Below are positions 1 through 64,000 of a stretch of DNA of 64,000 nucleotides, in pieces. This DNA is from Nannocystis sp. RBIL2 (GTDB lineage Bacteria > Myxococcota_A > Polyangia > Nannocystales > Nannocystaceae). The stretch is taken from NCBI RefSeq assembly GCF_026626745.1, contig NZ_JAPNJW010000002.1, positions 1,126,151 to 1,190,150 on the forward strand, read 5' to 3'. The notes beneath the pieces are model-generated. The model ran no database searches, was not told the origin of the DNA, and saw nothing but the letters and a program-made list of their open reading frames with translations. Every line of letters begins with the position of its first letter. Positions within the stretch are counted from its first letter, which is position 1. Both the position numbers and the translations under genes were made by a program.

Positions 1-139
1 AGTCTGCGAATTTCACCTGTCTCTCGGGTCAGTCCTCGAAACCGCGACGCCGACACCTCTGCCTCATCTGTCCCTCAAGACACCTCGCTCCGCCCGCCCC
101 ACCCGACCTTCGCGGTCGCAGGCGCACCCGCGGACCGTC

Positions 140-625
140 TCACATCAGCCGCTTGCGCATCGCCACGCAGCGCTGCGGCGATCTCGAGCCGCTGTCGCGG
201 CTGTCGCGGCGCCAGCCGAGCCGCTCGTAGAAGCCGACGGCGTTGAGCGTGGCCGACAAGCGCAGCTCCGCGGCGCCGAACGCTCGGGCGACTCGCTCGA
301 CGCGCTGCATCAGCCGCAGGCCGAGCCCGCCGCCGGTCGCCCCCGGGCTGACGTACATCGCTCGCACCTCGCGGGTCGCCAGGCGGACGGCCGCGAACGC
401 CACCACTTGCCCGGCGCGCTCGGCCACGTAGACCGTCGATGAGCGCAGCATGCGGTCGTACAGCCCCGGGCTCGGCGCGAGCCACTGCTCGATCGCCTGC
501 GGCGAGTAGTGGCCGGCGCACAGCGCTCGCACCGAGGCAGCATGGACCGTGGCGATCGCGGCGAGGTCAGCAGGCCGCGCCAGCCGGATCGACGGCGCCC
601 GCACCGCATGAGTGTACACTTGGAC
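140..625 (-). CDS. GNAT family N-acetyltransferase
   Basis: ORF 140..697, likely GTG start near 625. The translation has a GNAT acetyl-CoA binding core (VYVAERAGQVVAFAAV…MYVSPGATGGGLGLRLM…FYERLGW). Confidence 0.65.
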   Translation of the reverse strand, partial: VQVYTHAVRAPSIRLARPADLAAIATVHAASVRALCAGHYSPQAIEQWLAPSPGLYDRMLRSSTVYVAERAGQVVAFAAVRLATREVRAMYVSPGATGGGLGLRLMQRVERVARAFGAAELRLSATLNAVGFYERLGWRRDSRDSGSRSPQRCVAMRKRLM

Positions 626-642
626 CAGGAGTAATTCGCACC

Positions 643-1347
643 ATGCATCACCACGGCATCCTGGCGCTCGGCGTCGCTGGCCTGCTCTTCGCCGCATGCG
701 GCCCCGGGACAGCGAGCAAGGCCGAGCCCGCCCCTGCTCCGAGCAAAGTCGCCGCGCCCCCGCCGGCCGAGGCCAAACCGGCTCCGCCGCCCGCGCCCGC
801 GCCCGTCGGCCCTGGCCAGCTCGACACCGATCTCGTGCGCGCCGCCGGCACGGCCCAGGGTGTCGAGAAGATCAAGGTCGAGCTCGAGAAGGACGGCTCG
901 GTGCGCTACCTGTCCGTCTATCACCAGGACGCCGCCGCGGTGCCCGAGGCCGTGCGCAAGCAGCTCGACGCGACCTACCCCGGCGCCAAGGTGCTGCGCT
1001 ACGAGACCGAACACGTGGTCCCGCATGGCCGCCTGCACGAGGTCGAGGTCGAGACCGCCGACAAGCAACAGTGCGAGCTCAGCGCGAGGGCCGACGGCGG
1101 CGTCGTCTACACCGAGTGCCACATCGACGCCAAGGCCCTCCCCGAGCCCGTGCGCGCCGCGTTCGACAAGGCCCACCCCGGCGTTGCGATCAAGGAGGTC
1201 GAGAAGAAGACCCTCACCGGCGCCGGCGACGAGTACGAGATCGAGTTCGAGACCGGCGGTCGCCTGCACGAGCTCTACTTCAAGCCCGACGGCACCGTGA
1301 TCCGCCACGAGCTGGTGGTCCCTGCCGTCATCGAGGTCCCGGCCTAG
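643..1347 (+). CDS. PepSY-like lipoprotein (two tandem PepSY-like/DUF repeats)
   Basis: ATG at 643 gives MHHHGILALGVAGLLFAACG, a lipobox. The protein has an Ala/Pro-rich linker followed by two repeats of the YLSVYHQD… / YFKPDGTVIRHE type. Confidence 0.55.
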   Translation: MHHHGILALGVAGLLFAACGPGTASKAEPAPAPSKVAAPPPAEAKPAPPPAPAPVGPGQLDTDLVRAAGTAQGVEKIKVELEKDGSVRYLSVYHQDAAAVPEAVRKQLDATYPGAKVLRYETEHVVPHGRLHEVEVETADKQQCELSARADGGVVYTECHIDAKALPEPVRAAFDKAHPGVAIKEVEKKTLTGAGDEYEIEFETGGRLHELYFKPDGTVIRHELVVPAVIEVPA

Positions 1348-1553
1348 CCTTTCGGACATGCCCCAATAGACAGCTCTCGCACGCCCGGCCGACCGCGCGC
1401 CCCCCGCACTGAAACCGGGAGCTGTCCTTTGGACCAGCTCGACCGAGATCTTCGTCCGTCAGTCCCGGCCGCTAGATGACGGCGACCCAAGCGAGCGCGC
1501 CGCCGCAGGGTCTCCCCCGGGGCGGCGCACTGGCTCAATTTTCGACGCAGGAC

Positions 1554-2075
1554 TCAGTCGTCGCCGTAGTCGTCGTCGCGCCGCCGGCCGCCGCGACCGC
1601 CACGGCCACCGCCGCCGCCGCCGCCACGACCACCGCCGCCGCCGCCGCCGCGACCACCGCCGCCGCCGCCGCCGCCGCCATAGCCGCCGCCGCCGCCGCC
1701 ACGACCACCGCCGCCGCCGCCGAAGTCACGGCCGCCACCGCCGCCACCGCCACCGCGGGGACCACCGCCACCGCCCTGGAAGCCGCCCGACGGGGCACGC
1801 TCGACGAAGGGCCGCGAGGGCCGATCGCTGCGGGCGCGCTCGACCGCGGCATCGCAGCGGATGGTCCGCCCGTCAAGCACCGCGCCGTTCATCGCCTCGA
1901 GAGCGGCACGACCGGCCGTCTCATCGGCGAACGTCACGAACCCGAAACCACGGCTGCGCATGGTCTCCTTGTCCTTGACGACGATCGCCTCGTCGACCTT
2001 ACCGAAGGGTTCAAAGGCCGCGCGCAGGCTCTCGTCGCCCGTCGCCCACGCCAGTCCACCGACGAAAATTTTCAC
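1554..2075 (-). CDS. RRM-domain RNA-binding protein with Gly/Arg-rich (RGG) tail
   Basis: MKIFVGGLAWATGDESLRAAFEPFGKVDEAIVVKDKETMRSRGFGFVTF supplies the RNP2 and RNP1 motifs. The C-terminus is (G)n-R repeats encoded by GCC/GCG-rich DNA at 1560-1800. Confidence 0.85.
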   Translation of the reverse strand: MKIFVGGLAWATGDESLRAAFEPFGKVDEAIVVKDKETMRSRGFGFVTFADETAGRAALEAMNGAVLDGRTIRCDAAVERARSDRPSRPFVERAPSGGFQGGGGGPRGGGGGGGGRDFGGGGGGRGGGGGGYGGGGGGGGGRGGGGGGGRGGGGGGGRGGRGGRRRDDDYGDD

Positions 2076-2388
2076 TTCTGTCTCTCTCCTATTCTCTCTT
2101 CACTGCACGCCACGTCGGCCGTGGCTCGCGGCGCCCTGAGCGGGACCGCGTCGTTGCGTCGACACTCCACAAGCGACACGCCGGACGCACACGTGCGACG
2201 CGACCGGAGGGAGGCCGGCTGCGACCCGGCGGGCTCCGTGAGTGCCGATTGAGGTCATGACCAGGGGCAGGATCCGCCCTCGGCCCGGGCCCTGTCAACC
2301 TCCGCGAACCCCTCCGGCGGCGATTTCACCTCACGCGGCCGGGGCCTGGAATTCACCTCACCCCCTGGAAGTCGGCGGGCCGGCGGCC

Positions 2389-4425
2389 ATGCCGCGCCGA
2401 CCTCCACGGCCCGGTGGATCGCCTCGCAGGCCGGCGCACGCCGAGGTGGGCGTGTCCTCCCCCACAATTGCCGCGCCGGCGGCCCGGGCGGAGGTAGAGT
2501 CCCGCCCCGTGCCGATCGCAAGCCTGCGCCAGGTCGAAAAGAGCTACGGCGTCCGCCGCGTCCTCGCCGGCGTCAACCTCACCTTGATGACCGGCGAGCG
2601 CGTCGGGCTGGTCGGCAACAACGGCTCGGGAAAAACCACTCTGGCGCGGATCCTCGCCGGACTGGACGCCCCCGACGCCGGTGAAGTGGTCCTCCGCCGC
2701 GACGCCGCGATCGCCTACCTCGAGCAGGAGCCGCGCCTCCCACCCGGCCTCACCGCCCTCGAAGCCGTCCTCAGCGGCCTCGGCCAGTGGTCTGCCGCCC
2801 GCGCCCGCTACGACGCGGCCACCGGGAGCCTCGAGGGGGCCTCCGGGGCGGCGATCGACGCCCTGGTGGCCGAGCAGGCGGCCGCCGCCGCGGAGATCGA
2901 GCGCTGCGGAGGTTGGTCGCGGGCGGCGGAGGCCGAGTCGTACCTCGCGCGCCTCGGCGTCCGCGATCCCGCCGCGCCGACCGAGCGCCTCAGCGGCGGC
3001 GAGCGGCGCCGCGTCGCCCTCGCGGCCCTGCTGGCGCGCCGGCCCGACCTCGCGGTGCTCGACGAGCCGACCAACCACCTCGACGTCGCCGCGATCGAGT
3101 GGCTCGAGCGCCACCTCGCCGAGGACTACAGCGGCGCCGTCCTCCTCATCACCCACGATCGCTACATCCTCGACCGCGTGTGCACGCGGACCTTCGAGGT
3201 CGACCGCGGCGAGGTCTACGCCTACGACGGGGGCTTCGGCGCCTACCTCGAGGCCAAGGCCGAGCGCATGGCCCACGCCCAGCGCACCGAGGCCAACCGC
3301 CAGAACTTCCTCCGCCGCGAGCTCGAGTGGTTGCGGCGCCAGCCCAAGGCGCGGACCACCAAGCAGACCGCGCGCGTCAACCGGGCCGAGGCCGAGCTGG
3401 CCAAGTCGGGCCCGCAGCGCGACCGTCGGGTCGAGCTGTCCCTCGAGGCAGCTCGCAGCGGCAAGACGATCCTCGAGCTGCGCGGCGTCACCCTCGAGCT
3501 CGGCCGCGTGCTCGTCCGCGACTTCACCCTCGCGCTCAACCAGGGCGAGCGGATCGGCGTCGTCGGCCCCAACGGCAGCGGCAAGACCACCTTGCTGCGC
3601 TCGATCGTCGGCCAGCTTCCTCCGACCGCCGGCGAGGTCGTCCGCGGCAAGCACACCGCGATCGCCTACCTCGACCAGAACCGCTCCGGCCTCGACGACG
3701 ATCGCAGCGTCTACGACAACATCGCCGAGCGGCGCCGCGGCCTCGAGCTCGGCGGCGGTCACCCGCTCGACATCGCCCGCTACCTCGAGCGCTTCCTCTT
3801 CGACCCGTCCGCCTACGCCCAGAAGGTCGGCTCGCTGTCGGGCGGCGAGCGGGCTCGCGTCGCCCTCGCGGTGCTGTTGTCGGGCGCCTCCAACCTCGTC
3901 CTCCTCGACGAGCCGACCAACGACCTCGACGTCGCCACCCTCGGCGCGGTCGAGGAGATGCTGCTCGACTTCGCCGGCGCCGCGATCATCGTCACGCACG
4001 ATCGCTGGTTCCTCGATCGTGTCGCCACCTCGATCCTCGCCTTCGAGGGCGACGGCAAGGTCGTGCGCCACCACGGCAACTACAGCGACTACCTCGAGCG
4101 CCTGGCCGAGACCGAAGCGGCCGCCGAACCACAGCCCGTCGCACGAACCACGCCTGCGGCCGCCAAGGCCTCTGCGCCCGCCGCGAAGCGCGGCCTCAAC
4201 TACTCCGAGAAGCGCGAGCTCGAGGGGCTCCTCGGCAAGATCGAGGCCGCCGAGGGCGAGGTCCAGGAGCTCGAGGCCAAGCTCGGCGATCCCACCGTCT
4301 ACAGCGCCGGCAAGGACCAGGTCGCGGAGCTGGTGCGCAAGCTCGACACGGCCCGTCAGCGCGCCGCCGCCCTCGTCACGCGCTGGGAGGAGCTCGAGCA
4401 GCGGAGCGCGGACGCCGGGGCCTGA
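2389..4425 (+). CDS. ABC-F family ATPase (two ABC domains, Uup/EttA-like)
   Basis: Two Walker A motifs ([18 protein letters not shown]) and two LSGGE signature motifs, with a C-terminal coiled coil. The ORF opens at 2242 but the true start is probably ATG 2389 or GTG 2508; the N-terminus is uncertain. Confidence 0.85.
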
Positions 4426-4506
4426 CGTCGCGGCGCGGCCGGCGTCCCGCGCGTCCGCGGACTTTATCCGCTTGGGTGTCCGCGCAACTGCTTCTATCCT
4501 GCCCTC

Positions 4507-5877
4507 GTGCCCCGCCTCGCTCTGGTCGCGCCGTTCGCCCTCGTCCTCGCCTCAGGCCCCCTCCTCGTCGACACCGCGCAGGCCGGCCCGGTCCAGTTCG
4601 TCGAGCAGCGCAAGAACTTCATGGTGTTCGACGACGACGGCACCGTCGAGCACGCCAACTGGTTCTCGCGCACCGGCTTCTATAACGGCTACAACCCGCT
4701 CGAAGAGGGCTTCCTCGCCGCGCACCCGGACGACGCCCAGTTCATCGTCGTCTACTCGACCTTCAACCTCGTCGACGGCGTCGGCGCCTTCTATCAGGCG
4801 CTCGCCAACGACGTCGCCGGCATCGGCTACTCGCACGCCGCCGACTTCGACCCGGTGATCCCGGCCGAGTTCTTCGACGACACCCCGAACAGCCAGTTCA
4901 TCGGCATGCTGCACATGAACAACTGGCGGAAGTTCATCAAGACCGGCACCGAAGAGATCGACGACTGGTGGATCTCGCTGGTGTTCGGCCAGGAGCTGGG
5001 CCACGCGTGGCTGGCCTTCCCGCACGTCGCCGGCGGCGGCAACACCGAGCTGCTGCTCGGCCGCTCGCAGGCCCACTGGAACTTCTACATGCACACCAAC
5101 GGCTCGCCGGTCGAGGGCCACCGCTGGACCGACAACGGCGACGGCACCTTCACCGCGGACAAGCTCGACCAGTTCGAGTTCAGCGACCTCGACCTCTATC
5201 TCATGGGCCTCATGGACCCCTCCGAGGTGAAGCCGTGGTTCGTCATCGAGGACCCGCACGACTGCGTCGACTCCGCGCTGCCCAACCAGGCCTGCCCCGA
5301 ACCCAACTCGTTCCTCTTCAAGGCCGAGAGCTTCACCGTCAGCGGCACGCGGCGCGACGTCACCGTCGAAGAGGTGATCCAGGCCGAGGGCGAGCGCGTC
5401 CCCGCCTACCCCGACGCTCCCAACGAGTTCGGCATCTCCTTCGTCCTCCTCAAGCGCCCGGACGAGGTCCTGTGCGAGGAGGAGTACGCAGTCATCGACG
5501 AGATCGTCGACCGCTCGATCAATATGTGGGTCGGCCAGACCCGCGGCCGCGCCAACATCATCAACCGCACCTTCAGCGCCGACCCGATCCGCCCCGGCGT
5601 GTTCTGCGAGGCCGGCACCACCACCGGCAGCGACGACACTGGCGCCGATCCGACCGGCAGCGACGACACGGGCCCGACCGAGCCGACCACCACCGCCACC
5701 ACTGCTCCGACCACCTCGAGCAGCAGCAGCAGCGGCGGCCGCGACGAGGACAGCGACGGCGACACCAGCGGCAGCAACACCGACAGCGGCTGCGGCTGCC
5801 GCTCCCACGAGCCCGCCCCAGCCCTCGCCCTGCTGCTCGCCCTCGCTGCCATGCGTCGCCGCCGCGAACGCACCTGA
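4507..5877 (+). CDS. secreted protein with C-terminal MYXO-CTERM-type sorting signal
   Basis: N-terminal signal peptide ([26 protein letters not shown]). There is a Thr/Ser/Asp-rich linker, and the C-terminus is [29 protein letters not shown] (Cys motif, hydrophobic helix, Arg cluster). Confidence 0.7.
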
Positions 5878-6209
5878 CCGAAGCGACCGCGGGCGAAGGA
5901 CGTGAAGAGGCGCCTGTTCGGCGGCCAACCCTGGCCGTCGAACAGGCGCCGAGCAACGTGTCCCGAAGGACATCCTCCACCGAGACCGACAGTGTCGGCC
6001 CCCTCACGGCCGCAGCCGTGCATGGGATCGGCTGACCGACCGAGGCCGGCGTCCTACCGCGAGGTCCAGTCGGCAACACGTGAAGTCCAGCGCTCCGATC
6101 TTCGCTGGCCCCCGTCGATTGACCCCGAGCCTCACATGACCCGAAGGCCATGTCCCAAACTTTTTTTTTCACCCGCAGCGCCGCAGTGGCGCCTCACATG
6201 ACCTGAAGG

Positions 6210-6497
6210 TCAGATCGCCATCAGCACCGGCACCGGGTGCATGTGGAACGCGCCCGGCACCGGGCACGCCCCCACCCGCGCCGCGCGGCGGGCCGTGAAG
6301 TGCATGATGGTGGCGCGCAGCTCGTCGCTGTTCGGCTTGAGCAGCGTCGCCACGTACTGGTAGCCGATATCCTCGAAGTCGTCCTCCGGCTCTGCGTGGC
6401 ACAGATAGCCGCGGCGATCGAGCCAGAGAGTGCGATGGCCGTGGTACTGCGCGAGTTCATCGACGAGACGGGCGACCTGCGGTTCGAGCGACACCAT
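6210..6497 (-). CDS. hypothetical small protein
   Basis: ORF with internal ATG start (MVSLEPQVARLVDEL…). It lies tail-to-head with the BtuF-like gene. No recognisable family. Confidence 0.35.
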   Translation of the reverse strand: MVSLEPQVARLVDELAQYHGHRTLWLDRRGYLCHAEPEDDFEDIGYQYVATLLKPNSDELRATIMHFTARRAARVGACPVPGAFHMHPVPVLMAI

Positions 6498-6551
6498 GGG
6501 TGCAGCCTTTACACACCTCGATCGCCGCCGCAAAAAATCGGCGCTCCGCGA

Positions 6552-7700
6552 TCACAGACTGGCGATCGCGCGCGCCATGATGCGTGCCGCCTCGAGCATG
6601 TGCGGTCCCGGTCGACCCGAGTAGCGCTCGTCGAGCTTCACCACGCGGCCGGCGCGGGCCGCTCGCAGCGCCGCGAGTCCGGGCCGGTGGATCAAGTTGT
6701 CCGGGTCGAGCTTGTCGACCGCCACCCCGCACCACGACACGAAGCAGATGTCCGGGTCGGCCGCGACCAGCTCGGCCGGCGTGATCTCGAGGCTCGCGCC
6801 GGGCCGGTCGGCGAACACGTTGACCCCCCCGGCCAGGTCGATGAGGTTGTTGCTGAAGCACGCGGCCCCGGGGGTGAACATCGGCCGCGGCCACCACTCG
6901 AGGTAGACCCTCGCCGGCCGCGGCGGCCGACGCTCGCGCAGCGCGGCCGCCTCGGCCTCCATCGCCGCCACCACTTCTTCGGCGCGGCCCGGCACCGCGA
7001 GGTCCGCCCCGGCCAGGCGCACCTCGGCGATCACGTCGGCGATCGATCGCGGCGCCAGCACCCGCTGCGGCACCCCCCGCGCGCGCAGCCCGGTGACGAT
7101 CCGCTCCATCCCCGGCACCGAGAGCGAGCTGAACACAAGGTCAGGTCGCAGCTCGGCCACGCGATCCAGATCCGGCCCGAGGTCCGGCCCGAGGCGCTCG
7201 CACCTGGCCGTCTCCGGCGGCGAGTCCGACGAGTCCTCGCACGCGACCACGCGGTCGAAGCAGCCCAGGCTGGCCACCAGCTCGGCGTTCGACGGCGCCA
7301 GAGTGATGACCTTTCGGACAGCTTGCGAAGCGCTCGAACCGAGGTCGGACAACGTGAATCGTTCCGAGCAGATGGCATGTCCGTCCTCGTCGATCGCACG
7401 AAGCTCGCGAGAGCCGCGCGCGGCGAGCCAGGCGCGGGCCGCGTGGAGCAAGTCGGGGTCCTCCTCGACCGCGGTCCGGGGCAGCACTTGCCGACCCAGC
7501 GAGAACACCGCGACCTGTGCGTGACCTCCGCCGCGCGGCCGGAGCTCGAACGCCTGCACCGCCTCCTCGGCCGCGTGTGGCGGCGGCACCGAGGGCGAGC
7601 GGACGGCCACGAAACGGCGGGTCTCCCACTGATGCTCGGGCTTTCGCACGGTCGGGAGACTGGCTGCTGGATCCAGAAACGGCAAGGGGACCTGCCGCAA
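6552..7700 (-). CDS. cobalamin-binding (BtuF-like, class III periplasmic-binding-fold) protein with N-terminal extension, no signal peptide
   Basis: A C-terminal ~270 aa matches the BtuF/FecB-type fold (VITLAPSNAELVASLG…DLVFSSLSVPG…VYLEWWPRPMFTPGAACFSNNLIDLAGGVNVF…ICFVSWCG). The N-terminal ~110 aa is of unknown function and there is no secretion signal. Confidence 0.55.
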   Translation of the reverse strand: MRQVPLPFLDPAASLPTVRKPEHQWETRRFVAVRSPSVPPPHAAEEAVQAFELRPRGGGHAQVAVFSLGRQVLPRTAVEEDPDLLHAARAWLAARGSRELRAIDEDGHAICSERFTLSDLGSSASQAVRKVITLAPSNAELVASLGCFDRVVACEDSSDSPPETARCERLGPDLGPDLDRVAELRPDLVFSSLSVPGMERIVTGLRARGVPQRVLAPRSIADVIAEVRLAGADLAVPGRAEEVVAAMEAEAAALRERRPPRPARVYLEWWPRPMFTPGAACFSNNLIDLAGGVNVFADRPGASLEITPAELVAADPDICFVSWCGVAVDKLDPDNLIHRPGLAALRAARAGRVVKLDERYSGRPGPHMLEAARIMARAIASL

Positions 7701-7774
7701 CCGGCAAGATTTCTGCCGATTTTGCGGCGCCCGATCCGACTTCGGTTAGAGTGCCGGCACACAGGAGGACCTCT

Positions 7775-8581
7775 ATGGAGATCTCGATCAAGGACGCCGC
7801 CGATTTGCTGGGCAAGAGCGAGCGCACCGTGCGGCACATGGCCCAGACCGGGCGCCTGCCTGCCCGCCGCGTCGGCTCGCGCTGGCTCATCGACCGCGAC
7901 GACCTCATGTCCGGCAAGTACAGCGGCCACGACGGCGACGACGCCGCGGCCGAGGCTGCCGAGACCGCCGAGGCCGAGGCGCCGGCGACCGACGTCCAGG
8001 AGGACAACTTCGACGACGCCGAGGATGCTTCGACCTCGGCCGAGCGCCCCCGCCTGCGGTTCGACCGCGCCCTGCCGCCGGGCACCCCCTCGGTGCGCGC
8101 GCTCGACAGCTTCCACATCGCGGCCGACCTGCTGGCCGAGCTCGGCGAGCTCCGCCGCGACCTCCGCGACGCCTCCCACCTCCGCGACGCCGAGCAGAAC
8201 CTGCGCGGCTTCATCCAGGCGCTGGCCGACGGCATCCACGCCGACCTCGGCGATCAGCCGGAGCGGTTCCGGGCCGCCCGCACCCAGGTGTGCGCCGCGC
8301 TGACCGACCTCATCCACTTCAACGTCACCCACGACAAGCCGGACCTGACCCCGCTCGTCGACCGCATCGAACACGAGCTGCTGAGCTCGTTGCAGGTCCT
8401 CATCGGCACCGCCGACGAGCGCTCGAGCTGGCGCTACCGCGTCCGCGGCCTCGCCGAGCGGACGGCCGCGCGCGTGTTCTCGCGCCTGCGCGGGATCGCC
8501 GGCGAGGGCCGCGTCGGCGCCCGCCTGGCCGCCCTCGAGGAGCGCTTCTTCGGCGCCTCCGCCCCCGTCGCGGTCAACTGA
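7775..8581 (+). CDS. DNA-binding protein with excisionase/MerR-type HTH
   Basis: ATG at 7775. MEISIKDAADLLGKSERTVRHMAQTGRLPARRVGSRWLI is an HTH_17-type motif; the rest is acidic and helical. Confidence 0.55.
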   Translation: MEISIKDAADLLGKSERTVRHMAQTGRLPARRVGSRWLIDRDDLMSGKYSGHDGDDAAAEAAETAEAEAPATDVQEDNFDDAEDASTSAERPRLRFDRALPPGTPSVRALDSFHIAADLLAELGELRRDLRDASHLRDAEQNLRGFIQALADGIHADLGDQPERFRAARTQVCAALTDLIHFNVTHDKPDLTPLVDRIEHELLSSLQVLIGTADERSSWRYRVRGLAERTAARVFSRLRGIAGEGRVGARLAALEERFFGASAPVAVN

Positions 8582-8738
8582 ACGTCGTCCTGGACGAGCG
8601 CGGTCGGGCAGGTCCTTCGGGACATGTCCGGCCGCACATGTTTTTAAAGTCAGGCATCGCGGGCGGCGCGCGCGCGATACGACCTTTTGACTTGTTCGTC
8701 CGCTCGACCCGGATCAGAACTCGGGCGGAGGAACCATC

Positions 8739-9128
8739 ATGCGAATCCCGCCTCCGCGCCTCATCTTCTGGATCGTGGCGGTCTCGTGGATCGGCGGCTG
8801 TACCCCGGGCCCCGGACCCACCGACCCGGACGGACCGATCATCCGCACCCCCGAGCCGAAGCCCGTCTCGCAGCTGCCGGCGCGACAGCTCGCCGCCCTC
8901 GGCGACGCCGCCCTGCTCCCTGCGCCGCAGTGTCACGCCTGCGGCGACAGCAGCTGTGCCCGCAGCACCCCCGACGACGTCTGCTTGGTCCAGTGCAGCA
9001 CCTCGGGTGTGCGCCGCTGGGACCTCGGTCAGCTCGCCGACCAGGAGTGCGACCCCGCCGCGCACAATTTTTGCGAGGCCAACGGCCTCGGCCGCGTCCT
9101 CGACTTCTGTTGGGGCGGCTACTCCTGA
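8739..9128 (+). CDS. small Cys-rich lipoprotein
   Basis: GGAGGAA RBS 6 nt before the ATG. Lipobox IVAVSWIGGC. Ten Cys residues in 129 aa. Confidence 0.6.
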   Translation: MRIPPPRLIFWIVAVSWIGGCTPGPGPTDPDGPIIRTPEPKPVSQLPARQLAALGDAALLPAPQCHACGDSSCARSTPDDVCLVQCSTSGVRRWDLGQLADQECDPAAHNFCEANGLGRVLDFCWGGYS

Positions 9129-9345
9129 GCCTGCGCTCGCTCGCGGCCGCCCGTCGGGTGACTCACTTGCGACCTGTTCGTGAGGACAGGTCGTCGGGCC
9201 TGCCGATCACTCGGCGGACTTGGCCCTCGACGAGCTGGCCGAACCACCTGCCCCTGAGGACAGGGGGTCCGCTCGCGGCGGCCGACGACGCGCTCACCGG
9301 CCGCGAGCGGCACCGGCCCTCGTGAGCCGATGCCGCGCCGCGACC

Positions 9346-11391
9346 TCAGCTGATCTTCTCGCCGGGCAGGCTGCGCGGGTCGAGCTCGAGCACCGTGATC
9401 GCATCGTCCTTCGCCCCCGACGCGAGCACCATGCCCTCGCTGACGCCGAACCGCATCTTGCGGGGCTTGAGGTTGGCGAACACCACCACGTGCTTGCCGA
9501 CCAGCTGCTCGGGCGCGTACGAAGCGGCGATCCCGCTGAAGATGTTGCGCTGTCCGAGCGGCCCGAGGTCGATCGTCAGCTGCAGCAGCTTGTCGGAGCC
9601 CTTCACCCGCGCCGCGGTCAGCACCTTGCCGACGCGAAGGTCGACCGCCGAGAACGCCTCGATGCTGGCCTCGGCCGCCAACGGCTCGACCGTATAGGCC
9701 GGCACTTCCGGGGCGGCCGGAGCCGGCTCGCCGATCGTCTCCTTGCTGGCCTCGACGATCGCCTCGATCTTCTTGGGGTCGATGCGCTCGGCCAGCGTCA
9801 CGTACGCCCCGACCACCAGGCCCTCCGGCAGCGGCTCGATCGCGTTGACGAAATCGAGCGGGGCCGCAAGGCGCAGGCCCTCCTCGATCGTCGCCGCCCA
9901 CTTCGGCAGCACCGGCTTCAAGATCGCCGCGATCACCTTGCTCGCCCACATGCCCGCGGTGCAGACCGCCCGCGCTCGCTCGGGGTCCTTGCCGATCACC
10001 TTCCACGGCTCCTGCGCCGTGATGTAAGCGTCGAATTCGCCGCCGATCTCGATCGCCAGGCGCAGCGCCTTGGCCGACTCGAAGTTGGCGTACAGCCCCG
10101 GCACCTGCGCCAGCGACTCACGCGCCTTCGCCATCAGCGGCTCGGCGTCGGCGGGGATGGGGCCGAGCTTGCCCTCCAGCCGACCGACGAGGAACTTCTG
10201 ACAGCGGCTGGCAAGGTTGGCCGCCTTGTTGACCAGGTCGGTGTTCACCCGGCTGACGAAGTCGGCCAGGTCGAGGTCGATGTCGTCCTGATCCGGCCCG
10301 AGCTTGGCCGCGAAGTAGTAGCGGAGGTAGTCGGCCGGCAGGTGGTCGAGGTACGTGCGCGCGAGGATGAAGGTCCCGCGCGTCTTCGACATCTTCTCGC
10401 CGTTGACGGTCAGCCAGCCGTGTACGTTGATCCGCGTCGGCGTGGTGTAGCCGGCCGCGTGCAGCATCGCCGGCCAGAACAGCGTGTGGAAGTAGACGAT
10501 GTCCTTGCCGATGACGTGGACGATCTCGGTGTCCTGGCTCTGATCGGCGCGCCAGTACGACGCGAACGAGGCGCGATCGGGGTGCTCGTCGCACCACTTC
10601 TGGGTCGCGCCGATGTAGCCGACCGGGGCGTCGAACCACACGTAGAAGAACTTCTTGCCCTCGTAGCCGGGGATCGAGAAGCCGAAGTAAGGCGCGTCGC
10701 GGGAGATGTCCCAGTCGCGCAGGCCGTCGTCGACCCACCGCATCACGTAGTTGCGAACCGCCGACTGCAGCTTGGTCGAGTTCAGCCACTCGCGCAGGAA
10801 GCCCTCGAAGCGGCCGAGCGACACGAACACGTGCTCCGACTCGCGCAGCTCCGGCGTGGTCCCGCAGATCGCACAGTGCGGATCCTTGAGCTCGGTCGGG
10901 TTGTACGTGTGACCGCACTTCTCGCAGACGTCGCCGTACTGGTCGACCGAGCTGCAGTACGGGCACGTCCCCTTGACGAACCGGTCCGGCAGGAACATCT
11001 GGTCTTTGGGACAGTAGAGCTGCGGGACATCGCGCGTCTGGGTCGTCCCGGCCGCCCGCATCTTCTCGTAGATGAACTCGGCGTGCTTGCGGGTCTCGTC
11101 CGAGTGCGTGGTGTAGAAGATGTCGGACTCGATGCCGAAGTCGCGGTAGACCTGCGCGTGCTCGGCGTGCATGCGCGCGACCAGGTCGGCCGGTTCGACG
11201 CCCTCACGCCGGGCGCGCAGCTCGATCGGCGTGCCGTGGGTGTCGACCGCCCACATGAAGATCACGTCCTCGCCGGCCAACCGGCGCGCCCGCACGTGGA
11301 CGTCGGTCTGGATGTACTCGAGCAGGTGCCCGAGGTGGGGCGAACCGTTGGCGTACGGGAGGGCGGCGGTGACGAGGACGCGGCGCGGCAT
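9346..11391 (-). CDS. metG: methionyl-tRNA synthetase
   Basis: HIGH-type motif (PYANGSPHLGH), KMSKS motif, zinc knuckle (CPYC…CEKCG) and a C-terminal EMAP/tRNA-binding domain (GKVLTAARVKGSDKLLQLTIDLG). Confidence 0.95.
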   Translation of the reverse strand: MPRRVLVTAALPYANGSPHLGHLLEYIQTDVHVRARRLAGEDVIFMWAVDTHGTPIELRARREGVEPADLVARMHAEHAQVYRDFGIESDIFYTTHSDETRKHAEFIYEKMRAAGTTQTRDVPQLYCPKDQMFLPDRFVKGTCPYCSSVDQYGDVCEKCGHTYNPTELKDPHCAICGTTPELRESEHVFVSLGRFEGFLREWLNSTKLQSAVRNYVMRWVDDGLRDWDISRDAPYFGFSIPGYEGKKFFYVWFDAPVGYIGATQKWCDEHPDRASFASYWRADQSQDTEIVHVIGKDIVYFHTLFWPAMLHAAGYTTPTRINVHGWLTVNGEKMSKTRGTFILARTYLDHLPADYLRYYFAAKLGPDQDDIDLDLADFVSRVNTDLVNKAANLASRCQKFLVGRLEGKLGPIPADAEPLMAKARESLAQVPGLYANFESAKALRLAIEIGGEFDAYITAQEPWKVIGKDPERARAVCTAGMWASKVIAAILKPVLPKWAATIEEGLRLAAPLDFVNAIEPLPEGLVVGAYVTLAERIDPKKIEAIVEASKETIGEPAPAAPEVPAYTVEPLAAEASIEAFSAVDLRVGKVLTAARVKGSDKLLQLTIDLGPLGQRNIFSGIAASYAPEQLVGKHVVVFANLKPRKMRFGVSEGMVLASGAKDDAITVLELDPRSLPGEKIS

Positions 11392-11459
11392 CGCGGGCGC
11401 CTATAGCACGCTTCGCCCGCTGCCGGCGAGGAAGGCCGCCGGAGCGGCCCGAAACGGCC

Positions 11460-11975
11460 TCAGGCGTCGACCGGCTCCGGCCCCCGCGCCTCGCGGGCGG
11501 CGGTGATCTGCGCCTCCAGGCCCTCGAGCTGCTCGAGCAGCCCCTTCGCGGTGGTGCAGCGGCGCTCCATCTGCGCCACGAGGTCGCCGACCTGGTTCGA
11601 CAGCACCTGGATCAGCTCCGGAAACAGATCGACGGCGGCGTGCCTGAGCACGCGCGGCGCCTGCAGCAGCGGCATCACGTTGCCCGGCGTCTCCGAGGCC
11701 AGCGCGATCTTCGACTCGAGGATCTTCACCGTCTTGATGACGAGGTGGTACTCGCCCTGGACGCGCAGGTAGCCGAGGAAGCACAGCTCGATGACTCGCT
11801 TGCCGTCGCGACCGGTCGACATCGACTCCTGCAGCGGCCGCGGGTGGACGTAGTCCATGCCGATCATCAGGCGGCCCAGGGCCTTGTCGATCGCAGAGAT
11901 CAGCGCGTTGAGCTGATCGGACCCCTCGTTGAGCCGCTGCGCGGCTTGCCCGAGCTGGTTTAGCCTCTCGTTCAT
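11460..11975 (-). CDS. hypothetical protein
   Basis: ORF with internal ATG (MNERLNQLGQAAQRL…). Co-directional with and immediately upstream of metG. No recognised motifs. Confidence 0.45.
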   Translation of the reverse strand: MNERLNQLGQAAQRLNEGSDQLNALISAIDKALGRLMIGMDYVHPRPLQESMSTGRDGKRVIELCFLGYLRVQGEYHLVIKTVKILESKIALASETPGNVMPLLQAPRVLRHAAVDLFPELIQVLSNQVGDLVAQMERRCTTAKGLLEQLEGLEAQITAAREARGPEPVDA

Positions 11976-12254
11976 CACGGATCCTCGTGTCTGCCCGTCA
12001 GGGCGAAGTTGCCGGCTCCCGCCGGAGTGGCTCTCGCCACCACCGCGACGGTACCGCTGCGGCGGTCGCGGCGACAAGCCAGCGGCCGTGGCGACAAAAG
12101 GCGCGGGCCTGCGCCCGGTCCGGTTCCGCGCCGACGAGCCTGCGCCGCGGCCGCGGGAAGGCATGTGCGAGTGGTTCGCACGCGCTGGCAACCGGGCGAG
12201 CGCCGGGCGAGCTGCGGCGCCCTGCGCACCGACGGCCGCGCGAGCGGCACGCGA

Positions 12255-14774
12255 TCAGAAGTCGATGTTGTCCTCGACGCGCAGGTCGACCGTGTTCTGC
12301 CAGCGCGGCAGCGAACCGCCGTACATCAGGGCGTACGCGGCCTGCACCTCGAGCACGCGGCGGGTGTAGTTGGCCGTCTCGCGGAACGGGATCTCGGCGA
12401 TGAAGACGTCGAGCTCGAGCGGGGCCGAGGTCGAGCCCTTGGCGGCCAGCCAGCGGGCGACGTTGAACGGGCCGCCGTTGTAGCTCGCGTAGGCCAGCGC
12501 GGCCTGGCCGTGGAACTTGTGCAGCAGCTCGGCGAAGTAATAGGCCGACAGGCGCACGTTGTGCTCCTCGTCGAACAGCGCGTCGACGTCGAACGACTCG
12601 CCGAGGCGCGCCGCCAGCTGCTGCCCGGTCCACGGCATGATCTGGATCGCCCCGCGCGCGCCCGACGACGACACCACGTGCCGGCGGAACCGCGACTCGG
12701 TGTACATCAGGGCCCACAGGTGCGTCGGGTCGAAGGCGCGGGCAGTGGCCTCGCGCTCGACCGCCTCGCGGAACGCCCGCGGGTGCCAGCGCGCCTTGTA
12801 CGAGCCGGCCGTGGCCGGCATCAGGCGGCTGCGGCGATACGGCTCGTCGAGCGCCCACGTCAGCGCGAACAGCCCCTCGCGCAGCGTCTCGCCGGCCCCG
12901 CGCTCGCGCACCAGCTTGCGCGCGTCCTTCGGCAGGCCGAGGCGCGGCTGCTTCCACGTCGACTTCCAGCTCAGCCCCACCACCAGGTCTTCGTGGCGCG
13001 GGACCCAGCCGCCGCGATCGAGCCCGTAGAGGCCCTCGTAGGCGTCGACTGCGACCCGCAGCTCGCGGCGCGCCTCGTCGAGCAGACCGGCGGCGTGGAG
13101 CGCCGCGCCGCGGGCCAGCGCCGGGAAGGCCCAGCCGAACTCGCCGGCCAGCGCCTCGAAGGTCGCGCGCGTGGCCGCGAAGTCGGGCGGCGCGTTCGAC
13201 TCCGCGGGCACCGGGGCGAGCGCCGGCAGCGGTCCCGGATCGGCGCCGATGTCGAGCAGCCGCTGGCGCGCCTGCAGGCCGTAGTAGCCGAGCGGATCCT
13301 CGGCCACGAGCTGTCGCAGCAGCCGCTCGGCCTCGCCGCGATCGGGGGTCTGCTCTTCGCCTGCGTCGCCTGTCGCCTTCGCGCCGGTGCCGGCGGCCAG
13401 CAGCGCGCGGGCGCGGAAGTAGCGGGCAGCGCGGGCCTGGTCGGCCGGCAGGCGGCGCTCCGCGCTGGCGAACGCGGTCGCAGCGGCGTCGAAGTCGCCG
13501 AGGCGGAAGTCGAGCCAGGCGTCGAGCCACAGCCCCTCCCCGCGCTGGCGCTCCTTCGCCTGCGTGCGCCCGAGCAGTTCGCGCGCCTTCTCGTAGCGGC
13601 CGCCGCGGACCGCCTGGCGGATCGCCTCCCACAGCGCCGCGCGCCCGGCCCCGCCCTTGCGGCCGGCCTGCTCGGTCCAGATCGCCAGCGCCTCGTCGTA
13701 GCGCCCGGCCTTGTCGAGGCAGCGCAGCAGGTCGCCGCGGAGGTCGGCCGAGGCTGACTTTTTGGACAGGACCGAAAGGTCATCCGCGCACGCGCCGTAG
13801 TCATGGGCGCGCGAGGCGGTCGACGCCCGCGAGCGCAACGCGACCTCTCGGACATGTCCCGGAGTTTTGGAATCTTCGACCAGGTCGGTCAGCACCCGGC
13901 GCGACAGCGTCATGTCGCGCGAGCGGCGGGCCGCGGCCGCGCGGTCGAGCTGCTCGGCCGCGCTGTAGCGGACCGGGCGCCCGAGCTCCGCCAGCGCCGC
14001 CTCGGCGCCGACGGCCGCCTCCGTGCCGGCGCGCCAGATGGCCACGGTGCGCAGCGCCTTGACCGCGTCGGCGGTCTTGCCCTCGCGCGCGATCGCCTGC
14101 GCCCGCAGCAGCTCGAGGCCGGCGGCGTCGGGGTGCTCGGGGTAGTCGCGCAGCACCTCGGTCAGCGCCTTGACTGCGCGGCGCGCCGCCGCCTGGCCCT
14201 CGATCGCCGCCATCGTCCGCGCCCGCGCCACTCGCATCGGCGCCGCGTTGCGCACCGGCTCGTGGTCGATCGCCCGCTCCCACGCCGCCACCGCCTGCTT
14301 GCGCAGCGCGTCGGCCTCGGCGCCCGGGGCCGACGCCGCCGCCTCGACCAGCGCCTGGGCGTACTCGTGAAGCACCACCTCGTGCGGCCACGACTTGGCC
14401 GGCCGCCGCTCCGCCGCCAGCTCGGCCAACGCCTGGACCGCTTCGGCCGGGCGACCCAGCTCGCGAGCGGCGCGGGCCTTCGTCAGGCGCTGCACCGAGG
14501 CTTGCAGCGACCCGGCTGCCGCGGGCTCGTGAGCCAGGCGCGCGAGCGCGGCCTCGGGTTCGCCGCGCGCCAGCAAGGCCGCCGCGGAGACCTCCGCAGG
14601 CGCCTGGGGCGGCAGGGCGGCTGCCGGTGGGGTCGGCGTCCCTGCGGTCGGGGGTCGGGCGCTGAGGGGGATCTGATTGACGCCCCGATGCACGCGCTCG
14701 GCTTCGGGGGTGAGCGCCGCGGGGCGACAGGCGAGCAGCGCCGTGGTCGCCATGCACAGCGTCAGGGCAGACAT
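12255..14774 (-). CDS. soluble lytic murein transglycosylase (Slt70-like; TPR/superhelical domain + SLT domain)
   Basis: N-terminal lipoprotein-like signal (MSALTLCMATTALLAC), a long Ala-rich superhelical region, and a C-terminal SLT catalytic region (…ESRFRRHVVSSSGARGAIQIMPWTG…ASYNGGPFNV). Confidence 0.85.
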   Translation of the reverse strand: MSALTLCMATTALLACRPAALTPEAERVHRGVNQIPLSARPPTAGTPTPPAAALPPQAPAEVSAAALLARGEPEAALARLAHEPAAAGSLQASVQRLTKARAARELGRPAEAVQALAELAAERRPAKSWPHEVVLHEYAQALVEAAASAPGAEADALRKQAVAAWERAIDHEPVRNAAPMRVARARTMAAIEGQAAARRAVKALTEVLRDYPEHPDAAGLELLRAQAIAREGKTADAVKALRTVAIWRAGTEAAVGAEAALAELGRPVRYSAAEQLDRAAAARRSRDMTLSRRVLTDLVEDSKTPGHVREVALRSRASTASRAHDYGACADDLSVLSKKSASADLRGDLLRCLDKAGRYDEALAIWTEQAGRKGGAGRAALWEAIRQAVRGGRYEKARELLGRTQAKERQRGEGLWLDAWLDFRLGDFDAAATAFASAERRLPADQARAARYFRARALLAAGTGAKATGDAGEEQTPDRGEAERLLRQLVAEDPLGYYGLQARQRLLDIGADPGPLPALAPVPAESNAPPDFAATRATFEALAGEFGWAFPALARGAALHAAGLLDEARRELRVAVDAYEGLYGLDRGGWVPRHEDLVVGLSWKSTWKQPRLGLPKDARKLVRERGAGETLREGLFALTWALDEPYRRSRLMPATAGSYKARWHPRAFREAVEREATARAFDPTHLWALMYTESRFRRHVVSSSGARGAIQIMPWTGQQLAARLGESFDVDALFDEEHNVRLSAYYFAELLHKFHGQAALAYASYNGGPFNVARWLAAKGSTSAPLELDVFIAEIPFRETANYTRRVLEVQAAYALMYGGSLPRWQNTVDLRVEDNIDF

Positions 14775-15099
14775 CCGCTTCGGGTGGCTCGCCGGCGCCA
14801 TGGTCCCCTCAAACTAGCACAGCCCCCGGGACGCGCCGAGAAACCGGTCCCCCGCCCCGGCCGCGAGGCGCCTGTCCCCAGAGACCGGTCCGGCCCAGGA
14901 GAGGCGCGAGGACGAAGCGTACAGCCGCAGTCGCGGCGGCCTTTCGCGCCGGAGCGCCGCGATCGATCGCCCGGAGGACCGAGGATGACGAGGGCGTCAC
15001 CCGCGACCTCCTGCTCGCGCCGCAGTACCCGCGGCCGATCGACCCGGCGAGAGGGAGCCGATCCCAGGATCGCGGCCCCCTTCCGCGCCGCCGCGATCA

Positions 15100-15430
15100 C
15101 GGCCGAGCGCCCGTGCGACACGAGGTCCCCGCGGTCGCGGCGGTCTCTCCGTTCGCGCCGCCGGACACGCCCTTGCGAGGCGAGGTCGATCCCGCCGTCG
15201 CGGCGGCCTCCCCGTTCGCGCCTTTACACGCGGCCGAGCGGTCCTGTGAAACGAGGACGCCCCCTGCACTCACGACGGTCTCCCTCCGCGCCGCGAGAAC
15301 GCGGCCGAGCGCTCCCGCGAGACGCTCGCGGCGGCCTCCCCGTTCGCGCCCGTACACGCAGTCGAGCGCTCCTGCGACACGAGGCCGATCTTCTCGGGAT
15401 CGCGGCGGCCTCCCCGTTCGCCCCGCCGTG
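15100..15430. repeat. degenerate ~60-bp direct repeat family (4-5 copies) in non-coding gap
   Basis: The core GTCGCGGCGGCCTCCCCGTTCGCGCC recurs at 15134, 15198, 15326 and 15399, each followed by a …CGAGCGNTCCTGNGANACGAGG module. Confidence 0.7.
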
Positions 15431-15783
15431 AATCGCTCGCGCGACGGCCGGCGCGCGAAGGATGGAACGCGAGCGTCGGCGCGATCGCGGCCCGCCTCGG
15501 GCCGATCACCAGCGCGCCGCTGTGGCCGCGGACCTGGGGCCATGCGGCACGCGGCGCGCGGGCAAGTGACAGTGGAAGCGCGCGACATGACCCTACAGAC
15601 ATGTCCGAAGGGCTCCCACGAAATCGCATCAGGTCGGCCCGCCCGCGATTCACCGTAGTGGACGTGGTTGCGGTCGAATTCGCAGAAGTGATCGGGGCTC
15701 GGGCGAAAATGTGGGCCGTCCGCGTGCGGACCCGAAAATGCACCGAGCGATAATGTTGCGACTGCTGTGCTCGCTTTTTCGGT

Positions 15784-15812
15784 TTGACAAGCACCGTCGG
15801 CACGGACAAGAA
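15784..15812 (+). promoter_or_regulatory. candidate sigma70-like promoter (TTGACA-N17/18-AAGAAT)
   Basis: TTGACA at 15784-15789 with an A/T-rich -10-like hexamer 17-18 bp downstream. This lies in an otherwise GC-rich gap. Confidence 0.3.
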
Positions 15813-15821
15813 TGGAAGCGT

Positions 15822-16018
15822 CGGTCGGTCCTCCTCTCTGCACCCCGGTGCACGGCTGCCGGCCGCGATTCAAGCCCGAGCATCTCGGTCTTGATAAGCC
15901 GGCAGTCTTCGGTCCTTCGCGGCTGAAGCGTGTACCGTGGTGAGAGGAGGCCCGATCGAATTCGAGGTGTGTTGTTGAGGCGTGAGCGGGCACGGATGAG
16001 GACCGTGCCCGCTTTTTT
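15822..16018 (+). ncRNA. candidate small RNA (~190-200 nt) with terminal closing helix and intrinsic terminator
   Basis: No coding ORF. The 5' GGTCCTCCTCTC (15836-47) is complementary to the 3' GAGAGGAGGCC (15939-49). The transcript ends in a GC hairpin GCGGGCACGG-atgaggacc-GTGCCCGC followed by TTTTTTT (15982-16025). Confidence 0.35.
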
Positions 16019-16025
16019 TCATGCT
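15982..16025 (+). terminator. Rho-independent terminator (stem-loop + T7)
   Basis: gagcgggcacggatgaggaccgtgcccgcttttttt: an 8-9 bp GC stem followed by 7 T residues, which is rare in this GC-rich DNA. Confidence 0.7.
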
Positions 16026-16141
16026 CGCGGTGGTTGTGCCTACATCGTGACCCGCGGTCCTGACCGGCTGTCACGTGGAGACTGCAGCCTGCCCCGATCG
16101 CGGCGACCTGCACGGGCCCAGGCCGCCGCGGGCGGGCCCGC

Positions 16142-18313
16142 TCACGGGGCCTTGAGCGTCACCGTGTAGTCGCCCGCGCCGCTGGCCGACACGACCTGCC
16201 AGGTGTAGTAGCCCGCGGTGCCCTGATAGTTGATGGACTCGTTGTTGGTCGGGCCCTCCGACTTGGCGACCTTGGCCCAGGCGGAGCCGTTCCACTTGTA
16301 GAGGTAGAGATCGAAGTCGGCCCCGGCCGGACCCGCGAGACAGCCGGTGTGCGCCCCGCTCTTGCTCGTGGAGTAGTACGAGCCGCTCGGCTGGAACTGC
16401 TCCTTGCCGCTGCCGCTCAGGTTGCCCTTGAAGGGCGTGCCCGAACAGGTCTGCCCGCCGCCGTCGCCGCCCCCGCCGTCGCCATTGGGGCCACCCGGCA
16501 CGCCCACCGCCGTCCACGCGGCATGGACCGCCGCGACCGCCTCGGCGTCGTAAAGCTCGGAGGCCGCCTGAGCCGTCGCGTCGCGAGCGTCCTGGAACGT
16601 CGCGTTGGAGTTGAGGTAGTTCGTCAGCGCGCGGTAGAAGATCTGCGCCGCCTTGTCGATGCCGAGCGCCGGCACCACCGTCGTCGTCTTGTTGCGCGGG
16701 TGCTTGCCCCCCTGCGACAGCAGGTAGAACGCCAGGTTGGCGATGCCCGAATTGATGTGGACGCCGCCGTTGTCCTGCTGACCGGTGTAGCGCTCCGGGT
16801 AGTAATCGTACGACTGCCCGTCCTGGGTCGGATTGGCCATGTAGCGCATCGCGTCATTGGCCACACCCGGGGTCCAGCAGGTCTCGGCGAGCAGCCAGGT
16901 CTTGGCCGACACGCCGTTCTTGAAGGCGTCGGCGGCCGCCGCCATGATGTCCGACATCGCCTCGTTGAGCGCGCCCGACTGGTTCTGGTAGACGAGGCTG
17001 GCCTCGTACTGCGTGACCGCGTGGGTCAGCTCGTGGGCCACCACGTCGAGGTCCTGCGCGAACGGGCTGGCGTAGTAGCCGTCGCCGTCGCCGTAGACCA
17101 TCTGCTGGCCGTTCCAGAACGCGTTGACGTAGTTCTTCGAGTAATGCACGGTCGAGTGGATGGTCGCGCCGGCGGCGTCGAAGCTGTCGCGGCCGAACTT
17201 GCTCACGTAGAAGTCGTAGACGACGCCCGAGAGGTCGTTGGCGGCCTGGACCACCTTGTCGTCGCTCGCGCCGCCCTCGCTGACGACCAGCTTGCCCGGC
17301 AGCTTGGTGCCGTTGTTGGCGTCGTAGACCTTGCGGTTCTTGGCGTGGTGGATCTGCGGGTGGCGGGCCACCATCTCGCCGCTCACGGCGTCCGCGAACA
17401 CGATGTCGCGCTGCGGCCCCTCCTCGTCCTCGTACTCGACCACCGCCTGCCAGGCCAGCCGCGGGCCGGCCTCGGTCACCACGTAGACGAGCTCGGGCAC
17501 GTCGACGCTGGCCCACTCGGCGGCGAGGCGGTCGGCCACGGCCTCGATCGCCTCGTCGGGATCGAGCGTCGGCGCCAGCGGCAGCGCCTCGGCCGGGACG
17601 ACGCGGCCGGTGACCGCCTGGACCTGCCCGCTGGCCGCGTCGGCGTGGACCGTCAGCTCGCCGCCGACCACCGGCAGGTCGTGGAGGTACTGCCGGAAGC
17701 GCACGTGGACCTTGCCGAGCGAGTCGGTGTGGTGGCGGACCGCCTCGAGGTCGGTCTCGTCGCCGAGGCGGAACACCGGCGCCATGTCGGCCAGCCAGCC
17801 GCGGGCGCTCTCCCGCACGTTGCCGCCGCCGGTCAGCGTCCCGAGGTCGCCGGCGATGAAGCGCGGCACGCCGGCCTCGTCGGCCTGCACCCGGTCGACC
17901 CGCGGCAGGCGACCGAGCGCCTGGCTCTGCGACCACACGAACGTCGCCGTCCCGCCCGCCGAGGTCGCGGCCTGGACCATCTCGCCGTCGAGCTCGAACG
18001 CGAAGTCGGCGGCCGCTCCGGCGGTCTGCACGCCCCAGCGCGCGCCGTGGCGGAGCAGCAGGTCCTGCACGAGCGCGGGCCGCTCGTCGCCGCTGCGCAC
18101 GGATACGCGGGTGAAATCGATCGGCCCGTCGGTCAACGCGAAGCGCACTGCCCCTTCGGACAGGTCGATCTCGAGGACCTCGCCTGGGCCGAGCGCCGCC
18201 ACGTCGTCGGCGGTGACGGTGCGAGACTCGGTTTCGACGGCGATTCCCCCCTCTTGGCAGGCGGACAGCAGACAGGCGGAGACGGCAGAGACGATGATGC
18301 GACGAGCGGACAT
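16142..18313 (-). CDS. M4 (thermolysin-family) zinc metalloprotease lipoprotein with C-terminal PPC domain
   Basis: Lipobox MSARRIIVSAVSACLLSAC. HEXXH motif (VVAHELTHAV) and third zinc ligand (NEAMSD). The C-terminal domain is pre-peptidase-like (…DFDLYLYKWNGSAW…YTWQVVSASGAGDYTVTL). Confidence 0.85.
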   Translation of the reverse strand: MSARRIIVSAVSACLLSACQEGGIAVETESRTVTADDVAALGPGEVLEIDLSEGAVRFALTDGPIDFTRVSVRSGDERPALVQDLLLRHGARWGVQTAGAAADFAFELDGEMVQAATSAGGTATFVWSQSQALGRLPRVDRVQADEAGVPRFIAGDLGTLTGGGNVRESARGWLADMAPVFRLGDETDLEAVRHHTDSLGKVHVRFRQYLHDLPVVGGELTVHADAASGQVQAVTGRVVPAEALPLAPTLDPDEAIEAVADRLAAEWASVDVPELVYVVTEAGPRLAWQAVVEYEDEEGPQRDIVFADAVSGEMVARHPQIHHAKNRKVYDANNGTKLPGKLVVSEGGASDDKVVQAANDLSGVVYDFYVSKFGRDSFDAAGATIHSTVHYSKNYVNAFWNGQQMVYGDGDGYYASPFAQDLDVVAHELTHAVTQYEASLVYQNQSGALNEAMSDIMAAAADAFKNGVSAKTWLLAETCWTPGVANDAMRYMANPTQDGQSYDYYPERYTGQQDNGGVHINSGIANLAFYLLSQGGKHPRNKTTTVVPALGIDKAAQIFYRALTNYLNSNATFQDARDATAQAASELYDAEAVAAVHAAWTAVGVPGGPNGDGGGGDGGGQTCSGTPFKGNLSGSGKEQFQPSGSYYSTSKSGAHTGCLAGPAGADFDLYLYKWNGSAWAKVAKSEGPTNNESINYQGTAGYYTWQVVSASGAGDYTVTLKAP

Positions 18314-18726
18314 GAGACCCCCTTGAGCCATCGGACAGGGTCTAAAGACCCTGGCCGAACGGCCATGGTGAAAAGGACATTGCCGGAGAGGCAGCCTCAG
18401 GTCAGCTCACCTGAGACCGCACCACCATAATCGTCGCCTGCTGCGCAGCGCAACCATTCACGCACCCCCGGATCACGCCTTTGTTCGGTGAGACCGCGAG
18501 CACAAAGAGGCCGCACGGACGCACTTCACGCGGAGGGGGACGAAAGCCAAAATACAAATTTTTCGCGGTCTGGACAGGTTTTGGAGCTAACTACGACGAT
18601 CACACGATCGGCGTTCGCGGCGCCGACAAGAAAATTGTAGATCAAATTACGTATTCTTCCTCTATTGATTAGAGCGCACCTCACCGCAATGCATGATCAA
18701 CAAACCATGCTCACAGGTCTGAGGTC

Positions 18727-18740
18727 AGAGGAGATCTCCT
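18727..18740. terminator. perfect 14-bp palindrome GAGGAGATCTCCTC abutting the permease stop
   Basis: Perfect palindrome directly 3' of the permease gene on the minus strand, next to an AT-rich stretch at 18540-18700. Confidence 0.4.
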
Positions 18741-20123
18741 CTACTCGCCGGCGGCGGTGTTATCGCCGACGTCTCCAGGCTTCGGCGCGCGGCGCGACCA
18801 CAGCCAGTAGACAGGCACACCGGACAGCACGATGGCGCAGTCGACGACGAATTCCCGCGGCTGCGACAGCGCGTAGTTGCCGAGCAGGAACACGGAGGCG
18901 GCCAGGAACAGCAGCGGCACCCACGGGTAGCCGAACGTCCGGTACGGCCGCGGCAGGTCGGGGCGCGTGCGCCGCAGGACGAACACTGCGGCCACGCTGA
19001 GGGCGTAGAACGGCCAGATCCCGATCACGAATTGCCCCGCCAGCTCGGCGAAGCTGCGCACCGAGACGAACACGATCCCCAGCGCGGCGCCGAGGACGAT
19101 GCTGGCCGAGGGGGTGCCGTGGCGCGGGTGGACCTCGGCCAGGCGGCGGAAGAACAGCCGGTCCTCCGCCATGGCGTAGAACACCCGCGGCCCGGTCATC
19201 ATCGAGCCGTTGAGAGTGCCGAAGGTGCTGACCATGACGGCCGCGGCCACGAGAGTGGTGCCGAGCGAGCCGATCAGGGCGGCGGCGACATCGGCGGCGA
19301 CCAGCGGGGCGCCAGCCATCTGCTCCAGCGGGATGACCCGCAGGTACACGAGGTTGGCCGCGAGGTAGAGCGCGACGACCGCAGCGGTCCCGAGGATGAA
19401 CACCCGCGGGAGCGCGCGCTGCGGATCGCGGACCTCGCCGCTCACGAAGCCGACGTCGCACCAGCCGTCGTAGGCCCAGAGGATGGCGACCATCGCCAGG
19501 ACGAACGCCCCGTCGGCCGCCGGCGCAGCGGTCGCAGGCACCGGCGCCGTCGCCTCCGGGGCCAGCAGGAGGCCGAGCGCGACCAGGCCGAGCAGCGCCG
19601 CGACCTTCAGCGCGGTGCTGACGTTCTGCACGAGCGCCCCGAACTCGACGCCGCGGCGGTTGACCGCGGCGACCGTGGCGATCATCGCCACCGCCACCAC
19701 CTGGGCCCGCGACAGCGGTCCGAGCACCGGCGGCGCTCCGTCGACGCCGAACGTGCGCAGCAGGTACTCGGCCGAGGTCACCGCGATCGCGCCGTACGCA
19801 GCCGGGCGCAGGATGAGCAGCTCGGCCCAGCCGAACAGGAAGGCCGGCAGCTTGCCGAACGCCTCGCGCAGGTAGACGTAGATGCCGCCGCTACGCGGAT
19901 AGAGGATGGCCAGCTCGGCGACGGTCAGTGCGCCGGCGAGGGCGACCACGCCGCCGGCGACCCACGCGAGGACGAACAGGGTCAGGTCGTCGATGTGGCC
20001 GGCGATCTCCGCCGGGGTCCGGAAGATGCCGCTGCCGATCGTCGACCCGACCAGCACCGCGACGGTGCTGGCGAGGCCGAGCTTGCGAGGCAGCCGCTCG
20101 CCCCAGGGGTCAGGGGCCTGCAT
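18741..20123 (-). CDS. APC-family amino acid permease
   Basis: About 12 TM segments. N-terminal signature GLASTVAVLVGSTIGSGIFRTPAEIAG. ATG at 20123. Confidence 0.8.
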   Translation of the reverse strand: MQAPDPWGERLPRKLGLASTVAVLVGSTIGSGIFRTPAEIAGHIDDLTLFVLAWVAGGVVALAGALTVAELAILYPRSGGIYVYLREAFGKLPAFLFGWAELLILRPAAYGAIAVTSAEYLLRTFGVDGAPPVLGPLSRAQVVAVAMIATVAAVNRRGVEFGALVQNVSTALKVAALLGLVALGLLLAPEATAPVPATAAPAADGAFVLAMVAILWAYDGWCDVGFVSGEVRDPQRALPRVFILGTAAVVALYLAANLVYLRVIPLEQMAGAPLVAADVAAALIGSLGTTLVAAAVMVSTFGTLNGSMMTGPRVFYAMAEDRLFFRRLAEVHPRHGTPSASIVLGAALGIVFVSVRSFAELAGQFVIGIWPFYALSVAAVFVLRRTRPDLPRPYRTFGYPWVPLLFLAASVFLLGNYALSQPREFVVDCAIVLSGVPVYWLWSRRAPKPGDVGDNTAAGE

Positions 20124-20800
20124 GGGCGACTGATAGCGCAGTTCGCAGCGGCGCAGAAGTTCCTCGCGGGGGCCTCTGCGGGCGTGCAGGCGCGTTCGCG
20201 GATTAGCTGGCTCTCGGGTCATGTCGCGGGACGAGCCGGGCTCGCGGCGAGCATCTGCCGCCCTGGCTCTTGGCCTCGCTGTGATGAAGCGCCGGAGTCG
20301 GGTGGCATGGCCTGGGGTCGAGCGCGTTCGCGCGGCGCGTGAAAGTGTCTATTCGGACATGTCTCCGGCACCGTGACGCTGGGCCACCTCACGCGCGCCG
20401 ACCGCCGATTAGAGAACGAGGCTATCTATATTAGGAGGCAGCACCTGTTCGCCTCGGTTCGAACTCCGTCGCCCCGGACCTCGATACCCGCGCGTTCAGC
20501 ACCGCCTCGATGGCCGCGCGTCCACCACTCGTGTTCGCCCGCGGGTGATGGCTCGCGCGACGACCGCCGAGTGAGACAGCTCGGAGAAAGGCGCGACTGC
20601 TCCCTCTCGCCAGCCGCCAACGACGACGGCGACATCGGCCACATCGACGATGACGAACAGGCCGCCGGCATCTCGCACGGCGCGTCACGACGCCCGCTCC
20701 GTCGCCCTGCCCTCGCCCATCGCACGCCACTCGTGTTCGTCGGCACCCAGCGAGAAAGCGCCGAAGGCCCGGCGTGCGCCGGGCCTCCTGGACTTCGAGA

Positions 20801-20824
20801 CAGGCTGTCCTTCGGGACAGCCTC
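20801..20824. terminator. GC hairpin GGCTGTCC-TTCG-GGACAGCC (UUCG tetraloop)
   Basis: Perfect 8-bp stem with a 4-nt loop just 3' of the FHA gene stop. It belongs to the GGACA/TGTCC palindrome family and has no U-tract. Confidence 0.4.
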
Positions 20825-20829
20825 GCCGA

Positions 20830-22935
20830 TCAACCCGGCTCGAGGACGAACGGGTACGAGACGATGACCGAGCCGCCGCCCTCCGGCTTGGGGAAGGTCC
20901 AGCGCTTGACCGCCTGGGCGATGCAGGAGCCGACCGCCGGGTCCTTCATCGTGCTCTCCTGGACCACCGCGGTGGGCACCTTGCCGGTGCCGCCGATGGT
21001 GAACTGGACGGCGACGCGGCCCTTGGCGTTGGGGTCGCGGGCGAGGGCCTGGTTGTAGCAGTAGCGGACCTCGTTGATGTGCGCGCGGACGATGCGGCGG
21101 ATGATGTCCTTGTCGAGCGCGCCCTGGACCTCGGCCTTGGCCTGACGGACCGTCGGGACGCGGGTGCCGCGGCCGCCGAAGCCGGCGCCAGCGCCACGGC
21201 CGTAGCCGGAGCCCGTGCCGCCGCCGCCGCCCTTGCCGATGAGGCCCGTGTTGCCGAGGCCGATCGTGCCCTCGCCGGTGCCACCGCCGCCGCGGCCGGT
21301 GCCGACCAGGCCGAGGCCGCCGACGCCGTACGCCTCGCCGACCTCCGTGCCGGTGAGGCCGCCCCACACGTCCGCGTCGTCGTTGCCGACCGCGAACGCG
21401 CCGCCGTACGGCGAGGCGAGGAAGTGGCCGCTCTCGGCGCTCATCACCCCGAGGATGCCGGCCTGGCGCGCGGCCATGTCGGGGTCGAAGTTACGGGCCA
21501 TCTGCGGGATGGCGTCCTTGGGGCCCTTCATGGCGTAGAGGCCCGACTTGCTCTTCGAGGTGGGCTTGCCCATCTTGCCCTCCTCGCCCTTGTGGCGCTG
21601 ACCGGTGCCGCCGGCCTCGTCGTCGGAGTTCTCCATGTCCTCCGGCGGCGGCTCCTCCTCCTCCGGCGGCTTGTCGGGCTGGTTGAGGTAACCGACGAAG
21701 CGGTTCTCTTCCATCATCTCGTCGAGGCTGAGGTTGCCGGCCTCGTTGGGGATCAGGTGCGTGAGCACCAGCAAGCTGCCGATGACCACGAACGACGCGC
21801 CGTTGTAGATCCAGAACGGCTTGTCGGTCTCGCTGCCGCCCTTGATCACCGCGCCCGGCGCGACCGAGTTCACGTAGAAGGTGACGTCCTGGTACTTGAC
21901 CCGCGCCGTCGCTCCGGGCGGCAGCGGGAAGCTGAACGACGAGCCCTGCGAGCCCGCGCGGCCGGTCGCTACCAGCTGCTGCAGCGTGATCGTCTGGCCG
22001 TCGAAGGTGACCTCGCCGCTCATGTTCTGCGTGAAGTTGAGCGCGAACTCGTGGTCGCTGCCGCGGACCAGCGGGAAGCCGTTGGGCTCGGGCAGGCCGG
22101 CGGGCGGCACGTGGAACGACGCGCCGTGGCCCTCGCCGATCGTGAAGTTCTTGTTGACGTAGTCGCCGGTGCGGATGAGGCCCATGCTGAACGGCACGAG
22201 GCCCGCGATCGCCAGCAGCATGCCGATCGCCGCCAGGCCGTTTCCGGGCGGGGTCGGGCGCGGCGTGCCCTGCTCGATCGAGTCCTGGACCTTCTTGCCG
22301 TAGCCGGCCCAGTCCTGGTTCACGTCGCTGAAGAACACGCCCACGCCGGCGACCAGCATCACGCCGCCGATGGCGAGGAAAATGGGCGCCTGCGACTTGC
22401 GGTTCTTCAGCTGGCCGACGTGCTGCACGTCGAGCACCGTCGAGCCGTACATCGCCACGACCTCGGCCACCCGCGAGCCGCTCTGAACCTCGACCTCGCT
22501 GAGGTCGATCTGGATCGGGGCCCGCGTCGCCATCGGCGCCGCAGCGAGCGGAGCCGCCGCGACCGCGGCCGCCGCCACGGCCACCGGCGCGGCCACCTGC
22601 GCCGGCGCCGGCGCAGCCGCGACCTGCTGCTTGGCGAAGCCGACCTCGAGGCGGTACGGCCCGAAGTTCAAGGCGTCACCGTCGTGCAGCACCGCGTTCT
22701 TGTCGATCCGCTGGCCGTTGAGCACGGTGCCCGCCGCGCTCCCGAGATCGATCACCCGCACCTCTTCGCCGGACACCTCGATCACGGCGTGCATGCGGGC
22801 CACGGCCTCGTCATCCAGACAGATGTGGCTACTCTTCAGTTTTCCGATCTTGATAACGTCTTGCGTCAGCGTCTGCGTATCGACGAGCTGATCGCCGTAA
22901 AACACTTTGATGGCGAGCGTCTTGGTCGTTGTCAT
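20830..22935 (-). CDS. FHA-domain membrane protein with Gly-rich region and AgmX/PglI-type TonB_C-like C-terminal domain (PglI-like)
   Basis: N-terminal FHA domain (KIGKLKSSHICLDDEAVARMHAVIEVSGEEVRVIDLGSAAGTVLNGQRI), a TM segment, an acidic Pro-rich linker, and a (GxGxG)n stretch. The C-terminus (IIRRIVRAHINEVRYCYNQALARDPNAKGRVAVQFTIGGTGKV…) resembles the AgmX/PglI/TonB_C fold. Confidence 0.75.
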   Translation of the reverse strand: MTTTKTLAIKVFYGDQLVDTQTLTQDVIKIGKLKSSHICLDDEAVARMHAVIEVSGEEVRVIDLGSAAGTVLNGQRIDKNAVLHDGDALNFGPYRLEVGFAKQQVAAAPAPAQVAAPVAVAAAAVAAAPLAAAPMATRAPIQIDLSEVEVQSGSRVAEVVAMYGSTVLDVQHVGQLKNRKSQAPIFLAIGGVMLVAGVGVFFSDVNQDWAGYGKKVQDSIEQGTPRPTPPGNGLAAIGMLLAIAGLVPFSMGLIRTGDYVNKNFTIGEGHGASFHVPPAGLPEPNGFPLVRGSDHEFALNFTQNMSGEVTFDGQTITLQQLVATGRAGSQGSSFSFPLPPGATARVKYQDVTFYVNSVAPGAVIKGGSETDKPFWIYNGASFVVIGSLLVLTHLIPNEAGNLSLDEMMEENRFVGYLNQPDKPPEEEEPPPEDMENSDDEAGGTGQRHKGEEGKMGKPTSKSKSGLYAMKGPKDAIPQMARNFDPDMAARQAGILGVMSAESGHFLASPYGGAFAVGNDDADVWGGLTGTEVGEAYGVGGLGLVGTGRGGGGTGEGTIGLGNTGLIGKGGGGGTGSGYGRGAGAGFGGRGTRVPTVRQAKAEVQGALDKDIIRRIVRAHINEVRYCYNQALARDPNAKGRVAVQFTIGGTGKVPTAVVQESTMKDPAVGSCIAQAVKRWTFPKPEGGGSVIVSYPFVLEPG

Positions 22936-23204
22936 CGTCCTTGCCCCGGTCGTGTGGCGCCTCGGACACGGCCTTTTGGGGCTTGTTCCCGAGGCCCGCG
23001 AGCTTTTTTCGCGCCCGCGCGGGGCGTCTGCGCCGGCGCACGTCCGCGCGCGGACTCGGGCTTCGGGCGCGCCCCTGCGTCCGGCCACGCGTCCGCGGCT
23101 CGCGGCCGGCCGCGGCGGCTTCGTGATACCGTGACCCGAGGCGCCGTCCGTGCCCGGATCCGGGCGAGGCGCGCCTGCTGCCCCTCTCACGCCCTCGCCC
23201 CGGC

Positions 23205-23711
23205 ATGACCTCCGACCTCGCGCCCCCCTCACCTCCCGGCCCGAGCCCGATCCTCACCCTCCGGATCAGCGTCCGCGGGCTATATGACAGCTGGACGCAC
23301 TGCCAGCGGCTGGCCGATTACATCGCGCGCTTCGTCGCCTCCGATCGCTTCGATCCCGAGCAGCTGACCACGCGCCTCTCGACCTATCTCAACGAGGTGC
23401 TCGAGTACGTGTTCCGCGCCCGGCCGAGCGAGGGCGAGATCGTGGTCGAGGTCGGGCGCACGGACGAGCACGTGATCGCCGAGCTGACGATACCGACCGA
23501 CGAGGCGCTCGCGCAGCGGCTGCGCGACGACCTCGGGCGGGTCGCGCCGGCGGACGCGCGCGCGCGCTACGAGGCCGAGTTCGAGTCGATGATCCTGCGT
23601 CCGCCGGCCGAGGTCGGGCTGCTCGAATTGGTCGCGCTCCACGGCGTCGAGCTCACGCTGCGCGAGGGCGACGGCGCCGGCGTCATCGTCCTTACTGTCC
23701 CGCACGAGTGA
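23205..23711 (+). CDS. RsbW-like (GHKL/HATPase_c-fold) putative anti-sigma/serine-kinase homolog, paralog 1
   Basis: Alignable to the 27302..27865 protein. The motifs are degenerate (…YLNEVLEYVFRA…GEIVVEVGRTDEHVIAELTIPTD…). It is the first gene of the operon. Confidence 0.45.
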   Translation: MTSDLAPPSPPGPSPILTLRISVRGLYDSWTHCQRLADYIARFVASDRFDPEQLTTRLSTYLNEVLEYVFRARPSEGEIVVEVGRTDEHVIAELTIPTDEALAQRLRDDLGRVAPADARARYEAEFESMILRPPAEVGLLELVALHGVELTLREGDGAGVIVLTVPHE

Positions 23712-23723
23712 GCCGAGCTGGGT

Positions 23724-24896
23724 ATGGAGAACGAGCAACCGTTTTCGATCCGCTTCAGCGAGAACGACCAGGAGGTCGCGCTCGAGGGGACGCTGCGGCC
23801 CGCCGGCCCCGAGGCGTTCGCGCCGGTGCGGGCGCGCCTCGACCACGCCGCCGACGCCGTGCGCGGCGTCCTCTACCTCAACTTCAAGCGCCTGCGTTAC
23901 CTCAACCACACCGGCTTCCTCGAGCTCGCGCGCTTCATCGCCGCCTGCGCCGAGCGCCACCCGAGCCTCAAGCTCAAGCTCGTCGTCTCGAGCGTCGTCC
24001 CGTGGGCGCCGCTGCGCTTCGGCTTCCTCGGCGCGCAGTTCGGCAACACCATCGTCGAGCAGTACGACAAGGCGTTTTACCCCGGCCAGGGCGTCATCGA
24101 GAACGACCAGCTCGTGCCGGTCCTGCGCACCCAGACCAACATCGTGTGGTCGCACGAGCGCGAGCTGCTGCGCCGCCACGGCCTCGGCAAGCGCATGCGG
24201 ATCGCCGACATCTGCTGCGGGATCGGCGACTTCGCGGTGCTCGTCTACAAGGAGTTCGAGCCCGCGTACATCGTCGGCGTCGACCACTCGCGGCCCTTCC
24301 TTCAATACGCGCAGCAGATGGCCCGCGAGTTCGGCATCACCGACATCGAGTATCAGTTCGGCGACGCGACCCACCTGTTCTTGCCGTCGAACAGCTTCGA
24401 CTTCGTCACCTCGCGCCTGGCGCTGCAGATCTTCAACGATCCGTCGAGCATCTTGCGCGAGCTGGTGCGGATCTGTAAACCCGGCGGTCGGGTCTACCTG
24501 ACCAACGAGATGACGGTGCACAACTACGGCTACCCGCGCCACGAGTCGGTCGCGTGGACCTACCAGCACGCCGTGAAGATCGCCCAGAGCCTCGGCATGG
24601 ACATGAACTTCGGGCCCAAGATGTTCTCGCTGCTGACCGACATGGGCTTCGAGGACGTGCGCATGGAGCAGATCCCGATCACCAACAACAACACCGCGAT
24701 CGACGACTTCGCGCGGGTGATCGAGAGCTGGGAGGAGTACGTCACCGGCGAGCTGTCGACCGCCACGCAGCAGCCGCCGGAGGTGGTCGAGCGCCTGCGC
24801 ATGGGCTTCCGCGATCACGTCTACGCGATCCGCAGCCGCCGCGGCTTCGCCACCTGGCCGATCTACGTCGCCTCCGGCCGCAAACCGGAGCGCTGA
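23724..24896 (+). CDS. STAS (anti-sigma-antagonist-like) domain fused to class I SAM-dependent methyltransferase
   Basis: The N-terminal ~110 aa has the STAS topology, with YLNHTGFLEL replacing the canonical DSSG phospho-motif. The C-terminus has the MTase motif I (DICCGIGDF), ICKPGGRVYL and a Rossmann-like fold. Confidence 0.7.
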   Translation: MENEQPFSIRFSENDQEVALEGTLRPAGPEAFAPVRARLDHAADAVRGVLYLNFKRLRYLNHTGFLELARFIAACAERHPSLKLKLVVSSVVPWAPLRFGFLGAQFGNTIVEQYDKAFYPGQGVIENDQLVPVLRTQTNIVWSHERELLRRHGLGKRMRIADICCGIGDFAVLVYKEFEPAYIVGVDHSRPFLQYAQQMAREFGITDIEYQFGDATHLFLPSNSFDFVTSRLALQIFNDPSSILRELVRICKPGGRVYLTNEMTVHNYGYPRHESVAWTYQHAVKIAQSLGMDMNFGPKMFSLLTDMGFEDVRMEQIPITNNNTAIDDFARVIESWEEYVTGELSTATQQPPEVVERLRMGFRDHVYAIRSRRGFATWPIYVASGRKPER

Positions 24897-24917
24897 CGGC
24901 CCTCGCCGCTCGACCGC

Positions 24918-27278
24918 ATGGCCACCACGGGCTCAAGGTTCCGCACCAAGTTCGTCCTCGTCGCCGGGGTCGGGCTGGTGATCGGGCTGACGCTCGCGGC
25001 GCTGGCCTCGCTGAAGGGCATCCGCGTGCTCGGCGGCGACGCGTCGGAGGAGATCCGCAAGGGCCTCGAGCGGGCCAGCCGCGAGTACCTCACCAACCAC
25101 ATCGAGGACACCGCGCAGCGCGTCGAATTCCTGCGCGGGCGGGCGCGGGCCGAGCTCGGCGTGCTCGCGGCAGTCACCCAGACGCTCATCGATCGGCAGG
25201 CCGACCTTGCGCCGCTGACCGCCGCCGCCGCTGCTGCCGGGCCGCTGCGCGACGCCCTCGTCTATGACCCGCGCGGCGACTGGTCGCAGACCGAGGCCGG
25301 TGAGCCGTCGGCGGTGGCAGTGTGGGGCTACCTGCACGCGCCGGCCGACCCGAAGCAACCTGGCCTTCGGGACATCAAGCCCGAGGTCCGCGCCGCAGTC
25401 GAGCAGACCGCCCTGCTCGACCTGCTGCTGCCCGCGCTGCTGCAGTACGGGGCCGAGAAGCAGGCCATGTACTTCATCGGCCCCGAGGGCGCCGAGTACC
25501 TGCGGATCGCCCCTTACGCCGACGCTGCGGGCCACGCCGACCAGCTCTATCCCGGCCACAACAAGAGCCCGTTCTGGAGCTTCTACTTCCCCGGCATCGT
25601 CGACGGCTGGCGGCGCTGGCTCCCCGATCCCGCGCGCATGCGCGACCCGGCGGCGCAGGTCACCGGCACCGCGCCGTACACCGACGCGGGCGGCAGCGGG
25701 GCCATCATGACCATGTTCCAGCCGCTGTGGGACGCCTCGCGCGCGCGCTTCGCCGGGGCCGTCGGCGTCGACGTCACCCTCGGTCAATTGATCCGCTACG
25801 TCCAGGACCTCGAGCTCGCCGGCTCGGGCTTCGCCTTCCTCGCCCAGGAGAACGGCAACGTGTTCGCCGTCAACGCCGACGGCCAGGAGATCCTCGGCCT
25901 GCAGCAGGCCAGCGGCTCGTCGGGTGCCGGCGTCGACATCTTCCAACAGTTCCTGCACCAGTCGCGCGACCCGGCGATCCAGGCGCTCGCGCTGCCCAGC
26001 GGCGATACCGTCGACTACCGCGACCCGGTAGCGATCGGCGGCAAGGACTACGTCGTCGTGCTCAAGCGGCTCGATCCGTTCAACGTCTGGTCGGGTTCGA
26101 CCGACATCGTGCCGGAGCGCTGGACCCTCGGCTTCGTCGTGCCTGCCGCCGAGATCTACGCCTCGCTGCACAAGGCGCAGGACACCATCGCCGCCAGCAG
26201 CCGCGGGATCCTCGTCAGCCAGATCGTCATCACTCTGGTCGCGCTCGCGGTCGTGATGTTCGGGATCCTCCTGGTCTCGCGACGCATGACCGGCGCGCTG
26301 GTCGACCTCGCCGCGGGCGCCGGCAAGATCGCGCAGAAGGACTACGACGTGCGGGTCGACGTGCGCAGCGACGACGAGTTCGGCGCGCTCGGCCGCGCCT
26401 TCAACCAGATGGCCGCCGAGATCCGCGCGTATACGCACGATCTCGAGCGGCTGGTCGAGCAGCGCACCGCCGAGCTGCAGCGGGCCTCCCGCGAGATCAT
26501 GGCGCTCAACGAGCGGCTCAAGCAGGAGAACCTGCGCCTCGGCGCCGAGCTCGACGTCGCCCGCCGGCTGCAGCTCATGGTGCTGCCGCAAGAGCGCGAG
26601 CTGGCCGAGCTCGAGGGCCTGGACGTCGCCGGCTACATGCGGCCCGCGGACGAGGTCGGCGGCGACTACTACGACGTCCTGCGCGCCGGCGACGGCGTCA
26701 AGATCGGCATCGGCGACGTCACTGGCCACGGCCTCGAGAGCGGCGTGCTGATGCTGATGATCCAGACGGCCGTGCGCACCCTGCAGGCCGCCGAGGAGCG
26801 CGACGCGGAGCGCTTCCTCAACATCGTCAACAAGGTCCTCTATCAGAACATCCAGCGCGTCGGCCTCGACCGCACCGCGACGCTGGTGCTCCTCGACTAC
26901 GCGCAGGGCGTGCTCCGCCTCACCGGACAGCACGAGGAGGCGGTGGTGGTCCGGCGGGGCGGCTCGATCGAGCGCATCGACACGGTCGACCTCGGCATGC
27001 CGGTGGGGCTCGAGGTCGACATCGCCGCGTTCATCGCCCGCACCGAGCTGCGCCTGTCGCCGGGCGATGTCGTCGTCCTGTACACTGACGGCATAACCGA
27101 GGCGGAGGACATCCACGGCGAGCTGTACGGCATCGACCGCCTGTGCGAGGTGGTGCGCCGGGTCCACGAGCGGCCGGCGGCGGAGATCAAGCAGGCGATC
27201 GTCGACGACGTCATGCGCTTCATCGGCGCGCAGAAGGTCTTCGACGACATCACGACGGTGGTGATCAAGCGGCGCTGA
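24918..27278 (+). CDS. membrane sensor PP2C (SpoIIE/RsbU-type) Ser/Thr phosphatase with periplasmic sensor domain and HAMP
   Basis: TM1 near residues 12-32, a ~400-aa periplasmic domain, TM2 (ILVSQIVITLVALAVVMFGILLV), a HAMP domain (…DEFGALGRAFNQMAAEI), a coiled coil, and a PPM domain (GGDYYDV…GDVTGHGLESG…YTDGITEA). Confidence 0.85.
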   Translation: MATTGSRFRTKFVLVAGVGLVIGLTLAALASLKGIRVLGGDASEEIRKGLERASREYLTNHIEDTAQRVEFLRGRARAELGVLAAVTQTLIDRQADLAPLTAAAAAAGPLRDALVYDPRGDWSQTEAGEPSAVAVWGYLHAPADPKQPGLRDIKPEVRAAVEQTALLDLLLPALLQYGAEKQAMYFIGPEGAEYLRIAPYADAAGHADQLYPGHNKSPFWSFYFPGIVDGWRRWLPDPARMRDPAAQVTGTAPYTDAGGSGAIMTMFQPLWDASRARFAGAVGVDVTLGQLIRYVQDLELAGSGFAFLAQENGNVFAVNADGQEILGLQQASGSSGAGVDIFQQFLHQSRDPAIQALALPSGDTVDYRDPVAIGGKDYVVVLKRLDPFNVWSGSTDIVPERWTLGFVVPAAEIYASLHKAQDTIAASSRGILVSQIVITLVALAVVMFGILLVSRRMTGALVDLAAGAGKIAQKDYDVRVDVRSDDEFGALGRAFNQMAAEIRAYTHDLERLVEQRTAELQRASREIMALNERLKQENLRLGAELDVARRLQLMVLPQERELAELEGLDVAGYMRPADEVGGDYYDVLRAGDGVKIGIGDVTGHGLESGVLMLMIQTAVRTLQAAEERDAERFLNIVNKVLYQNIQRVGLDRTATLVLLDYAQGVLRLTGQHEEAVVVRRGGSIERIDTVDLGMPVGLEVDIAAFIARTELRLSPGDVVVLYTDGITEAEDIHGELYGIDRLCEVVRRVHERPAAEIKQAIVDDVMRFIGAQKVFDDITTVVIKRR

Positions 27279-27301
27279 GGCGCTCTAGGCGGACGGAGAG
27301 T

Positions 27302-27865
27302 ATGGACGGCATCATCGGCGAGTACAAAGAGCCCACCGACGCTGGACCGCGCGTCATGCTGACGTTTTACCCCGGGGCGTTCCCGGTCAAGTGGAACCAG
27401 TGCAGCGTGGCGGCCGACTTCTTCGCCGAGTACTTCGCCGACGTCGGCGAGGGCGGGCTCACCGAGGAGGCCGAGCGGCGCGACTTCGTCGGCAGCGTCG
27501 GCTACGTGCTCAACGAGCTGATCGAGAACGCGGTCAAGTTCTGCGCCGGCGGCACCGTCGTCATCGACGCGGGCGTCGAGGCGGGCGAGTTCGTGGTCGT
27601 CGTCAGCAACCAGGTCTGCGGCGACGCGGTCGACGGCCTGCGTATCAAGTTCGCCGAGCTGCTCGACGGCGATCCCGCCGAGCTCCTGATGCAGCGGGTC
27701 GAGGAGAACGCCGCCAACCCCGAACTCACGACCTCGGGCCTGGGCTTTCTCACCATGCTGTCGGACTACAAGGCCCGGCTCGGCTGGCGCTTCGACCCCG
27801 CCCCTGGCAATCCTGACAACGCGCTCCTCAAGACCGCCGCCCGGCTACAGGTGAAATCGTCATGA
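27302..27865 (+). CDS. RsbW-like GHKL-fold serine kinase/anti-sigma-like protein, paralog 2
   Basis: N-box (VLNELIENAVKF), a G1-like motif (NQVCGDAVDG) and a G2-like motif (TSGLGFL). The stop overlaps the start of the next gene by 4 nt. Confidence 0.6.
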   Translation: MDGIIGEYKEPTDAGPRVMLTFYPGAFPVKWNQCSVAADFFAEYFADVGEGGLTEEAERRDFVGSVGYVLNELIENAVKFCAGGTVVIDAGVEAGEFVVVVSNQVCGDAVDGLRIKFAELLDGDPAELLMQRVEENAANPELTTSGLGFLTMLSDYKARLGWRFDPAPGNPDNALLKTAARLQVKSS

Positions 27866-28236
27866 CGGACACAACTACGCGACCCTCCGGGTCGGACACC
27901 GACATCAAAGGCCCCGGCTATCGCGTGTGGTTCGACGCGCCCGCGCGCACGGTCCACTTCGAGGGCGTGCTCCGCCTCAGCACCAGCGAGTACAAGCCGA
28001 TCGAGGACCTGCTCGACCGCGTCCTGCTGGCCAACCCCGCGCTCGCCCTGCGCATGACCGAGCTGCAGTTCCTCAACAGCTCGGGCATCAACATGCTCTA
28101 CAAGTTCGCCATCGCCGCGCGCAAGAAGGGCGAGACCGAGATCAAGGTCCACGGCTCGTCGACCATCCCGTGGCAGGGCAAGTCGCTGCCCAACCTCAAG
28201 AAGTTCCTGCCGACGATCGTCATCGCCCTCGACTGA
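27862..28236 (+). CDS. STAS-domain anti-sigma-factor-antagonist-like protein
   Basis: FLNSSGINMLYKF matches the STAS phospho-serine motif F-x-D/N-S-S-G. It is ~124 aa and homologous to the N-terminus of the 23724 protein. Confidence 0.7.
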   Translation: MTDTTTRPSGSDTDIKGPGYRVWFDAPARTVHFEGVLRLSTSEYKPIEDLLDRVLLANPALALRMTELQFLNSSGINMLYKFAIAARKKGETEIKVHGSSTIPWQGKSLPNLKKFLPTIVIALD

Positions 28237-28249
28237 GCCGGCCGCCCGC

Positions 28250-29476
28250 ATGCTCACGGATGACCCGCGCTGGCGGCGAGCCCTCGCCGACCCCGACGCC
28301 GCGGCCGAGCTCCTGGCCGACCCGGCCGCGCGCGCCGAGTTCATGGCCGCCGTCGCCACCCTGCAGGCCGAGCACGACGACCTCGTGCTGCTGCACGACT
28401 CGACGCTCGAGCACGCCAACGAGATCGAGGAGCAGCTGGCAGTCAAGATCGAGCAAGTCGAGGCGCTGGTGGTCGAGCTCGAGCTGCGCAACACCTTCAT
28501 CCGCCAGGTGTTCGGCCGCCACGTCACCGACGAGGTCGTCAATACGTTGCTCGCCTCGCCGGAGGGCCGCCAGCTCGGCGGCGAGCGGCGCACCCTGACG
28601 ATCCTGATCTCCGACCTGCGCGGCTTCTCGACCCTCTGCGAGGGCCTGGGCCCCGAGCAGGTGGTGGCGATCCTCAACATCTACCTCGGCGCCATGGCCG
28701 ACGTGATCGGCGAGTACCGCGGCTCGATCAACGAGTTCATCGGCGACGCCATCCTCGCGGTGTTCGGCGCCCCGGTGCCGCAGGAGGACCACCCCGAGCG
28801 CGCGGTCGCCTGTGCGATCGCCATGCAGCGGGCGATGGGCCGCGTCAACGCCGCGCTGGCCGAGCACGGCCTGCCCGCGCTCGAGATGGGCATCGGCGTC
28901 CACACCGGCGAGGTCGTGGTCGGCAACATCGGCTCGAACCGCCGCGCCAAGTACGGCGTGGTCGGCCGCCACGTCAACCTGACGTCGCGCATCGAGAGCT
29001 ACACCGTCGGCGGCCAGGTCCTGATCTCCGAGTCGGCCGCGCGGGCCCTCGGCGACCGCCTCCGCACCCGCGGCTGCTTCGAGGTCCGGCCCAAGGGCGT
29101 GCGCGAGCCGATCACGATCCACGACGTCACCGGCGTCGACGGCCCGTTCGCCATCCACATGATCGAAGAGGCCGCCGCGTGGCGGGTCCTGGCCGAGCCG
29201 CAGCCGCTCGTGTTCACCGCGCTCGAGGGCAAGGACACCGGCGGCCAGGAGTTCCCGGCGCTGCTCGTGGCCCACGACGAGCGCCACAACGCCGAGCTGC
29301 GGGTCGCCGCCCCGCTGCCGCTGCGCGCCGACCTCAAGCTCGTGCTCGCCGCCCTGCCCGGCGTCGACGCCTACGCCAAGGTCGTCGCCGCCGGCCCGGG
29401 CCGCGCGGTGGTCCGCTTCACCGCCCTGCCCCGCGCGCTGCAAGAGCTGCTCGACTCCCTGCCCGCGCGCGAGTGA
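28250..29476 (+). CDS. class III adenylyl/guanylyl cyclase (CHD) with N-terminal coiled coil and C-terminal unknown domain
   Basis: Cyclase motifs RTLTILISDLRGFSTL, FIGDAILAVFGAP, GIGVHTGEVVVGNIGS and KYGVVGRHVNLTSRIES. Confidence 0.85.
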   Translation: MLTDDPRWRRALADPDAAAELLADPAARAEFMAAVATLQAEHDDLVLLHDSTLEHANEIEEQLAVKIEQVEALVVELELRNTFIRQVFGRHVTDEVVNTLLASPEGRQLGGERRTLTILISDLRGFSTLCEGLGPEQVVAILNIYLGAMADVIGEYRGSINEFIGDAILAVFGAPVPQEDHPERAVACAIAMQRAMGRVNAALAEHGLPALEMGIGVHTGEVVVGNIGSNRRAKYGVVGRHVNLTSRIESYTVGGQVLISESAARALGDRLRTRGCFEVRPKGVREPITIHDVTGVDGPFAIHMIEEAAAWRVLAEPQPLVFTALEGKDTGGQEFPALLVAHDERHNAELRVAAPLPLRADLKLVLAALPGVDAYAKVVAAGPGRAVVRFTALPRALQELLDSLPARE

Positions 29477-29494
29477 AGCGCCGACGGGAAGTCC

Positions 29495-29565
29495 CCGAGG
29501 ACATGTCGCCTCGGACATGTCCCGGAAGACCTTTCCCGCAGAGCATGCCCCTTCGGACATGCCCT
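29495..29565. repeat. 14/28-bp phased array of GACATG(T/C)C half-sites in convergent gap
   Basis: CATG occurs at 29502, 29516, 29544 and 29558 (spacings 14, 28, 14): ggacatgtcgcc, cggacatgtccc, gcatgcccc, ggacatgccc. Confidence 0.8.
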
Positions 29566-29573
29566 TTCGACCA

Positions 29574-31085
29574 TCAGTCGCGGCGGGCCAGCAGCGTCGC
29601 GTGCATGTCGCTGCCGTCGAGGCTCTCGTCGAGCGGCTCGTCGATGTCGATGATCACGCTCTCGCCGCCCGAGCTCGTCGGCGGCGGGATCGGCGGGACC
29701 GAGCGCGGCGCCACCGAGCCCGGCGGGGCCTCGACGGGGGCGCTCCGCGACCCGCGACCCTCGACGCCGGCGAAGCGGGCCGCCAGGGTGCGCACGAACG
29801 CGCCCATCCACGGCTTCATCGACGTCAGCTCCTCCTCGATCAGGTCGCTGGTGATCTTGGTGAGCGTCGCGTCCTCGACCACCAGCACGCTGGCGGTCCG
29901 GCGCGAGGCGGCGAAGATCGAAGTCTCGCCGAACACGTCGCCCGGCCCGAGCCAGCGCAGCGACACGTGGTGCCCCGCCTCAAGCTTGTAGACCTCGAGC
30001 CTGCCGGCCAGCACGATGTAGGCCGCGTCGCCGATCTCACCCTCGCGGATCACGTGGTCGCCGGCGGCGAAGCGGACCGTCTGGAAGCTGCCGCTGCCGC
30101 GCAGCAGGCGGACGATGTCGGCCTGCAGCGCCGCCACGCTCGGGTAGCGATCCTCGGGATCGCGGCGCAGCGCCCGGGTCACGATGCGCACCAGCTCGCG
30201 CGGGAACGGCACCGCGACGTGGCTGTCGGGCGGGGCGAACTTCGCCTCGCGCGCGAGGATCAGCGCGTCCATCGCCGTGCGCGCCTGGTACGGCGGCCGC
30301 CCGACCATCATCTCGTAGAGCAGCGCCCCCATCGAGAACACGTCGGCGCGCTCGTCGAGCGGATGGCTGTTGGCCTGCTCCGGCGACATGTACGACGGCG
30401 TGCCGAACACCAGCCCGTCGGTCTCCGACGGCGGCAGCGGCGGCAGGGCGTCACGGACCCACCGCGCCTCGTCCTCGGCGGAGCGCAGCGGCAGGATCTG
30501 GGCCCCGCCCCAGTCCATCAGATAGACCTGGCCGTAGGCGCCGACCATCACGTTGGCCGACTTGATGTCGCAGTGGATCACCCCGCGGCTGTGGGCGAAC
30601 GACAGCGCGTCGCACACCTTGACGAAGATCTCGAGGCGGTGGAACAGCCGCTCGTGGTCGGTCGCCGGCTCGCCGCCGATCAGCGCCTTCAAGCTCTGGC
30701 CCTCGACCAACTTCATCGTGAAGTAGAGCTGGCCCTGCTCGTCGCGCCCGAGCTCGTGGATCGGCACGATGTTGGGGTGGTCGAGCTGACCGGTCACCTG
30801 GGCCTCGCGCAAGAACCCGTGCACGAGGATCAGGTGGTCGTAGGTCTTGGCGTGCATGGTCTTGGCGGCCATCCGCCGCTGCAGCACCTCGTCGAACGCG
30901 AGCCGCACCGAGCCCATCCCGCCGCGCGCCAGCTCGTCGCCGAACGACAGCCGCGGCACCTGGTCCGGCAGCGCCGCGCGGATGAGGGCCTCGAGCCGCT
31001 CCTCATAGGAGAGCGGGGAGTCGCGGTCGAACAGCCGCTCGAGCGCGGCGCTGGGGGGCGAGCCTCCGGGGCGGCGACCTGGCAT
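29574..31085 (-). CDS. Hanks-type Ser/Thr protein kinase with C-terminal cyclic-nucleotide-binding (cNMP) domain
   Basis: Kinase subdomains (GGMGSVRLA, AAK, HCDIKSANV, DWG, SPE). The C-terminus has a CAP-type cNMP-binding domain (FAAGDHVIREGEIGDAAYIVLAGRLEV…GPGDVFGETS). The probable start is the ATG at 31085. Confidence 0.85.
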   Translation of the reverse strand: MPGRRPGGSPPSAALERLFDRDSPLSYEERLEALIRAALPDQVPRLSFGDELARGGMGSVRLAFDEVLQRRMAAKTMHAKTYDHLILVHGFLREAQVTGQLDHPNIVPIHELGRDEQGQLYFTMKLVEGQSLKALIGGEPATDHERLFHRLEIFVKVCDALSFAHSRGVIHCDIKSANVMVGAYGQVYLMDWGGAQILPLRSAEDEARWVRDALPPLPPSETDGLVFGTPSYMSPEQANSHPLDERADVFSMGALLYEMMVGRPPYQARTAMDALILAREAKFAPPDSHVAVPFPRELVRIVTRALRRDPEDRYPSVAALQADIVRLLRGSGSFQTVRFAAGDHVIREGEIGDAAYIVLAGRLEVYKLEAGHHVSLRWLGPGDVFGETSIFAASRRTASVLVVEDATLTKITSDLIEEELTSMKPWMGAFVRTLAARFAGVEGRGSRSAPVEAPPGSVAPRSVPPIPPPTSSGGESVIIDIDEPLDESLDGSDMHATLLARRD

Positions 31086-31137
31086 GCGGGGCCACGATAC
31101 AATGGCGCCTCGGCGGTGGTACACCGGGACGGCCGGC

Positions 31138-32292
31138 ATGGACCTGCGCACTGCCCTCGTCACGCTCCGCCTGCGCCACCCGTTCGGCCTGTCGCGCGGC
31201 ACCGTGAGCGAACTGCCGAGCTTGCTCGTGCGCCTTGACCCGGGCGACCCGGACGGCGCCGCAGCGGACGGCCCCGATCGCCGCGGCCTCGGCGAGGCCT
31301 CGCCCGTGCGCTACCTCGGTCAGTCGGCGATCGCCGCCGCGCCTCTGGCCACAGCGATCGCGGCCGAGCTGTCCCCCGAGATCCTCGCCGACCCGCGCGC
31401 GATCGCGGCCGCCGGCCCGCGCATGCGCGAGCTCGCCCCCGATCACTCCGCGGCCCGCTGCGCCGTCGACACCGCCCTGTGGGACGCGGCCGCGCGCGCC
31501 CGCGGCCGCTCGCTGGCCGAGCTGCTGGCCGACCCCGACGTGCTCGATCGGGCAGGTCTCGATCGCCATGTCCTTTCGGCCACCTCGGGGGCGACCGTCA
31601 CCTCTTACACGATCGCGCTCGACGAGCTCCCGGCGATGGCGGCCCGCGCGGCCGCGGCCGCGCACCTCCCGGTGCTCAAGATCAAGCTCGGCAAGGGCCG
31701 CGAATTCGACCGCAAGGCCGTGCGTGCGATCGCCGCCGCCGCCCCGAACGCCCGCCTGCGGGTCGACGCCAACGGCGGCTGGACCCCGGACGACGTGCGC
31801 GACCTGCTCCCGCTGCTGATCGACCTCGGGGTCGAGCAGCTCGAGCAGCCGCTGCCTGCGGGTCGGCCCGACCTCCTCGCGGCGCTCGCGCGCGACTGCC
31901 CCCTGCCGATCTACGCCGACGAGGACGTGCAGGGCCCGGACGACGTGGCGGCGCTGCGGGGCCGGGTCGCGGGCATCAACGTCAAGCTGATGAAGTGCGG
32001 CGGGATCTCGCCGGCCCTGGCGACGATCGCCGCAGCCCGGGAAAACGGCCTGCGGGTGCTCGTCGGCTGCATGATCGAGACCCGCGTCGGGCTCGCCGCC
32101 GGCGCCGCCCTGGCCCGCCTCGCCGACGAGGCCGACCTCGACGCCCACATGCTCACGCGGGCCGACCCGATGCCGCCGGGGAGTCAAGAGCGGCTCGCGC
32201 CCGACCTGCCGCGGCTTTGCGGCCCCGGCCTCGGCGTCCCGCCCGGGGCGTTGCCCGCGGACGGCGACCCGGGGCCCGGGCGCGTGGCATAA
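31138..32292 (+). CDS. enolase-superfamily dipeptide epimerase (L-Ala-D/L-Glu epimerase-like)
   Basis: MR/MLE-family metal ligands (KIKLG…RVDANGGW…EQP…ADE…KLMKCGG). Divergent from the kinase. Confidence 0.7.
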   Translation: MDLRTALVTLRLRHPFGLSRGTVSELPSLLVRLDPGDPDGAAADGPDRRGLGEASPVRYLGQSAIAAAPLATAIAAELSPEILADPRAIAAAGPRMRELAPDHSAARCAVDTALWDAAARARGRSLAELLADPDVLDRAGLDRHVLSATSGATVTSYTIALDELPAMAARAAAAAHLPVLKIKLGKGREFDRKAVRAIAAAAPNARLRVDANGGWTPDDVRDLLPLLIDLGVEQLEQPLPAGRPDLLAALARDCPLPIYADEDVQGPDDVAALRGRVAGINVKLMKCGGISPALATIAAARENGLRVLVGCMIETRVGLAAGAALARLADEADLDAHMLTRADPMPPGSQERLAPDLPRLCGPGLGVPPGALPADGDPGPGRVA

Positions 32293-32305
32293 TCCACGCT
32301 CCACC

Positions 32306-35300
32306 TTGAATCCCGACGAGCCCCAGGCCCGCGCCTCGCTGCCGGTGACGCCACCTGTCCCTGAGGACATCCTTCCGCGTCCGCTCGGCCGCTACGAGCT
32401 GGTGCGTCGGGTCGGCTCCGGCAGCATGGGCGTCGTCTACGCCGCGCTCGATCGCGACAGCGGCCGCACCATCGCGGTCAAGACCCTGCACCAGCTCGAC
32501 CCGGGCGCGCTGTTCCGCCTCAAGAACGAGTTCCGCAGCGCCGCCGGCCTGTCGCACCCCAACCTCGTCAGCCTCCACCAGCTCGTCTCGCACGACGACG
32601 AGTGGTTCATCACCATGGAGTTCGTCGACGGCGTCAGCTTCGTCGACCATGTCCGTCAGGGCATGTCCGAAAAGCCAGGCGCTGCGCCGCCGCCGGAGCG
32701 CCTGCGCCCGGCCCTGCTGCAGCTAGCCGCCGGCGTCAGCGCCCTGCACGCCGCCGGCAAGCTGCACCGCGACCTCAAGTCGTCGAACGTGCTGGTGACC
32801 GCCGATGGCCGCGTCGTCATCCTCGACTTCGGCCTCGCCGCCGACGACGTCGCCGAGGGCGGCGAGGACGGCCTGCTCGGCACGCCGGCGACGATGGCGC
32901 CGGAGCAGGCCGCCGGCAACCCGGCCTCGCCCGCGAGCGACTGGTACGCGATCGGCGTCATGCTCTACGAGGCGCTCACCGGCCGCCTGCCGTTCACCGG
33001 CCCGCCGCTCGCGATCCTCCACGCCAAGCAGCACGAAGATCCGGCCCCGCCGCAGGCGCTCGTGCCCGACGTCGATCCGGAGCTGGCGACCCTGTGCGTG
33101 GGCCTGCTGCAGCGCGACCCGGCCGCGCGGCTCGGCGGCGCCGACATCCGCGAGGCCCTCGGCGAGGCCCCGCTCGGCCCCACCGAGTCGGGCGCGCGCT
33201 TCGTCGGCCGCGACGACCTGCTGTCGGCGATGCGCGACGCCTTCCAGCTCGCGCTCGCCGGCTCGCCGGTGTGCGTGTACGTCCGCGGCCGCTCCGGCAT
33301 CGGCAAGACCGCGCTCATCGATCGCTTCATCGCCGAGCTGCGCCGCAACGACCGCGCCTTCGTCCTCCAGGGCCGCTGCTACGAGCGCGAGAGCGTGCCG
33401 TACAAGGCCTTCGACAGCGTCCTCGACGCGCTCGCGCAGCACCTCCGCCACCTCCCGCAGGAGGAGGCCGCGGCCCTGCTGCCGCGCGAGATCCACGAGC
33501 TCACGCGGCTGTTCCCCGTCCTCGCGCGCGCCCCCGTGGTCGCCGATCTGCCGCAGCGCAACTTCGTCGCCCCCGACCCGCAAGAGGCACGGCGTCGGGC
33601 CTTCCGCGGGCTCAAGGAGCTGCTGGCGCGGATCGCCGATCGCCGCCCCCTGGTGCTGCGGATCGCCGATCTCCAGTGGGGCGACGAGGACAGCGCGCGC
33701 CTGCTCGCCGAGCTGCTGTCGCCGCCCGATCCGCCGGCGATGCTCTTCATCGGCTCGTACCGCATCGACGAGGACGACGCGCCGATGCTCCGCGAGCTGC
33801 GGCGGCTCGGCGCGCGGCCCGAGCTCAAGGCTCTGGTGCGCGACCTGCTGGTCGAGCCGCTCTCGCCCGATCAGGCCGAGGAGCTCGCGCTGGCCCGGCT
33901 CGGCCGTGACAGCGACAGCGCCCGCGCCGAGGCGCGCCGGATCGCCGCCGAGTCGGGCGGCAACCCGCTGTTCGTCGAGGAGCTCGCGCGCCACATCGCC
34001 GGTCACCGCGGCGCCGCGCCGGCCGAGGTCTCGCTCGACGCGGTCGTGCGCACTCGCCTCGCCGGCCTGCGCGCCGCGGGTCGCAGCCTGCTCGAGATCG
34101 TCGCCATCGCCGGGCGGCCGATCCCGCCGAGCCTCGCGTTCACGGCCTCGGGCGTCACCGATCGCTCGGTCCTCGGCGAGCTGCAGGCGCAGCACCTGCT
34201 GCGCACTCTGGCCTCGCGCAGCGGCGACACCGTCGAGTGCTATCACGACCGGATCCGCGACACCGTGCTGGCGCAGCTCGACGGCGAGCGCCAGGCGCAG
34301 CTGCACCGCACCCTCGCCGACGCGCTCGCGCAGTCGGCCGACGACCCCGAGCTGCTGGCGCACCACCTCCACGCCGCCGGCGCCTTGAAGGAGGCGCACG
34401 CCGCCGCCGTCGCCGCCGCCGAGCGGGCCGCCGCCGCGCTCGCGTTCTACCGCGCCGCCCAGCTGTACGGCCGCGCCCTCGCGTGGGCGCCCGACCTCCC
34501 GGACGACGAGCGCCGCGCCCTCCTCCGCCGTCGCGCCGACGCGCTCGCGCTGGCCGGTCGCAGCGCCGAGGCGGCCCCGGTCTACGCCAGCGCCGCCGAG
34601 GGCGCCTCGCCGGCCGAATCACTCGAGCTGCGCCGCCGCGCCGGCGAGCAGTTCCTCGTCAGCGGCAACATCGACCAGGGCGTGCGGATGCTGCGCCCCG
34701 CGCTGGTCGAGGTCGACCTCGGCTACCCGGCCACGCCGGGCCGCGCCAACATGTCGATCATCACCCGCTCCACGCAGCTCAGCTTGCGCGGGCTCGGCTT
34801 CGCCGCGGTGCGCGAGGAGCAGGTCCCGCCGGCCGATCTGCTGCGCCTCGACGTGTGCCTGTCGGCGGCCGTCGGCCTCGCCTTCGTCGATCCGATCCGC
34901 GGCTACAGCTTCTACCAGCGCGGCCTCCTCCTGGCCCTTCAGACAGGTGAGCCGCAGCGCATCGCCCGCGCGCTCGCCGGCGTCGGCGCCATGATCATGA
35001 GCCGCGGCACCGCCAACGCCGTCAGCCGCGGCACCACCCTGCTCAAGGAGGCGCGCCGCCTCGCCGAACAGATCTCGGAGCCGCGCCTCATCGGCCTGTG
35101 CGAGATCGTCGACGCCATCGCCGCCGTCTCGCTCGGCCGCTGGCGCCGCGCGCTCGAGCACTGCGAGCAGGGCGCCCAGATCCTGCTCGACCGCTGCGTC
35201 GGCGTCGGCTGGGAGCTCGACCTCGCCCGCATGAGCACGATGCGCGGCCTGTTCATGCTCGGCGAGCTGGCCGAGCTCGGCCACCGCGCCCACGCCTGGC

Positions 35301-35992
35301 TGCGCGAGTCGGAGGACGCCGGCGATCTGTGCGGCGAGGTCTGGTCGGCCCTCTACAGCGCCTACGCTCTGCTCGGCGCCGACGACATCACCAGCGCCCG
35401 CGACCGCGTGCGCGGGGCGATGCGCCGCTGGTCGAAGGAGGGCTTCCACTTCCAGCACATGCTCGCGCTGCTCCTCGAGACCTCGTGCGACCTGTACCAA
35501 GGGCAAGGTGGCTCGGCCTGGCAGCGTCTGGCCGAGAACTGGGTCGCCGTCGAGAACTCGTACATCTTCGGCTGGCAGGGCCAGCGGATCCTCTTCCTCC
35601 ACGCGCGGGGCCTCGCCGCCGTCGCGGCCGCGCGCGAGCAGCCGCACAACGCCGGCGTCCTGCTCGCCGCCGCCGAACGCGACGCCGCGCAGCTCGAGGA
35701 GGACCGCGCGCTGCGCCACGACTCCGTCGCCATGGCCGCGCTGATCCGGGCCGGCATCGCCGCACAGAACGGCGACATCCAGCAGGCGCTCGTCCGCCTC
35801 GAGGCCGCCGCCGCCAGCTTCGACACCGCCGACATGCCGGTCCACGCCGCCTGCGCCCGTCGCCGCCGCGGCGAGCTGCTGGGTCCCAGCGGCGCCACGT
35901 TGATCGCCCAGGCCGACCAGTACCTCGCCTCGCGGGCCATCCTCCGCCCCGCGCAGTGGAGCGCGATGTACAACGGCAGCGCGCCCACCTGA
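32306..35992 (+). CDS. large Ser/Thr protein kinase with AAA+ (STAND/AAA_16) ATPase and TPR-like regulatory domain (PknK-like)
   Basis: N-terminal Hanks kinase (GSGSMGVVY, VAVK, HRDLKSSNV, DFG, APE). It has a Walker A (GRSGIGKTAL) and a long helical/TPR region. TTG start at 32306, or GTG at 32347. Confidence 0.85.
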   Translation: MNPDEPQARASLPVTPPVPEDILPRPLGRYELVRRVGSGSMGVVYAALDRDSGRTIAVKTLHQLDPGALFRLKNEFRSAAGLSHPNLVSLHQLVSHDDEWFITMEFVDGVSFVDHVRQGMSEKPGAAPPPERLRPALLQLAAGVSALHAAGKLHRDLKSSNVLVTADGRVVILDFGLAADDVAEGGEDGLLGTPATMAPEQAAGNPASPASDWYAIGVMLYEALTGRLPFTGPPLAILHAKQHEDPAPPQALVPDVDPELATLCVGLLQRDPAARLGGADIREALGEAPLGPTESGARFVGRDDLLSAMRDAFQLALAGSPVCVYVRGRSGIGKTALIDRFIAELRRNDRAFVLQGRCYERESVPYKAFDSVLDALAQHLRHLPQEEAAALLPREIHELTRLFPVLARAPVVADLPQRNFVAPDPQEARRRAFRGLKELLARIADRRPLVLRIADLQWGDEDSARLLAELLSPPDPPAMLFIGSYRIDEDDAPMLRELRRLGARPELKALVRDLLVEPLSPDQAEELALARLGRDSDSARAEARRIAAESGGNPLFVEELARHIAGHRGAAPAEVSLDAVVRTRLAGLRAAGRSLLEIVAIAGRPIPPSLAFTASGVTDRSVLGELQAQHLLRTLASRSGDTVECYHDRIRDTVLAQLDGERQAQLHRTLADALAQSADDPELLAHHLHAAGALKEAHAAAVAAAERAAAALAFYRAAQLYGRALAWAPDLPDDERRALLRRRADALALAGRSAEAAPVYASAAEGASPAESLELRRRAGEQFLVSGNIDQGVRMLRPALVEVDLGYPATPGRANMSIITRSTQLSLRGLGFAAVREEQVPPADLLRLDVCLSAAVGLAFVDPIRGYSFYQRGLLLALQTGEPQRIARALAGVGAMIMSRGTANAVSRGTTLLKEARRLAEQISEPRLIGLCEIVDAIAAVSLGRWRRALEHCEQGAQILLDRCVGVGWELDLARMSTMRGLFMLGELAELGHRAHAWLRESEDAGDLCGEVWSALYSAYALLGADDITSARDRVRGAMRRWSKEGFHFQHMLALLLETSCDLYQGQGGSAWQRLAENWVAVENSYIFGWQGQRILFLHARGLAAVAAAREQPHNAGVLLAAAERDAAQLEEDRALRHDSVAMAALIRAGIAAQNGDIQQALVRLEAAAASFDTADMPVHAACARRRRGELLGPSGATLIAQADQYLASRAILRPAQWSAMYNGSAPT

Positions 35993-36125
35993 CGCGCGGC
36001 CGCATCGACCGCGCGACTCGTCTGCCTCCGCCGCATCGCGCCTCCGCGGGCTCTCCTCACCGCGGCGCTCGCCGACGATGAACCCCGCAGCTCGGCTCGC
36101 TCGCACCGGCCCGTCCGCCGGCCGC

Positions 36126-36193
36126 GACCGACCAGCGTGAGCTCCGCAGCCCGACCGGCGTGAGCTCCGCAGCCCGACCGGCGTGAGCCCCGC
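36126..36193. repeat. 3 x 22-23 bp tandem direct repeat upstream of purT
   Basis: cgaccagcgtgagctccgcagc / ccgaccggcgtgagctccgcagc / ccgaccggcgtgagccccgcacc. Confidence 0.8.
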
Positions 36194-36303
36194 ACCGCCG
36201 CGCATCGGCCCGCGCGAGGCCCTGGCCGACGCGTGTGACCTCGCGCCCGCGGCGCCCGCCTTGCCGCGCGCGACAGTGCGCCACTATCCTGCGCGCGCTC
36301 GCC

Positions 36304-37500
36304 ATGGATCTCACGCTCGGCACTCCTCTGTCTCCCTCGTCCACACGGCTGCTCCTGCTCGGCTCGGGCGAACTCGGCCGCGAGGTTGCGATCGAAGCCA
36401 TGCGCCTCGGCGTCGAGGTCATCGCGTGCGACCGCTACGCCAACGCTCCGGCGATGCAGGTCGCGCACCGCAGCCACGTGTTCGACATGCAGGACCGCGA
36501 CGCGGTGCGGGCCGTCGTCGCCCGCGAGAAGCCCCACTACATCGTCCCCGAGATCGAGGCCATCGCCACCGACGCGCTGGTCGAGCTCGAGAGCGAGGGC
36601 TGGGCAGTCATCCCGACCGCGCGGGCCACCCGGCTCACCATGGACCGCGAGGGCATCCGCCGCCTCGCCGCCGAGCAGCTCGGCCTGCCGACCAGCCCGT
36701 ACGCCTTCGCCGACACGCGCGAGGAGGTCGAGGCCGCGGTCCAGCGCCTCGGCCTGCCGTGCGTGATCAAGCCCGTCATGTCGAGCTCGGGCAAGGGTCA
36801 GAGCACCGTGCGCACCGCCGCCGACGTCGCCGTCGCGTGGGAGTACGCGCTGTCGGGCGCCCGCGGCCGCTCGGCCCGCGTCATCGTCGAGGGCTTCGTC
36901 CCGTTCGACTACGAGATCACGCTGCTCACGATCCGCACGCGCCACGAGGGCACCCTGTTCTGCCCGCCGATCGGCCACCGGCAGGAGCGCGGCGACTACA
37001 TGGAGTCGTGGCAGCCGCACGCGATGGCGCCGCAGGCCCTCGCCCGCGCGCAGGAGATCGCCGCCGCAGTCACCGAGGCGCTCGGCGGCGCCGGCCTGTT
37101 CGGCGTCGAGCTGTTCGTCGTCGGCGACGACGTCATCTTCAGCGAGGTCAGCCCGCGCCCGCACGACACCGGCATGGTCACCATGATCACGCAGGATCAG
37201 AGCGAGTTCGAGCTGCACGTGCGCGCGATCCTCGGCCTCCCGATCGGCCAGGTCATCCTCCGCGCGCCCGGGGCCTCCGCCGTGGTCCTGGCCGATCGGC
37301 CAGGCACCAACCCGCGCTTTACCGGCGTCGGCAAGGCGCTCGCCGACCCGCGCACCAAGATCCGCCTGTTCAGCAAGCCCGACACCCGCAAGTACCGGCG
37401 CATGGGCGTCGTCCTGGCCTACGGCGACGACGTCGCCGAGTGCCGCGCCCGCGCCGAAGCAGCCGCCGCCGAGATCCGCGTGGTCGTCGACGCCGGCTGA
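36304..37500 (+). CDS. purT: formate-dependent phosphoribosylglycinamide formyltransferase (GAR transformylase 2)
   Basis: ATP-grasp fold. PurT-specific N-terminus ([24 protein letters not shown]) and PurT-type C-terminus. Confidence 0.9.
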
Positions 37501-37514
37501 GCATTGCGACTTCG

Positions 37515-37690
37515 GGACATGTCACTCGCTACATGTCTCATGCGGCATGTCTTTATCGACATGTCGCATGGTCCATCCGCGTTCTCTCTGAGGATCGCCG
37601 TTGGCGGCCGCACTCTCGGCGACGCCAGACGAGCGACTGCTTGCGATCGGACATGTCGTCACGACATGTCCCAGAAGCCATGAGAGCGAG
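37515..37690. repeat. dense cluster (>=8 copies) of ACATGTC half-sites incl. strict 14-bp phased array
   Basis: CATG at 37518, 37532, 37546 and 37560 (period 14), then 37567, plus GGACATGTCGTC and CGACATGTCCC at 37648-37675. Lies between the convergent purT and 37736 genes. Confidence 0.85.
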
Positions 37691-37735
37691 TCCGCCGTGG
37701 CTCGCCCCAGCGGCCGCGCTCGGAGGAAGAGCGGC

Positions 37736-39058
37736 TCACTGGTCGAACAGCTCGAGCAGCGTGCGCAGCCCCGGCGAGCCGGGTGCCTGTGGCTTCTCGG
37801 CCAGCGCGCGGCGGATCTCGAGGTGCGCCGCCGGCAGGATCGACTGCAGCTGCTCGAGCGCCTTCGAATCGTCGCTCTGGGCCGCTGCCACCTTCGCCCG
37901 CACCCGCTCGCTCCCGGGCCTCGCGAGCCGCTGGCCGACGTCCCACGCAGTCACCACCGCGCCTGCTCCGAGGGACATGTCCCCGAGTTCATCGTGGCGC
38001 AGCTTCGCCGGTCGCCCGCTCGCCAGCACGTCCAGCCGGCCCAGAGTAAACCGCTGCCCCGCCTGCAGCTCCGACGCCCGGCCCGCGCGCAGCAGCGTCA
38101 CGCCCGCGTCGACCACGGTCAGAGACAGCGTCGCCTCGACCGTCCACGTCCCCGCGTCGATCTGCGGATAGTGCCCCTTCGCCGCCGCCAGCAGCCCCTT
38201 CGGCACCTTCAAGCCCGAGTAGCCGACCGGCGGGGCTGCCTTGCTGCGCCACGCAGTGAACTCGATCGGCCCCGTCTCGAACTGGCCCTTCAGCAGCGCC
38301 TCGCAGGCCCGCAGGTGCCGCTCGATCCGCCCGAAAAGCTCCGCCCGCTCCGATGCGCTCACCGGCAGCGGCGCCGCCCGGCGCCACACGTAGCCCGCCA
38401 GCCCCGCGTGGTAGAGCGGCAGCGCCTCCATGCTGCTCAGCAGCGCCTGCAGCTCCGCGATCGTCTCGCTGCCGCCTGCCTTGCGCGCCTCCACGTGCGC
38501 CCGCCAGCGGCTGCGAAACGCCTCGCCCTCGGCGCCGCCGGCCGCGTCGGCCAGCGCCTCGAGGGCGGACGCGACCTGCAGCCACCGCGGGTCCTGGGCC
38601 GGCGTCGCCTCCGGCACCGGCACCAGCGCCAGCGCGAACCGCTTGCCCGGCCCGACGGCGAACCCGTCGTCCGCGACGAGCCGCGCCCACCTGCCCAGCG
38701 CCGCCTCGTCGGCCAGCGGGAATGCGTCGGGCCCGAGCGTCGGCGTCGTCCCCGAGCTCTCCGGAGCATTTGCCCCTTGGGACATGTCCTCTTCGACCTG
38801 CTGCGATGGACCTGCCCCAACCGACATGTCCTGAGAGCCCGGCACAGCCCCCTGCCCGTCCGGCTCCTCGCGCCCGCGCAGCCGGTCGGCGCAGCCCTGC
38901 ACGAACACGATCAGCAGCGCGAGCAGCCGGATCGCCGGCGCCGCCGTGCTCGACAGCAGCGCCACGTGACCCCGACGCCAGCGGAGCACCACCGCCGCGG
39001 CCAGCGCGAGCGCCACCGCGAACGAGCCCAGGTCGAGCCACCAGCGCCTCACACCGCC
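37736..39058 (-). CDS. hypothetical membrane-anchored protein
   Basis: N-terminal TM (WWLDLGSFAVALALAAAVVL) with GTG start near 39058, overlapping the rSAM gene end. Contains repeated DMS-x-GAG motifs. Confidence 0.45.
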   Translation of the reverse strand, partial: GGVRRWWLDLGSFAVALALAAAVVLRWRRGHVALLSSTAAPAIRLLALLIVFVQGCADRLRGREEPDGQGAVPGSQDMSVGAGPSQQVEEDMSQGANAPESSGTTPTLGPDAFPLADEAALGRWARLVADDGFAVGPGKRFALALVPVPEATPAQDPRWLQVASALEALADAAGGAEGEAFRSRWRAHVEARKAGGSETIAELQALLSSMEALPLYHAGLAGYVWRRAAPLPVSASERAELFGRIERHLRACEALLKGQFETGPIEFTAWRSKAAPPVGYSGLKVPKGLLAAAKGHYPQIDAGTWTVEATLSLTVVDAGVTLLRAGRASELQAGQRFTLGRLDVLASGRPAKLRHDELGDMSLGAGAVVTAWDVGQRLARPGSERVRAKVAAAQSDDSKALEQLQSILPAAHLEIRRALAEKPQAPGSPGLRTLLELFDQ

Positions 39059-40095
39059 TCCTTGCGGCAGGCGCCGAACGCCTGCTCGCGGCACGGGTTG
39101 CCGTTGCGGGCCTGCAGCCAGCACTCGTGGCCGTCCGAGCACTCGCGGTGGCCGGCGCTGCGGAAGCGCGTGAAGCCGCGGGTCCAGATGTCACGCAGCG
39201 GCCGGTCGCGCACGTTGCCCTCCGACTCGCGCAGGTCGGTGGTGGTGCACGGAAGCACCTCGCCGGTCGCCCCGACGACGCAGGAGATCCGGCCGGCCCC
39301 GCACAGGAACGGCTGGTCGCGGTAGAAGCGATCGTCGGCGCCGGCGCTGCCCCACTCGTTGCACAGCTCGACGTGGAACAGCCCGCGCTTGCGGCGGGCG
39401 AACGCGGCCACGCGGCGCAGCTGCTCCGGCGTCGGACACAGCGCGGTGTGCTCGGCGCCGCGGCCCTCCGGAGCGAAGAGATGGAGGCCCCACGAATCGG
39501 CCCCCGAGGCTGCGACGATCGGGAACAGGTCGGCCAGGCGGTCGGCGTTCTCGCGCGTCACGGTCGTCCCCGCCACCACCTCCGGACAGCCGCACTCCTT
39601 GAGCGTGCGGATAGCAGCCAGCGCCGCCGCGTGGCTGCCCTGGCGCCCGCGGAACAGGTCGTGCTGCCGCTGCTCGCCGTCGAGGCTGATCGCCGCCAGA
39701 GTCGGCGGGTGGCGTTCGAACAGCGACCTGAACTTGGGGACATGTCCCCCGTGCGTGTGCATCGCCCACTCGAGCCCCTGCGCCCGCGCGTGCGCTACGA
39801 TCTCGGCGATGTCGCGGCGCAGCAACAGCTCCCCGCCCGCGATCACGAAGGTCGGCCGGCCGAGCGCCACCAGCTCGTCGACCACCAGACGGATCGCCTC
39901 CTGCGTCGTCAGCTCGCCCTCGGCCCGCTTGCCCGCGCCGGAGTAGCAGTGCGGACAGCGGAGGTCGCACATCGCAGTGGCGATCCACTGCACCGCGAGC
40001 GGCCGGCGGACCAGTCGGAGCGCGTGCAGCAGCCGCGTCTCGGTCTCCCAGACCTCGGGCGCGGCGCGAGCATACAGACGGTGGAGCAGGCCCAT
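39049..40095 (-). CDS. radical SAM protein with C-terminal SPASM/twitch Cys cluster
   Basis: CxxxCxxC radical-SAM motif (CDLRCPHCY) and C-terminal cysteines (CGAGRISC…C…CSDGHEC…C…C). Confidence 0.8.
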   Translation of the reverse strand: MGLLHRLYARAAPEVWETETRLLHALRLVRRPLAVQWIATAMCDLRCPHCYSGAGKRAEGELTTQEAIRLVVDELVALGRPTFVIAGGELLLRRDIAEIVAHARAQGLEWAMHTHGGHVPKFRSLFERHPPTLAAISLDGEQRQHDLFRGRQGSHAAALAAIRTLKECGCPEVVAGTTVTRENADRLADLFPIVAASGADSWGLHLFAPEGRGAEHTALCPTPEQLRRVAAFARRKRGLFHVELCNEWGSAGADDRFYRDQPFLCGAGRISCVVGATGEVLPCTTTDLRESEGNVRDRPLRDIWTRGFTRFRSAGHRECSDGHECWLQARNGNPCREQAFGACRKEAV

Positions 40096-40111
40096 GCCCG
40101 CGAGGATAGCC

Positions 40112-41434
40112 TCACACCGCCGCGCGCGCGCGGGCGTGGGCGATCGCGCGGAAGCTCGGATCGTCGCGGCGGAACGCCAGCGTGGCCAGGAGCGCCAGCG
40201 CCCACAGCACCGCGATGTGGAGGAACATCGTCTCGCCGCCGTAGTGCTTGAACAAAAAGCCCGACACCAGCGGCCCCGCGAGCGTGCCGAGCCCGTACGA
40301 GCCGTTCAGCAGCGCGTTGCTGCGGCTGAAGTCGCGCGGGTCGACGATGAGGCTCTGCAGCGCCAGGCTCATCGGCCAGATCGGCGCCAGCGAGGCGCCC
40401 GCGAGCAGCACCGCGACCGCGACCAGCCAGAGCGTCGGCAGGTAGACCAGCGACGCCGTCAACACCACCCCGAGCCCCACCAGCGAGCGCACCGTCTTGA
40501 GGTGGCCGTAGCGATCGCCGAGACGGCCGACGAACACCACGCTGGCGGCCATGCCGATCGAGAAGAACGCCACCAAGAAGACGGTATCTTCTTCCTTGAC
40601 CCCGCGAGAGTTGATCAAGAACAGAGGAAGGAACAGCACCATCGACGCCTGGAAGTAGCCGTAACAGAACGTCGGGATGCAGGCCGTCTTGATCCGCCAG
40701 TACAGCTTCAGGATCGGCGGATGACGTTCGATGGCGGCCTCGGGTCTCGGGGCTTCGTCCGCGTGCTCGTGTCCATGACCACTACCGGTGATCGGCTGGA
40801 TGTCGCGGTCCAGGAACACGTAGGCGATCAGCGCCGCCAGCGAGGCGAACAGCCCCGCTGCCACGAACACCATCGGCATCGGATAGATCAGCATCACGAT
40901 CCACCCGATCACCGCACCGAGGGCGTAGCCGGTCGACATCGAGATCGTGTAGAGGCTGGTGATGAGCCCGCGATGCGCGGTCGTCGTGCGCATCAGCAAC
41001 ACGGTCTCGAGGCTCACCCACACGCCGACCGAAAAAGCGCCGTCGAACCCGCGCGCCGCTCCCAGCCCGAGCAGTGTGGCGAGGAACGGGAAGATCGCGG
41101 TGGCCGTCGCGTATCCGAGGAGCCCGAGCGACAAGATCATCCGCGGCGCGAAGCGCTGGATCGCCTTGCCCATCGGCACCGAGAAGAGGGCGATACCCGC
41201 GGCGAAGAACATCGCCAACACGCCGATCGTCTGCGTATCGATGCCGCGGACCTTGTTCAGGTAGACGGCCACGACCGCGGTCACCATCCCGTAGGCCGTC
41301 CCGGTCATCGCGCACACCACGTACGCCGCGCGGATGTTCGAGTCGCGCAGCTCGGTGTGCCAGAGCTGTTGCAGCTCGTTGCGGACCTTGGACCACTGCC
41401 CTGCGGGCGTGGGGGGCGAGACCGTCGTCGTCAT
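40112..41434 (-). CDS. MFS transporter
   Basis: 12 predicted TM helices. MFS motif A-like GRLGDRYG. Confidence 0.85.
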   Translation of the reverse strand: MTTTVSPPTPAGQWSKVRNELQQLWHTELRDSNIRAAYVVCAMTGTAYGMVTAVVAVYLNKVRGIDTQTIGVLAMFFAAGIALFSVPMGKAIQRFAPRMILSLGLLGYATATAIFPFLATLLGLGAARGFDGAFSVGVWVSLETVLLMRTTTAHRGLITSLYTISMSTGYALGAVIGWIVMLIYPMPMVFVAAGLFASLAALIAYVFLDRDIQPITGSGHGHEHADEAPRPEAAIERHPPILKLYWRIKTACIPTFCYGYFQASMVLFLPLFLINSRGVKEEDTVFLVAFFSIGMAASVVFVGRLGDRYGHLKTVRSLVGLGVVLTASLVYLPTLWLVAVAVLLAGASLAPIWPMSLALQSLIVDPRDFSRSNALLNGSYGLGTLAGPLVSGFLFKHYGGETMFLHIAVLWALALLATLAFRRDDPSFRAIAHARARAAV

Positions 41435-41521
41435 CGTGGGGGGACGCGATGATCGGGCCCGGCCCCGCGAAAAACCAGTCCCCTCCCGCGTGCGCTTGCG
41501 TGATTCTGCGCGGCTTCGCGC

Positions 41522-42211
41522 TCACTCCTTGTCGCGGACCGTGTCGCCGCTGCAGGACTTGGTCACGTCGAGCGGCAGCATCGCAGGGTCTTCGAGGCGC
41601 ACTGCGGCGAAGGTCGAGCCCTTCAGGGTGGACATGAGGGGGCTCATCAAATCGCCCTCGATTTCGCCGCAGAAGAAATCCTCGTCGATGATGGTGGCGA
41701 TCATCCTGAGCGTCGCCTCGATGTCGCCGCCGGTCACCGGGTTGGCCATGCCGGTCACCTTCACCACGCCGGCGTCGATGTCGAACTTGCCGTCGACGAT
41801 CGGGATGTCTTCGTAACACAGCGGGTCGCCGATCGGCTCGCGCGGCACGTTGACCTTGCCCGCCGTGAGGCTGAGCGGCTGCAGGCAGGCGGCGAGGAAG
41901 GTGTTGCCCATCTCGTCGGTGGTCAGCGTATTGGTGGCGATGAACTGCAGCGGCAGGTCGCGGGCGATGACCGTCGACACTGCCAGCAGGAAGTCGCCGC
42001 TGATGTCCGCCTGGGCGGGCATCACGTCCGGGGGCGGCGGCGGCATGAAGTCGCGGTCGTCCTTGGTGTTGTCGAGGAATTCGTTGAACTTGGCCTCGGA
42101 GTCGGGGCACCCCGCCATGAGCGGCACCAGCAGCGACAGACCGAGCACCGAGCCGGGGACCCGAGGGCCGAACACGCGGCGGACAGAAAACGATCGGGAC
42201 ATCCTGCGCAT
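41522..42211 (-). CDS. lipoprotein
   Basis: Internal ATG at 42211 gives MRRMSRSFSV…LLVPLMAGCPD, a lipobox. The upstream portion of the 695-aa ORF is antisense to the OMP gene. Confidence 0.5.
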   Translation of the reverse strand: MRRMSRSFSVRRVFGPRVPGSVLGLSLLVPLMAGCPDSEAKFNEFLDNTKDDRDFMPPPPPDVMPAQADISGDFLLAVSTVIARDLPLQFIATNTLTTDEMGNTFLAACLQPLSLTAGKVNVPREPIGDPLCYEDIPIVDGKFDIDAGVVKVTGMANPVTGGDIEATLRMIATIIDEDFFCGEIEGDLMSPLMSTLKGSTFAAVRLEDPAMLPLDVTKSCSGDTVRDKE

Positions 42212-42295
42212 CACTCTGCCGTGCATTTTGTCCGCCGTAAAGCAGTGACCTCGGTGTAAAGTGGCGCCGGTTTGTCGCCGTACGAGGTCACCTTC

Positions 42296-43768
42296 ATGTC
42301 GCTCGCTCGTCATGCGTCTCGCTCGCGCACCCTCTTCGCCTGTGGCCTGTTGACCGCCGCGCTCGTCGGCGCGAACGAGGCCCGGGCATCCGGCCTCAGC
42401 ACCGCTCGATTCGGCGGCGAGCATGGCCACGTGACCACCGACAACCCGACTGCGATCTACTACAACCCCGCGGGTATCGCGCTGAAGCCCGGTACGCGGA
42501 TCTTCGTCGACGGCAGCTTCGCGGCGCGCTGGGTCAGCTACGACCGACCGGAGTCGGCCATCAGCAGCGAGACCGGCACGCCCGAGGGGGCCACCGACGC
42601 CAACGCCGGCGTCGCCAAGCTGTCCAACTTCATCGCCGGCCCGTTCGCCGGCGCCAGCTCGGACTTCGGCACCAAGTTCTTCTCGGCCGGCGCCGCGGTG
42701 TACTTCCCGTTCGGCGGCCAGTCGACGTGGAAGCCCAACGAGAAGTACCGCGGCAGCCAGGACTACCCGGGCGCGGTCGACGGCGTGCAGCGCTGGCACA
42801 CCATCGACGGCAAGTTGCGCTCGATGTACATCACCGGCGCGGTCGCCTTCAACATCGCCAAGATCGGCCTGTCGATCGGTCTGTCCGGCAGCGCCATCCG
42901 CAGCGAGGTCGACACCATCCGGGCCCGCAACGCCGACGGCACCGACGACCTCGTGCAGTCCAACGGCCACCTCCAGGAGGGCCGCAGCTGGCTCAAGGCA
43001 TCGGGCTGGCAGGGCAGCTTCGGCATCGGCGCGATCTGGAACTGGCGCGACAAGCTGTGGATCGGCGCCTCGTACACCAGCCGGCCCAACATCACCGGCA
43101 ACATGACGCTGAAGGGCGAACTCAGCAACGCCCTCGCGGACGCCCCCGTGTCCCCCGCGACGCCGATCGAGCTGCAGCAGCGCCTGCCCGACATCGTCCG
43201 CTTCGGCTTCCGCGTCCGCCCGGTCCCCAAGCTCGAGCTGCGCCTGTTCGGCGACTTCACCAACTGGAAGGTGATGGACAAGCAGTGCGTCCTCGACGCC
43301 AGCAAGGCCGACCGCCAGTGCGACTTCGCCAACGCCGACACCGCGCTCACCAACCCTGAAGGGTACGGCGGCGACACTCCGAACGACAACGTCAAGGCCG
43401 TCACCCAGAACCTCCCGCGCTTCTGGAAGCCGGCCGGCGGCGTCCGCTTCGGCGCGAGCTACTGGGTGATCGAGGCCGTCGAGCTGTACGCCGGCCTCGG
43501 CTTCGACTCGACCGCCGTCCCGGTCCAGACCATCGAGCCCGCCCTGCTCGACTCCAACAAGATGACCTTCTCCCTCGGCGGCCGGTTCCGCCTGCACCAG
43601 CGCCTCCACCTCGGCTTGACCTTCACCGACATCGCCTACTTCAAGGTCGACACCAAGGGCCGGAACGTCCTCAACAAGTTCCAGGCGCCGACGAAGGCCG
43701 CCAGCGCCGACGGCATCTACAAGCAGAACATCTTCCTGACCAACCTGTACCTCGACGTGAACTTCTGA
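42296..43768 (+). CDS. outer-membrane transport protein, FadL/OmpP1/TodX-like beta-barrel
   Basis: Signal peptide, an N-terminal AIYYNPAG motif and a terminal aromatic residue (…LYLDVNF). Confidence 0.65.
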   Translation: MSLARHASRSRTLFACGLLTAALVGANEARASGLSTARFGGEHGHVTTDNPTAIYYNPAGIALKPGTRIFVDGSFAARWVSYDRPESAISSETGTPEGATDANAGVAKLSNFIAGPFAGASSDFGTKFFSAGAAVYFPFGGQSTWKPNEKYRGSQDYPGAVDGVQRWHTIDGKLRSMYITGAVAFNIAKIGLSIGLSGSAIRSEVDTIRARNADGTDDLVQSNGHLQEGRSWLKASGWQGSFGIGAIWNWRDKLWIGASYTSRPNITGNMTLKGELSNALADAPVSPATPIELQQRLPDIVRFGFRVRPVPKLELRLFGDFTNWKVMDKQCVLDASKADRQCDFANADTALTNPEGYGGDTPNDNVKAVTQNLPRFWKPAGGVRFGASYWVIEAVELYAGLGFDSTAVPVQTIEPALLDSNKMTFSLGGRFRLHQRLHLGLTFTDIAYFKVDTKGRNVLNKFQAPTKAASADGIYKQNIFLTNLYLDVNF

Positions 43769-43897
43769 GCTGACGCAGGAGACATGTCCCTGGGACCAGC
43801 ATGATCATCTGGCTCTCGGGACATGCCCCTCGAGCCAGGTGCACATCGGCCGGCCCTCGGGACATGTGAGCACTCGTCCGAGGCGTCGCCGGCGAGC

Positions 43898-44869
43898 TCA
43901 GTGCTGCGCCTGCATTTCGCCCCCGCTGCGGAACAGCTTGCGGTACGTCATCGGCGACGTGCCCATCACCTGCGCGAAGCGGTTGCGCAGCGTCGACGCG
44001 GCCGCGAAGCCGACGTCGCCGGCGATCTCCTCGAGCGACAAGGAGGTCGCCTCGAGCAGCTGCTGGGCCCGGGCGATCCGGGCGGTGAGCACCCACTTCA
44101 GCGGGGTCGTCCCGGTCTGCTCGCGGAACCGCCGGCTCAGCGTCCGCGTGCTCATCCGGGCCCTGCGCGCCAGCGTCGGCAGCGTCAGGTCGTCGCGCAG
44201 GTGACGGTTCATCCAGTCGAGCAGCGGCGCCAGGCTGCTGGTCGAGGTCGGCGGCTCGTGGACGATGTACTGCGCCTGGCCGCCGCTGCGCTCGAGCGGG
44301 ACGACGGCGAGCCGCGAGGCGTGAGCGGCCACCGCGGCCCCGTGATCGCTGCGCAGCATGTGCAGGCACAGGTCCATCCCGGCGGCCCCGCCGGCCGAGG
44401 TCAAGATCCGCCCGTTGTCGACGAACAACACGTTCGGATCGACGGTGAGCGTCGGGTAACGCCGGGCGAGTAAGCCGGCGGCGATCCAGTGCGTCGTCAC
44501 CCGCAGGCCGTCGAGCAGCCCGGCCTCCGCCAGCACGAACGCGCCGCTGCAGATCGATGCGACCCGCGCCCGTCGCCGCGCCGCTGCCCGCAGCGCTTCG
44601 AGCACCGCCGGCGAGAACGGCCGCGTCGGCTCCATCACGCCGGGCACGATCACGGTGTGCGCCCGCGCCAGATCGGCCAGCCCCCAGCGCAGCGCCAGCT
44701 GAAACGCCCCGGCGTCGACGCTCCGGGTCTCGCCGCACACGCGCACCTCGTACGGCCGCGCGCCCCCGGGCACCTCGGCGCGCCCGAACACCTCGCACGG
44801 CATCGTCAGGTCGAACGCGACCACCCCCGGCAAGGCCAGCACCGCGACCACGTGCGGACGCAAGGTCAT
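43898..44869 (-). CDS. GlxA-type transcriptional regulator (DJ-1/PfpI-like domain + AraC HTH)
   Basis: N-terminal class I glutamine amidotransferase-like domain (ICSGAFVLAEAGLLDG). C-terminal AraC HTH (…TLARRARMSTRTLSRRFREQTGTTP…). Confidence 0.85.
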   Translation of the reverse strand: MTLRPHVVAVLALPGVVAFDLTMPCEVFGRAEVPGGARPYEVRVCGETRSVDAGAFQLALRWGLADLARAHTVIVPGVMEPTRPFSPAVLEALRAAARRRARVASICSGAFVLAEAGLLDGLRVTTHWIAAGLLARRYPTLTVDPNVLFVDNGRILTSAGGAAGMDLCLHMLRSDHGAAVAAHASRLAVVPLERSGGQAQYIVHEPPTSTSSLAPLLDWMNRHLRDDLTLPTLARRARMSTRTLSRRFREQTGTTPLKWVLTARIARAQQLLEATSLSLEEIAGDVGFAAASTLRNRFAQVMGTSPMTYRKLFRSGGEMQAQH

Positions 44870-45286
44870 GCTCCACGCTCGCACTCCCGGCTGCGGCCGG
44901 GCAAGTGGCGAAAACGCCAAGAAGTGCTCACTTCTCGCCACCCGCGTCCGGCGTCACCGATCGCCGTGGCGGATGTCCCGGTCAGCACATGTCCTCAAGG
45001 ACATCTCATCTCACTGAAGTAAAGATCCTGGCGCTCGGCTCACCGAGCGCAGACCTCGCTCGCTCACGTCCGCATGCTGGCTGCCGCGTCCTCCTCTCGA
45101 GACAGCACCAGCACCGACGCCCGCGGCGAGGATCGCCCGGACGCGAGACGAAGGTCACCGACGGCGCGCCGCGATCGACCGCCGAGTCGTACGACGGCCT
45201 GCCAGCGGACCGAGCCGGCGCCCTGCCCTCGCGCGCCCGCGCCTGGCGCTCTCGCGTTTCGCCGCGCGCGGGCTTAGCCTTGGCGC

Positions 45287-46402
45287 ATGACCCCACTCGA
45301 CGAACTCGCGGCGCTGCTGCGTCCGGCAGGCGGCGGGCTCTTCCTCGTCTCGACCGGGCGCGCGGAGCAGCTGGCGATGCAGCGCCGGATCTACGGCGCC
45401 GACGACGAGGCCGGCGTCGACGCGGCGTTTCGCCGCAACCTCGCCGCGATCGTCGACGCGCGCGTCGTCATCCTCGGCTGTCCCTCCGACGTCGGCGCCG
45501 GCTTCCTGCGCGGCGCCAACGTCGGCCCGCAGGCGATCCGCACCGGCCTCCTCGCCAGCGACACCGACTGGCCGGGGCGAGCCGCCGCTGCCGGCGTGCT
45601 CGACATCGGCGACGTGTTCGTCATCCCGCAGTTGCTCCACGACGACATGCTGAGCGCCGGCCAGCTCGCCGCCAGCCGGCGCGCGCTCTACGGCCACCTG
45701 CCCGAAGAGACAGCCGCGACTTTGCCGGTCTCGCCGCTGTCGATCGCCGAGCGCGCGCTCGACCTCGTCTACCAGCTCAACCCCGCCATCGTTCCGGTCG
45801 TCCTCGGCGGCGACCACTCCAACGCCTGGCCCGTGGCCGCCAACCTCGCCCGGCACCGCCGCGATCGCTGGGCGATCGTCCAGCCCGACGCCCACACCGA
45901 CCTCCTCGCCGAGCGGCTCGGCATCAAGATCTGCTTCGCCACCTGGTCCTACCACGCCAACGAGCTGCTCGGCCGCGACGGCCGGCTCGTGCAGGTCGGC
46001 GTGCGCGCGTCGCGACACGACCGCGGCCACTGGGAGCAGGGCCTCGGCGTGCGCCAGTTCTGGGCCGAGGAGGTCAAGGCCGACCCCGCCGGCACGATCG
46101 CCGCCATCGTCGCCCACCTCAAGGGCCTCGGCGTCACCTCGGTCTACTTCTCCAACGACATCGACGGCACCGACTCGCACTGGGCCGACGCCGCCGGCAC
46201 GCCCGAGCCCGACGGCCTCGAGCCCGACTTCGTGGTCGAGCTGATCCGCGCTCTCGGCCGCGAGGTCGGCCTGTGCGCCGCCGACGTCGTCGAGGTCGCC
46301 CCGCCGCTCGCCCGCGACGGCGGCAAGCAGACCGTCGCGCTCGCGGTCCGCTACCTGCGCGAGAGCCTGGCCGCGATCGCCGGCCCCAGCCTCGCGCCCT
46401 GA
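45287..46402 (+). CDS. arginase/agmatinase/formiminoglutamase-family ureohydrolase
   Basis: Mn-binding motifs GGDHS, DAHTD and SNDIDGTD. Confidence 0.8.
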   Translation: MTPLDELAALLRPAGGGLFLVSTGRAEQLAMQRRIYGADDEAGVDAAFRRNLAAIVDARVVILGCPSDVGAGFLRGANVGPQAIRTGLLASDTDWPGRAAAAGVLDIGDVFVIPQLLHDDMLSAGQLAASRRALYGHLPEETAATLPVSPLSIAERALDLVYQLNPAIVPVVLGGDHSNAWPVAANLARHRRDRWAIVQPDAHTDLLAERLGIKICFATWSYHANELLGRDGRLVQVGVRASRHDRGHWEQGLGVRQFWAEEVKADPAGTIAAIVAHLKGLGVTSVYFSNDIDGTDSHWADAAGTPEPDGLEPDFVVELIRALGREVGLCAADVVEVAPPLARDGGKQTVALAVRYLRESLAAIAGPSLAP

Positions 46403-46404
46403 GC

Positions 46405-46490
46405 TGCCGGCTGTCCGCGAGGACAGCCGCACCTGTTCGAGAGGACAGCCTGCGCGGCGCTACGCCGCGCCTGCCCTTTCGGACAGCCTC
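46405..46490. repeat. GGCTGTCC-N4-GGACAGCC hairpin plus two further GGACAGCC copies in convergent gap
   Basis: ggctgtccgcgaggacagcc at 46409-46428 is a perfect 8-bp stem with a GNRA-type loop; ggacagcc recurs at 46443 and 46481. Confidence 0.8.
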
Positions 46491-47276
46491 AGCCCGCGCG
46501 GCCCTGCTGCAGCTCGGCGATCCGCTTCTTCGCCACGTTGTTGCTGAAGTCCGAGCAGCAGTCCATGCGGATGTAGGTCGACCACTCGTCGATCGCCTTC
46601 TGCGTCTCGCCCTTCGCCTCGTAGACCTGGGCCGCGCCGGCGTGGGCCGTCTTGTCGCCCTGGTACTTGATCATCGCCTTGGCGTAGGTCGTGAGCGCCT
46701 CGTCGAGCTTGCCCTGCTCGCGTAGCACGTCGCCGAGCTCGCTGTACACGAACTTGACCGCCTCGTCGTTCTTGATGACCTCGCGGAACACCGCCTCGGC
46801 CTGCTCGAACTGCTTCGCGCGGCGCAGCGCCTGGCCCTGGTGGAGCCCGTAGTTGCCGTTGTCGGGGTCGAGCTGCGCCGCCTTGCCCCACGACGCGGCC
46901 GCGTCGGCGTCTTTTTCGCTCTTCTCGAGCGCCGCGGCGCGGGTCGCGTGGTAGTCGGCCACGTCGCCCTTGGCGGCGATCGCCTTGTCGATCAGCTCGA
47001 TCGCCTTGGCCGGGTCCTTGTCGCCGTACAGCCGCACCTTCGCCAGCAGCGCCTGCGCCTCCGGATTGCTGGGCTCGACCTCGAGCACGCGCTTCAGCAT
47101 GTTCTCGGCCTCTTGCCACTTCTCGTCGTTGACGCGCGCGGCCGCGTTGGCGAGGTCCTTCTTCATCTGGGCCGCCTGCTCGGCCGGATCGACCGCGGGC
47201 GTGGAGTTGCACGCCGGTGCGAGGGCCGAGGCGGCAGTCAGGACGACGGTCAGGGCGCAGGCGGCAAAACGGGGCA
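46489..47276 (-). CDS. TPR-repeat lipoprotein
   Basis: GGAGG RBS before GTG 47276. Lipobox LTAASALAPAC. TPR-like repeats follow. Confidence 0.7.
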
Positions 47277-47445
47277 CAGAGGGACCTCCAGCGACTTCGG
47301 TATCACGCGGCGGCCCGCCGGCACAAGGGCGGCCGCTCGCCTGCCGGCCCGGGCCGCGCGCGTCCTTCGATCGCTCGCTCGCGGACCCCTCGCGCCGGTG
47401 GCCGTTTTGGCGCGCGGATGATACGCTGGCCGCCTTCCGAGGCCG

Positions 47446-48711
47446 ATGTCCGGACGCGACTCCCACTCCGAAGACCCGCGCGGGCCCCGGCCGCTGCACC
47501 CGCACGTCGAGCTCGCCGAGCCGCCCGACGACCCCGGCTTGGAGCTTGGCGCCGACATCGCCGATCCCGGCCTCTCGGGGTTGTTGCGCCGCGGGGTCAA
47601 GGCCGCGATCGCGCGCTGGGCCGTGCTCCGACGACCCGCCGCCGAGTGGCCGCGCCCGCAGGACGAGGCCCGCCACGCCTGGGACGGCCGGCCGCACTTC
47701 GCCGAGGAGTTCGTGTTCGTCGGCGTGCAGCCCGAGCTCGCCGTGCTCGCGCGCCTCGAGTGGTTGCCGGACCGCGACGCGCACCGCGTCTGGCTCACCC
47801 TCTTCACGCCCACAGCGATCTACTGCCTCCCCGGCGGCCAGGCCCTGCTGCGCGGCGACGGCGAGCGCGGCTGGTCCGTGGGCGGCCTCGGCTTCGACTG
47901 CGTCGAGCCGCTGCGCACCTGGACCCTGCGCTACCGCGGCACCTTGCACGTCCACGACCCGCGCGGCCGGCCGGTGCGCCCCGCCGGCGACGCCCCCGCC
48001 GAGTCGATCGAGGCCCGCATCGACCTCACCTTCCTCGCCGGCCTCTTGCCGTTCGTCCCCGGCACCGACGACGACCCCGACCTGCTCGCGCGTCAGCTCG
48101 GCGCTGCCGCGTGGGACACCCGCTTGCTCCGCGCAGTGCGCCGCCACCCGCTCCGCGGCTACGTCCAGGCCGGCGATCTTCACGGCACGATCACCCTCGG
48201 TAGCGACCTGCGGGCTTTCGGCGGCGCTGCCCTGCGCGTCCACAATTGGGGCGTGCGTGACTGGGGCGCCAGCGACGCCGCCATGCAGTGCTTCGCCACT
48301 CTCGGCCCGCTGCGGACGTGGGTGCACACCGCCCGCTTCCCGTGGGTGAGCCTGTCCGGCGGCTTCGTCCAGCGGCCCGGCGGCGTCGTCCCTATCCGCG
48401 ACCTCGGGGTCACGCAGGAGCGCCGCCCCGGCCGCGCGCCCGCTCGCACCGGCCTCGCCGTCGAGGCCCCCGGCGGCCCGCTCGCCCTCGAGGCCGAGAC
48501 CGTCGCCGAGCTCCCGCTCGACATGGACGGCCGCGGCCACCTCGACATCGCCCTCGTGCGCGTCCACGCCCGCGGCGAACGCCCGCCCGCCCGCGCCGAG
48601 GGCCCCCGCCTCGTCAGCGGCCCCGCGCGCCCGCACGAGGAGCCGCACGGCTGGGGCCTCTGCTTCACCCAACGCCGCCTGCTCCCGCGCCCCACGCCGC
48701 GCACCGGCTGA
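47446..48711 (+). CDS. hypothetical protein
   Basis: Long ORF with coding-like GC3 skew. No recognised domain. Confidence 0.45.
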   Translation: MSGRDSHSEDPRGPRPLHPHVELAEPPDDPGLELGADIADPGLSGLLRRGVKAAIARWAVLRRPAAEWPRPQDEARHAWDGRPHFAEEFVFVGVQPELAVLARLEWLPDRDAHRVWLTLFTPTAIYCLPGGQALLRGDGERGWSVGGLGFDCVEPLRTWTLRYRGTLHVHDPRGRPVRPAGDAPAESIEARIDLTFLAGLLPFVPGTDDDPDLLARQLGAAAWDTRLLRAVRRHPLRGYVQAGDLHGTITLGSDLRAFGGAALRVHNWGVRDWGASDAAMQCFATLGPLRTWVHTARFPWVSLSGGFVQRPGGVVPIRDLGVTQERRPGRAPARTGLAVEAPGGPLALEAETVAELPLDMDGRGHLDIALVRVHARGERPPARAEGPRLVSGPARPHEEPHGWGLCFTQRRLLPRPTPRTG

Positions 48712-48794
48712 TCTGTCCGTTCGGGCATGTCCTCTGGACCACGCCTCGGCACGGCCTCTTTTTTCACCCGGCGCAGCCTGCTCCGCGCACCGGA

Positions 48795-48890
48795 TGGCAT
48801 GTCCATTCAGGCATGTCCGATGAACCATGCCTCATCAAGCATGTCTTATCGAACATGCCCAAGAGAGCATGTTCTCAAGCGCATGCCATC
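48795..48890. repeat. 7-unit array of CATG(Y)C motifs with strict 13-15 bp period
   Basis: CATG at 48798, 48812, 48827, 48840, 48854, 48868 and 48882: ggcatgtcc/ggcatgtcc/ccatgcctc/gcatgtctt/acatgccc/gcatgttc/gcatgcca. Confidence 0.85.
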
Positions 48891-49022
48891 GCCCCCTGCA
48901 TCGCTCCGGCGCGCGCGTCGCCTCGCGCGCCTCCTCGGTCGCGTCGCCGCGTCACGCCCCCACGGAACACCACGGCCGTCGTGCCCGCACGCCTCACGCG
49001 GCCAACCTGCTAATCGCTGCGC

Positions 49023-49547
49023 TCAGCCGGCCTGCTCGTCGAGCTCGTCGGCGAACGCCTCGGCCGTCTCTGCGTCGGCCGGCGCCTCCATGTCGGGCGC
49101 GTCGGTGCGGACGAAGTCCAGCGGACCGAGCCCGCCGTAGCGGATCTCGCCGGTCAGCGCGGAGCTCTCGCGGTTAATCAGCACGTAGCCGCCGCCGCGA
49201 CCGCCACGGCCGTCCTGCCAGTGAAACGTCACCAGGTTGCTCGGCTGCATCGCCCCGCCTTCGGGCGGCGTGGCCCGGATCTGGCGCAGGTTGGCGACGT
49301 AGCGGATGAGCCCGTCCTCGCTGGTGAAGCGGCCGTAGTAGCGATCGCTCGCCAGCCGCTGGATCGTCAGCGTGCCGAAGATGCCCGCGCTCTCGCCGAC
49401 CCACTCGCCGGTGAAGTCGCTGACCCCCTCCGGATAGACCTCGCCGGAGGGCGGCGTCACGTCGACCACGTCCGTGGCCAGCGCGCCGTTCGGCTTGCAG
49501 CCGCCGGCGAGCGCGAGCAGGAGCGCGGCGCGAAGGAGGCGAGCCAT
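49023..49547 (-). CDS. lipoprotein
   Basis: ATG at 49547 gives MARLLRAALLLALAGGC, a lipobox. GGAGG RBS upstream. Confidence 0.6.
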   Translation of the reverse strand: MARLLRAALLLALAGGCKPNGALATDVVDVTPPSGEVYPEGVSDFTGEWVGESAGIFGTLTIQRLASDRYYGRFTSEDGLIRYVANLRQIRATPPEGGAMQPSNLVTFHWQDGRGGRGGGYVLINRESSALTGEIRYGGLGPLDFVRTDAPDMEAPADAETAEAFADELDEQAG

Positions 49548-49714
49548 ACGAGGGATGGTGGATACCTCTCGGCCCGATCCGACGCGGTTCGCTGCTTCCG
49601 CAGCGGTGGCAAAAGTCACACGTTCTGGCCGCGCAGGGGCGCCGGAAACGCACGAGCGTCGCGCCGACGACCTGACTACAATCCCGCCCGGCGATGGGCG
49701 CACGATTCACCACG

Positions 49715-50443
49715 ATGTCCGCGCGGGCCTTCGGCCTCGTCGTCGGCATCGCCGTCGCCGGCGCCTCGCTGCCCGTCCACGCGCAGGGCCCGAGCGCCCC
49801 CGCCACGGCCCCCGCGCCTGCGCCTACGCCCGAGTCCAAGCCCGCGCCTGCGCAGGACGCGAGCAAGCAAGATCCCCCCGCCCCCGACGGCAAGGAGCCT
49901 GTCCCGCAGACCCAGCCGGTCACCGCCCCGCCCCCGGCCGGGCAGGCCGAGCTGGTGGCTCCGCCGAACAACGTGTCCCAAAGCGCAGGTCTCGGCAGCA
50001 CCGTGGCCACCACCGACCCCGAGGCCAAGCGGGCCAAGGCCGAGCTCGAGGGCACCGCCCTGCGCGACAAGCCGGCCGACGGCGTGCCCGAGCGTCTGCC
50101 GCCGCTGCAGCGGGCCGGCTGGTGGTGTGTGTTCGGCGGCTTCGCCCTCGCCTCGACCGGCGGCGTGTTCGCCGGCCTGGCCGAGACCGAGGAGGACAAG
50201 GCCGCGCGGCTCATCGCCCAGCTCGATCCGGAGACCGGCGCCTCCCTGCAGTACGCCGACGTCAAGGGCGAGTACGACGACATCCTCGCCCGCGGCCGCC
50301 GCGACGCAGTGCTCGCCCGCAGCTTCCTCGCCGCCGGCGGCGTCGTGCTCGCCGCCGCCATCGGCCTGTTCATCGCCGACCGCGTCAAGCGCCGGCCCAC
50401 CCGCGTGCAGGCCGGCCTCGGCGGGCTCCAGGTGCGCTTCTAG
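49715..50443 (+). CDS. secreted Pro/Ala-rich protein with C-terminal TM segments
   Basis: Signal peptide MSARAFGLVVGIAVAGASLPVHAQ. Pro-rich low-complexity region. Confidence 0.5.
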   Translation: MSARAFGLVVGIAVAGASLPVHAQGPSAPATAPAPAPTPESKPAPAQDASKQDPPAPDGKEPVPQTQPVTAPPPAGQAELVAPPNNVSQSAGLGSTVATTDPEAKRAKAELEGTALRDKPADGVPERLPPLQRAGWWCVFGGFALASTGGVFAGLAETEEDKAARLIAQLDPETGASLQYADVKGEYDDILARGRRDAVLARSFLAAGGVVLAAAIGLFIADRVKRRPTRVQAGLGGLQVRF

Positions 50444-50464
50444 ATGGCCGAAGGAACAGGACCC

Positions 50465-50845
50465 ATGCGCCATGTCGCGAAAGCCATGTTGTGCGGCCTG
50501 CTGTTCGGGTCCGCCGCGCTGTCGGCCTGCTTCAACGCGCCCAGCGATCCGGTGCAGTTCTCCTGCGAGCCCGACGACGCGGCCGAGTGTCCGGCCGGCT
50601 ACGAGTGCCGGATCGACGGCTGCTGCCACCGCGAGGACACGCCCGACGACGACTCCGTGGGTGCGTGCAAGCTCGGCGCCACCGGCGCGAACTCCGGCGA
50701 TCCGCCGCCCCCGCCCGCGCAGACGACCACCGGGACCAGCACCGACAGCGACGGCACGGCCAGCGCGACCGACGCCACGGGCGTGACCACCACGACCGGC
50801 GCAACTTCCACCGGCGGCGACGACACCGGCGACACCACCTCCTGA
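50465..50845 (+). CDS. small Cys-rich lipoprotein with Thr/Gly-rich tail
   Basis: Lipobox LLFGSAALSAC. The Cys motif is FSCEPDDAAECPAGYECRIDGCCH. Confidence 0.55.
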   Translation: MRHVAKAMLCGLLFGSAALSACFNAPSDPVQFSCEPDDAAECPAGYECRIDGCCHREDTPDDDSVGACKLGATGANSGDPPPPPAQTTTGTSTDSDGTASATDATGVTTTTGATSTGGDDTGDTTS

Positions 50846-51091
50846 AGCCACGGGCGGCGCCTCCGCCCCACCGCACGCGCCGGGCCTGCCTCACGGCGCC
50901 TCGCCCTCACGGCGCACGCACCAGCCTCCCGGCCCCCTGGGCCATGAACTTTGCTTCACGGCCCACAGGGCCACTTGCACCCGGGCGCCTCTGGCCCGAT
51001 CTCATGGAGCCCCCTCGCGGGGCTCTTGCTACGCGGCCCACCGGGCCGCTAACCGCGGGCTCGCGGGCCCGCAGCGACACGGGGACGATCG

Positions 51092-51819
51092 TGGGACTCA
51101 AGGACCTCTTCAGCAGCGCGGGTCGCAGCAAGAGCAAGCTCGACAAGCACATCAAGACCGTCCAGAACCAGTACGCGCAGTCGGCCGACCGCTACTACGC
51201 GATGGAGCAGCTGCTGGAGATGGCCGAGATCCCGGCGATCGTCGGCCTGATGAAGCGGTTCACGATGAACGCCAGCAAGTCGATCGAGGACGAGGAGGAG
51301 AAGGGCTGGCTGTACAAGCGCCTGCTCGGCCTCCCGCTCGACACCGTGCTGCCGGCGGCCAAGGAGTTCTGCCTCCAGAGCGACAACATCGCCTGGGTCT
51401 TGCGCGTGGTCGAGGAGCTGGCGAGCAAGCAGCAGGAGTGGGACATCCTGGACGCGCTGCTGGCCCACCACCCGCCGGGCTACGAGCGCGACCCGAGCGC
51501 CAAGCTGCAGCTGCTCACGCACCTGCAGGAGATCGACGACGCGCGCGTGCCCGACATCCTCGCCGGCTACCTCGAAGACCCGGACGAGGGCGTGCGCTTC
51601 TTCGCGGTCGAGGCGCTGCTCGACATCGGCGAGCCGCGCTCGCTCGGCCCGCTGATCGCTCGCCTCGGCGACCCGGCCGAGGACTCGCTGCGCCTGCGCA
51701 CCCGGATCCTCACCGGCCTCGCGCGCCTCGGCTGGGACGTCAGCGCCCACCGCGACGTCATCAACAAGGCCATCGGCAACGACCACACCTTCGACGGCAC
51801 CCACATCAAGGAGCGCTGA
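51092..51819 (+). CDS. HEAT-repeat (PBS-lyase-like) protein
   Basis: GTG start. Repeated …VR..A..AL..IG… HEAT-like units. 8 bp upstream of carB. Confidence 0.55.
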
Positions 51820-51826
51820 TAAAGCC

Positions 51827-55077
<3,251 letters not shown>

Positions 55078-55081
<4 letters not shown>

Positions 55082-55566
55082 CCGAGCAGAAGATCCCGAT
55101 GACCCCCGCCGGGTACGCCAAGCTGCGCGCTGAGCTCAAGCAGATCAAGGAAGTCGATCGGCCCGAGAACGTCCGAGACATCGAGACCGCGCTCGGCCAC
55201 GGCGACCTGCGCGAGAACGCCGAGTACCACGCCGCCAAGGAGCGCCAGGCCCAGCTCGACGGCCGCATGCGCTACCTCGAGTCGCGGATCGGCATGGCCC
55301 AGGTCATCGACCCCGAGACCGTCAAGGAGAACAAGGTCACCTTCGGCGCCACGGTGACGATGCTCGACCTCGAGAACGACCAGAAGGTCGTCTACCAGAT
55401 CGTCGGCGAGGACGAGTCCGACGCCACCCACGGCAAGATCTCGCTCGGCGCCCCGATCGCCCGGGCGATGCTCGGCAAGCGCGTCGGCGACGAGGTCCTG
55501 GTCAAGCTGCCCAAGGGCGACCGCGAGTACGAGGTCGTCCGCGTCGAATACAAGGCCATCTCGTGA
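55078..55566 (+). CDS. greA: transcription elongation factor GreA
   Basis: [24 protein letters not shown]…[15 protein letters not shown]…. Overlaps the carB stop (ATGA). Confidence 0.9.
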
Positions 55567-56168
55567 CGCTGCCCCGTCCGCGCCAGACCTTCGCCTCCGG
55601 CGTCGCCCTGGCCATGCTGTTCGCGCTCGCGGGCTGTCGGCCCAAGGCCGGCGACCCGTGCCGCTGCGCGAGCGACTGCGGCATCGGCCTCGAGTGTTAC
55701 GCCGAGGGCGAGAAGATCCTGTCGGGCGACGCCTGCTTCAAGCCGGGCGTCATCGGCCAGTGCGTCGTCTCCGAGAGCGTCGACACCGACTCCGCCGGCC
55801 CCGGCCTGCCCGACATGCCGATCCGCGACGACCTCCCGTCCAAGCGCGACATCGCCGGCCCGGGCAGCAACAGCCTCAGCGAGAGCGCGAGCGGCCCGAC
55901 CGACGGCTCGGCCACCGCCTCGTCGATGACCGGCACGACCACCGACGGCACCGCCACCGACAGCACGGCGACCGACGGCACCGCCACCGACACCACGACC
56001 ACCTCGTCGACCACGGACACGACCACCACGTCGACGACCGACACGACCACGACCTCGAGCACCACGGACTCGTCCACCACGAGCACCTCGACCGACTCGA
56101 CGACGACGACCACGGGCTCGACCACCGACTCGACCAGCTCGACCAGCTCCGGGAGCTCGTCGGGATGA
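55563..56168 (+). CDS. Cys-rich lipoprotein with Thr/Ser-rich tail
   Basis: GTG overlaps the greA stop. Lipobox AMLFALAGC. Cys motif GDPCRCASDCGIGLECY. The C-terminus is a long (T/S)n tail. Confidence 0.6.
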   Translation: MTLPRPRQTFASGVALAMLFALAGCRPKAGDPCRCASDCGIGLECYAEGEKILSGDACFKPGVIGQCVVSESVDTDSAGPGLPDMPIRDDLPSKRDIAGPGSNSLSESASGPTDGSATASSMTGTTTDGTATDSTATDGTATDTTTTSSTTDTTTTSTTDTTTTSSTTDSSTTSTSTDSTTTTTGSTTDSTSSTSSGSSSG

Positions 56169-56650
56169 CGGAGGCCGAGGCCCACTGGCTGTGGCGCCTC
56201 GACGCGGACGCCTGGATGCGGTCCGCCCTGAGCGAGCTCGAGGCTGGCGCCGACCACGTCGCCGTCCGCCGCACCGCCCTCACCCACGCCCGCCGGGCCG
56301 CCGGGATGGCCCTCAACGCCGTCCTGGTCGCCTGGGCGCGCGCCCAGGGCACCCCGGACGCCCTCGCCGCGGCCGAGTCACGCTGGGGCCGCAGCTATGT
56401 CGACCACCTGCGCCTGCTCGGCGACAGCGGCCCCGAGAACCAGGTCCCGCTCGAAGCCCGGGCCGCCGAGGCCGCGCGCGCGCTCATGGCGATCCCCGTC
56501 GCCATCACCGCCGGTTCCGCCGGCACCGAGGTCCTCGTCCAGCTCCACCGCGGCCCCAACCAGGCGGCGCAGCAGGGCCTCGACCACGCCCGCGCCCTCG
56601 TCCACGCCTGCACGACCGCCATCGCCGACCTGCGAACCGCCGCCCTGTAG
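56165..56650 (+). CDS. hypothetical protein
   Basis: ATG overlaps the previous stop. All-helical prediction. No clear family. Confidence 0.4.
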   Translation: MTEAEAHWLWRLDADAWMRSALSELEAGADHVAVRRTALTHARRAAGMALNAVLVAWARAQGTPDALAAAESRWGRSYVDHLRLLGDSGPENQVPLEARAAEAARALMAIPVAITAGSAGTEVLVQLHRGPNQAAQQGLDHARALVHACTTAIADLRTAAL

Positions 56651-56699
56651 CGACCGCTCGCAAGCCCAGAGCCTGGGCCACGCGCCGTCGCTCGGAGCG

Positions 56700-57200
56700 C
56701 TCGTCTGGCCGACGCGCGAACGCTCGCCGACGCTCGCTCGACCGCGCGAGGCAACGCCCTCATCGACGCCCGCTCGACGCGCGAGCGCAAGCCCTCTCCG
56801 ACACTCGCTGGACGCGCGGGCGCATCAACCTCGTCGACGCTCGCTCGACCGCGCGAGCGCAGGCCCTCGTCGACGCTCGTTGGACGCGCGGGCGCATCGT
56901 CCGCTTCGGCGCTCGCTCGACCGCGCGAGCACAACGCCTTCATCGCCACTCACTCCGGCGCGAGCACACCTTCCTCGTCGACGCACGCTGAGCGCGCGAG
57001 CGCGAGCGCTCATCGCCACTCGGGCGCGAGCGCGAGCTCTCATCGCCACTCACTCAAGCTCGAGAGCTCTCCACTCGAGCTCGAGCACTCGCCTTTCATC
57101 GCCGCTCACGCGAGCGCGAGCGCATCGTCTCGTCCGCACACCCACGAGCGCATCGTCCTCATAGCGACTCACTCGAACACCGCGCATCGTCATCGACGAC
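56700..57200. repeat. degenerate 36/72-bp tandem minisatellite with internal CGCTCG…CGAGCG hairpins
   Basis: GCTCGCTCGACCGCGCGAGC recurs at 56731, 56838 and 56910, and the sub-unit CG(C/T)T(C/G)GACGCGCG(A/G)GCGCA recurs at 56771, 56805 and 56877. Further degenerate copies extend to ~57190. Confidence 0.8.
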
Positions 57201-57293
57201 GCTCGCTCGAGCGCACTGTCGGTTTTCACCAGCATGGGACCCCGGCCTTCTCACGACCTTTCCGCCTTGGTCCATCCTGCGTGACGAGGGGGA

Positions 57294-58082
57294 TCATGCT
57301 CGCGTGCGCGAGCGGGATCCAGTTTTCGGCGGACGGGTGAGCGAGGGTTTCTGGCGGCTTCGGTACGACTCGCCTTCGATGACGAGGTCGTAGGCGTTGC
57401 TGGTGAAGCGATCGATCGCTGCCTGGGCGCGGACGGGGTCGGCGAAGACTGCGAGCCATTCGTCAGGGCCACGGTTCGAGGTGACGATGATCGAGCCGTG
57501 GCGGTGACGCTCGGTGAAGATTTCGTAGGCGTCGCGGCTCTCGGTCGCGTCCATCGCGTCGAGGCCGAAGTCGTCGAGGATCAGCACGTCGACGGCGAGG
57601 ATCTTGCGCAGCTCGGCGTCGTAGGAGCCGTCGAGTCGAGCGTGGCGGAGGTTCTTGAGCAATCGATCACAGCGGTAGGCGAGGACACTGTATTGACGGC
57701 GGCAGGCGGCGTTGCCCAGGGCGTGCGCGAGGAAAGTCTTGCCGACACCGACGGGGCCGACGAGCGCGACGTGAGCGCGAGCCTCGACGAAACGCAGCGA
57801 GCAGAGCTCGGCCCACAGCTCTTGATCGAAGTGGACCCGAGTGGTGCTGTCCCATCCCTCGAGCTGGTGCTCGGGATCGAGACGCGCTTTCTGGCCGCGG
57901 AGCTGGGCGGAGATGCTGTCCCGGCGGCTGACCTCGTCGGTGAGCAGCGTCAGCAGGAAGTCCTGGTGAGGGACCTTCTGCTGGCGTGCGAGGGCGAGCC
58001 GCTCGGGCAGCGTCGATAGCAGGGGGCTGAGTTTGAGTCGCTTGAGGATGGCCTTAAGGTCATGTGAGATGGTATCGGTCAT
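57294..58082 (-). CDS. istB: IS21-family transposition helper ATPase IstB
   Basis: Walker A (GPVGVGKTFLA) and Walker B (DVLILDDFG). Typical IstB N-terminus. Confidence 0.9.
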   Translation of the reverse strand: MTDTISHDLKAILKRLKLSPLLSTLPERLALARQQKVPHQDFLLTLLTDEVSRRDSISAQLRGQKARLDPEHQLEGWDSTTRVHFDQELWAELCSLRFVEARAHVALVGPVGVGKTFLAHALGNAACRRQYSVLAYRCDRLLKNLRHARLDGSYDAELRKILAVDVLILDDFGLDAMDATESRDAYEIFTERHRHGSIIVTSNRGPDEWLAVFADPVRAQAAIDRFTSNAYDLVIEGESYRSRQKPSLTRPPKTGSRSRTRA

Positions 58083-59646
58083 GACGGTTCTCCATGCTTG
58101 GTGTTGGCCGAGAGCGCGTAGATCTGCGCGGGTCGGAGGAATCTCGCCGGCGGTGTCGGCCGGTCGAGGGGGATGGGTTGGGGCTTCACGTCGCGCTCGA
58201 CCATGGCGCGAAGGCGCTTCAGACTCAGCATGTCGGCCGCGAGTGCGATGCCGCAGCAGCGATCGACGACGGCGACGCCGTGGCGCTCGGCGAGGCCACG
58301 CACGCCGTGGACGGTGCGCATGCTGGTCCAAGGCAGCGGGCCGGACAGCAGTCGCCGTACGTACGCGCCGATGTTGGGGCCGAGCTCGTCGGCCTGCTTC
58401 TGCAAGAATTCGATATCACGCATCGCGTAGGCTCGTTTCTCCTTCGGGAAGTCCTCAGGGTTGATGCTGCGGCCGCCGGGCGGCAGCCGCCGACAGATCC
58501 GGATCAGCGTGCTCCGATCGTAGAAGCGGACGCTGCTGCGATCGACTCGAGCCTGCAGCGTGCGACCGATCAGCCGCGTGGGCATCGAGTACAGTGCGCG
58601 CTCGACCTGGACGAAGTGATCGCGCGCGACCTTCGGCGTGCACCACCGCGGCACGTCGTAGGGCTGCTCCGGCGCCGGCAGCAGCACCGGCGCCTCGACA
58701 TTGAGAAAGTGCTCGCGCGGCATCCGACCGGTGGTGCTGTGGCGGTGCGCGCCGTATTCGTCCCGGCACCATCGCTCGGCACGCTCCCGTGCGGCCGCGA
58801 GGTCGCGGATCCGTTCACCGCCGAAGCAGTCGTCACGGACGTCGCGGACCGCTCGCTCGACTCGCGCCTTGTCCTGCGGCCTGCGCACCCGCGCGACGTC
58901 GATCACGAAGCCGCGTGCCTGCGCGTACTCGAGGAAGGCCTCGCACAGCCGCGGCTCGATCGGGTCGGCGCGCTGGACGATCGCCTTGAGGTTGTCGGGG
59001 ATCAGCGTCCGGAAGACGCCGCCGTAGAACGCCCAGGCGGCCTCGCACGCTGCGATCACCTCCTCGACGGTCTCGCGCTCGATCGGATAGACGAAGCGGT
59101 AGCGCGACACGTTCGGCGAGAAGACGAGGACCTTGATCTTGCGCCGCACGCCGCTGCCGTCGGCTCGTACATCCCGACACTGCCGGGATCGCTCTGCAGC
59201 TCGTCGCCGGGCTTGCCATCGACGAGCGGCACCGTCGCCGCCTTCTTGCCGAAGCCGAGTTGCTGCGTGGCAAAGCGGTGCAGCGTCGCGTACGGCACGA
59301 CGACTCCCTGCCGCTGCAGTAGCTTGCGGATCTTGGTCAGCCGCACGTCGTGCTGGAGATGCCCCTCGATGAAGGTCCGCTCGCGCTCGCATGCCCGCCA
59401 CGCCTCGCCATGCTCGTGCGGCACCGGCTTCTTCAGCTCGGCGATCACGGCGTCCAGCCGCGCATCCGTCAGCTGCTCGCGGCCACCGCCGGCGACGACG
59501 CCGTGCGCCTCACCGACCTCGAGGTAGCGCCGCACGGTCTTCGGATCGAGACGCAACTGCGCGGCGATCCGCTTCTTGGCGACGCCGAGAAGCCTCAGCC
59601 TTAGAACTTCCTTGATCTCGATCATCGTGACCTCTCGGTACGCCAT
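58079..59646 (-). pseudogene. istA: IS21-family transposase IstA, disrupted by a frameshift near 59130-59170
   Basis: The N-terminal HTH part (59056-59646; MIEIKEVLRLRLLGVAKKRIAAQLRLDPKTVRRYL) and the C-terminal DDE part (58079-59401; …KIKVLVFSPNVSRYRFVY…) lie in different frames. The conserved ELQVDFG motif is degenerate (ELQSDPG). Confidence 0.8.
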
Positions 59647-60059
59647 GGGCTCCTCGCGCCCGGCTTCCTCGCCGGACTCGGGAGCGGGGTACCCGCTCGG
59701 TCACGCAGGGGGGAAAGGTGGTGAGAAACTCAGCCCCCGGCAGGGGGGAAAGATGCTGAGAAACTCGGTCCCCAGAGGGGGGAAAGGTGGTGAGAAATTC
59801 GCCCCCGAAGGGGGGATTGCTGCTGAGAACTGACACGCACCGAGTTCTCGATCGATGCTCGCCCGCTCGGCCCGCCTCGAGCGCCTCGGGCTCTCGTTCG
59901 AGGCTCGATCGATCGCGTGAACGCCTCGCCTCCTACTCCTCGCGCCAGCGTCACGTATCACCCGATTTGCGGGCCTCGTGTACGACCTGTCGCGCCGCGC
60001 CCGAAGCCGGCGCGCGAGCCGACCCCGATGCATGACGAGCGCCGCGATGGGCTCCGAGC

Positions 60060-60270
60060 GCCGCGCTCGCTTCGGACAAAAGTCCGACGAGCTCGTGCGT
60101 CGCGCTCGCATCGGACACAAGTCCGGCGAACCCATGCGCTGCGATCGCAATACACCTCGCGGACATCAGTCCGCCGCGCGGCCAGCCACGCACCACCCGA
60201 CCCGCACTCCTTGCAGCGACGTCATCCGGACATCAGTCCGCGAACCGACCGCGACATCGGTCCGCGATCG
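60060..60270. repeat. array of 5 CGGACA-N4-GTCCG hairpin repeats upstream of lipoprotein gene
   Basis: cggacaaaagtccg (60073), cggacacaagtccg (60113), cggacatcagtccg (60162 and 60223), and gacatcggtccg (60253). Confidence 0.8.
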
Positions 60271-60335
60271 GACCCCATGCCCTCGCGCCGGCACGCATCG
60301 GGCCGCGCGCGCGGGCACCTGCTACTGTGAGCGCA

Positions 60336-61186
60336 TGTTCGACGCGCAGCTCCGCGGCCCCGGCGTCACTGCCGCCCGGCTCGTCTCTGTCCTCGCGTTC
60401 CTGTCCCTCGGGGCATGTCAGCGCGTCCCCTACGACGACGACGACACCGCCAGCAACCAGGGCGGCGACGAGGGCGACACGGACACCGACGGCGGGGGCG
60501 ACACGCAGCCGACCACGGGAGCGCCCGAGCCGCCGCCGGACCTCGTCCCGGTCTACGACTGTGAACCGTCCGGAACTCCCGCATGTCCCGAAGGACAGAA
60601 GTGCACCGCGGTCAGCGAGGGCGGCCTGCAGAACCACTTCAAGTGCGTACCCGACGACAGCGCGATCCTGCCGCTCGAGCCGTGCGTGCCTGCGCCCGAG
60701 AGCGGACAGGACGGGTGCGGCGCCGGCACCGTGTGTCTCTCGCCGACGCAGGACGATCCGACCTCCGGCCTGTGTTTCCCGATCTGCCGCAACGACATCG
60801 ACTGCGACCCGGGCCTGTGCGTCACCAGTCCGTTCAGCGGCACGACCTACTGCGCGGACAGCTGTGACCCTCTCGTGGCCATCTGTCCGCCGAGCCTCGG
60901 CTGCCGCCAGGGCTCCGATCGATTCGTCTGCGAGATGCTGCTCGACATCGACATGGGCACCGAGGGCACCAATTGCTCGGAGTTCAACGGCCGCGGCTGC
61001 GCCCCCACGTACGTGTGCATGCCGGGGGCGCTGGTGCCGAATTGCGGCTCGAGCAGCTGCTGCACCTCGACCTGCGCCACGAACGAGGGCGACGCGCAGT
61101 GCGCGTCGCCCTCCCTGTGTGAACCGCTGTTTCCGAGCCCCGCGCCCGGGTTCGAGAGCATCGGGGCGTGTTTCGTGCCGGCTTAG
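60336..61186 (+). CDS. large Cys-rich lipoprotein (EGF-like/disulfide-rich repeats)
   Basis: Lipobox LAFLSLGAC, an Asp/Gly-rich linker, and then about 40 Cys in repeats of the CxxGxxC type. Confidence 0.65.
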
Positions 61187-61191
61187 CCCGT

Positions 61192-61803
61192 TCAGGGCTT
61201 GAGACAGGCGATCATCGAGACGATGAACTCGTCGACGAAGCTCTGCTCGTCCTTGCGCGGGAACGCCGGATGCGCCTCGCTGATGCGCCCCGACAGCAGC
61301 ATCGTGCAGAGCCCGTGGAGCGACATCCAGATACGGAACGAGGCGAGCGACAGGTCGACGTCGCCGCGCCAGCAGCCGCGCTCCGCGCCCTCCTCCAGCC
61401 AGCCCTGGAACGTCTTGAGCGGGCGCAGCAGCAGGTCCACCTCCTCGGTGTTGTGCTGCGACCAATCGATCTGCTCGTTACCCATCATCACCGAGTACAG
61501 CCACTTGTGCGACTTGGCGAATTGCACATAGTTGCGGCCGGCGTTGACGAGGCGCTCGGCCGGGTCCTCGGTCGATGCTGCGGGCTCCAATACCTCGCTC
61601 TGCAGCAGTTCGGCCCCGTAGATCCGGATCTCGCGGAGGATCTTCGATTTACTCTCGAAGTGCTGATAGAGCGCCGTGGCGCTGACTCCGAGGCGGGCCG
61701 CGATGCCGCGCATCGTCAGTCCTTCTTCACCCCGCTCGCTCCCGATCTCGAGGCTGGTTTGGATGATTCCCTGTCGTAGGCCTGCTCGCTGAACACGTGA
61801 CAT
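61192..61803 (-). CDS. TetR/AcrR-family transcriptional regulator
   Basis: N-terminal TetR HTH (LTMRGIAARLGVSATALYQHFESKSKIL). Confidence 0.85.
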   Translation of the reverse strand: MSRVQRAGLRQGIIQTSLEIGSERGEEGLTMRGIAARLGVSATALYQHFESKSKILREIRIYGAELLQSEVLEPAASTEDPAERLVNAGRNYVQFAKSHKWLYSVMMGNEQIDWSQHNTEEVDLLLRPLKTFQGWLEEGAERGCWRGDVDLSLASFRIWMSLHGLCTMLLSGRISEAHPAFPRKDEQSFVDEFIVSMIACLKP

Positions 61804-62075
61804 TCCTCATGACTAGCAGGTTTTTTTGCCTGACGGAACCTTGGATTTCGCCGGAGGCGCAACTTGGAACAAGGTTCGTAACCCCCAAAAATGACGTTCA
61901 GCTAGAAAAATGCCAGCCTCGGGGGATGGCTGATTTCCGCTGTTTTGTCGCCAGGTTATTCGATATTACACGACATGTCAGGCGAACCCTGATGACCCGG
62001 TCCCGGCCGCGTCCTCAGTGAGATCTCGCCACCCCCTTCAGAGAGCGCCCGAGGGCGCCGGAAAGAGTTCCCCGC

Positions 62076-62942
62076 GTGGCCACTTTCGACCCCGAGCTCC
62101 GACTCGTCCTCTCGCTCGCCCGCGAGGCCGGCGCCATCGCCCTGGCCTATCAGACAGGTGGTGCCGACGTCATGCAGGCCCAGGACAAGCCTGACGACGC
62201 TGGCCCGGTCACTCGTGCGGACACCGAGATCAACGCGCGCCTGGTCGCTGCGCTTCGCGCGGCCTTCCCTGGCGACGCGGTCGTCGCCGAGGAGTCCGCC
62301 GACGACGCCGCCGCAGCCGCCGACGTCTCGCGCTGCTGGTACGTCGACCCGATCGACGGCACCGCCGAGTACGCCCGCGGCGAGAGCTGCTGGGCGATCC
62401 AGATCGGCCTCTGCATCGGCGGCGAACCCGTCCTCGGCGTGGTCTACGAGGCCGGCGCGGCGCGCCTCTCGTGGGGCATCTGCACGCCCGATCGGCGCGA
62501 GGCGTTCGTCCTCGACGACAGCGGCGCGGCCACCCCGCTGCGTGCCAGCGGTCGCTCGCTCGCCGAGCTACGCCTCGTCAGCAGCCTGAGTCACGCCTCC
62601 CCGAAGACCCTCGAGGTCATGCAGGTGCTCGGCATCCCGCCGGAGCGCAACCTCCGACTCGGCTCAGTCGGCGTGAAGGTGGGCACCATCGCCCGCGGCG
62701 AGGCCGACCTTTACGTCCACCCGCGCAGCGGCACCAAGCTGTGGGACACCTGCGCGCCGTGGGCCCTGCTACGCGCCGTCGGCGGCGTCATCACCGACCT
62801 GTGGGGCCATCCACTGATCTACGACCCGCGTCGGCTCGGCCACGACAATGGTTTGGTCGCCTCGCACGGCGCGCACCACGACGACATCCTCGCGGCCATC
62901 CGTCCGCTCGTCGACGCCTGGTACCGCTCGCCACTCGCATGA
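62076..62942 (+). CDS. inositol monophosphatase/CysQ-family phosphatase
   Basis: GTG start. IMPase motifs (…AEESAD…, WYVDPIDGTAEY, WDTCAP). Confidence 0.8.
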   Translation: MATFDPELRLVLSLAREAGAIALAYQTGGADVMQAQDKPDDAGPVTRADTEINARLVAALRAAFPGDAVVAEESADDAAAAADVSRCWYVDPIDGTAEYARGESCWAIQIGLCIGGEPVLGVVYEAGAARLSWGICTPDRREAFVLDDSGAATPLRASGRSLAELRLVSSLSHASPKTLEVMQVLGIPPERNLRLGSVGVKVGTIARGEADLYVHPRSGTKLWDTCAPWALLRAVGGVITDLWGHPLIYDPRRLGHDNGLVASHGAHHDDILAAIRPLVDAWYRSPLA

Positions 62943-62944
62943 CC

Positions 62945-63010
62945 TTGCGGACAGGTGTCCTGGCACATGTTCTAGCGGACATGTGTCCTCGAGCCTGTCC
63001 TTGCGGGCAT
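62945..63010. repeat. cluster of GGACA-N2-TGTCC-type palindromes in convergent gap
   Basis: ggacaggtgtcc, ggacatgtgtcc and gcgggcatgcccgc (a perfect 14-bp palindrome). Confidence 0.8.
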
Positions 63011-63027
63011 GCCCGCAGGCGCCGACC

Positions 63028-63951
63028 TCAGCGCGACTTTGCGATCACCACGATCGCCGCGATCACCGCGGCCACCAGCAGGACCGTCAGCACGATCTTG
63101 ACCACGCTCCACGGCCGCTCGCCCGCGACCTCGCCGGTGCGGGCGTTGACGATGAAGCGGAACACCTTCTCCTTGTAGCGGAAGCTCGAGATCCACAGCG
63201 GCAGGAGCACGTGCTTGCACTTCACGTCCGCGTGGCGGACCTGCATCGACAGGATCTGCTGCACGTCGCCGCCGATGTCGCTGCGGATGGCCGAACGGAT
63301 GTCCGGCTGCATGCGCTCGTCGGCGACCTGGAACCCGTCCTCGAGCCCGATCCGGTAGCGCTCGGCGATGAAGCCGCTGAGGTAGCCGGCCTCGAAGCCG
63401 CGCAGGTTGTGGAGGTCCCACGGCTCGAGCTTCTCGATCAGCGGCCGCGGCAGCGACTGCGACCCGCACACCAGCACGTCGTCGAAGCCGACGTGGACCG
63501 TCCCGCTCGCCGGGCGCCAGCGCGTCTTCTGCACCTGCCGCGTCTGCCGGTTGCCCTGCGCGTCGGTGTACGACTCGGTCACGTAGTAGTGATCGCCGCG
63601 CAGCCCCTTGTAGCGCGTCGTCGTCTGCGAGTCGTAGGTCCAGTACGGCAGGTAGACCCCGTCGATCCCGTGGACCTGCGCCAGCCGCTTCAGGTCGTTC
63701 GGCGCGAACCACAGCTTGCGGACCCACTGCTGGAACGCCTCGCGGGCCTTCGGCCCGTCGATGCCGAACGGCAGCAGCGACTCCGGCGGCACGATCTCGC
63801 CGAGCTCCTTCACGTCCATCACCACCGGCGCGCCACAGAACGCGCAACGACCGGCCTGTCCGGCCAGCATCGCCTGCGCGCCGCAGCCCTCGCACTGGAC
63901 GCTGTGGCTGCCCAGAGTCGACGCCGGCGCGCGGGCGATCCGCTGCAACAT
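63028..63951 (-). CDS. hypothetical protein with N-terminal zinc-ribbon (CxxC…CxxC) and C-terminal TM helix
   Basis: SVQCEGCGAQAMLAGQAGRCAFCGAPV, then a C-terminal TM (IVLTVLLVAAVIAAIVVIA). The upstream end is close to the window edge. Confidence 0.5.
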   Translation of the reverse strand: MLQRIARAPASTLGSHSVQCEGCGAQAMLAGQAGRCAFCGAPVVMDVKELGEIVPPESLLPFGIDGPKAREAFQQWVRKLWFAPNDLKRLAQVHGIDGVYLPYWTYDSQTTTRYKGLRGDHYYVTESYTDAQGNRQTRQVQKTRWRPASGTVHVGFDDVLVCGSQSLPRPLIEKLEPWDLHNLRGFEAGYLSGFIAERYRIGLEDGFQVADERMQPDIRSAIRSDIGGDVQQILSMQVRHADVKCKHVLLPLWISSFRYKEKVFRFIVNARTGEVAGERPWSVVKIVLTVLLVAAVIAAIVVIAKSR

Positions 63952-64000
63952 GGTCTCGAAGTCATGTTCGAGGATCGATCGCTCGCCCTGGATCGCCTGC

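Follow-up and report, generated by a model that had tools for sequence, protein, structure and literature searches.

Comparison of a 64,000-nucleotide stretch of DNA from Nannocystis sp. RBIL2 (the window) with other Nannocystis loci showed, with a confidence close to certainty, that its dispersed palindromes belong to a real, lineage-specific repeat, which is anchored at the 3' ends of genes and forms a lattice with constrained cores and phase. The lattice unit was a 10-bp, zero-loop palindromic decamer (GGRCATGYCC), and its period of 14 bp was made up of the decamer and a free 4-nt spacer (GGAC-AT-GTCC-N4-GGAC...). We know of no earlier description of phased GGRCATGYCC arrays behind genes.

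Architecture, abundance and position of the repeat

The arrays consisted of 2 to 7 units at exactly 14 bp, and the CATG-CATG distances had sharp peaks at 14, 28, 42 and 56 bp. The window contained 20 pairs at 14 bp, 11 at 28 bp and 11 at 42 bp, with only 0-2 at 13 and 15 bp; among Nannocystis loci totalling 218 kb, all of which were picked for an array and so have an inflated baseline, the numbers were 155, 86 and 48, with 3-4 at 13 and 15 bp. In 354 kb of Nannocystis DNA, GGAC-AT-GTCC was present in 56 copies and GTCC-N4-GGAC in 82 copies, compared with 15 for the N3 spacing and 3 for N5. The spacers were diverse in sequence, and the 14-column profile showed just a weak A/T preference outside GGRCATGYCC. 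Every lattice unit retained at least one ACATG half. Units of the GGGCATGCCC type were under-represented (odds ratio 0.31, p 9e-4); one strong half is therefore kept in every unit, as a binding-energy threshold predicts. The initial annotation of the window had described a family of real palindromes and had overlooked the strict 14-bp phasing, which is its most diagnostic feature.

The proposed over-representation was borne out in the window, including against a Markov expectation. GGACATGTCC had 6 copies (0.05 expected from dinucleotide shuffles), GGACATG/CATGTCC had 41 (11.5 expected from an order-3 Markov model), GACATGTC had 16 (2.7 expected) and TGTCC-N4-GGACA had 6 (0.03 expected); GGACATG ranked first among the non-singleton 7-mers for over-representation. 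The figure of more than 50 copies held under a loose definition of the family, while strict counting, with each decamer taken once, gave an estimated 35 or so CATG-core sites and 6 hairpin-type sites. The motif had a frequency of roughly 1 per 1.5 kb. The positions given earlier were right to within a few bases, with 4457 and 61970 only marginal members of the family, and the variant CATGTCC-N4-GGACATG had zero exact copies in the window. An artefact of chance or composition in this 71% GC genome, for which nothing spoke except that skewed genomes are generally prone to k-mer artefacts, is refuted by the shuffle and Markov controls, the periodicity of the motif and its conservation at orthologous positions, and retains practically no probability.

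The elements of the window are listed in Table 1. Open reading frames were our own gene calls, based on GC3 and codon log-odds; the Nannocystis DNA sampled corresponds to about 3% of a genome, and all loci but the window were chosen for containing an array. In the 354 kb, there were 9.7 sites/kb in convergent gaps, 2.4-3.4 in tandem gaps, 0.37 in divergent gaps and 0.23 in coding DNA, a difference of about 40-fold between convergent gaps and coding DNA. Within the window, 8 of the 11 convergent gaps carried an element vs 1 of the 10 divergent gaps, with 0.17 sites/kb in coding sequence, which confirms the enrichment between convergent genes noted at the outset. The first unit typically lay 10-25 nt past the stop codon. 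In tandem gaps, the elements stood a median of 19 nt behind the upstream stop, compared with 127 nt before the following start, and the arrays adjoined the upstream stop even where hundreds of bases were free. Isolated decamers had no 3' bias (0 of 10 in convergent gaps). Copies inside coding sequence had been said to encode D-M-S; this was correct for three in-frame copies, which belong to a single protein, and not beyond these. The third copy of the core encoding (E/Q)DMSxGAG was located at 37973.

Table 1. Repeat elements in the window, with their gene context
Element	Position	Strand	Context
Single unit GGACATGCCC	1354..1363		7 nt past stop of ORF 643-1347(+), convergent gap
Stand-alone hairpin-type unit cgTGTCC-CGAA-GGACAtc	5957..5972		Convergent gap 5877-6210
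Two phased units CACATGACC-CGAA-GGCCATGTCCC, then T9 run	6133..6172		Related hairpin at 6195-6210
GGTCC-TTCG-GGACATGTCC and phased degenerate unit GCACATGTTTTT	8611..8645		About 30 nt past stop of ORF 7775-8581(+)
Phased pair GACATGACC, GACATGTCC	15583..15609		14801-16142 gap
Perfect 8-bp hairpin GGCTGTCC-TTCG-GGACAGCC	20800..20822		Stem edge 20822, 8 nt from stop of ORF 20830-22935(-)
Array of 5 positions on the lattice, 4 with exact CATG cores	29488..29568		Nearly fills 97-bp cyclase/kinase convergent gap
4-unit array	37513..37573		Begins 13 nt past purT stop
Three cores GGACATGTC, GACATGTCC, GCCATG; spacings 13 and 14	37646..37686		About 50 nt from stop of ORF 37736-39052(-)
Lattice inside CDS, with 42 bp between two exact cores	38778..38836	-	Encodes repeated peptide (E/Q)DMSxGAG, conserved hypothetical protein
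Three cores about 40 bp apart	43778..43872		FadL/AraC convergent gap
Hairpin-type unit ACATGTCC-TCAA-GGACAT	44985..45006		Divergent gap
Hairpin-type cluster GGCTGTCC-GCGA-GGACAGCC and two more GGACAGCC	46407..46490		Fills arginase/TPR convergent gap
One core, then 7-unit array at exact 14-bp spacing (48793-48892)	48721..48892		Core 12 nt past stop of ORF 47446-48711(+)
Array, 6 lattice positions, 28-bp super-period	62933..63018		Overlaps stop of ORF 62076-62942(+), fills convergent gap

Besides the lattice, a related stand-alone form was found as the hairpin TGTCC-N4-GGACA, with stems of up to 12-16 bp and UUCG or GNRA loops in 30% of cases (6.8% expected). Single lattice decamers cannot fold, and within the family this subtype is the only one that folds by itself. 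Lattice and stand-alone hairpins interconverted at orthologous gaps, and the two are one family. The richness of the stand-alone subtype in UUCG and GNRA loops shows selection for folding, so that some of the family at least is shaped by single-strand folding; the earlier argument from these tetraloops applied to the hairpins and not to the lattice. Three things had been lumped together, and the kinship of lattice and hairpin stood, while the cluster described as CGGACA-N4-GTCCG was unrelated. Its spacer is in fact N3, and the sites of CGGACA-N3-GTCCG were clustered locally at 60073-60264; the 116 loci held just one more. It was rejected as a family member because the order of its half-sites is the reverse of that at the lattice junction.

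Conservation and taxonomic spread

A scan of 185,579 species yielded at least 112 loci, and 37 of the 112 loci listed came from Nannocystis/Nannocystaceae. From the matches listed, 8 outliers outside Nannocystis were inspected, and each proved to be a perfect minisatellite with no relation to the repeat; among these matches, the repeat family is specific to Nannocystis.

Comparison of five genomes showed that cores and phase were conserved, while spacers and flanks drifted. The five genomes shared the purT array of four units in identical phase and with zero indels; its cores differed by 6-22% (0% between L117 and L118, the two closest strains) and its spacers by 25-75% (6% between L117 and L118), and a control gap had 6-9 gap events per roughly 400 bp. 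In the FadL/AraC gap, three cores were invariant in four genomes, although the whole gap differed by 26-31%. Arrays were present in the orthologous cyclase/kinase gap of 5 of 5 genomes, and all orthologous convergent gaps retained elements in the five genomes. The stem of the hairpin at 44985..45006 was invariant in four genomes, with one loop-base change (TCAA to TCGA) in L117. Unit number differed between strains at orthologous gaps: in L117, L118 and L001, the arginase/TPR gap had grown to 3-4 hairpins, and the 48721..48892 gap held a different 6-unit array in L002. Alignment of these gaps has shown that purifying selection acts on the cores and on the phase, with drift in the spacers.

Reading of the repeat as DNA or RNA

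No pairing covariation was found within units or between adjacent units, and the central pair Y(+1):R(-1') was mismatched in 35% of neighbouring units. RNAalifold gave no covariation in the FadL/AraC gap. Folding had no bias between sense and antisense (11 vs 11), G.U/A.C strand asymmetry was absent, and in unidirectional gaps the sense strand folded no better; the unit was equally symmetric in gaps transcribed one way (p 0.78). A T-run (at least 4 T within 14 nt) followed 0 of 62 arrays on the 3' side. The arrays folded well as RNA on both strands (z -3.7 to -6.3), with some that barely folded, for example at -6.7 kcal/mol.

The DNA-level role suggested initially was supported by the symmetry in one-way gaps, the lack of covariation and of strand asymmetry, and the conserved sequence. 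The phased arrays look like a docking lattice for a putative DNA-binding protein. Conserved cores and phase, drifting spacers, the retained ACATG half, and the lack of covariation, asymmetry and a U-tract together point to a cooperative symmetric dimer on double-stranded DNA, in a REP/BIME-like role, and we give a nearly even chance to the reading that the decamers are recognised by such a dimer, whose cooperative lattice would serve as a gene-end module. A two-fold symmetric protein dimer would read each decamer, and dimers would bind cooperatively along the lattice, as suggested by the isolated decamers, which had no 3' bias. Since the 14-bp step is about 1 1/3 helical turns, three units make four turns. 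Once bound, the lattice might stop or terminate transcription that runs on from one gene into a neighbouring or convergent one, or might recruit topoisomerase or nucleoid proteins where transcription-driven supercoils collide; REP/BIME elements have this role in enterobacteria. Arrays may gain and lose whole 14-bp units by slippage, to which the young perfect 14-bp tandem arrays at loci L040, L043 and L075 point. Counting against the DNA lattice, anchoring 10-25 nt past stops is typical of terminators and 3' RNA hairpins, and it is not obvious why a DNA-binding protein would require such a position; the good folding of the arrays on both strands and the UUCG/GNRA enrichment of the stand-alone subtype count in the same direction.

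These observations would suit RNA (or single-stranded DNA) hairpins, in which adjacent units pair into GC-rich stem-loops just past the ORF; their role would be that of bidirectional terminators lacking a U-tract, or of 3' stabilisers against exonucleases. This pairing we regard as somewhat unlikely, and its role likewise, although the distance of the first unit from the stop codon, the folding scores, and the long stems and stable loops of the stand-alone form all speak for it. In addition, a consensus terminator scan found canonical terminators at chance level in the window, which leaves room for these elements as working terminators, and in convergent gaps palindromy would suit both transcripts. 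Against it are the missing T-runs, the lack of compensatory covariation (also in the FadL/AraC gap), the mismatched central stem pairs, and a -1:+1 association opposite to that predicted by pairing. Neither strand asymmetry nor an advantage of the sense strand was seen in unidirectional gaps, unit symmetry was kept where one strand alone is transcribed, the N4 spacing was far stricter than loop thermodynamics needs, and some arrays hardly fold.

A selfish or neutral repeat without host function, either REP-like and mobilised by a putative RAYT or a slippage-prone 14-bp minisatellite tolerated in 3' gaps, would account for the confinement to one genus among the matches listed, the fast turnover of unit number and position between strains, the young perfect arrays and the local expansion from 1 to 3-4 hairpins in the arginase/TPR gap; 3' and convergent gaps are also the classic tolerated niche of REPs, and the position of the repeat matches it. 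We consider it quite improbable in view of the invariant cores amid 26-31% diverged flanking DNA, the arrays without indels though their spacers are near saturation (compare the control gap), the retention of elements at every orthologous convergent gap, the tandem-gap arrays that hug the upstream stop, and a logo without a conserved GTAG-like 5' tetranucleotide. Uptake or other genome-tagging sequences, such as the Neisseria DUS and the Haemophilus USS, often form inverted pairs in terminators, and the Nannocystis motif is likewise short, strongly over-represented, lineage-specific among the matches listed and frequently behind genes. The known uptake sequences are, however, oriented, non-palindromic and frequent inside genes too, whereas this motif is palindromic and about 40 times less dense in coding DNA; its isolated copies are rare, and a bias in uptake would not account for arrays with a strict 14-bp period. 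We consider such an origin highly improbable.

A wider form of the protein-lattice reading is a dedicated Nannocystis gene-boundary system, in which a predicted sequence-specific, two-fold symmetric protein would polymerise on the 14-bp-phased decamers right behind ORFs. The protein-DNA lattice would terminate or insulate transcription, as a roadblock terminator, or would manage supercoils between convergent genes, and in this genome would largely replace hairpin-plus-U-tract terminators. We hold this to be unlikely.

Comparison with known systems and significance

REPs are imperfect palindromes of 20-40 nt, which fold alone, have a conserved 5' tetranucleotide of the GTAG/GTGG type and are mobilised by RAYT, a Y1 transposase, for which the tetranucleotide beside the palindrome is the cleavage signal; BIMEs bind gyrase and IHF and affect mRNA 3' ends. 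Like the REP/BIME elements of enterobacteria and pseudomonads, the Nannocystis repeat consists of dispersed, lineage-specific extragenic palindromes 3' of genes and between convergent genes, in clusters of regular architecture with strain-variable copy number. It differs in its 10-bp zero-loop unit on a 14-bp lattice, in the lack of GTAG, and in the conservation of sequence and not of pairing. Operator arrays of ribbon-helix-helix (RHH) repressors (MetJ met-boxes, AGACGTCT x2-5; omega-protein heptads; ParR/CopG iterons) also have short (pseudo-)palindromic boxes in strict phase, with one dimer per box and cooperative binding, and the Nannocystis boxes were palindromic, strictly phased and conserved in sequence without pairing covariation. 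Such arrays would be the best mechanistic analogue for a fixed-period lattice with conserved cores. Nevertheless, they are found at few promoters or partition sites and have a period of 7-11 bp, whereas the Nannocystis arrays, with a period of 14 bp, stand behind a large proportion of genes (in the window, 8 of 11 convergent gaps carry an element); the putative reader may or may not be an RHH protein.

HIP1 (GCGATCGC) of cyanobacteria is likewise a short perfect palindrome that is vastly over-represented in a single lineage and on whose function there is no agreement; it is spread over coding and non-coding DNA and is not known to form phased arrays, while the Nannocystis motif is about 40-fold depleted in coding DNA and is arranged in 14-bp arrays behind genes. 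Conserved-sequence terminator hairpins (the M. tuberculosis TRIT motif, Neisseria DUS pairs) resemble the stand-alone GGCTGTCC-GNGA/TTCG-GGACAGCC subtype, with a conserved-stem hairpin recurring just past many ORFs, but the Nannocystis elements have no U-tract (0 of 62), no pairing constraint in the lattice and rare coding copies. GapR of Caulobacter accumulates on overtwisted DNA at the 3' ends of transcribed genes and has no known sequence motif. In the myxobacterium Myxococcus, the RHH nucleoid protein CdbA occupies over 500 sites and has a GC-rich direct-repeat motif with a 4-bp gap; only about 35% of its peaks are intergenic, and a bias to 3' ends or convergent gaps was not reported (PMC7156744). 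Both show that bacterial chromatin proteins are able to mark many loci; neither matches GGRCATGYCC.

To our knowledge, how transcription units are closed in very GC-rich bacteria poor in canonical terminators is an open question, and myxobacteria, with genomes of 12-13 Mb, are almost unexplored for transcription-unit ends. The repeat provides an easily recognised, sequence-defined element behind a large share of Nannocystis genes, with clear selection on sequence and phase, and the question thus becomes directly testable. A DNA-bound lattice as the reader would represent a new kind of gene-end signal in bacteria, and an RNA-based one a class of terminator or stabiliser that is independent of a U-tract. 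On either reading, the motif is of practical help in annotating operon ends in Nannocystis, and it is a candidate insulator for use in engineered natural-product clusters of myxobacteria.

A phased lattice of palindromic decamers

Counts of the palindrome in the window were far above expectation under both shuffles and an order-3 Markov model, in agreement with the initial annotation. Where dinucleotide-preserving shuffles predicted 0.05 copies of the decamer GGACATGTCC, the 64-kb window had 6, and the stand-alone hairpin TGTCC-N4-GGACA was present in 6 copies (0.03 expected). An unbiased k-mer screen of the window with the order-3 Markov model revealed GGACATG/CATGTCC as the top non-singleton heptamer (41 vs 11.5), and the most enriched octamers were GGACATGT and GACATGTC. 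The positions reported earlier were right to within a few bases; 4457 and 61970 were marginal members. The variant CATGTCC-N4-GGACATG, which had also been reported, had zero exact copies in the window. The proposal that coding copies encode D-M-S was true of three in-frame copies in a single protein and not of the others. The window contained no Rfam matches at gathering thresholds and no tRNAs.

Distances between CATG centres in the window peaked at 14 bp (20 pairs), 28 bp (11 pairs) and 42 bp (11 pairs), and also at 56 bp, while 13 and 15 bp were represented by 0-2 pairs. This strict 14-bp lattice had been overlooked. Arranged in 14-nt rows, the arrays read nnGGRCATGYCCnn, repeated two to seven times with unrelated spacers, or, as half-sites, GGAC-AT-GTCC-N4-GGAC-AT-GTCC. 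In 354 kb of pooled Nannocystis DNA, GGAC-N2-GTCC was found 56 times, with AT as N2 in 44 of these, and GTCC-N4-GGAC 82 times, the N3 and N5 spacings giving 15 and 3 instances; both half-site arrangements echoed at +14 and +28. The periodicity therefore makes the decamer and the "split hairpin" of the initial annotation one periodic structure seen two ways. Tandem Repeats Finder returned merely weak period-14 or period-28 rows, because conservation was limited to the CATG-centred cores.

The pattern described as CGGACA-N4-GTCCG was really CGGACA-N3-GTCCG, with a half-site order opposite to that of the lattice junction. It was not enriched in the 354 kb and had a single further match in 116 loci, and therefore lies outside the dispersed family; one family for all the reported patterns failed on half-site order and rarity. 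The cluster between the IS21 end and the next ORF is a separate local feature, perhaps an array of operators confined to this site. The asymmetric variant aCCTGTCC-N4-GGACATCCTcc recurred at several loci with outer flanks that were conserved yet non-complementary, which suggests a further sub-family. The 41-bp repeat of N. pusilla Na p29 had the GTCC-N4-GGAC core in common with the family.

Coordinates of arrays, variants and neighbouring features (window positions unless another locus is named)
Feature	Position	Strand	Description
Asymmetric variant	5960; 32357; L029 3216; L043 6681; L075 5498		aCCTGTCC-N4-GGACATCCTcc
Stretch without called gene	14801-16142		1.3 kb
Intrinsic terminator	15984-16014	+	textbook type; 12-bp stem and T-run
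Array	29488-29568		example
23-bp tandem repeat	36128-36194		2.9 copies, 95% identity; in 311-bp gap upstream of purT
PurT	36304-37500		
Array	37513-37573		example
Two-gene cassette	37736-40095		conserved hypothetical protein with repeated (E/Q)DMSxGAG; radical-SAM/SPASM enzyme
Divergent-gap element	44985-45006		ACATGTCC-TCAA-GGACAT; the only one in a divergent gap of the window
Gene-model conflict	46489-48831	-	long ORF; TPR matches confined to C-terminal part
Overlapping ORF	47446-48711	+	higher GC3 (0.94)
Array	48793-48892		example
72-bp tandem repeat	56720-57050		3-3.7 copies, ~80% identity; just past IstB end
IS21-family insertion sequence	57294-59850	-	
IstB	57294-58082	-	
IstA, rve and Mu-transposase C-terminal part	58079-59149		split from HTH part by frameshift
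IstA, HTH part	59056-59646		
IS21 terminal repeats	59704-59829		three and a half 35-bp copies
CGGACA-N3-GTCCG cluster	~60070-60266		five 14-bp palindromes, one imperfect, 24-67 bp apart
ORF	60335-61186	+	
41-bp tandem repeat	L103 (N. pusilla Na p29) 5504-5835		7 copies, each with CACCTGTCC-N4-GGACACCCGACC

Position at gene ends and taxonomic range

Gene calls were made with our own GC3 and codon log-odds model and corrected against the source annotations; for the conflict at the TPR locus, the plus-strand model was adopted, that ORF being a 421-aa gene in the annotation of the syntenic N. pusilla locus L002. The window was the sole sequence unselected for arrays in the gap-type counts. There, the element was present in 8 of 11 convergent, 3 of 19 tandem and 1 of 10 divergent gaps, which bears out the convergent-gap bias noted initially, and coding density was 0.17 sites/kb. 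In the window plus 37 Nannocystis loci, density was 9.7 sites/kb in convergent gaps (33/49 with a site), 2.4-3.4 in tandem gaps (36/125), 0.37 in divergent gaps (6/47) and 0.23 in coding DNA, absolute values that are inflated because all loci other than the window and four syntenic ones were picked for having an array. The contrasts between gap types were not obviously affected by this choice and were visible in the window alone.

The arrays are anchored at gene 3' ends. The first core usually lay 10-25 nt downstream of a stop codon, and several arrays occupied the entire convergent gap or overlapped the stop codon. Tandem-gap arrays were located a median of 19 nt from the upstream stop and 127 nt from the next start, staying near the upstream stop despite hundreds of unoccupied bases beyond. 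Among ten isolated full decamers, eight were coding and none was in a convergent gap; the 3'-end element therefore requires at least two units. A directional CATGTC element, with arrays oriented with the upstream gene, was not borne out.

The family is restricted to the Nannocystis lineage. PurT of the window had 100% identity to that of Nannocystis sp. ILAH1 and 97-99% to those of N. pusilla and N. punicea. A scan of one genome per species (185,579 species) for a run of three in-phase CATGTC cores, 18 specified bases in all, found at least 112 loci. Among the matches listed, 37 were from Nannocystis/Nannocystaceae (N. pusilla, N. punicea, N. bainbridge, N. radixulma, N. exedens, two Nannocystis MAGs and one Nannocystaceae MAG), and the median number of heptamers per 8 kb was 8 in Nannocystis vs 1 outside it. 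All 8 inspected non-Nannocystis outliers among the matches listed were isolated perfect minisatellites, as were the 9 matches on viral contigs. Motif enrichment was absent at two more distant Nannocystaceae purT loci. The literature searched held nothing relevant on the motif, on myxobacterial REP/RAYT or on Nannocystis palindromes.

Conservation of the arrays in five genomes

Four syntenic genomes were set against the window: L117 and L118 (PurT identity 99%), L002 (97%) and L001, which is N. punicea (98%). Elements were kept at every orthologous convergent gap in all genomes compared. The number of units, the sequence of the spacers and the precise placement changed fast. The core and the phase are constrained. 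The array 3' of purT had four units in identical phase with 0 indels in 5/5 genomes; its 8-nt cores were 6-22% different and its 4-nt spacers 25-75% (0% and 6% between the closest strains, L117 and L118). Intergenic controls were used as the neutral yardstick in place of purT third-codon positions, which were too constrained (95% GC3); the divergent AraC|arginase gap was 13-18% different, with 6-9 gap events per ~400 bp. Overall divergence of the FadL|AraC gap was 26-31%, yet three cores in it were invariant in four genomes.

At the arginase|TPR gap, the window and L002 each had one GGCTGTCC-GCGA-GGACAGCC hairpin, and the number had risen to three or four in L117, L118 and L001. A CATG-type unit among those of L001 showed that lattice and hairpin subtypes interconvert. 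Perfect, young 14-bp tandem arrays at three loci (L040, L043 and L075) show array growth, apparently by whole-unit duplication. The stem of the divergent-gap element was invariant in four genomes, with one loop-base change (L117) and indels to its left; this element is a candidate for a true operator, lying between the genes for the AraC-family regulator and arginase. The two-gene cassette was found in the window, L001, L117 and L118 and was missing from L002, with its indel boundary inside the gap 3' of purT that carries arrays. A RiPP-like nature of the cassette is possible, and so is a tendency of the arrays to recombine.

Proposed protein recognition, RNA pairing and known systems

The main rival to recognition by a protein is that the arrays act in RNA, as hairpin terminators or stabilisers, which we consider unlikely. 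Array folding exceeded that of shuffles on both strands (z -3.7 to -6.3), but this is automatic for tandem palindromes, and the tests that tell the two readings apart spoke against pairing. Compensatory covariation was found neither within units nor between adjacent units, and RNAalifold gave zero covariation for the FadL|AraC gap, so an RNA structure with covariation was rejected. The middle pair of the putative 5-bp stem was mismatched in 35% of neighbours. The -1:+1 association was negative (A/T 80, A/C 51, G/T 61, G/C 12; odds ratio 0.31, p = 9e-4, bootstrap CI excluding 0). Every unit retained at least one ACATG half, which a total-binding-energy threshold would predict, the opposite being expected from pairing. 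In one-direction gaps, sense and antisense folding were equal (11 vs 11), G.U was not favoured over A.C (57 vs 46) and both unit halves were equally conserved (p = 0.78), the orientation and strand tests having small samples of 21-22 arrays. Spacers varied in sequence yet had a constant length of 4. A T-run followed 0 of 62 arrays and a consensus terminator scan of the window was at chance level, and canonical terminators were rejected. In the stand-alone subtype, 30% of the loops were UUCG/GNRA on either strand vs 6.8% expected (p = 5e-5), and some stems were as long as 12-16 bp; single-strand folding therefore shapes part of the family. For lattice-junction loops the figure was 14% vs 6.7% (p = 0.06). 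A textbook terminator sits in the stretch without a called gene, where gene calling may have overlooked a gene or RNA on the plus strand.

The second rival, in which the repeat is REP-like and selfish, or driven by slippage, and serves no function for its host, is quite improbable. The protein, RNA and selfish readings are partly compatible with one another, since the REPs of E. coli play several such roles simultaneously.

Extragenic palindromes that are dispersed, specific to a lineage and placed at gene ends are known in kind. Two defining features of REP/BIME are missing here: the unit is not self-folding and the GTAG-type signal is absent. The lattice is not an intrinsic terminator because the U-tract is missing. 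Its palindromy and low frequency within genes mean that it is not an uptake sequence, and being phased and kept out of genes it is not HIP1-like. For conserved decamers set on a rigid 14-bp lattice at the 3' ends of genes, with spacers free to vary, we know of no described counterpart, nor did the literature searched yield one; that the element is a categorically new gene-boundary system is rather doubtful.

A gene-end lattice read by a protein is the most likely mechanism, tentatively and at slightly less than even confidence. It is preferred because of the two-fold symmetric consensus, independent R/Y degeneracy, conservation of sequence and not of pairs, the need for at least two units, the base-pair-exact period and a symmetry independent of transcription direction. 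Such a set of properties is what a symmetric protein dimer binding double-stranded DNA cooperatively typically leaves in its sites. The lattice has a mechanistic likeness to MetJ met-box arrays and omega-protein heptads, and its location, at 3' ends and above all in convergent gaps, is that of REP/BIME elements. CdbA, the Myxococcus RHH nucleoid protein, was rejected as the reader since motif type and distribution differ. For the reader protein and the function that we infer, symmetric dimers would bind the lattice cooperatively as double-stranded DNA. The 14-bp step is about 1 1/3 turns, so that three units regain the same face at 42 bp. The bound lattice could block read-through at gene ends, or dock topoisomerase or nucleoid proteins.

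Follow-up and report, generated by a model that had tools for sequence, protein, structure and literature searches.

The segment at 15820-16019 on the forward strand is very likely a real non-coding RNA gene, as judged by comparison with related loci, and the best explanation overall, to which we assign a probability of roughly 55%, is an independently transcribed regulatory sRNA of an undescribed family. The initial annotation of the window (the whole 64-kb stretch of DNA analysed) had proposed a stand-alone sRNA of about 200 nt with a promoter, a closing helix and a terminator, and comparative evidence strongly supports this proposal. The RNA is well delimited, strongly conserved and probably abundant, and it is very probably the first described member of a Nannocystis-type myxobacterial sRNA family. 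In the data fetched, this family appears to be confined to Nannocystis and related myxobacterial metagenome lineages. The features of the locus are as follows.

15563-15606, forward strand: distal upstream element, AAGTGACAGT ... GACATGTCC, conserved in all Nannocystis loci
15727-15783, forward strand: promoter-upstream block, with CGAAAATG repeats and the T-rich tract CTTTTTCGG just before the -35
15784-15813, forward strand: sigma-70-type promoter, -35 TTGACA at 15784-15789, 18-nt spacer, -10 AAGAAT at 15808-15813
15820-16019, forward strand: predicted sRNA transcript of about 200 nt, its 5' end placed from the -10 and its 3' end from the T run
15821-15838, forward strand: 5' arm of P1, UCGGUCGG-U-CCUCCUCUC, C/U-rich and anti-Shine-Dalgarno-like
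15869-15894, forward strand: hairpin P4, UUCAAGCCCGAGCAUCUCGGUCUUGA, invariant within the Nannocystis-type body
15907-15928, forward strand: variable hairpin, third arm of the Y-shaped body
15937-15959, forward strand: 3' arm of P2/P1, carrying GAGG motif 1 (GAGAGGAGG, 15942-15950), Shine-Dalgarno-like
15964-15967, forward strand: GAGG motif 2, UCGAGGU; AUCGAGGU is conserved across lineages
15971-15982, forward strand: 12-mer GUUGUUGAGGCG, G/U-rich, containing GAGG motif 3; candidate seed or binding site
15985-16019, forward strand: intrinsic terminator, stem AGCGGGCACGG / CCGUGCCCGCU, loop AUGAGGA, T7 at 16013-16019
15998-16001, forward strand: GAGG motif 4, in the terminator loop
16142-18331, minus strand: M4 peptidase gene, the next gene past the RNA, convergent

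Delimitation of the gene

The interval 14801-16141 had been described as holding no credible CDS, and this was borne out, with no Pfam match for any ORF of the gap. Public gene callers leave the gap without a gene in three of four related contigs, and G+C falls from about 77% to about 61% across 15550-16000. The RNA is non-coding, with no conserved reading frame: in N. bainbridge, stop codons lie inside it in six of six frames, and its orthologues differ by frameshifting indels of 1, 2 and about 20 nt.

The proposed TTGACA at 15784, followed 17-18 bp later by AAGAAT, is present with a spacer of 18 nt. This promoter matches the consensus at 10 of 12 positions and is the best site in 12 kb, a span that holds two promoter-like sites (0.4 expected from shuffles). 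It is invariant within Nannocystis, and an equivalent, TTGACA-N17/18-(AAGAAT/CATAAC/TATTGAT), precedes every homologue. The block at 15727-15783 is near-invariant in six Nannocystis sequences, and a T-rich tract lies ahead of the -35 in all lineages; CTTTTTCGG is UP-element-like and may act as such. At the other end of the gene, the terminator stem comprises 12 pairs (15984-16014), with an inner perfect 11-bp stem (15985-15995 / 16003-16013) and a 7-nt loop. Canonical terminators of this kind had been called almost absent from the rest of the window, which agrees with our counts: both strands together contain 19 T runs of at least 5, and the only T run of at least 7 directly abutted by a perfect hairpin is that of the RNA terminator.

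Further upstream, the distal element at 15563-15606 travels with the RNA gene. In L024, L076, L136, L138, L140 and L144, the pattern AAAGTGACAGTC-N-ATGG-N-GGACATGTCC-N-AGAGACAGCG is recognisable at a distance of 190-400 nt ahead of the RNA promoter. A dispersed-repeat reading of the upstream array was rejected, as the repeats are restricted to their own intergenic region and TRF shows no clean tandem array.

The earlier statement that no co-directional gene follows is upheld: the next gene converges on the RNA gene in the window and at almost every homologous locus. In one locus that has lost the peptidase (L076), a co-directional gene begins about 170 nt beyond the terminator. A riboswitch or 5' leader, which the initial annotation had already discounted, was rejected on the basis of the convergent neighbour in the window and the lack of any match to an Rfam cis-regulatory family.

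Fold and 3' module

The 206-nt stretch folds with a minimum free energy of -115.2 kcal/mol, compared to -81.9 +/- 4.4 for 200 dinucleotide shuffles (z = -7.5), and none of the 200 shuffles folds as well. Both the MFE and the consensus folds take a Y or rod shape whose internal loops are small, and neither contains a large central bubble. The closing helix of 5' and 3' ends reported earlier is present, with the 5' arm GGTCCTCCTCTC (15827-15838) pairing with GAGAGGAGGCC (15942-15952) inside an inverted repeat of 23 nt with 83% complementarity (15821-15843 / 15937-15959). Across the Nannocystis species and L130, mean column identity of the RNA is 90-93%. In seven sequences the proposed structure has 96% of cells paired, as against 34-44% with slid partners, and helix 1 (17 pairs) has 98% of cells paired.

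Hairpin P4 is invariant at 10 of 10 pairs in seven sequences, including L130, whose neighbouring peptidase is 72% identical; it is absent from other lineages. The variable hairpin preserves its pairing in N. punicea and N. bainbridge through G-U to G-C and U-G to C-G changes, and it is wholly deleted in N. radixulma and L130. The 3' strand of P2 reaches upstream to about 15929, and both sides of this helix have changed at three pairs (A-U to G-C; a C.U mismatch to G-C or A-U; A-U to G-C). Covariation in the Nannocystis body is thin, at these three pairs, because the sequences are too similar. As modelled, the body would be closed by an anti-SD/SD-like helix, CCUCCUCUC : GAGAGGAGG, and followed by a largely single-stranded 3' tail and then the terminator hairpin.

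The 12-mer GUUGUUGAGGCG is identical in 14 of 14 aligned form-A sequences and in L144, next to peptidases that are 56-100% identical, and occurs as a single exact copy in the window. Its predicted unpaired probability in Nannocystis is 0.57, versus 0.23 for the body; predicted folds of L132-L140 make it moderately accessible in several lineages (0.12-0.41). The tetramer GAGG occurs five times in the window RNA (1.6 expected) and exceeds expectation 3-4 fold in each of the 11 form-A RNAs tested (p <= 0.03 in every case), and (A)GGAGG(U) is kept at the place of motif 1 in most form-A lineages. The trimer GGA is not enriched, with 3 copies in the window RNA versus 4.0 expected, and 3-6 versus 3-4.6 across members. 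A CsrA sponge was accordingly rejected, GGA being enriched in no member.

All form-A homologues retain the stem sequence and GAGGA loop of the terminator, and the stem has undergone independent compensatory changes: L136/138/140 have G-C in place of C-G, and L144 copy 1 and L146 have A-U in place of G-C. In L144 the hairpin is tandemly duplicated, and the duplicate has no U tail.

Distribution and lineage variation

The initial annotation had made its proposal depend on conservation in relatives. Promoter, RNA and terminator are near-invariant in five other Nannocystis species, whose SLT proteins, encoded alongside, are 87-98% identical; in these species alignment fails immediately beyond the terminator, and the flanking intergenic DNA decays. 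In more than 15 lineages, promoter, structured body and terminator follow one another correctly on a single strand. The 5' body has been replaced wholesale across these lineages around a fixed 3' module, and the body, including the closing helix, is not conserved outside the Nannocystis clade. In deeper relatives the same slot holds an RNA of about 320 nt with five strongly covarying helices.

Wherever an orthologous locus was fetched, over peptidase protein identities from 72% down to 51%, the homologous RNA gene faces the M4 orthologue tail to tail, irrespective of the gene on its other side; this linkage is partly an ascertainment effect, as most loci were reached via the peptidase or the SLT protein. 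The RNA gene is absent beside a 58%-identical peptidase paralogue; in L076 it is retained where the peptidase has been lost.

A terminator-pattern scan of metagenomes (AGCGGGCACGG-N5-15-GTGCCCGCT) returned at least 120 matches, mostly unrelated terminators (e.g., in gut metagenomes), so identity of the terminator stem alone is weak evidence of homology. True relatives among the matches listed were L024, L034, L076 and L085. The case for homology rests on synteny together with the adjoining AGGCGCAAA and the 12-mer. Two other apparent associations were set aside: a 1066-aa ORF between the RNA and SLT in MAGs is a shadow over thiolase and FadB-like genes on the opposite strand, and the one match to a viral contig, which might have linked the RNA to a phage or mobile element, is a chance match inside a CDS and has no hairpin.

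Possible function and relation to known RNAs

If the RNA is a regulatory sRNA, transcription would start at a strong housekeeping-type promoter preceded by a T-rich tract and would stop at the intrinsic terminator. The transcript would then act in trans as a riboregulator and probably work without Hfq, since Hfq is reported to be absent from myxobacteria (PMC5684412); sRNAs that pair near SD sites have been reported in the Hfq-less M. xanthus (bioRxiv 10.1101/2025.09.11.675593). Its functional part may be the 3' module, composed of the 12-mer just 5' of the terminator and the GAGGA-loop hairpin, within the four GAGG motifs. The invariant 12-mer would serve as a seed for C/A-rich mRNA sites, the conserved hairpin would provide stability and bind a partner, and the 5' body would be a lineage-specific, replaceable module. 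That the RNA acts as a base-pairing regulator via this module is a tentative proposal from sequence, which we put somewhat below even odds. A search of the window for complements of the 12-mer gave 13 matches (5.4 expected), all but its own copy with one or two mismatches and resembling common GC-rich sequence more than targets. Tested in eight lineages against the 5' regions of the genes for M4, SLT, permease, TspO and thiolase, the 24-nt tail had no recurrent site and energies no better than background, and duplexes of the whole RNA with peptidase leaders had z-scores of -1.8 to +3.0, which amounts to no signal.

The same motifs can be read as binding sites for a protein or for the ribosome. 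The four GAGG motifs, which are evenly spaced, and the GAGGA-loop hairpin might bind a myxobacterial RNA-binding protein or the CCUCC tail of 16S rRNA, so that the RNA would titrate or scaffold its partner as CsrB/RsmZ do for CsrA; we regard this as possible, at odds well short of even. The 3-4 fold enrichment of GAGG in 11 form-A RNAs is consistent with it, as are the canonical SD sequences of motifs 1 and 2 (AGGAGGU, GAGGU) with no conserved ORF behind them, and the stem-loop CACGGAUGA / CAGGGAAGA is similar to CANGGANG, the consensus for CsrA/RsmE. The terminator stem and loop are also conserved in primary sequence far more than termination demands; this conservation, together with the duplicated hairpin of L144, which has no U tail, is more naturally explained by a protein partner than by a pairing seed. 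However, GGA, the defining motif of CsrA, is not enriched, in Nannocystis motif 1 lies paired within P1 (unpaired probability 0.00), and the partner protein has no named candidate; the literature searched contains no statement on a CsrA homologue in Myxococcota. The approximately four motifs also compare poorly with known sponges, which carry 7-22. A broader version, which we consider speculative and rather unlikely, would place an ancient RNA gene of modular build in the slot that separates the M4 peptidase from a fadBA-type operon (or SLT gene). The GAGGA-loop hairpin and GUUGUUGAGGCG would together form a fixed 3' handle that docks an RNA-binding partner substituting for Hfq or ProQ, the 5' body would be swappable cargo, exchanged many times over, and the RNA of about 320 nt would represent a new large structured class. 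If this were true, the Nannocystis sRNA would be an entry to a new RNA-protein regulatory system in myxobacteria.

Three further readings are less probable still. Regulation in cis of the convergent M4 (thermolysin-type) peptidase, by antisense overlap of the 3' ends, transcriptional interference or a shared terminator, would account for the persistence of the tail-to-tail arrangement: only about 7-170 nt separate the peptidase stop codon from the RNA terminator, and the genes remain convergent in all orthologous loci at 51-100% protein identity while the other neighbour changes. In the 320-nt form, moreover, an A-rich tract that reads as T-rich on the opposite strand borders the hairpin, which could therefore terminate both strands. 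We consider this improbable, given that the RNA gene persists without the peptidase in L076, that the peptidase strand carries no T tract at the hairpin in Nannocystis, where the two genes are 122 nt apart, that no consistent complementarity to the peptidase leader is found, and that the linkage owes something to how the loci were reached. Very improbable is the absence of any stable RNA, with the segment acting as a DNA-level regulatory sequence for its neighbours or encoding a tiny peptide. Several lineages do share a frame of three codons (GUG/AUG-UGU-UGU-UGA) and an AUC placed 4-9 nt beyond an SD-like motif, but these mini-frames vary in frame and length, the 12-mer is read in two frames and has a 2-nt indel inside it in Nannocystis, and all six frames are closed in N. 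bainbridge. The one-strand order of promoter, body and terminator in more than 15 lineages and the location of compensatory changes in RNA helices also argue against it. Least probable of all is that the RNA, in the manner of the 6S-like architecture suggested in the initial annotation, sequesters RNA polymerase by mimicking an open promoter. Length (about 200 nt), the long closing helix of the ends and a strong promoter that suggests abundance would fit, but the suggestion is unsupported: no Rfam 6S model matches even at E <= 10, the central bubble is missing, conservation of the closing helix and body stops at the Nannocystis clade, and the conserved part, a single-stranded 12-mer plus terminator, has no 6S counterpart.

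As the neighbour of amino-acid uptake genes and a secreted thermolysin-type peptidase, a regulator at this locus would offer a plausible handle on nutrition; Nannocystis species are predatory, protein-degrading producers of natural products. Both the invariant 12-nt element and the sequence-conserved hairpin can be mutated directly. The modular evolution seen here, with a fixed 3' module, a replaceable body and a 320-nt relative in the slot, is unusual and could reveal a lineage-specific RNA-binding partner. Should the RNA prove to be a routine base-pairing sRNA, it would still be a new family worth an Rfam entry, with no new principle.

Comparison with 6S, Pxr and other families, as suggested in the initial annotation, matched none of them, and the new-family reading was kept. 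At the gathering score, no Rfam family matched the whole window or 13 related loci; at E <= 10, the gap and the 320-nt form yielded noise only (miRNA precursors, ncr982 at the terminator only, and an L20 leader). The architecture of 6S RNA is conserved across phyla, whereas that of the homologues here is not, and the Nannocystis RNA ends in a canonical terminator; the two are alike in length and long closing helix. A retron msr/msd, suggested by the a1/a2-like terminal inverted repeat (msDNA has been reported in Nannocystis), was rejected because no reverse-transcriptase gene follows and the terminator faces the convergent peptidase. Pxr is the single well-characterised myxobacterial sRNA found in the literature searched and is restricted to one suborder, the Cystobacterineae (PMC5684412). 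Pxr and the Nannocystis RNA would both be myxobacterial, Hfq-independent intergenic sRNAs with several stem-loops and an intrinsic terminator, but Nannocystis lies outside the Cystobacterineae, Rfam gives no Pxr match, and size, fold and motifs differ. A small-ORF reading (M-C-C-stop, or an AUC start after an SD-like motif) was likewise discarded, as its frames and lengths are unconserved.

More limited likenesses are found to several other sRNAs. The CcsR or "cuckoo" sRNAs of alphaproteobacteria carry CCUCCUCCC anti-SD motifs, and the CCUCCUCUC of the Nannocystis body, as well as C5-C7 loops (GGCC-CCCCC-GGCC) or CUCCCUCCC in other lineages, resemble such SD-targeting seeds. In Nannocystis, however, the motif is fully paired in P1 and not loop-displayed, the C-rich element is unconserved in position and sequence, and there is no Rfam match. 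CsrB/RsmZ share the repetition of a short purine motif in single-stranded stretches and a hairpin loop, yet the motif here is GAGG and not GGA, in about four copies, with GGA at background. GcvB, an Hfq-dependent sRNA that controls amino-acid and peptide uptake through a G/U-rich seed aimed at C/A-rich sites of transporter mRNAs, is comparable in size (about 200 nt) and has a G/U-rich element, R1 (GUUGUGUUGUUGUG), that resembles the conserved single-stranded GUGUGUUGUUGAGG in composition only. The context is also similar, as the RNA adjoins a secreted M4 peptidase and an amino-acid permease occurs in related loci. It differs from GcvB in that Rfam gives no match, the seed would be 3'-terminal, C/A-rich target sites were looked for and not found, and Hfq is reported absent. 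Finally, enterobacterial sRNAs of the ArcZ/RprA type depend on Hfq and RNase E processing, and only their 3' seed-plus-terminator part is conserved. Like these, the Nannocystis RNA has its own promoter and terminator, a conserved short single-stranded stretch just 5' of the terminator and a variable 5' two-thirds; there is no homology in sequence or structure (no Rfam match), and in the Nannocystis RNA the sequence of the terminator stem is conserved as well.

A predicted sRNA gene between a transglycosylase gene and a peptidase gene

The 1.3-kb gap between two minus-strand genes, encoding a lytic transglycosylase (SLT/TPR) and an M4 peptidase, contains a conserved promoter-RNA-terminator unit with a stable predicted fold and no coding potential. 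Its reading in the initial annotation as a stand-alone sRNA gene of ~200 nt is very probably right (probability roughly 0.85).

Features of the sRNA locus (window positions)
12255-14801, minus strand, SLT/TPR gene; protein 98% identical to its N. pusilla counterpart
15784-15813, plus strand, sRNA promoter TTGACA-18-AAGAAT; 10 of 12 consensus matches
15821-15843 / 15937-15959, plus strand, closing helix; 23-nt inverted repeat including GGTCCTCCTCTC / GAGAGGAGGCC
15984-16019, plus strand, intrinsic terminator; 12-pair stem and T7 tail
16142-18331, minus strand, M4 peptidase gene; protein 100% identical to a Nannocystis sp. ILAH1 protein

The promoter, the 5'/3' closing helix and the GC hairpin with its T7 tail had all been proposed by the initial annotation and were all located at the positions it gave. 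Promoter-like sites number two in 12 kb, including that of the sRNA, against 0.4 expected. A scan of the whole window found just 19 T runs of at least 5 on both strands, and the sRNA terminator is the sole T run of at least 7 directly abutting a perfect hairpin, which bears out the rarity claimed for such terminators. G+C content drops from ~77% to ~61% across 15550-16000. The predicted fold energy is -115.2 kcal/mol, compared with -81.9 +/- 4.4 in shuffled sequences (z = -7.5).

Five other Nannocystis species (N. pusilla, N. exedens, N. punicea, N. bainbridge and N. radixulma) retain the same element in their orthologous gaps. There is essentially no difference among them in the promoter, in 90 nt at the 5' end and 85 nt at the 3' end of the RNA, or in the terminator, while the sequence right after the T run can no longer be aligned, nor can most of what remains of the gap. 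The sole variable part of the RNA among Nannocystis is the third arm of its Y-shaped fold (15907-15928), with substitutions of G-U to G-C and U-G to C-G, and a clean deletion in N. radixulma. In seven sequences (Nannocystis plus metagenomic locus L130, whose neighbouring peptidase is 72% identical), 96% of cells pair in the proposed structure versus 34-44% with slid partners. Covariation, suggested earlier as a check, was found at three pairs of P2, the helix adjoining the closing helix, that changed on both sides (at one P2 position four sequences have a C.U mismatch, two have A-U and one has G-C), but support for the Nannocystis body is modest because most pairs are invariant. The gap lacks a credible coding sequence, as had been claimed: a Pfam search with its ORFs gave no match, indels of 1, 2 and ~20 nt distinguish the orthologues, and in N. 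bainbridge all six frames are closed by stops within the RNA. Protein coding by this region is excluded, and the alignments indicate conservation as RNA, not protein.

Family-wide 3' module and replaceable body

Rfam 15 gave no match at gathering score for the whole window or for 13 related loci, and searching the gap at E <= 10 for 6S, Pxr and other families returned noise only (miRNA precursors, plus the L20 leader and one Bacillus sRNA, both matching mostly in the terminator region). Among myxobacterial sRNAs, Pxr alone was well characterised in the literature searched, and it is restricted to Cystobacterineae (PMC5684412). The sRNA very probably represents, in Nannocystis, an undescribed RNA family whose conservation is modular in an unusual way.

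Wider family loci were fetched via M4 peptidase orthologues (72% to 51% protein identity), and in every orthologous locus fetched an RNA gene lies downstream of, and convergent with, the peptidase gene. The other neighbour is a divergent SLT gene in Nannocystis and in loci L130-L135, and a co-directional, upstream thiolase/FadB-type operon in L024, L136-L140, L144, L146 and MAGs. Contig L076 has kept the RNA gene and lost the peptidase, and the product of its downstream gene is orthologous, at 60% identity, to a hypothetical protein encoded beside the peptidase in L138; the RNA is therefore independent of the peptidase in cis. In N. punicea a 58%-identical peptidase paralogue in the same genome (locus CP114040.1 8794316-8804496) has no RNA gene beside it and is followed by a glyoxalase-family gene.

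All lineages share a promoter of the form TTGACA-N17/18-(AAGAAT, CATAAC or TATTGAT) preceded by a T-rich tract, followed by a 100-170-nt body that is replaced wholesale between lineages.

Body types
Nannocystis and L130: Y-shaped or rod-like, with invariant hairpin UUCAAGCCCGAGCAUCUCGGUCUUGA
L132-L135: GC-rich GCGCGC hairpins
L136-L140: C5-C7 loops, e.g. GGCC-CCCCC-GGCC
L024 and L144: GGAGGAGC / GCUCCCUCC helix

The body in L132 (5276-5501, minus strand) contains the 16-nt unit CUGYUCGGCAGCAUUC four times in tandem, showing that the body evolves by local repeat expansion. The 3' module is fixed across the ~200-nt-type RNAs and runs in this order: (A)GGAGG(U), AUCGAGGU, the 12-mer GUUGUUGAGGCG (identical in 14/14 aligned sequences and in L144), then a hairpin and U tail. 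This terminal hairpin, GCGGGCA(C/G)GG-A(A/U)GAGGA-CC(G/C)UGCCCGC across the family, shows independent compensatory changes from C-G to G-C in L136/138/140 and from G-C to A-U in L144 and L146.

Lineages whose peptidase is at most 55% identical (deeper Nannocystaceae/Polyangia) carry a ~320-nt RNA gene in the slot that the Nannocystis sRNA occupies.

Loci of the ~320-nt RNA gene
L007:5583-5912, L006:5546-5880 and L008:5572-5898, minus strand
L085:~504-887, plus strand
L145:~4700-5025 and L146:~4730-5040, minus strand

It shares the strand and promoter type of the Nannocystis sRNA, with its own TTGACA-N17-TATTGAT promoter, and has a homologous 3' end (AGGCGCAAA..AGCGGGCACGG..CCGUGCCCGC) with an A-rich tract in place of the G/U-rich part. 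Terminators with this very stem are common in unrelated metagenomes, so that the shared stem would by itself be weak evidence of homology. Given the synteny, the orientation and the adjoining 9-mer, the simplest reading is that the two RNAs descend from a common ancestor. The predicted fold is a closing helix enclosing several hairpins, with compensatory changes in 20/107 predicted pairs among just three sequences. It has no Rfam match and is a candidate new RNA of the large, structured kind.

Possible modes of action

The strong promoter with its T-rich upstream tract suggests that the sRNA is transcribed and abundant, and we infer that it acts in trans, with the 3' module as its functional end. 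Our preferred mechanism, a trans-acting riboregulator that would base-pair without Hfq through the invariant 3' module, is tentative, at somewhat under even odds; the candidate seed would be the G/U-rich 12-mer adjoining the terminator. ArcZ/RprA-type sRNAs have conservation confined to their 3' part, a layout like that of the Nannocystis sRNA, and the GcvB seed is similar in composition to the 12-mer. Predicted accessibility of the 12-mer is good in Nannocystis (0.57, versus 0.23 for the body) but only 0.12-0.41 in L132-L140. Searching the 5' regions of genes nearby for complementarity revealed no site that recurs across lineages. Myxobacteria are stated to lack hfq (PMC5684412), and in M. 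xanthus sRNAs pair with mRNAs near SD sites without Hfq, according to a TRIC-seq preprint (10.1101/2025.09.11.675593).

The main rival, an RNA that binds a protein or the 30S subunit via GAGG repeats and the GAGGA-loop hairpin, is somewhat less likely than pairing. It is favoured by the conservation of the stem at the sequence level and by a tandem duplication of the hairpin in L144 (~4796-4870, minus strand); the first copy there lacks a U tail and has changed one pair from G-C to A-U in a compensatory way, which termination alone can hardly account for. Each RNA contains 3-7 GAGG motifs where 0.6-2.1 would be expected (p <= 0.03 for every one of 11 members). GGA, however, is at background level in the same RNAs, which speaks against a sponge of the CsrA type in particular. 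Cis-antisense action on the peptidase is unlikely given the L076 contig and the 122-nt spacer between terminator and peptidase gene, whose opposite strand has no T tract. The 6S analogy of the initial annotation is best dropped, as such a role fails on each feature tested and is unlikely; an encoded peptide or DNA-only element, likewise unlikely, conflicts with the compensatory changes and closed frames. The sRNA would gain in significance should the fixed 3' handle mark a new partner for RNA binding in this phylum without Hfq, or should the 320-nt relative prove to be a new structured RNA class.

Neighbouring elements

Between the SLT start codon and the sRNA lies an array of degenerate ~64-nt repeats (14920-15430), every one of which includes GGCCUCCCCG in plus-strand orientation (GGGGAGGCC when read on the minus strand). 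Copy number and gap length vary among Nannocystis species; TRF did not call the array, and no such repeats were found elsewhere in the window or fetched loci. The 10-bp palindrome GGACATGTCC, which may be a regulator site or REP-like element, is strongly over-represented in the window (23 sites with at most one mismatch, 1.4 expected). Every lineage has a copy located 190-400 nt ahead of the sRNA promoter, and some have a further copy just beyond the terminator.

Neighbouring elements (window positions)
8620, 13850, 29513, 37973, 38780 and 39738, examples of GGACATGTCC sites; also in L024, L076 and L136-L140
15563-15606, distal conserved element AAGTGACAGT ... GACATGTCC
18314-18480, minus strand, conserved long leader of the M4 peptidase gene; equivalents in L130-L140
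18590-18720, minus strand, A+T-rich stretch ttgatcatgcattgcgg...aatcaatagaggaagaatacgtaatttgatctacaattttcttg upstream of the leader

The distal element, which takes the form AAAGTGACAGTC-N-ATGG-N-GGACATGTCC-N-AGAGACAGCG in other lineages, accompanies the RNA gene even where both neighbours differ; the length of a short ATG-initiated frame that crosses it is not conserved. The peptidase leader, without an Rfam match, may be a cis-regulatory RNA and contains a TATGGT box and CUCAGG..CCUGAG, CCAUGG..GGCCAGGG and GGGUCU..AGACCC hairpins before an AAGGGGG/AAGGAGG ribosome-binding site. The A+T content of 18590-18720 is unusual for a ~72% G+C genome, and the stretch may act as a complex promoter or as a binding region for regulators.

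Follow-up and report, generated by a model that had tools for sequence, protein, structure and literature searches.

The closest described system to the locus analysed here is SiaABCD, which comprises a PP2C phosphatase, a kinase, a switch protein and a nucleotide cyclase (PMC7278518), and a STAS-enzyme fusion under a partner-switch-like module has been described in HenR/All4160 (PMC13555669). Mechanistic precedents are found in PMC7278518, PMC8457831 and PMC13555669. Although the original prediction for this locus knew of no described pathway of this composition, the same logic is thus already on record in SiaABCD, and the fusion of a STAS domain to an enzyme in HenR/All4160. In Synechocystis, loss of slr1658 shifts the pgr5 transcript ~1000-fold (PMC6525291, PMC7555055), which suggests that, in that organism at least, the output is transcriptional.

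We analysed a stretch of 64,000 nucleotides from Nannocystis sp. RBIL2 (hereafter the window), which is ~99% identical to Nannocystis pusilla. The tight array of six open reading frames that had been predicted was verified in full: all six lie on the plus strand at the coordinates claimed for them, spaced by 12, 21, 23 and 13 nt, with a single 4-nt ATGA overlap between g4 and g5. Their third-position GC content (GC3) of 0.92–0.98 is expected of real genes in a genome at 70% GC, and the g4 start, an ATG at 27302, is backed by homologue N-termini. The features are as follows.

22936–23204, no strand: divergent intergenic region between an FHA/TonB_C-like gene and g1
23205–23711, plus strand: g1, 168 aa, GHKL-fold protein, predicted pseudokinase
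23724–24896, plus strand: g2, 390 aa, STAS-like domain fused to a methyltransferase
24918–27278, plus strand: g3, 786 aa, predicted membrane sensor phosphatase
27302–27865, plus strand: g4, 187 aa, predicted serine kinase
27862–28236, plus strand: g5, 124 aa, predicted STAS-like switch protein, beginning within the last 4 nt of g4
28250–29476, plus strand: g6, 408 aa, class III cyclase, predicted guanylyl cyclase
29477–29573, no strand: intergenic region between the convergent g6 and g7
29574–31139, minus strand: g7, Ser/Thr protein kinase carrying a cyclic-nucleotide-binding domain at its C-terminus, convergent to g6

The kinase and switch protein of a partner switch are most readily recognised in g4 and g5. 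Both score over the cut-off of 100 bits of their NCBIfam models, g4 with 143.6 bits for slr1658_superfam (NF047703) and g5 with 125.2 bits for slr1659_superfam (NF047705). The AF2 model of g4 (pLDDT 90.2) finds SpoIIAB, UsfX and RsbW as its leading Foldseek matches in the PDB (E 5e-5 to 2e-3). Across 72 homologues, residues N71, E72, E75, N76 and K79 do not vary, at least 96% retain the G2 box SGLG and 97% D124, and we predict that g4 is the active Ser kinase of the switch. For g5, the family profile matches two anti-sigma antagonists best in the PDB, RsfB (E 0.0026) and SpoIIAA (E 0.009–0.012); the Pfam STAS match is weak (E 0.013). Its FLNSSG aligns on the FMDSSG of these PDB matches, placing NSSG on the DSSG of SpoIIAA, which holds the phospho-serine of that protein; N72, S73 and G75 are conserved in all 73 homologues and S74 in 97%. 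g5 is accordingly a predicted STAS-like switch protein, with Ser73 of the invariant NSSG motif as its putative phospho-acceptor, and its STAS fold, like that of the g2 N-terminus, is suggested by weak sequence matches (E 0.002–0.03).

g1 and the N-terminal domain of g2 resemble this pair from a distance. The assignment to the slr1658/slr1659 families, which had been extended to both pairs, stands for g4 and g5, whereas g1 (34.8 bits) and the g2 N-terminus (42.9 bits) fall below the cut-off of 100, and neither has a Pfam match at E ≤ 0.01. The AF2 model of g1 (pLDDT 88.4) has as its top Foldseek PDB match SiaB in the SiaB-SiaC complex (6KKO_A, E 9e-5, TM 0.58), followed by SpoIIAB, UsfX and RsbW, so that both small proteins are GHKL/anti-sigma-kinase-like, as had been proposed, with a fold shared with SpoIIAB, RsbW and SiaB. 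None of 77 g1 homologues has Asn at the place of the N-box Asn (V36 A15 L10 Y5 I5 T4 S1 M1), and the G2 box is missing from the family. These features predict g1 to be a degenerate slr1658-family paralogue, a pseudokinase that would bind without kinase activity. Loss of the N-box Asn predicts an absence of kinase activity; nucleotide binding may persist.

In g2, an slr1659-like (STAS-like) domain (residues ~1–115) is joined by a conserved linker, DxxFYPGQ, to a class I SAM-dependent methyltransferase (residues ~128–390). Methyltransf_11/25 match residues 128–265 (Methyltransf_11, E 3.8e-19), and SAM motif I (D162, G166, G168) is kept in 98–100% of homologues, so the enzyme is, by its motifs, intact. 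Among solved structures, the methyltransferase LahSB comes closest (E 6e-17, a match limited to the SAM-binding core). At the acceptor-Ser position, 85 homologues carry N63/H15/F3/S3/A1, and the N-domain looks like a STAS-like domain that is not phosphorylatable. However, g2 of the window has Thr63 beside the lost Ser (NHTG), and Thr stands there in 24 of the 85 homologues; since SiaC is phosphorylated on Thr, g2 might still be phosphorylated.

The paralogy of the two pairs, as had been predicted, is supported by profile comparison, with hhalign probabilities of 98.3% for the g1 and g4 families (E 1.7e-14) and 98.5% for the g2 N-terminal and g5 families (E 1.9e-15). An alignment of g1 and g4 over ~140 aa, as claimed, is obtained at the profile level (150 columns) and not by pairwise BLASTP, which covers 84 aa at 21% identity (E 3e-4). 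Judged from these profiles, the pairs are old, remote paralogues, and they are unequal: pair 2 retains the N-box and G2 box for ATP binding and the acceptor motif, whereas pair 1 does not. The term "duplicated" is therefore misleading for functional pairs, as pair 1 has, in essentially all homologues, lost its Mg-ATP Asn and G2 box along with the acceptor Ser.

The phosphatase of the switch would be g3, in which TM1 (~8–39), a ~385-aa outside dCache-like domain, TM2 (~424–462), HAMP, a coiled coil and a SpoIIE-type PP2C domain follow one another (Pfam SpoIIE E 1.6e-39, HAMP E 4e-13, dCache_1 weak). The PP2C motifs GGDYYD (581), GDVTGHG (599), YTDGITE (722) and FDDIT (775) are kept in 81 homologues, and the SiaA model NF038263 is matched in part (116 bits vs a cut-off of 700). 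From these motifs, g3 is a two-TM membrane sensor with an intact PP2C domain. Domains and folds thus support the predicted partner-switching kit of kinase, STAS-like antagonist and PP2C with a membrane sensor phosphatase.

Comparison with related loci shows that the conserved unit has five genes. Of 80 genome loci from four phyla, 70 carry g1–g5 collinearly and 5 more carry g2–g5, with hosts among Myxococcota, Alphaproteobacteria, Verrucomicrobiota MAGs and Desulfobacterales MAGs; S. meliloti pSymB and plasmids of Rhizobium also have the cassette. The six-gene unit originally described does not extend beyond the Nannocystis clade, as g6 follows the cassette in 5/80 loci only. The STAS-like domain is fused to the methyltransferase in every cassette. 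In 41 alphaproteobacterial loci a GGDEF-EAL gene lies directly upstream and co-directional, at the opposite end of the cassette, and there holds a place analogous to that of the cyclase. Four arrangements associate class III cyclases with a PP2C and pairs resembling slr1658/1659: that of the window and L009–L013; a divergent second cluster in L001 with another cyclase and weak family matches; L041, where a g6 orthologue (53%) lies directly upstream of g1; and L091, in the order cyclase-SpoIIE-ThiF-x-g4-like-g5-like.

g6 consists of an N-terminal helical region with a cyclase-transducer element (FGRH at 88), a catalytic core (~109–300) and a C-terminal domain of ~100 aa; a Pfam search found Guanylate_cyc (E 5e-26) and no other family, hence no sensor domain beside the transducer element. 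Against the guanylyl cyclase Cya2 (PDB 2W01, E 2e-69), residues D122, R124, E162, D166, G236, N243, R247 and K282 correspond to D448, R450, E488, D492, G562, N569, R573 and K608, each 326 positions further on, so that g6 has the full set of eight residues that serve catalysis and specificity in Cya2, including the Glu-Gly pair. This pair sets GTP specificity in Cya2, which the exchange E488K makes an adenylyl cyclase (PMC6005667, PMC5995499). g6 is a soluble Cya2-type class III cyclase and a predicted guanylyl cyclase, with cGMP a likelier product than cAMP because of the match at all eight residues, and its earlier label of adenylyl cyclase is probably wrong. In the closest multi-domain relatives, a receiver domain occupies the stretch that in g6 is only a helix, suggesting that g6 needs a trans-acting regulator.

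A likely candidate receptor of the g6 product, missed by the original prediction, is g7 (start codon at 31139 or 31085). It matches Pkinase (E 3.6e-37) and cNMP_binding (E 9.7e-18) in Pfam, with the kinase motifs AAK (112), HCDIKSAN (210), DWG (230) and SPE (273) and the phosphate-binding cassette FGE...RRTASV (424–439). The Thr of RRTASV is also known from cAMP-preferring domains; the L089 orthologue has Ser. Orthologues of g7 adjoin those of g6 convergently in L001, L002 and L009–L013, and on the same strand in L089 and L090 (52% identity), where the pair occurs without the cassette and without any slr1658/1659 pair.

Taken together, we lean towards a reading in which g1–g5 form a conserved signalling cassette, to which Nannocystis added g6 as last gene, lying tail-to-tail with g7, and in which the switch drives enzymes and not a sigma factor. 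By analogy with SpoIIE/SpoIIAA/SpoIIAB and SiaABCD, g4 would phosphorylate g5 at Ser73; an outside signal sensed by g3 would activate the PP2C domain, and g5, once dephosphorylated, would switch partners. The pseudokinase g1, anti-sigma-like but without a sigma factor, would hold the non-phosphorylatable STAS-like domain of g2, and free g5 would compete for g1 (or g4), thereby switching the methyltransferase. The Nannocystis switch might have a further target in the helical/transducer region at the N-terminus of g6, on which free g5 (or a g4/g1 complex) would act much as SiaC acts on the SiaD stalk. Stimulated g6 would raise cGMP, to be read by the cNMP-dependent kinase g7, and in Alphaproteobacteria the GGDEF-EAL enzyme could stand in for the cyclase. 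The output of the cassette would then be enzymatic, namely methylation and a nucleotide second messenger. All protein-protein contacts in this scheme are inferred from the analogous systems.

Alternatively, the module could be a classical anti-sigma/anti-anti-sigma system serving a sigma factor, or some other regulator of transcription, with its gene outside the locus; the methyltransferase and cyclase would then not be direct targets. Anti-sigma factors are the closest likeness of g4 and g1, the Synechocystis pgr5 effect fits such an output, and an ECF sigma gene lies directly upstream of g1 in two divergent loci (L018, L020). The operon itself is free of a sigma factor, as had been noted; a scan of GC3-supported ORFs at 9–45 kb of the window detected none, nor did nine Pfam-annotated neighbourhoods show one, and an ECF probe of limited sensitivity was negative in 78/80 loci. 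As the strict STAS-like-methyltransferase fusion also argues that the enzyme belongs to the switch, we regard this account as unlikely. Still less probable, in our judgement, is a single six-gene system with two functional kinase/antagonist pairs working side by side and two fixed outputs, the methyltransferase and an adenylyl cyclase. Against the shared GHKL fold, the homologous STAS-like domains, the close packing of all six genes and the Thr of NHTG as a conceivable acceptor stand the replaced Mg-ATP Asn and lost G2 box in 77/77 g1 homologues, the acceptor Ser replaced in 82/85 g2 homologues, the rarity of a cyclase behind the cassette and the guanylyl-cyclase Glu-Gly pair of g6.

The most serious competitor to a switch that drives enzymes, itself rather unlikely, concerns g6 and g7, which may be an independent cGMP/cAMP module that arrived next to the cassette in Nannocystis; co-transcription would then give co-expression and no post-translational control by the switch. 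This is suggested by the cyclase missing from most cassettes and by the g6/g7 pairs of L089 and L090; on the other hand, the g5–g6 gap is just 13 nt, the same cyclase type is tied to PP2C and slr1658/1659-like pairs in L041 and L091, the second cluster of L001 pairs switch genes with another cyclase, and g6 has a transducer element without a sensor domain of its own. Matches of g6 to PADLOC PycC models (best E 1.7e-28) and of g7 to PD-T4-6 kinase models could indicate a Pycsar-like anti-phage system triggered by the partner switch. We consider this highly improbable, as the PADLOC matches are generic and at the domain level, the specificity residues of g6 are all those of a purine (GTP) cyclase, and the known Pycsar effector types (TM or TIR) are absent from the locus. 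Moreover, the locus is syntenic across Nannocystis species, flanking FHA gene included, and is thus not a variable island.

For the enzyme-driving operon favoured here, the presumed promoter region is 22936–23204, upstream of which the FHA/TonB_C-like gene (FHA E 2e-16) lies on the minus strand; searches of this region for a sigma-70-like promoter and for Rfam matches found none. Downstream, transcripts of both g6 and g7 probably end in 29477–29573, which would serve as a terminator. This region contains hairpins, a perfect 9-bp inverted repeat (29499–29507/29514–29522) and five 14-nt tandem units, periodic repeats with a GACATG core, and its RNA fold is stable (-69.4 kcal/mol, z = -6.0). Its CATG cores are found again in four other Nannocystis species.

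All six plus-strand open reading frames of the original prediction are present exactly as it listed them (g1 to g6), and they lie between a divergent upstream neighbour and a convergent downstream gene, g7, which it had left out:

20830–22935, minus strand, FHA/TonB_C-like gene, divergent, upstream neighbour of the operon
23205–23711, plus strand, g1, GHKL-fold protein
23724–24896, plus strand, g2, STAS-like/methyltransferase fusion
24918–27278, plus strand, g3, sensor PP2C phosphatase
27302–27865, plus strand, g4, slr1658-superfamily GHKL protein
27862–28236, plus strand, g5, slr1659-superfamily protein
28250–29476, plus strand, g6, cyclase
29574–c. 31139, minus strand, g7, Ser/Thr kinase with a cyclic-nucleotide-binding domain, convergent, downstream neighbour of the operon

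The intergenic gaps within the operon are 12, 21, 23 and 13 nt, g4 and g5 are joined by a 4-nt ATGA overlap, and third-position GC is 0.92–0.98 for each operon gene in a window of ~70% GC. The g4 protein shares 99% identity with its Nannocystis pusilla Na p29 counterpart and 94–95% with those from three further Nannocystis species.

Pfam is nearly blind to g1, g4, g5 and the N-terminus of g2: none of g1, g5 and the g2 N-terminus has a match at E ≤ 0.01, and relaxing the threshold to E ≤ 5 adds a single weak one, of g5 to STAS (E 0.013). Since PDB profile searches with the g4 and g1 families also gave no significant match, we employed structure prediction to test the folds of these two proteins. 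The AlphaFold2 model of g4 (pLDDT 90) has its best PDB fold matches in SpoIIAB, UsfX and RsbW, while a model of g1 (pLDDT 88), whose input alignment was shallow (35 sequences, all from the Nannocystis clade), best matches SiaB in the SiaB-SiaC complex (6KKO_A), followed by SpoIIAB, UsfX and RsbW. From these modelled folds, g1 and g4 are both predicted to be anti-sigma-kinase-type GHKL proteins.

The slr1658/slr1659 families named in the original prediction turned out to be right for g4 and g5, as these score 143.6 bits against NCBIfam slr1658_superfam and 125.2 bits against slr1659_superfam, respectively, both above the curated 100-bit cut-off. Against the same models g1 (34.8 bits) and the g2 N-terminus (42.9 bits) fall below that cut-off, which places them as remote paralogues and not, by this measure, as members of the two superfamilies. 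Indeed, profile-profile comparison bore out the proposed paralogy of pair 1 (g1 and the g2 N-terminus) and pair 2 (g4 and g5), with 98.3% over 150 columns for g1 against the g4 family and 98.5% over 108 columns for the g2 N-terminus against the g5 family. The two pairs are not equivalent, however, pair 1 having lost its motifs.

Pair 2 looks catalytically live, because its N-box, G2 box and acceptor loop are kept across homologues. In column counts over 72–85 homologues per family, g4 residues N71, E72, E75, N76 and K79 are present in 100% of sequences and the G2 box SGLG in ≥96%, and N72, S73 and G75 of g5 are again found in 100%. g4 combines a SpoIIAB/RsbW fold with an ExxxN N-box and G-boxes, the features of a GHKL kinase. 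The g5 family profile finds its best PDB matches in two anti-sigma antagonists, RsfB and SpoIIAA; these matches are weak (E 0.0016–0.03), and in them FLNSSG of g5 aligns on FMDSSG, the phospho-serine loop of SpoIIAA. The STAS matches to the PDB became no sharper when the g5 family was pooled with that of the g2 N-terminus.

Pair 1, by contrast, appears to be a pseudokinase partnered with a STAS-like domain that cannot be phosphorylated, since the Mg-ATP Asn, the G2 box and the acceptor Ser have all been lost. g1 keeps N63, E64 and E67, but the Mg-ATP position is never Asn among its homologues and the G2 box is gone, leaving the GHKL fold without the N-box Asn or the G2 box of a kinase. In g2, the acceptor-Ser position is N, H, F or A in 82 of 85 sequences; that this domain cannot be phosphorylated is subject to the caveat that Thr63 adjoins the lost Ser in the window, as Thr does in 24 of the 85 homologues. 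The methyltransferase part of g2 retains its SAM motif; its best solved relative, LahSB, matches the SAM-binding core only, from which no substrate can be inferred. Only 166 representatives of the rare g1 family occur among 1.84 billion proteins. In public records, its homologues from Rhizobium and S. meliloti plasmids (locus L093, 6474–6980, and locus L094, 4963–5481) are labelled 'ubiquinone biosynthesis methyltransferase UbiE'. This label is almost certainly wrong, since profile alignment assigns these proteins to the GHKL-like g1 family (hhalign probability 100%, E 1.3e-40).

As anticipated, g3 is a membrane HAMP-PP2C sensor phosphatase, with two transmembrane segments flanking a dCache-like domain of ~385 aa, then HAMP, then a complete PP2C domain of the SpoIIE/RsbU type (Pfam SpoIIE, E 1.6e-39, covering 189 of 192 profile positions). 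The PP2C metal-binding motifs GGDYYD, GDVTGHG, TDGITE and DD are intact, and are kept among 81 homologues.

To define the conserved unit, we counted the 80 best genome loci encoding a g4 relative, out of at least 558 genome loci with slr1658/1659 pairs. Genes g1 to g5 occur in the same order and orientation in 70 of these 80, and g2 to g5 in five more. The co-conservation expected of the operon therefore holds for this five-gene cassette, but not for g6, which follows in only five of the 80 genome loci. The cassette is found in Nannocystaceae, Sorangium, Polyangium, many Phyllobacteriaceae and Rhizobiaceae, Ancylobacter and Labrys, in one Chthoniobacteraceae MAG and one Desulfobacterales MAG, and on S. 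meliloti pSymB and Rhizobium plasmids. In 41 alphaproteobacterial loci, the gene directly upstream, in the same orientation, encodes a GGDEF-EAL protein, and only in Alphaproteobacteria is the cassette flanked by such a gene; in Sorangium, a soluble PP2C and a PAS-GAF-STAS protein are added downstream. On pSymB of S. meliloti 1021 (NC_003078.1, 458672–466675; L094), a GGDEF/EAL gene is followed by the complete five-gene cassette.

The claim that the operon lacks a sigma factor held up, with no Sigma70-family protein at 9–45 kb of the window or in nine annotated neighbourhoods. ECF sigma genes, probed for across the 80 loci by a search that distant sigma families would escape, adjoin the cassette only in L018 and L020, so that a sigma factor near the cassette is the exception and not the rule. 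These two loci, from Polyangia MAGs, are the only cassette variant with a sigma factor close by. Both L018 (6628–7938; 11450–16906) and L020 carry the cassette without g3, with an ECF sigma gene bearing a SnoaL_2 extension upstream and an 1818-aa Pkinase-AAA_16-GAF-SpoIIE protein downstream.

The catalytic core of g6 matches that of Synechocystis Cya2 (PDB 2W01) at E 2e-69. Compared with the Cya2 residues tabulated in PMC6005667, g6 has all eight at a constant offset of 326: the metal-binding D122 and D166, the transition-state N243 and R247, the nucleobase pair E162 and G236, and also R124 and K282. The Glu-Gly pair is the source of the GTP preference of Cya2, in which a single E488K exchange yields an adenylyl cyclase (PMC5995499). 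Since g6 has this pair, it is more likely a guanylyl cyclase than the adenylyl cyclase originally proposed. The pair is kept in the g6 orthologues of loci L001, L002, L009–L013 and L089–L091, while that of L041 has Asp at the Glu position. g6 has the transducer-element motif FGRH and an N-terminal helix without a sensor domain; slightly more distant relatives have a receiver domain in place of this helix. Its residues from about 306 to 408 form a conserved C-terminal domain of ~100 aa without a Pfam match, and Cya2 too has an uncharacterised C-terminal extension. A PilZ-like identity for this domain, suspected from one relative with PF07238, was rejected for want of Pfam support.

g6 follows g5 only in the Nannocystis clade (the five genome loci plus the metagenomic L001 and L002), and wherever it does so the convergent cNMP-kinase g7 is present. 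In L089 and L090, which have no cassette, g7 orthologues stand beside g6 orthologues on the same strand (52–55% identity), and because the two adjoin even there, the cyclase and the cNMP-kinase are a functional pair in their own right. Class III cyclases are also linked to slr1658/1659-like pairs in other arrangements: in L041, a 53% g6 orthologue lies directly upstream of g1, and in L091 a 49% orthologue precedes genes for SpoIIE, ThiF and an unknown product, after which comes a g4-like/g5-like pair. A further case is a second, divergent module beside the main cassette of the metagenomic Nannocystis relative L001 (2326–6919, minus strand), which encodes, in order, a GRAS-family (methyltransferase-like) protein, a 177-aa unknown protein, a soluble SpoIIE, slr1658-like (171 aa) and slr1659-like (135 aa) proteins with weak family matches, and a class III cyclase whose specificity residues, Thr/Asp, are unusual. 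In design the module appears to parallel the operon, with methyltransferase, PP2C, pair and cyclase.

A cyclase beside a cyclic-nucleotide-binding protein could also be read as a Pycsar defence system, and PADLOC did return matches, although these were generic ones to PycC and kinase only. We rejected this reading, as the specificity residues of g6 are of the purine cyclase type, the effector here is a Ser/Thr kinase and not a cNMP-binding transmembrane or TIR protein, and the locus is syntenic across Nannocystis species, unlike a variable defence island.

Several described systems resemble parts of the operon. SiaABCD of Pseudomonas aeruginosa (PMC7278518, PMC7647112, PMC8457831), in which the unphosphorylated switch protein activates the enzyme, resembles it in gene content: both operons lack a sigma factor and encode a HAMP-PP2C phosphatase of the membrane and a small GHKL-type kinase, together with a small switch protein, predicted here to be g5, and, as the apparent output, a nucleotide cyclase. 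SiaB is also the best match of the g1 model. The matches to the Sia families are nevertheless partial: g3 reaches 116.3 bits against a cut-off of 700 for SiaA (NF038263), over its C-terminal half only, and g4 reaches 23.3 bits against a cut-off of 85 for SiaB (NF038262), with g1 giving no match. Moreover, g5 is STAS-like with a predicted Ser acceptor, whereas SiaC is a DUF1987 protein with Thr68; g6 is a class III, Cya2-type cyclase (Guanylate_cyc), whereas the SiaABCD output is a stalked GGDEF diguanylate cyclase; and the pseudokinase and STAS-methyltransferase pair is extra. The Bacillus switches SpoIIE-SpoIIAA-SpoIIAB and RsbU-RsbV-RsbW share the PP2C, the GHKL anti-sigma kinase and, as predicted for g5, a STAS antagonist with a DSSG-type acceptor; g4 finds its best fold matches and g5 its best sequence matches among their proteins, but our operon has no sigma factor, its proteins lie below the Pfam HATPase_c and STAS thresholds, and its outputs are apparently enzymes.

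With Slr1658/Slr1659 of Synechocystis sp. PCC 6803 (NF047703, NF052618, NF047705), the operon shares g4 and g5 as members above the cut-offs, and cyanobacteria also encode an adjacent dCache-HAMP-PP2C protein (L006); the cyanobacterial loci examined consist of this PP2C and the pair only, without g1, the STAS-methyltransferase or the cyclase. According to papers citing Zer et al. 2018 (PMC7555055, PMC6525291), the sole functional data on the Slr1658 family are the phenotype of a Synechocystis slr1658 mutant, which involves recovery from iron starvation and pgr5 over-expression. A STAS domain fused to an enzyme is known from HenR/All4160 of Anabaena PCC 7120, a STAS-glycosyltransferase fusion under a PP2C phosphatase and kinases (PMC13555669). 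There the fused STAS is itself phosphorylated, while the fused domain of g2 lacks the acceptor Ser and a separate STAS-like protein, g5, is the one predicted to be phosphorylatable. Finally, g6 shares with Cya2 (PDB 2W01; PMC6005667, PMC5995499) the core, the eight residues, the cyclase-transducer element and a C-terminal extension, but Cya2 sits in the membrane and has a CHASE2 sensor of its own, and g6 is soluble and sensor-less behind a partner-switch cassette. The operon logic is that of SiaABCD, and HenR/All4160 is the precedent for a STAS-enzyme fusion; because both had already been described, the statement that no pathway of this composition is known was too strong. The literature searched, which takes in few subscription journals and is thus weak evidence of absence, contains nothing on the cassette under slr1659, no paper on the pSymB cassette under the guessed locus tags SMb20447-52, nothing specific on myxobacterial cNMP-dependent kinases, and no architecture of live pair, dead pair and STAS-methyltransferase.

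Domain identities, motif states and gene linkages are observed here, and from them we infer every contact and activity of the following scheme. By homology with SpoIIE/SpoIIAA/SpoIIAB and SiaABCD (PMC7278518, PMC8457831), g4 would phosphorylate Ser73 of g5. Upon an extracytoplasmic signal g3 would dephosphorylate g5, and free g5 would change partners. The dead pair suggests that g1 may hold the methyltransferase g2 via its STAS-like domain, with g5 competing for g1; in Nannocystis the same switch might act on the sensor-less g6, whose product g7 would read. We tentatively propose, as a possibility with the odds against it, a five-gene 'split' partner switch in which dead g1 sequesters g2, g5 as set by g3 and g4 releases it, and the second-messenger enzymes vary by lineage. 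The anti-sigma role would then have passed to g1, a catalytically dead GHKL paralogue, in a widespread yet rare system whose PP2C g3 would sense the periplasm and whose output would be a methylation reaction. The Cya2-type guanylyl cyclase and a cGMP-dependent Ser/Thr kinase would form a bacterial PKG-like cascade in Nannocystis, and in rhizobia the switch would act on the GGDEF-EAL enzyme.

Partner switching is usually taught as a means of freeing a sigma factor, and SiaABCD and HenR/All4160 are among the few systems where it controls enzymes directly. To these the cassette would add a conserved live-pair and dead-pair architecture, suggesting how an anti-sigma-like binder might find a new use where there is no sigma factor, a methyltransferase as a partner-switch output, and a modular link from a single sensor to different second messengers, which are probably cGMP for Nannocystis and c-di-GMP for rhizobia. 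To our knowledge, cGMP signalling and cNMP-dependent Ser/Thr kinases have barely been explored in bacteria. Since the cassette lies on Sinorhizobium meliloti pSymB (NC_003078.1, about 458.7–466.7 kb), the model is directly testable in a genetically tractable organism.

A sigma-70 promoter scan at the operon found none, the only terminator-like matches are three minus-strand intragenic sites, a count not above chance expectation, and Rfam gave zero matches at E ≤ 0.1 over 20000–32500, so that no riboswitch was detected. The 97-nt spacer between g6 and g7 (29477–29573) contains five tandem 14-nt units with the core (G)GACATG(T/C)C and a perfect 9-bp hairpin (29499–29507/29514–29522), and its RNA fold is strong (z = -6.0). 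CATG cores spaced 14 nt apart also occur in the corresponding spacer of four further Nannocystis species, with varying sequence between the cores; the repeats may terminate transcription in both directions or provide an array of sites for protein binding. Downstream of g7 lie, on the plus strand, an MR_MLE (enolase-superfamily) gene (31084–32292) and a gene for a 1228-aa Pkinase-AAA_16 protein (32306–35992), which together with g7 and the upstream FHA protein make the neighbourhood dense in Ser/Thr phospho-signalling genes. Further on, a radical SAM/SPASM gene (39049–40305) lies between an unannotated 484-aa open reading frame and an MFS transporter (37736–41521, minus strand), a region that may be a peptide-modification cluster unrelated to the cassette.

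Follow-up and report, generated by a model that had tools for sequence, protein, structure and literature searches.

A conserved STAS-like::methyltransferase fusion in a five-gene, partner-switch-like cassette that probably controls a methylation reaction

The window analyzed here, a stretch of 64,000 nucleotides from Nannocystis sp. RBIL2 (contig NZ_JAPNJW010000002.1, positions 1,126,151 to 1,190,150 of the forward strand), carries on its plus strand a group of genes designated A to F. Gene A (23205..23711) encodes a 168-aa protein that is a divergent paralogue of the GHKL-like slr1658 proteins, and gene B (23724..24896) encodes a 390-aa protein in which a STAS-like domain is fused to a methyltransferase. 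These are followed by gene C (24918..27278), encoding a SiaA-like dCache-HAMP-PP2C(SpoIIE) sensor phosphatase of 786 aa; gene D (27302..27865), encoding a 187-aa GHKL-like protein of the slr1658 superfamily, presumed to be the kinase of the gene E product; gene E (27862..28236), encoding a 124-aa STAS-like protein of the slr1659 superfamily; and gene F (28250..29476), located directly downstream of E and encoding a 408-aa class III adenylate/guanylate cyclase.

A preliminary description of this locus had reported gene B as a fused STAS/methyltransferase reading frame, and this was upheld. A protein cluster search returned 910 clusters matching gene B, with a query coverage of 97-100% among the matches listed, except for one truncated fragment. 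The same architecture was observed as a single uninterrupted ORF in 452 species genomes belonging to several phyla; the orthologous fusions that the preliminary description had suggested searching for were thus found, and the assembly frameshift about which it had cautioned was not borne out. The AF2 model of the whole protein had a pLDDT of 92.3 and a pTM of 0.79. The STAS-like::methyltransferase fusion is a genuine, conserved gene, of which our literature search found no description. Homologues are publicly labeled "quinone methyltransferase", "UbiE", or "methyltransferase domain-containing protein".

The C-terminal part of the protein (residues 152-390; 24177..24896) was characterized as a class I SAM-dependent methyltransferase with a C-terminal cap. 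It passed the Pfam cut-offs for Methyltransf_11 (E 3.8e-19; 69.6 bits versus 21.2), Methyltransf_25 (65.3 bits versus 27), and Methyltransf_31 (65.1 bits versus 27), and motifs I-III were all present. SAM motif I, DICCGIGDF (residues 162-170; 24207..24233), on which the earlier assignment to a Rossmann methyltransferase was based, was confirmed, and the SAM motifs as a set (D162-ICCGIG-D169, D187, D214-A215, D226, and P253-G254-G255) were invariant or nearly so among 108 sequences, as were G166 and G168 in the gene B homologues. Conservation also extended past SAM binding, to H188, R231, Q235, N261-E262, W336, W378, and the C-terminal WPI.VASGRKP. Judged by these residues, the methyltransferase looks catalytically intact. 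It is joined to the N-terminal domain by residues 114-151 (24063..24176), which comprise a linker and a long helix (residues 128-151 in the AF2 model). This region was highly conserved, with the consensus YD..FYPGQ..E....L.VLRTQT...W.HER..L..HGL; Y114, D115, Y119, P120, Q122, E126, L134, R135, Q137, W142, and E145, together with H152 and G153, were invariant or nearly so.

The closest structures to the methyltransferase were 3mgg (Foldseek E 2.8e-20; TM 0.84 on target) and LahSB (6uak; Foldseek E 1.3e-19), the latter also giving the best match when solved structures were searched by sequence (phmmer E 1.3e-16); identity to the fold neighbors was just 14-22%. The Methyltransf_11/25/31 enzymes considered (3mgg, LahSB 6uak, phosphoethanolamine N-methyltransferases, RebM, and TmtA/GtmA) share the Rossmann core and the SAM motifs with B; however, none of them has a STAS domain, and the 114-151 linker and the WPI.VASGRKP tail are specific to the family of B. 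The nearest structures belonged to an archaeal enzyme that is uncharacterised, to a peptide C-terminal methyltransferase, and to small-molecule methyltransferases, which made up most of the fold neighbors; substrate assignment from such a heterogeneous set was dropped. Assignment to UbiE/MenG was also rejected, as the scores were 69.8 bits against a cut-off of 216 (NF001244) and 66.9 against 158 (TIGR01934), and the genomic context was one of signaling genes, not of quinone biosynthesis. Arsenite, BioC, and similar methyltransferase assignments fell far under the curated cut-offs. A role in anti-phage defense was not retained either, the PADLOC matches being confined to generic domains, methyltransferase (mad2) and cyclase (PycC).

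Residues 1-113 (23724..24062) were modeled as a domain of beta-beta-alpha-beta-alpha-beta-alpha-beta topology, confidently folded and superposable on anti-sigma antagonists; the absence of a STAS fold, envisaged in the preliminary description as a possible outcome, was therefore not what the model indicated. The same description had aligned the N-terminal ~110 aa with the protein encoded at 27862 (gene E), and this stood at the profile level but not in a pairwise comparison, for which BLASTP gave no alignment. MAFFT identity between the two was 24%, and phmmer gave an E of 3.5e-5 in a small database. Profile comparison, which was needed here, was more informative: the NCBIfam slr1659_superfam model (NF047705) matched residues 5-94 (E 5.1e-11; 42.9 bits, cut-off 100), and hhalign aligned the profile of the fusion's N-domain with that of slr1659 at 98.7% over 108 columns (E 2.5e-16), pairing N61-H62-T63-G64 of B with N72-S73-S74-G75 of slr1659. 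These profiles point to a clear homology, far beyond chance, and, with a score under the superfamily cut-off, the domain (hereafter B-N) is a divergent paralogue of E. Intermediate forms (P0282 and P0286) also support this paralogy.

B-N was not recognized as a canonical STAS domain, as had been supposed, but as one of the slr1659/SiaC type. Neither Pfam STAS (PF01740) nor TIGR00377 matched the fusion at E <= 0.1, and the SiaC family model (PF09345, DUF1987) matched neither B nor E at the same threshold, its one weak match being to a tandem slr1659 protein; the likeness of B-N to SiaC is structural only, as seen in the model. PDB sequence searches were marginal: with the B-N profile, the only STAS matches were very weak ones to MlaB-type chains (E ~0.4), and the slr1659, slr1658, and B-N profiles also gave a spurious match to CsoR (E 0.003). 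The comparison of folds was thus decisive for the STAS-type assignment. One gene B homologue is labeled "MlaB component" by JGI. A search for the acceptor-less domain in other architectures gave only 58 matches among 1.84 billion representatives, most of which were either ordinary slr1659 proteins or fragments from the same family.

The motif YLNHTGFL, quoted in the preliminary description, was confirmed at residues 59-66 (23898..23921), at the N-terminus of helix alpha2. We defined the phospho-acceptor column from SiaC T68, SpoIIAA S58, and slr1659 S73. In SiaC, the phosphosite directly follows an Asn (LLYLN-T68-SS; PMC7647112), and in the SpoIIAA alignment the acceptor directly follows an Asp (FMD-S58-SG). 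In B, the position right after the conserved D/N is occupied by His62 (nt 23907-23909) instead of Ser or Thr, and Thr63 lies at +1. Among 79 gene B homologues, the acceptor column contained N (55), H (14), F (7), Y (1), S (1), and A (1), so that Ser or Thr was present in a single sequence; the +1 column was variable, with V (29), T (19), I (13), A (9), L (5), R (3), and M (1). Close Nannocystis relatives read HVG, HRG, or NLG at this site, and the acceptor column was Ser in 63 of 63 slr1659 (gene E) proteins. By alignment, then, the gene B family is without a phospho-acceptor. Asn61 and an SS..PW motif were kept in both the B-N and slr1659 families, which suggests that features of the partner-facing surface persist.

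Similar losses were observed in gene A. The slr1658_superfam model (NF047703) matched its product with an E of 1.1e-8 and 34.8 bits, under the cut-off of 100, and Pfam HATPase_c gave no match. Pairwise BLASTP against D produced only a weak 84-residue match, and hhalign between the A and slr1658 families gave 98.1% over 154 columns (E 1e-13). The Asn column of the N-box, located in A within the equivalent segment NEVLEYVFRA (23391..23420), contained Asn in none of 78 A-family sequences versus 63 of 63 in the D family, and the equivalent of SGLG was x-G-L-L, with loss of the lid. By curated criteria, A is therefore not a member of the superfamily but a degenerate slr1658 paralogue, and it is probably a pseudokinase and a binding partner. 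The preliminary description had referred to a cognate GHKL protein, for which the adjacent gene A product, not pointed out there, is the most obvious candidate; this protein itself lacks the ATP-binding residues. Gene A was directly upstream of the fusion in 77 of 79 loci, and the stop of A and the start of B overlapped by 4 bp in Sorangium, an alphaproteobacterium, and Sinorhizobium meliloti; no A::B fusion was found among the best 120 of 409 A-family clusters. The ~170-aa A proteins are widely misnamed "ubiquinone biosynthesis methyltransferase UbiE" in RefSeq.

Gene C matched the Pfam models SpoIIE (1.6e-39), HAMP (4.4e-13), and dCache_1 (2.4e-6, under cut-off), as well as the NCBIfam SiaA model (E 1.4e-33, under cut-off); a PP2C/SpoIIE phosphatase is thus encoded with the GHKL-like/STAS-like pair, as expected of a partner switch. 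D and E are bona fide members of the slr1658 and slr1659 superfamilies, with 143.6 bits (NF047703; E 4.3e-42) and 125.2 bits (NF047705; E 1.3e-36), respectively, against cut-offs of 100. Gene D retains the N-box NELIENAVKF (27512..27541) and SGLG (27734..27745), in which Ser and the second Gly were found in 63 of 63 D-family proteins and the first Gly in 62 of 63. A canonical G1 DxGxG box was absent, a conserved Asn being present there instead, and the match to SiaB_fam_kinase was weak (E 3.7e-5, under cut-off), so the kinase activity of D is only assumed. The match to Pfam HATPase_c was sub-threshold (E 0.0023), and a PDB search with the slr1658 profile was marginal (histidine-kinase N-box, E 0.12). 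Gene E contains FLNSSGIN (residues 70-77; 28069..28092), as previously reported, with Ser73 as the predicted acceptor; LNSSGIN was invariant in 63 E sequences, save that the second Ser and the Ile were each substituted once, so that the cassette also encodes a STAS protein whose acceptor is conserved. FLNSSG aligned with FMDSSG of SpoIIAA, although the PDB profile match was marginal (E 0.03), and the Pfam STAS model gave 15.7 bits (E 0.013; cut-off 22.6). The E family comprised 3261 protein clusters, against 910 for B. Our literature search found no paper on the biochemistry of slr1658 or slr1659; a Synechocystis slr1658 mutant has a phenotype in recovery from iron starvation.

Synteny was examined in a sample of 80 species loci, with denominators varying per gene. 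The cassette had the order degenerate GHKL, STAS-methyltransferase, dCache-HAMP-PP2C, slr1658, slr1659, and all five genes A-B-C-D-E were syntenic in 70 of 75 loci; C was present after the fusion in 73 of 76 loci, and D and E in all 76 each. Three Nannocystis MAG loci (L010-L012) kept A-B-D-E without the sensor PP2C in between, and many loci contained a second, small PP2C. In 19 loci, D and E formed one fused ORF, which argues for a physical interaction between D and E and, by paralogy, between A and B-N. The cassette was found in at least four phyla, including in Sorangium and on a ~1.65-Mb replicon of Sinorhizobium meliloti; an S. meliloti copy corresponds to HB773_18240-18260 in record CP050512.1. 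In many loci, the methyltransferase was the sole non-regulatory enzyme of the conserved core. The gene F product matched Pfam Guanylate_cyc (5.1e-26), but only in a subset of loci did a cyclase adjoin the cassette, and it could lie upstream or downstream; F is a lineage-variable neighbor outside the five-gene core and possibly a second output.

We also compared the distance matrices of six modules (A, B-N, the methyltransferase domain, C, D, and E) in 71 loci by mirror-tree partial correlations, which carry no significance test. The highest value (0.65) linked the methyltransferase domain to C; B-N gave 0.30 with D and 0.27 with E, A gave 0.27 with E, and the value for A with B-N was low (0.16). 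All six modules co-varied with the phylogeny, and partial correlations this small do not decide who binds whom.

Among the closest known systems is SiaABCD of Pseudomonas aeruginosa, composed of a HAMP-PP2C phosphatase (SiaA), a kinase (SiaB), a DUF1987/STAS-like phosphoprotein (SiaC), and a diguanylate cyclase (SiaD). Each of the two encodes a membrane HAMP-PP2C phosphatase together with a STAS-like protein and a small one of GHKL-like type, and has an enzyme, proposed in the present case, in place of a sigma factor as its output; the motif contexts are similar (YLN-x in B, LLYLN-T68 in SiaC), and C and D gave weak matches to the SiaA and SiaB models. However, the SiaA, SiaB, and SiaC family models were not passed at their cut-offs here. 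Unlike in SiaABCD, the enzyme carries the STAS-like module as a covalent fusion, this module lacks an acceptor, the enzyme is a SAM methyltransferase instead of a GGDEF cyclase, and GHKL-like and STAS-like paralogues occur twice each, with one pair degenerate. An enzyme as the output of a partner switch has a precedent in SiaC-SiaD (PMC7278518). The same logic of PP2C, GHKL kinase, and STAS phosphoprotein governs SpoIIE-SpoIIAB-SpoIIAA and RsbU/P-RsbW-RsbV, including an acceptor at the N-terminus of alpha2 after a D/N residue. HsbD is another diguanylate cyclase output of partner switches. The cassette differs from the anti-sigma switches in the absence of a sigma factor, in the failure of D and E to pass the Pfam HATPase_c and STAS models, and in that its target would be an enzyme carrying its own decoy STAS domain.

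A and B-N also differ from slr1658 and slr1659 themselves, as they lack the invariant functional motifs of these families (ENA and SGLG, and LNSSG, respectively). A STAS fold serving as an interaction or regulatory module without a phospho-switch is known from MlaB with the MlaF ATPase, the SulP/SLC26 transporters, and YtvA/RsbR. Unlike for MlaB and SulP/SLC26, no transporter or ABC ATPase was found nearby, and, in contrast to all of these modules, B-N clearly derives, by profile comparison, from the phosphorylatable slr1659 lineage and is still located in a kinase/phosphatase operon. Non-phosphorylatable Ser-to-Ala antagonists bind their kinase stably, and this is the behavior that we propose for B-N.

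Our best explanation is a SiaABC-like switch coupled to a methyltransferase by a pseudokinase/pseudosubstrate pair, and we give this explanation as a whole a probability of about one half. B-N would be a docking module that works without phosphorylation (a "pseudosubstrate") and receives a GHKL-type partner, with the product of the adjacent gene A (a "pseudokinase") as the leading candidate. In this scheme, the A/B-N pair arose when the kinase/substrate pair D/E, whose genes follow three positions further downstream, was duplicated. The PP2C encoded by C, controlled by a periplasmic signal, and the GHKL-like kinase encoded by D would together set the phosphorylation of E at Ser73; unphosphorylated E would then compete for the GHKL-type proteins (A and/or D), changing the occupant of the docking domain and turning methylation on or off. 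That the five-gene switch controls a methylation reaction is probable, and gating of methylation by a partner switch, as put forward in the preliminary description, is reasonable because B is located in a PP2C/GHKL-like/STAS operon. More tentatively, the dead pair (A and B-N) may be an adaptor that turns phosphorylation of the live pair into control of the methyltransferase, possibly as a CheR-like loop acting on the sensor phosphatase. The fusion, the enzyme, and the operon context of the preliminary description are retained in this scheme; its phospho-Thr, its canonical STAS domain, and its cognate GHKL protein are not.

Alternatively, the methyltransferase-like half could be an input: by sensing SAM/SAH or a metabolite, it would control a non-phosphorylated STAS domain that holds or releases A or D, the real outputs of the switch being elsewhere (for example, the adjacent cyclase) and methyl turnover being optional. 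An acceptor-less STAS domain holding a GHKL partner would fit both the loss of Ser and the loss of the ATP site in A; cyclase or other signaling genes, candidate outputs, often flank the cassette; and in the SiaC precedent the output enzyme is activated by a free, E-like STAS protein, with no fusion. We nevertheless consider this unlikely, since the residues conserved past SAM binding, from H188 to the WPI.VASGRKP tail, are kept as in a working enzyme, and a cyclase is no conserved neighbor, the methyltransferase being the only non-regulatory enzyme of the core in many loci. In RsbR (globin-STAS) and YtvA (LOV-STAS), moreover, a C-terminal STAS domain follows an N-terminal sensor, the opposite of the order found in B.

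The methyltransferase could instead modify its own cassette, chiefly the dCache-HAMP-PP2C sensor, in an adaptation like that of chemoreceptors by CheR, with B-N as a pseudosubstrate tether to the PP2C or to D. The five genes move together as a self-contained unit, without any further conserved neighbor that might supply a substrate, the highest partial correlation links the methyltransferase domain to C, LahSB is a peptide carboxyl methyltransferase, and PP2C domains naturally recognize the STAS fold. However, the correlation, which has no significance test, may reflect the two longest and best-conserved sequences tracking the species tree, the L010-L012 loci retain B although no C lies between it and D, and the fold neighbors are chiefly small-molecule methyltransferases; this reading therefore appeared improbable to us. 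It is very unlikely, and already disfavored, that B-N is still phospho-regulated by a GHKL kinase and a PP2C acting on Thr63 (or His62), as the first reading of the locus had supposed from the retained Thr. This Thr adjoins the canonical position and is present in 19 of 79 homologues, and neighboring genes encode a PP2C as well as a GHKL-like protein whose N-box is intact. Yet Thr63 lies at +1 relative to the SiaC, SpoIIAA, and slr1659 acceptors, in a column that is mostly V, I, A, or L, while the acceptor column itself is almost devoid of Ser and Thr and close Nannocystis relatives lack the Thr; furthermore, purifying selection holds the Ser in all 63 stand-alone paralogues at the same loci, and the adjacent GHKL paralogue A is without ATP-binding residues. 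Finally, although homologues are annotated as quinone methyltransferase, UbiE, or methyltransferase domain-containing proteins and residues 1-110 contain no Pfam domain, an artefactual fusion (assembly frameshift or gene-calling error) or a lineage-specific extension of a UbiE-type enzyme without a signaling role is refuted for practical purposes by the uninterrupted architecture in 452 species genomes, the distance from the UbiE/MenG equivalog, the STAS-like, confidently modeled N-domain and its homology to slr1659, and the near-absolute synteny with PP2C, slr1658, and slr1659.

The partner switch, with its PP2C, GHKL kinase, and STAS protein, is a major design of bacterial signaling. Its outputs known so far are sigma factors, joined more recently by diguanylate cyclases such as SiaD; a methyltransferase would be a new output chemistry. 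Pfam does not detect the N-domain, public annotation gives the fusion no more than a generic or "quinone" methyltransferase label, and the gene A product is widely misnamed, so that hundreds of genomes hide the system. Its occurrence in S. meliloti and Sorangium makes the proposed switch open to direct genetics. If the dead pair is indeed an adaptor, methylation would be a new class of output for bacterial partner switches, delivered by a self-contained five-gene signaling device found in at least four phyla, including in the tractable S. meliloti, and A and B-N would provide a clear natural bacterial example of a pseudokinase/pseudosubstrate adaptor pair.

The fusion gene, B, was found in a tight row of six genes, all read in one direction, within a window of ~71% G+C. 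Gene A (23205-23711, +; 168 aa), which encodes a GHKL-like paralogue, is followed by B (23724-24896, +; 390 aa), an ORF without interruption, and by gene C (24918-27278, +; 786 aa), which encodes a dCache-HAMP-PP2C protein. Next come gene D (27302-27865, +; 187 aa; true start checked), encoding an slr1658 GHKL-like protein, gene E (27862-28236, +; 124 aa), which overlaps D by 4 bp and encodes a stand-alone slr1659 STAS-like protein, and the cyclase gene F (28250-29476, +; 408 aa). At this locus, Nannocystis pusilla Na p29 showed 99% protein-level identity to the window. Upstream of the row, a divergent gene (20830-22935, -) encodes an FHA-domain protein of ~700 aa with Gly-rich and TonB-C-like regions, and an amino-acid permease gene lies beyond it (18741-20222, -); neither was kept beside the cassette in other lineages.

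The preliminary description had allowed for an assembly frameshift, but the fusion is genuine. Homologues of B formed 910 protein clusters, the best 120 of which were nearly all ~385-430 aa with 97-100% query coverage, and when a single genome was scanned for each species, 452 genomes encoded the fusion. Carriers included Nannocystis, Sorangium, Polyangium, Rhizobium, Sinorhizobium, Mesorhizobium, Devosia, Roseibium, Inquilinus, Rhodanobacteraceae, Competibacteraceae, and Chthoniobacter.

The strings quoted earlier were all recovered, with YLNHTGFL at residues 59-66 and DICCGIGDF at residues 162-170 of B, and FLNSSGIN at residues 70-77 of E. The methyltransferase half of B passed several Pfam class I models (e.g. 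Methyltransf_11, 69.6 bits versus a cut-off of 21.2), and its SAM motifs were intact. Its closest structural neighbours were 3mgg (an uncharacterised Methanosarcina enzyme), LahSB (a RiPP C-terminal methyltransferase), and a set of small-molecule methyltransferases, which give no substrate for B. The linker and helix between the two domains (residues 114-151) were strongly conserved.

Pfam recognized no domain in the N-terminal part (B-N, residues 1-113). The similarity to E proposed for its first ~110 aa was not detected by BLASTP of B against E, and identity in a MAFFT alignment was 24%; at the profile level, however, the proposal held. NCBIfam slr1659_superfam matched residues 5-94 (E 5.1e-11), and a profile built from 14 fusion N-domains matched one built from 16 slr1659 proteins (98.7% probability, E 2.5e-16, 108 columns); at this level the homology is solid. 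AlphaFold2 modelled the whole of B, from a 108-sequence alignment, with a mean pLDDT of 92.3 and a pTM of 0.79, and the N-domain alone with a pLDDT of 92.5. Residues 7-114 were confidently modelled as beta-beta-alpha-beta-alpha-beta-alpha-beta, and the predicted domain therefore has the STAS fold whose absence would have undone the earlier proposal.

In the SiaC/SpoIIAA/slr1659 class, the phospho-acceptor directly follows a conserved Asp/Asn, at the N-terminal end of helix alpha2; in SiaC, the phosphorylated residue is T68, within LLYLN-T-SSIK (PMC7647112). In the slr1659 profile alignment, LefLN-S-SG fell onto LSFMD-S-SG of SpoIIAA. The first Ser of the latter is S58, given that Met1 is missing from PDB chain 1auz. 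The acceptor position corresponds to Ser73 in E and to His62 in B, the first residue of modelled helix 62-78. Across loci, LNSSGIN was essentially invariant in slr1659 proteins (acceptor Ser in 63 out of 63). In the fusion family (n = 79), this column contained N (55), H (14), F (7), and Y, S, and A (one each), and the +1 column V (29), T (19), I (13), A (9), L (5), R (3), and M (1); close Nannocystis relatives read HVG, HRG, NLG, or HHA. The fusion family as a whole has therefore lost the acceptor, and Thr63 is incidental to this genome. The preceding Asn and an SS..PW motif at the beta4-alpha3 junction were common to fusion N-domains and slr1659 proteins; judging from the SpoIIAA-SpoIIAB complex, this region of the STAS fold presumably faces the kinase. 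The slr1659 alpha3 motif KSLpNLKK was absent from the fusion family and replaced by another conserved pattern, as would fit a switch to a different binding partner.

The product of gene A, which the preliminary description did not mention, matched slr1658_superfam only weakly (34.8 bits), yet the A-family and slr1658-family profiles matched with 98.1% probability (E 1e-13, 154 columns). The D-type proteins exhibited an invariant GHKL N-box, NEL.ENA.KF (Asn in 63 out of 63), and an SGLG lid in which a single change, of the first Gly, was the only departure from invariance. The A-type proteins kept NELLE but had the Mg-ATP-binding Asn in none of 78, with T, V, A, L, I, Y, or M instead, and x-G-L-L in place of SGLG. 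These losses suggest that A is a pseudokinase, the apparent counterpart of the pseudosubstrate domain in B. In the A family (409 clusters, 165-193 aa), neither a Pfam domain nor a methyltransferase domain was found. RefSeq and GenBank widely call these proteins 'ubiquinone biosynthesis methyltransferase UbiE' (e.g. L087:5462-5980, in S. meliloti), which looks like an error spread from the neighbouring gene.

Cassette conservation was counted over 80 species-level loci, all of whose ORFs were compared with the window proteins by phmmer. Gene A was directly upstream of B in 77 of 79 loci and C directly downstream in 73 of 76, D and E were each downstream in 76 of 76, and all five occurred together in 70 of 75. 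Called genes followed the same order in Sorangium So ce56, an alphaproteobacterial MAG, Chthoniobacter, and a ~1.65-Mb S. meliloti replicon. The stop-start overlap of A and B was 4 bp in all of these except Chthoniobacter, which had an A-B gap of 6 bp and a B/C overlap of 4 bp. A class III cyclase adjoined the cassette in some lineages only, on either side, and flanking genes other than the cyclase and a second PP2C were unrelated between loci; the methyltransferase is therefore the sole non-regulatory enzyme of the conserved core.

D and E formed a single ORF (~305 aa) in 19 loci of Sorangium, Polyangium, and Byssovorax; in the one such ORF scanned, from Sorangium cellulosum So ce56 (L001:10697-11614), both halves scored above NCBIfam cut-offs. 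By the Rosetta-stone argument, this fusion points to a physical interaction of D and E, and by paralogy we infer that A and B-N may also interact. A second PP2C gene (~330 aa) follows the fused ORF. Many alphaproteobacterial, gammaproteobacterial, and verrucomicrobial loci also had a second, small soluble PP2C just upstream of A and divergent from it, with a SpoIIE domain and a ~110-170-aa N-terminal region (e.g. L060:6143-7084, L047:6323-7225, L043:6458-7471, and L005:5361-6272, all -), which suggests two phosphatase inputs, as for RsbU/RsbP. No second PP2C was found within the 64-kb window. Three Nannocystis MAGs (L010, L011, and L012) had the order A-B-D-E-cyclase: the dCache-HAMP-PP2C gene was missing between B and D, and a smaller PP2C was encoded on the other strand, ~3 kb upstream.

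The whole cassette was also observed on large rhizobial secondary replicons, in 120 PLSDB records (including Sinorhizobium 80, Rhizobium 24, Ensifer 9, and Aminobacter 6). On S. meliloti RCAM1750 p_2 (CP050512.1, 209187-222335), it lies downstream of an EAL-domain gene; its S. meliloti annotation reads UbiE, methyltransferase, SpoIIE phosphatase, ATP-binding protein, and hypothetical.

Overall, we give a probability of about one in two to a partner-switch cassette whose output is a methyltransferase and whose adaptor pair is degenerate. C, D, and E comprise the components of a SiaABC-type switch, namely a PP2C under signal control, a GHKL-like protein whose N-box is intact, and a STAS-like protein in which the acceptor is invariant. 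The kinase would be D, in which a canonical G1 box is missing. In SiaABCD, the enzyme SiaD is bound and activated by unphosphorylated SiaC (PMC7278518). B differs in that the SiaC-like module is covalently joined to the enzyme, lacks a phosphorylatable acceptor, and is accompanied by a GHKL paralogue, A, predicted to be unable to bind ATP. On the most economical reading, A and B-N would form a phosphorylation-independent complex. In Bacillus, Ser-to-Ala antagonists bind their kinases stably. C and D would set the phosphorylation state of E, which, through competition for GHKL-type proteins, would decide the occupancy of the methyltransferase docking domain; the 114-151 linker and helix is well placed to relay this state to the active-site lid. 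Both these binding partners and the sign of regulation are what we infer. Gene F is followed by a convergent Ser/Thr kinase gene (29574-31202, -; Pkinase, 3.6e-37) with a C-terminal cyclic-nucleotide-binding domain (cNMP_binding, 9.7e-18), and the two could possibly form a local cAMP relay and give the switch a second, SiaD-like output.

It is unlikely, though the best of the alternatives, that the methyltransferase-like half is instead an RsbR/YtvA-like sensor of SAM or a metabolite that feeds the switch. Somewhat less probable still is that B acts on a protein of its own cassette, methylating for example the sensor phosphatase C, with B-N as a pseudosubstrate tether. Mirror-tree partial correlations of pairwise distances over 71 loci, which carry no significance test and may reflect sequence length and quality, were largest for the B methyltransferase domain with C (0.65), a value that is suggestive of such methylation but has no control; they reached 0.44 for D-E, and were higher for A-E (0.27) than for A with B-N (0.16). 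Phosphorylation of Thr63 or His62 seems very improbable: the retained Thr, earlier seen as leaving a regulated variant possible, lies at +1 from the acceptor position, and neither column is conserved. A fusion artefact or an ordinary UbiE was refuted.

The slr1658 and slr1659 superfamilies are already recognised as regulators by NCBI curators, and mutation of slr1658 in Synechocystis gives a phenotype in recovery from iron starvation. In the literature, we found no account of the slr1658/slr1659 mechanism, of the A and B-N paralogues, or of a STAS-methyltransferase fusion; homologues of B are labelled as generic or 'quinone' methyltransferases. The N-domain matched only 58 of 1.84 billion representative proteins. 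Matching proteins included tandem double-slr1659 proteins of ~230-250 aa with LNSSG in both halves (P0255, P0256, P0264, P0267, and P0276), an slr1659 domain with an intact FLNSSG motif fused to a Haem_oxygenas_2-like domain (P0293), and fusion-like fragments that carried YINALG or YLNSAG and kept the slr1659-like GSKV.TWEGKSL (P0282 and P0286), which look like evolutionary intermediates. Together, these show that the slr1659-type module is used combinatorially. The cassette is both widespread and unannotated, and S. meliloti offers a direct way to test it.
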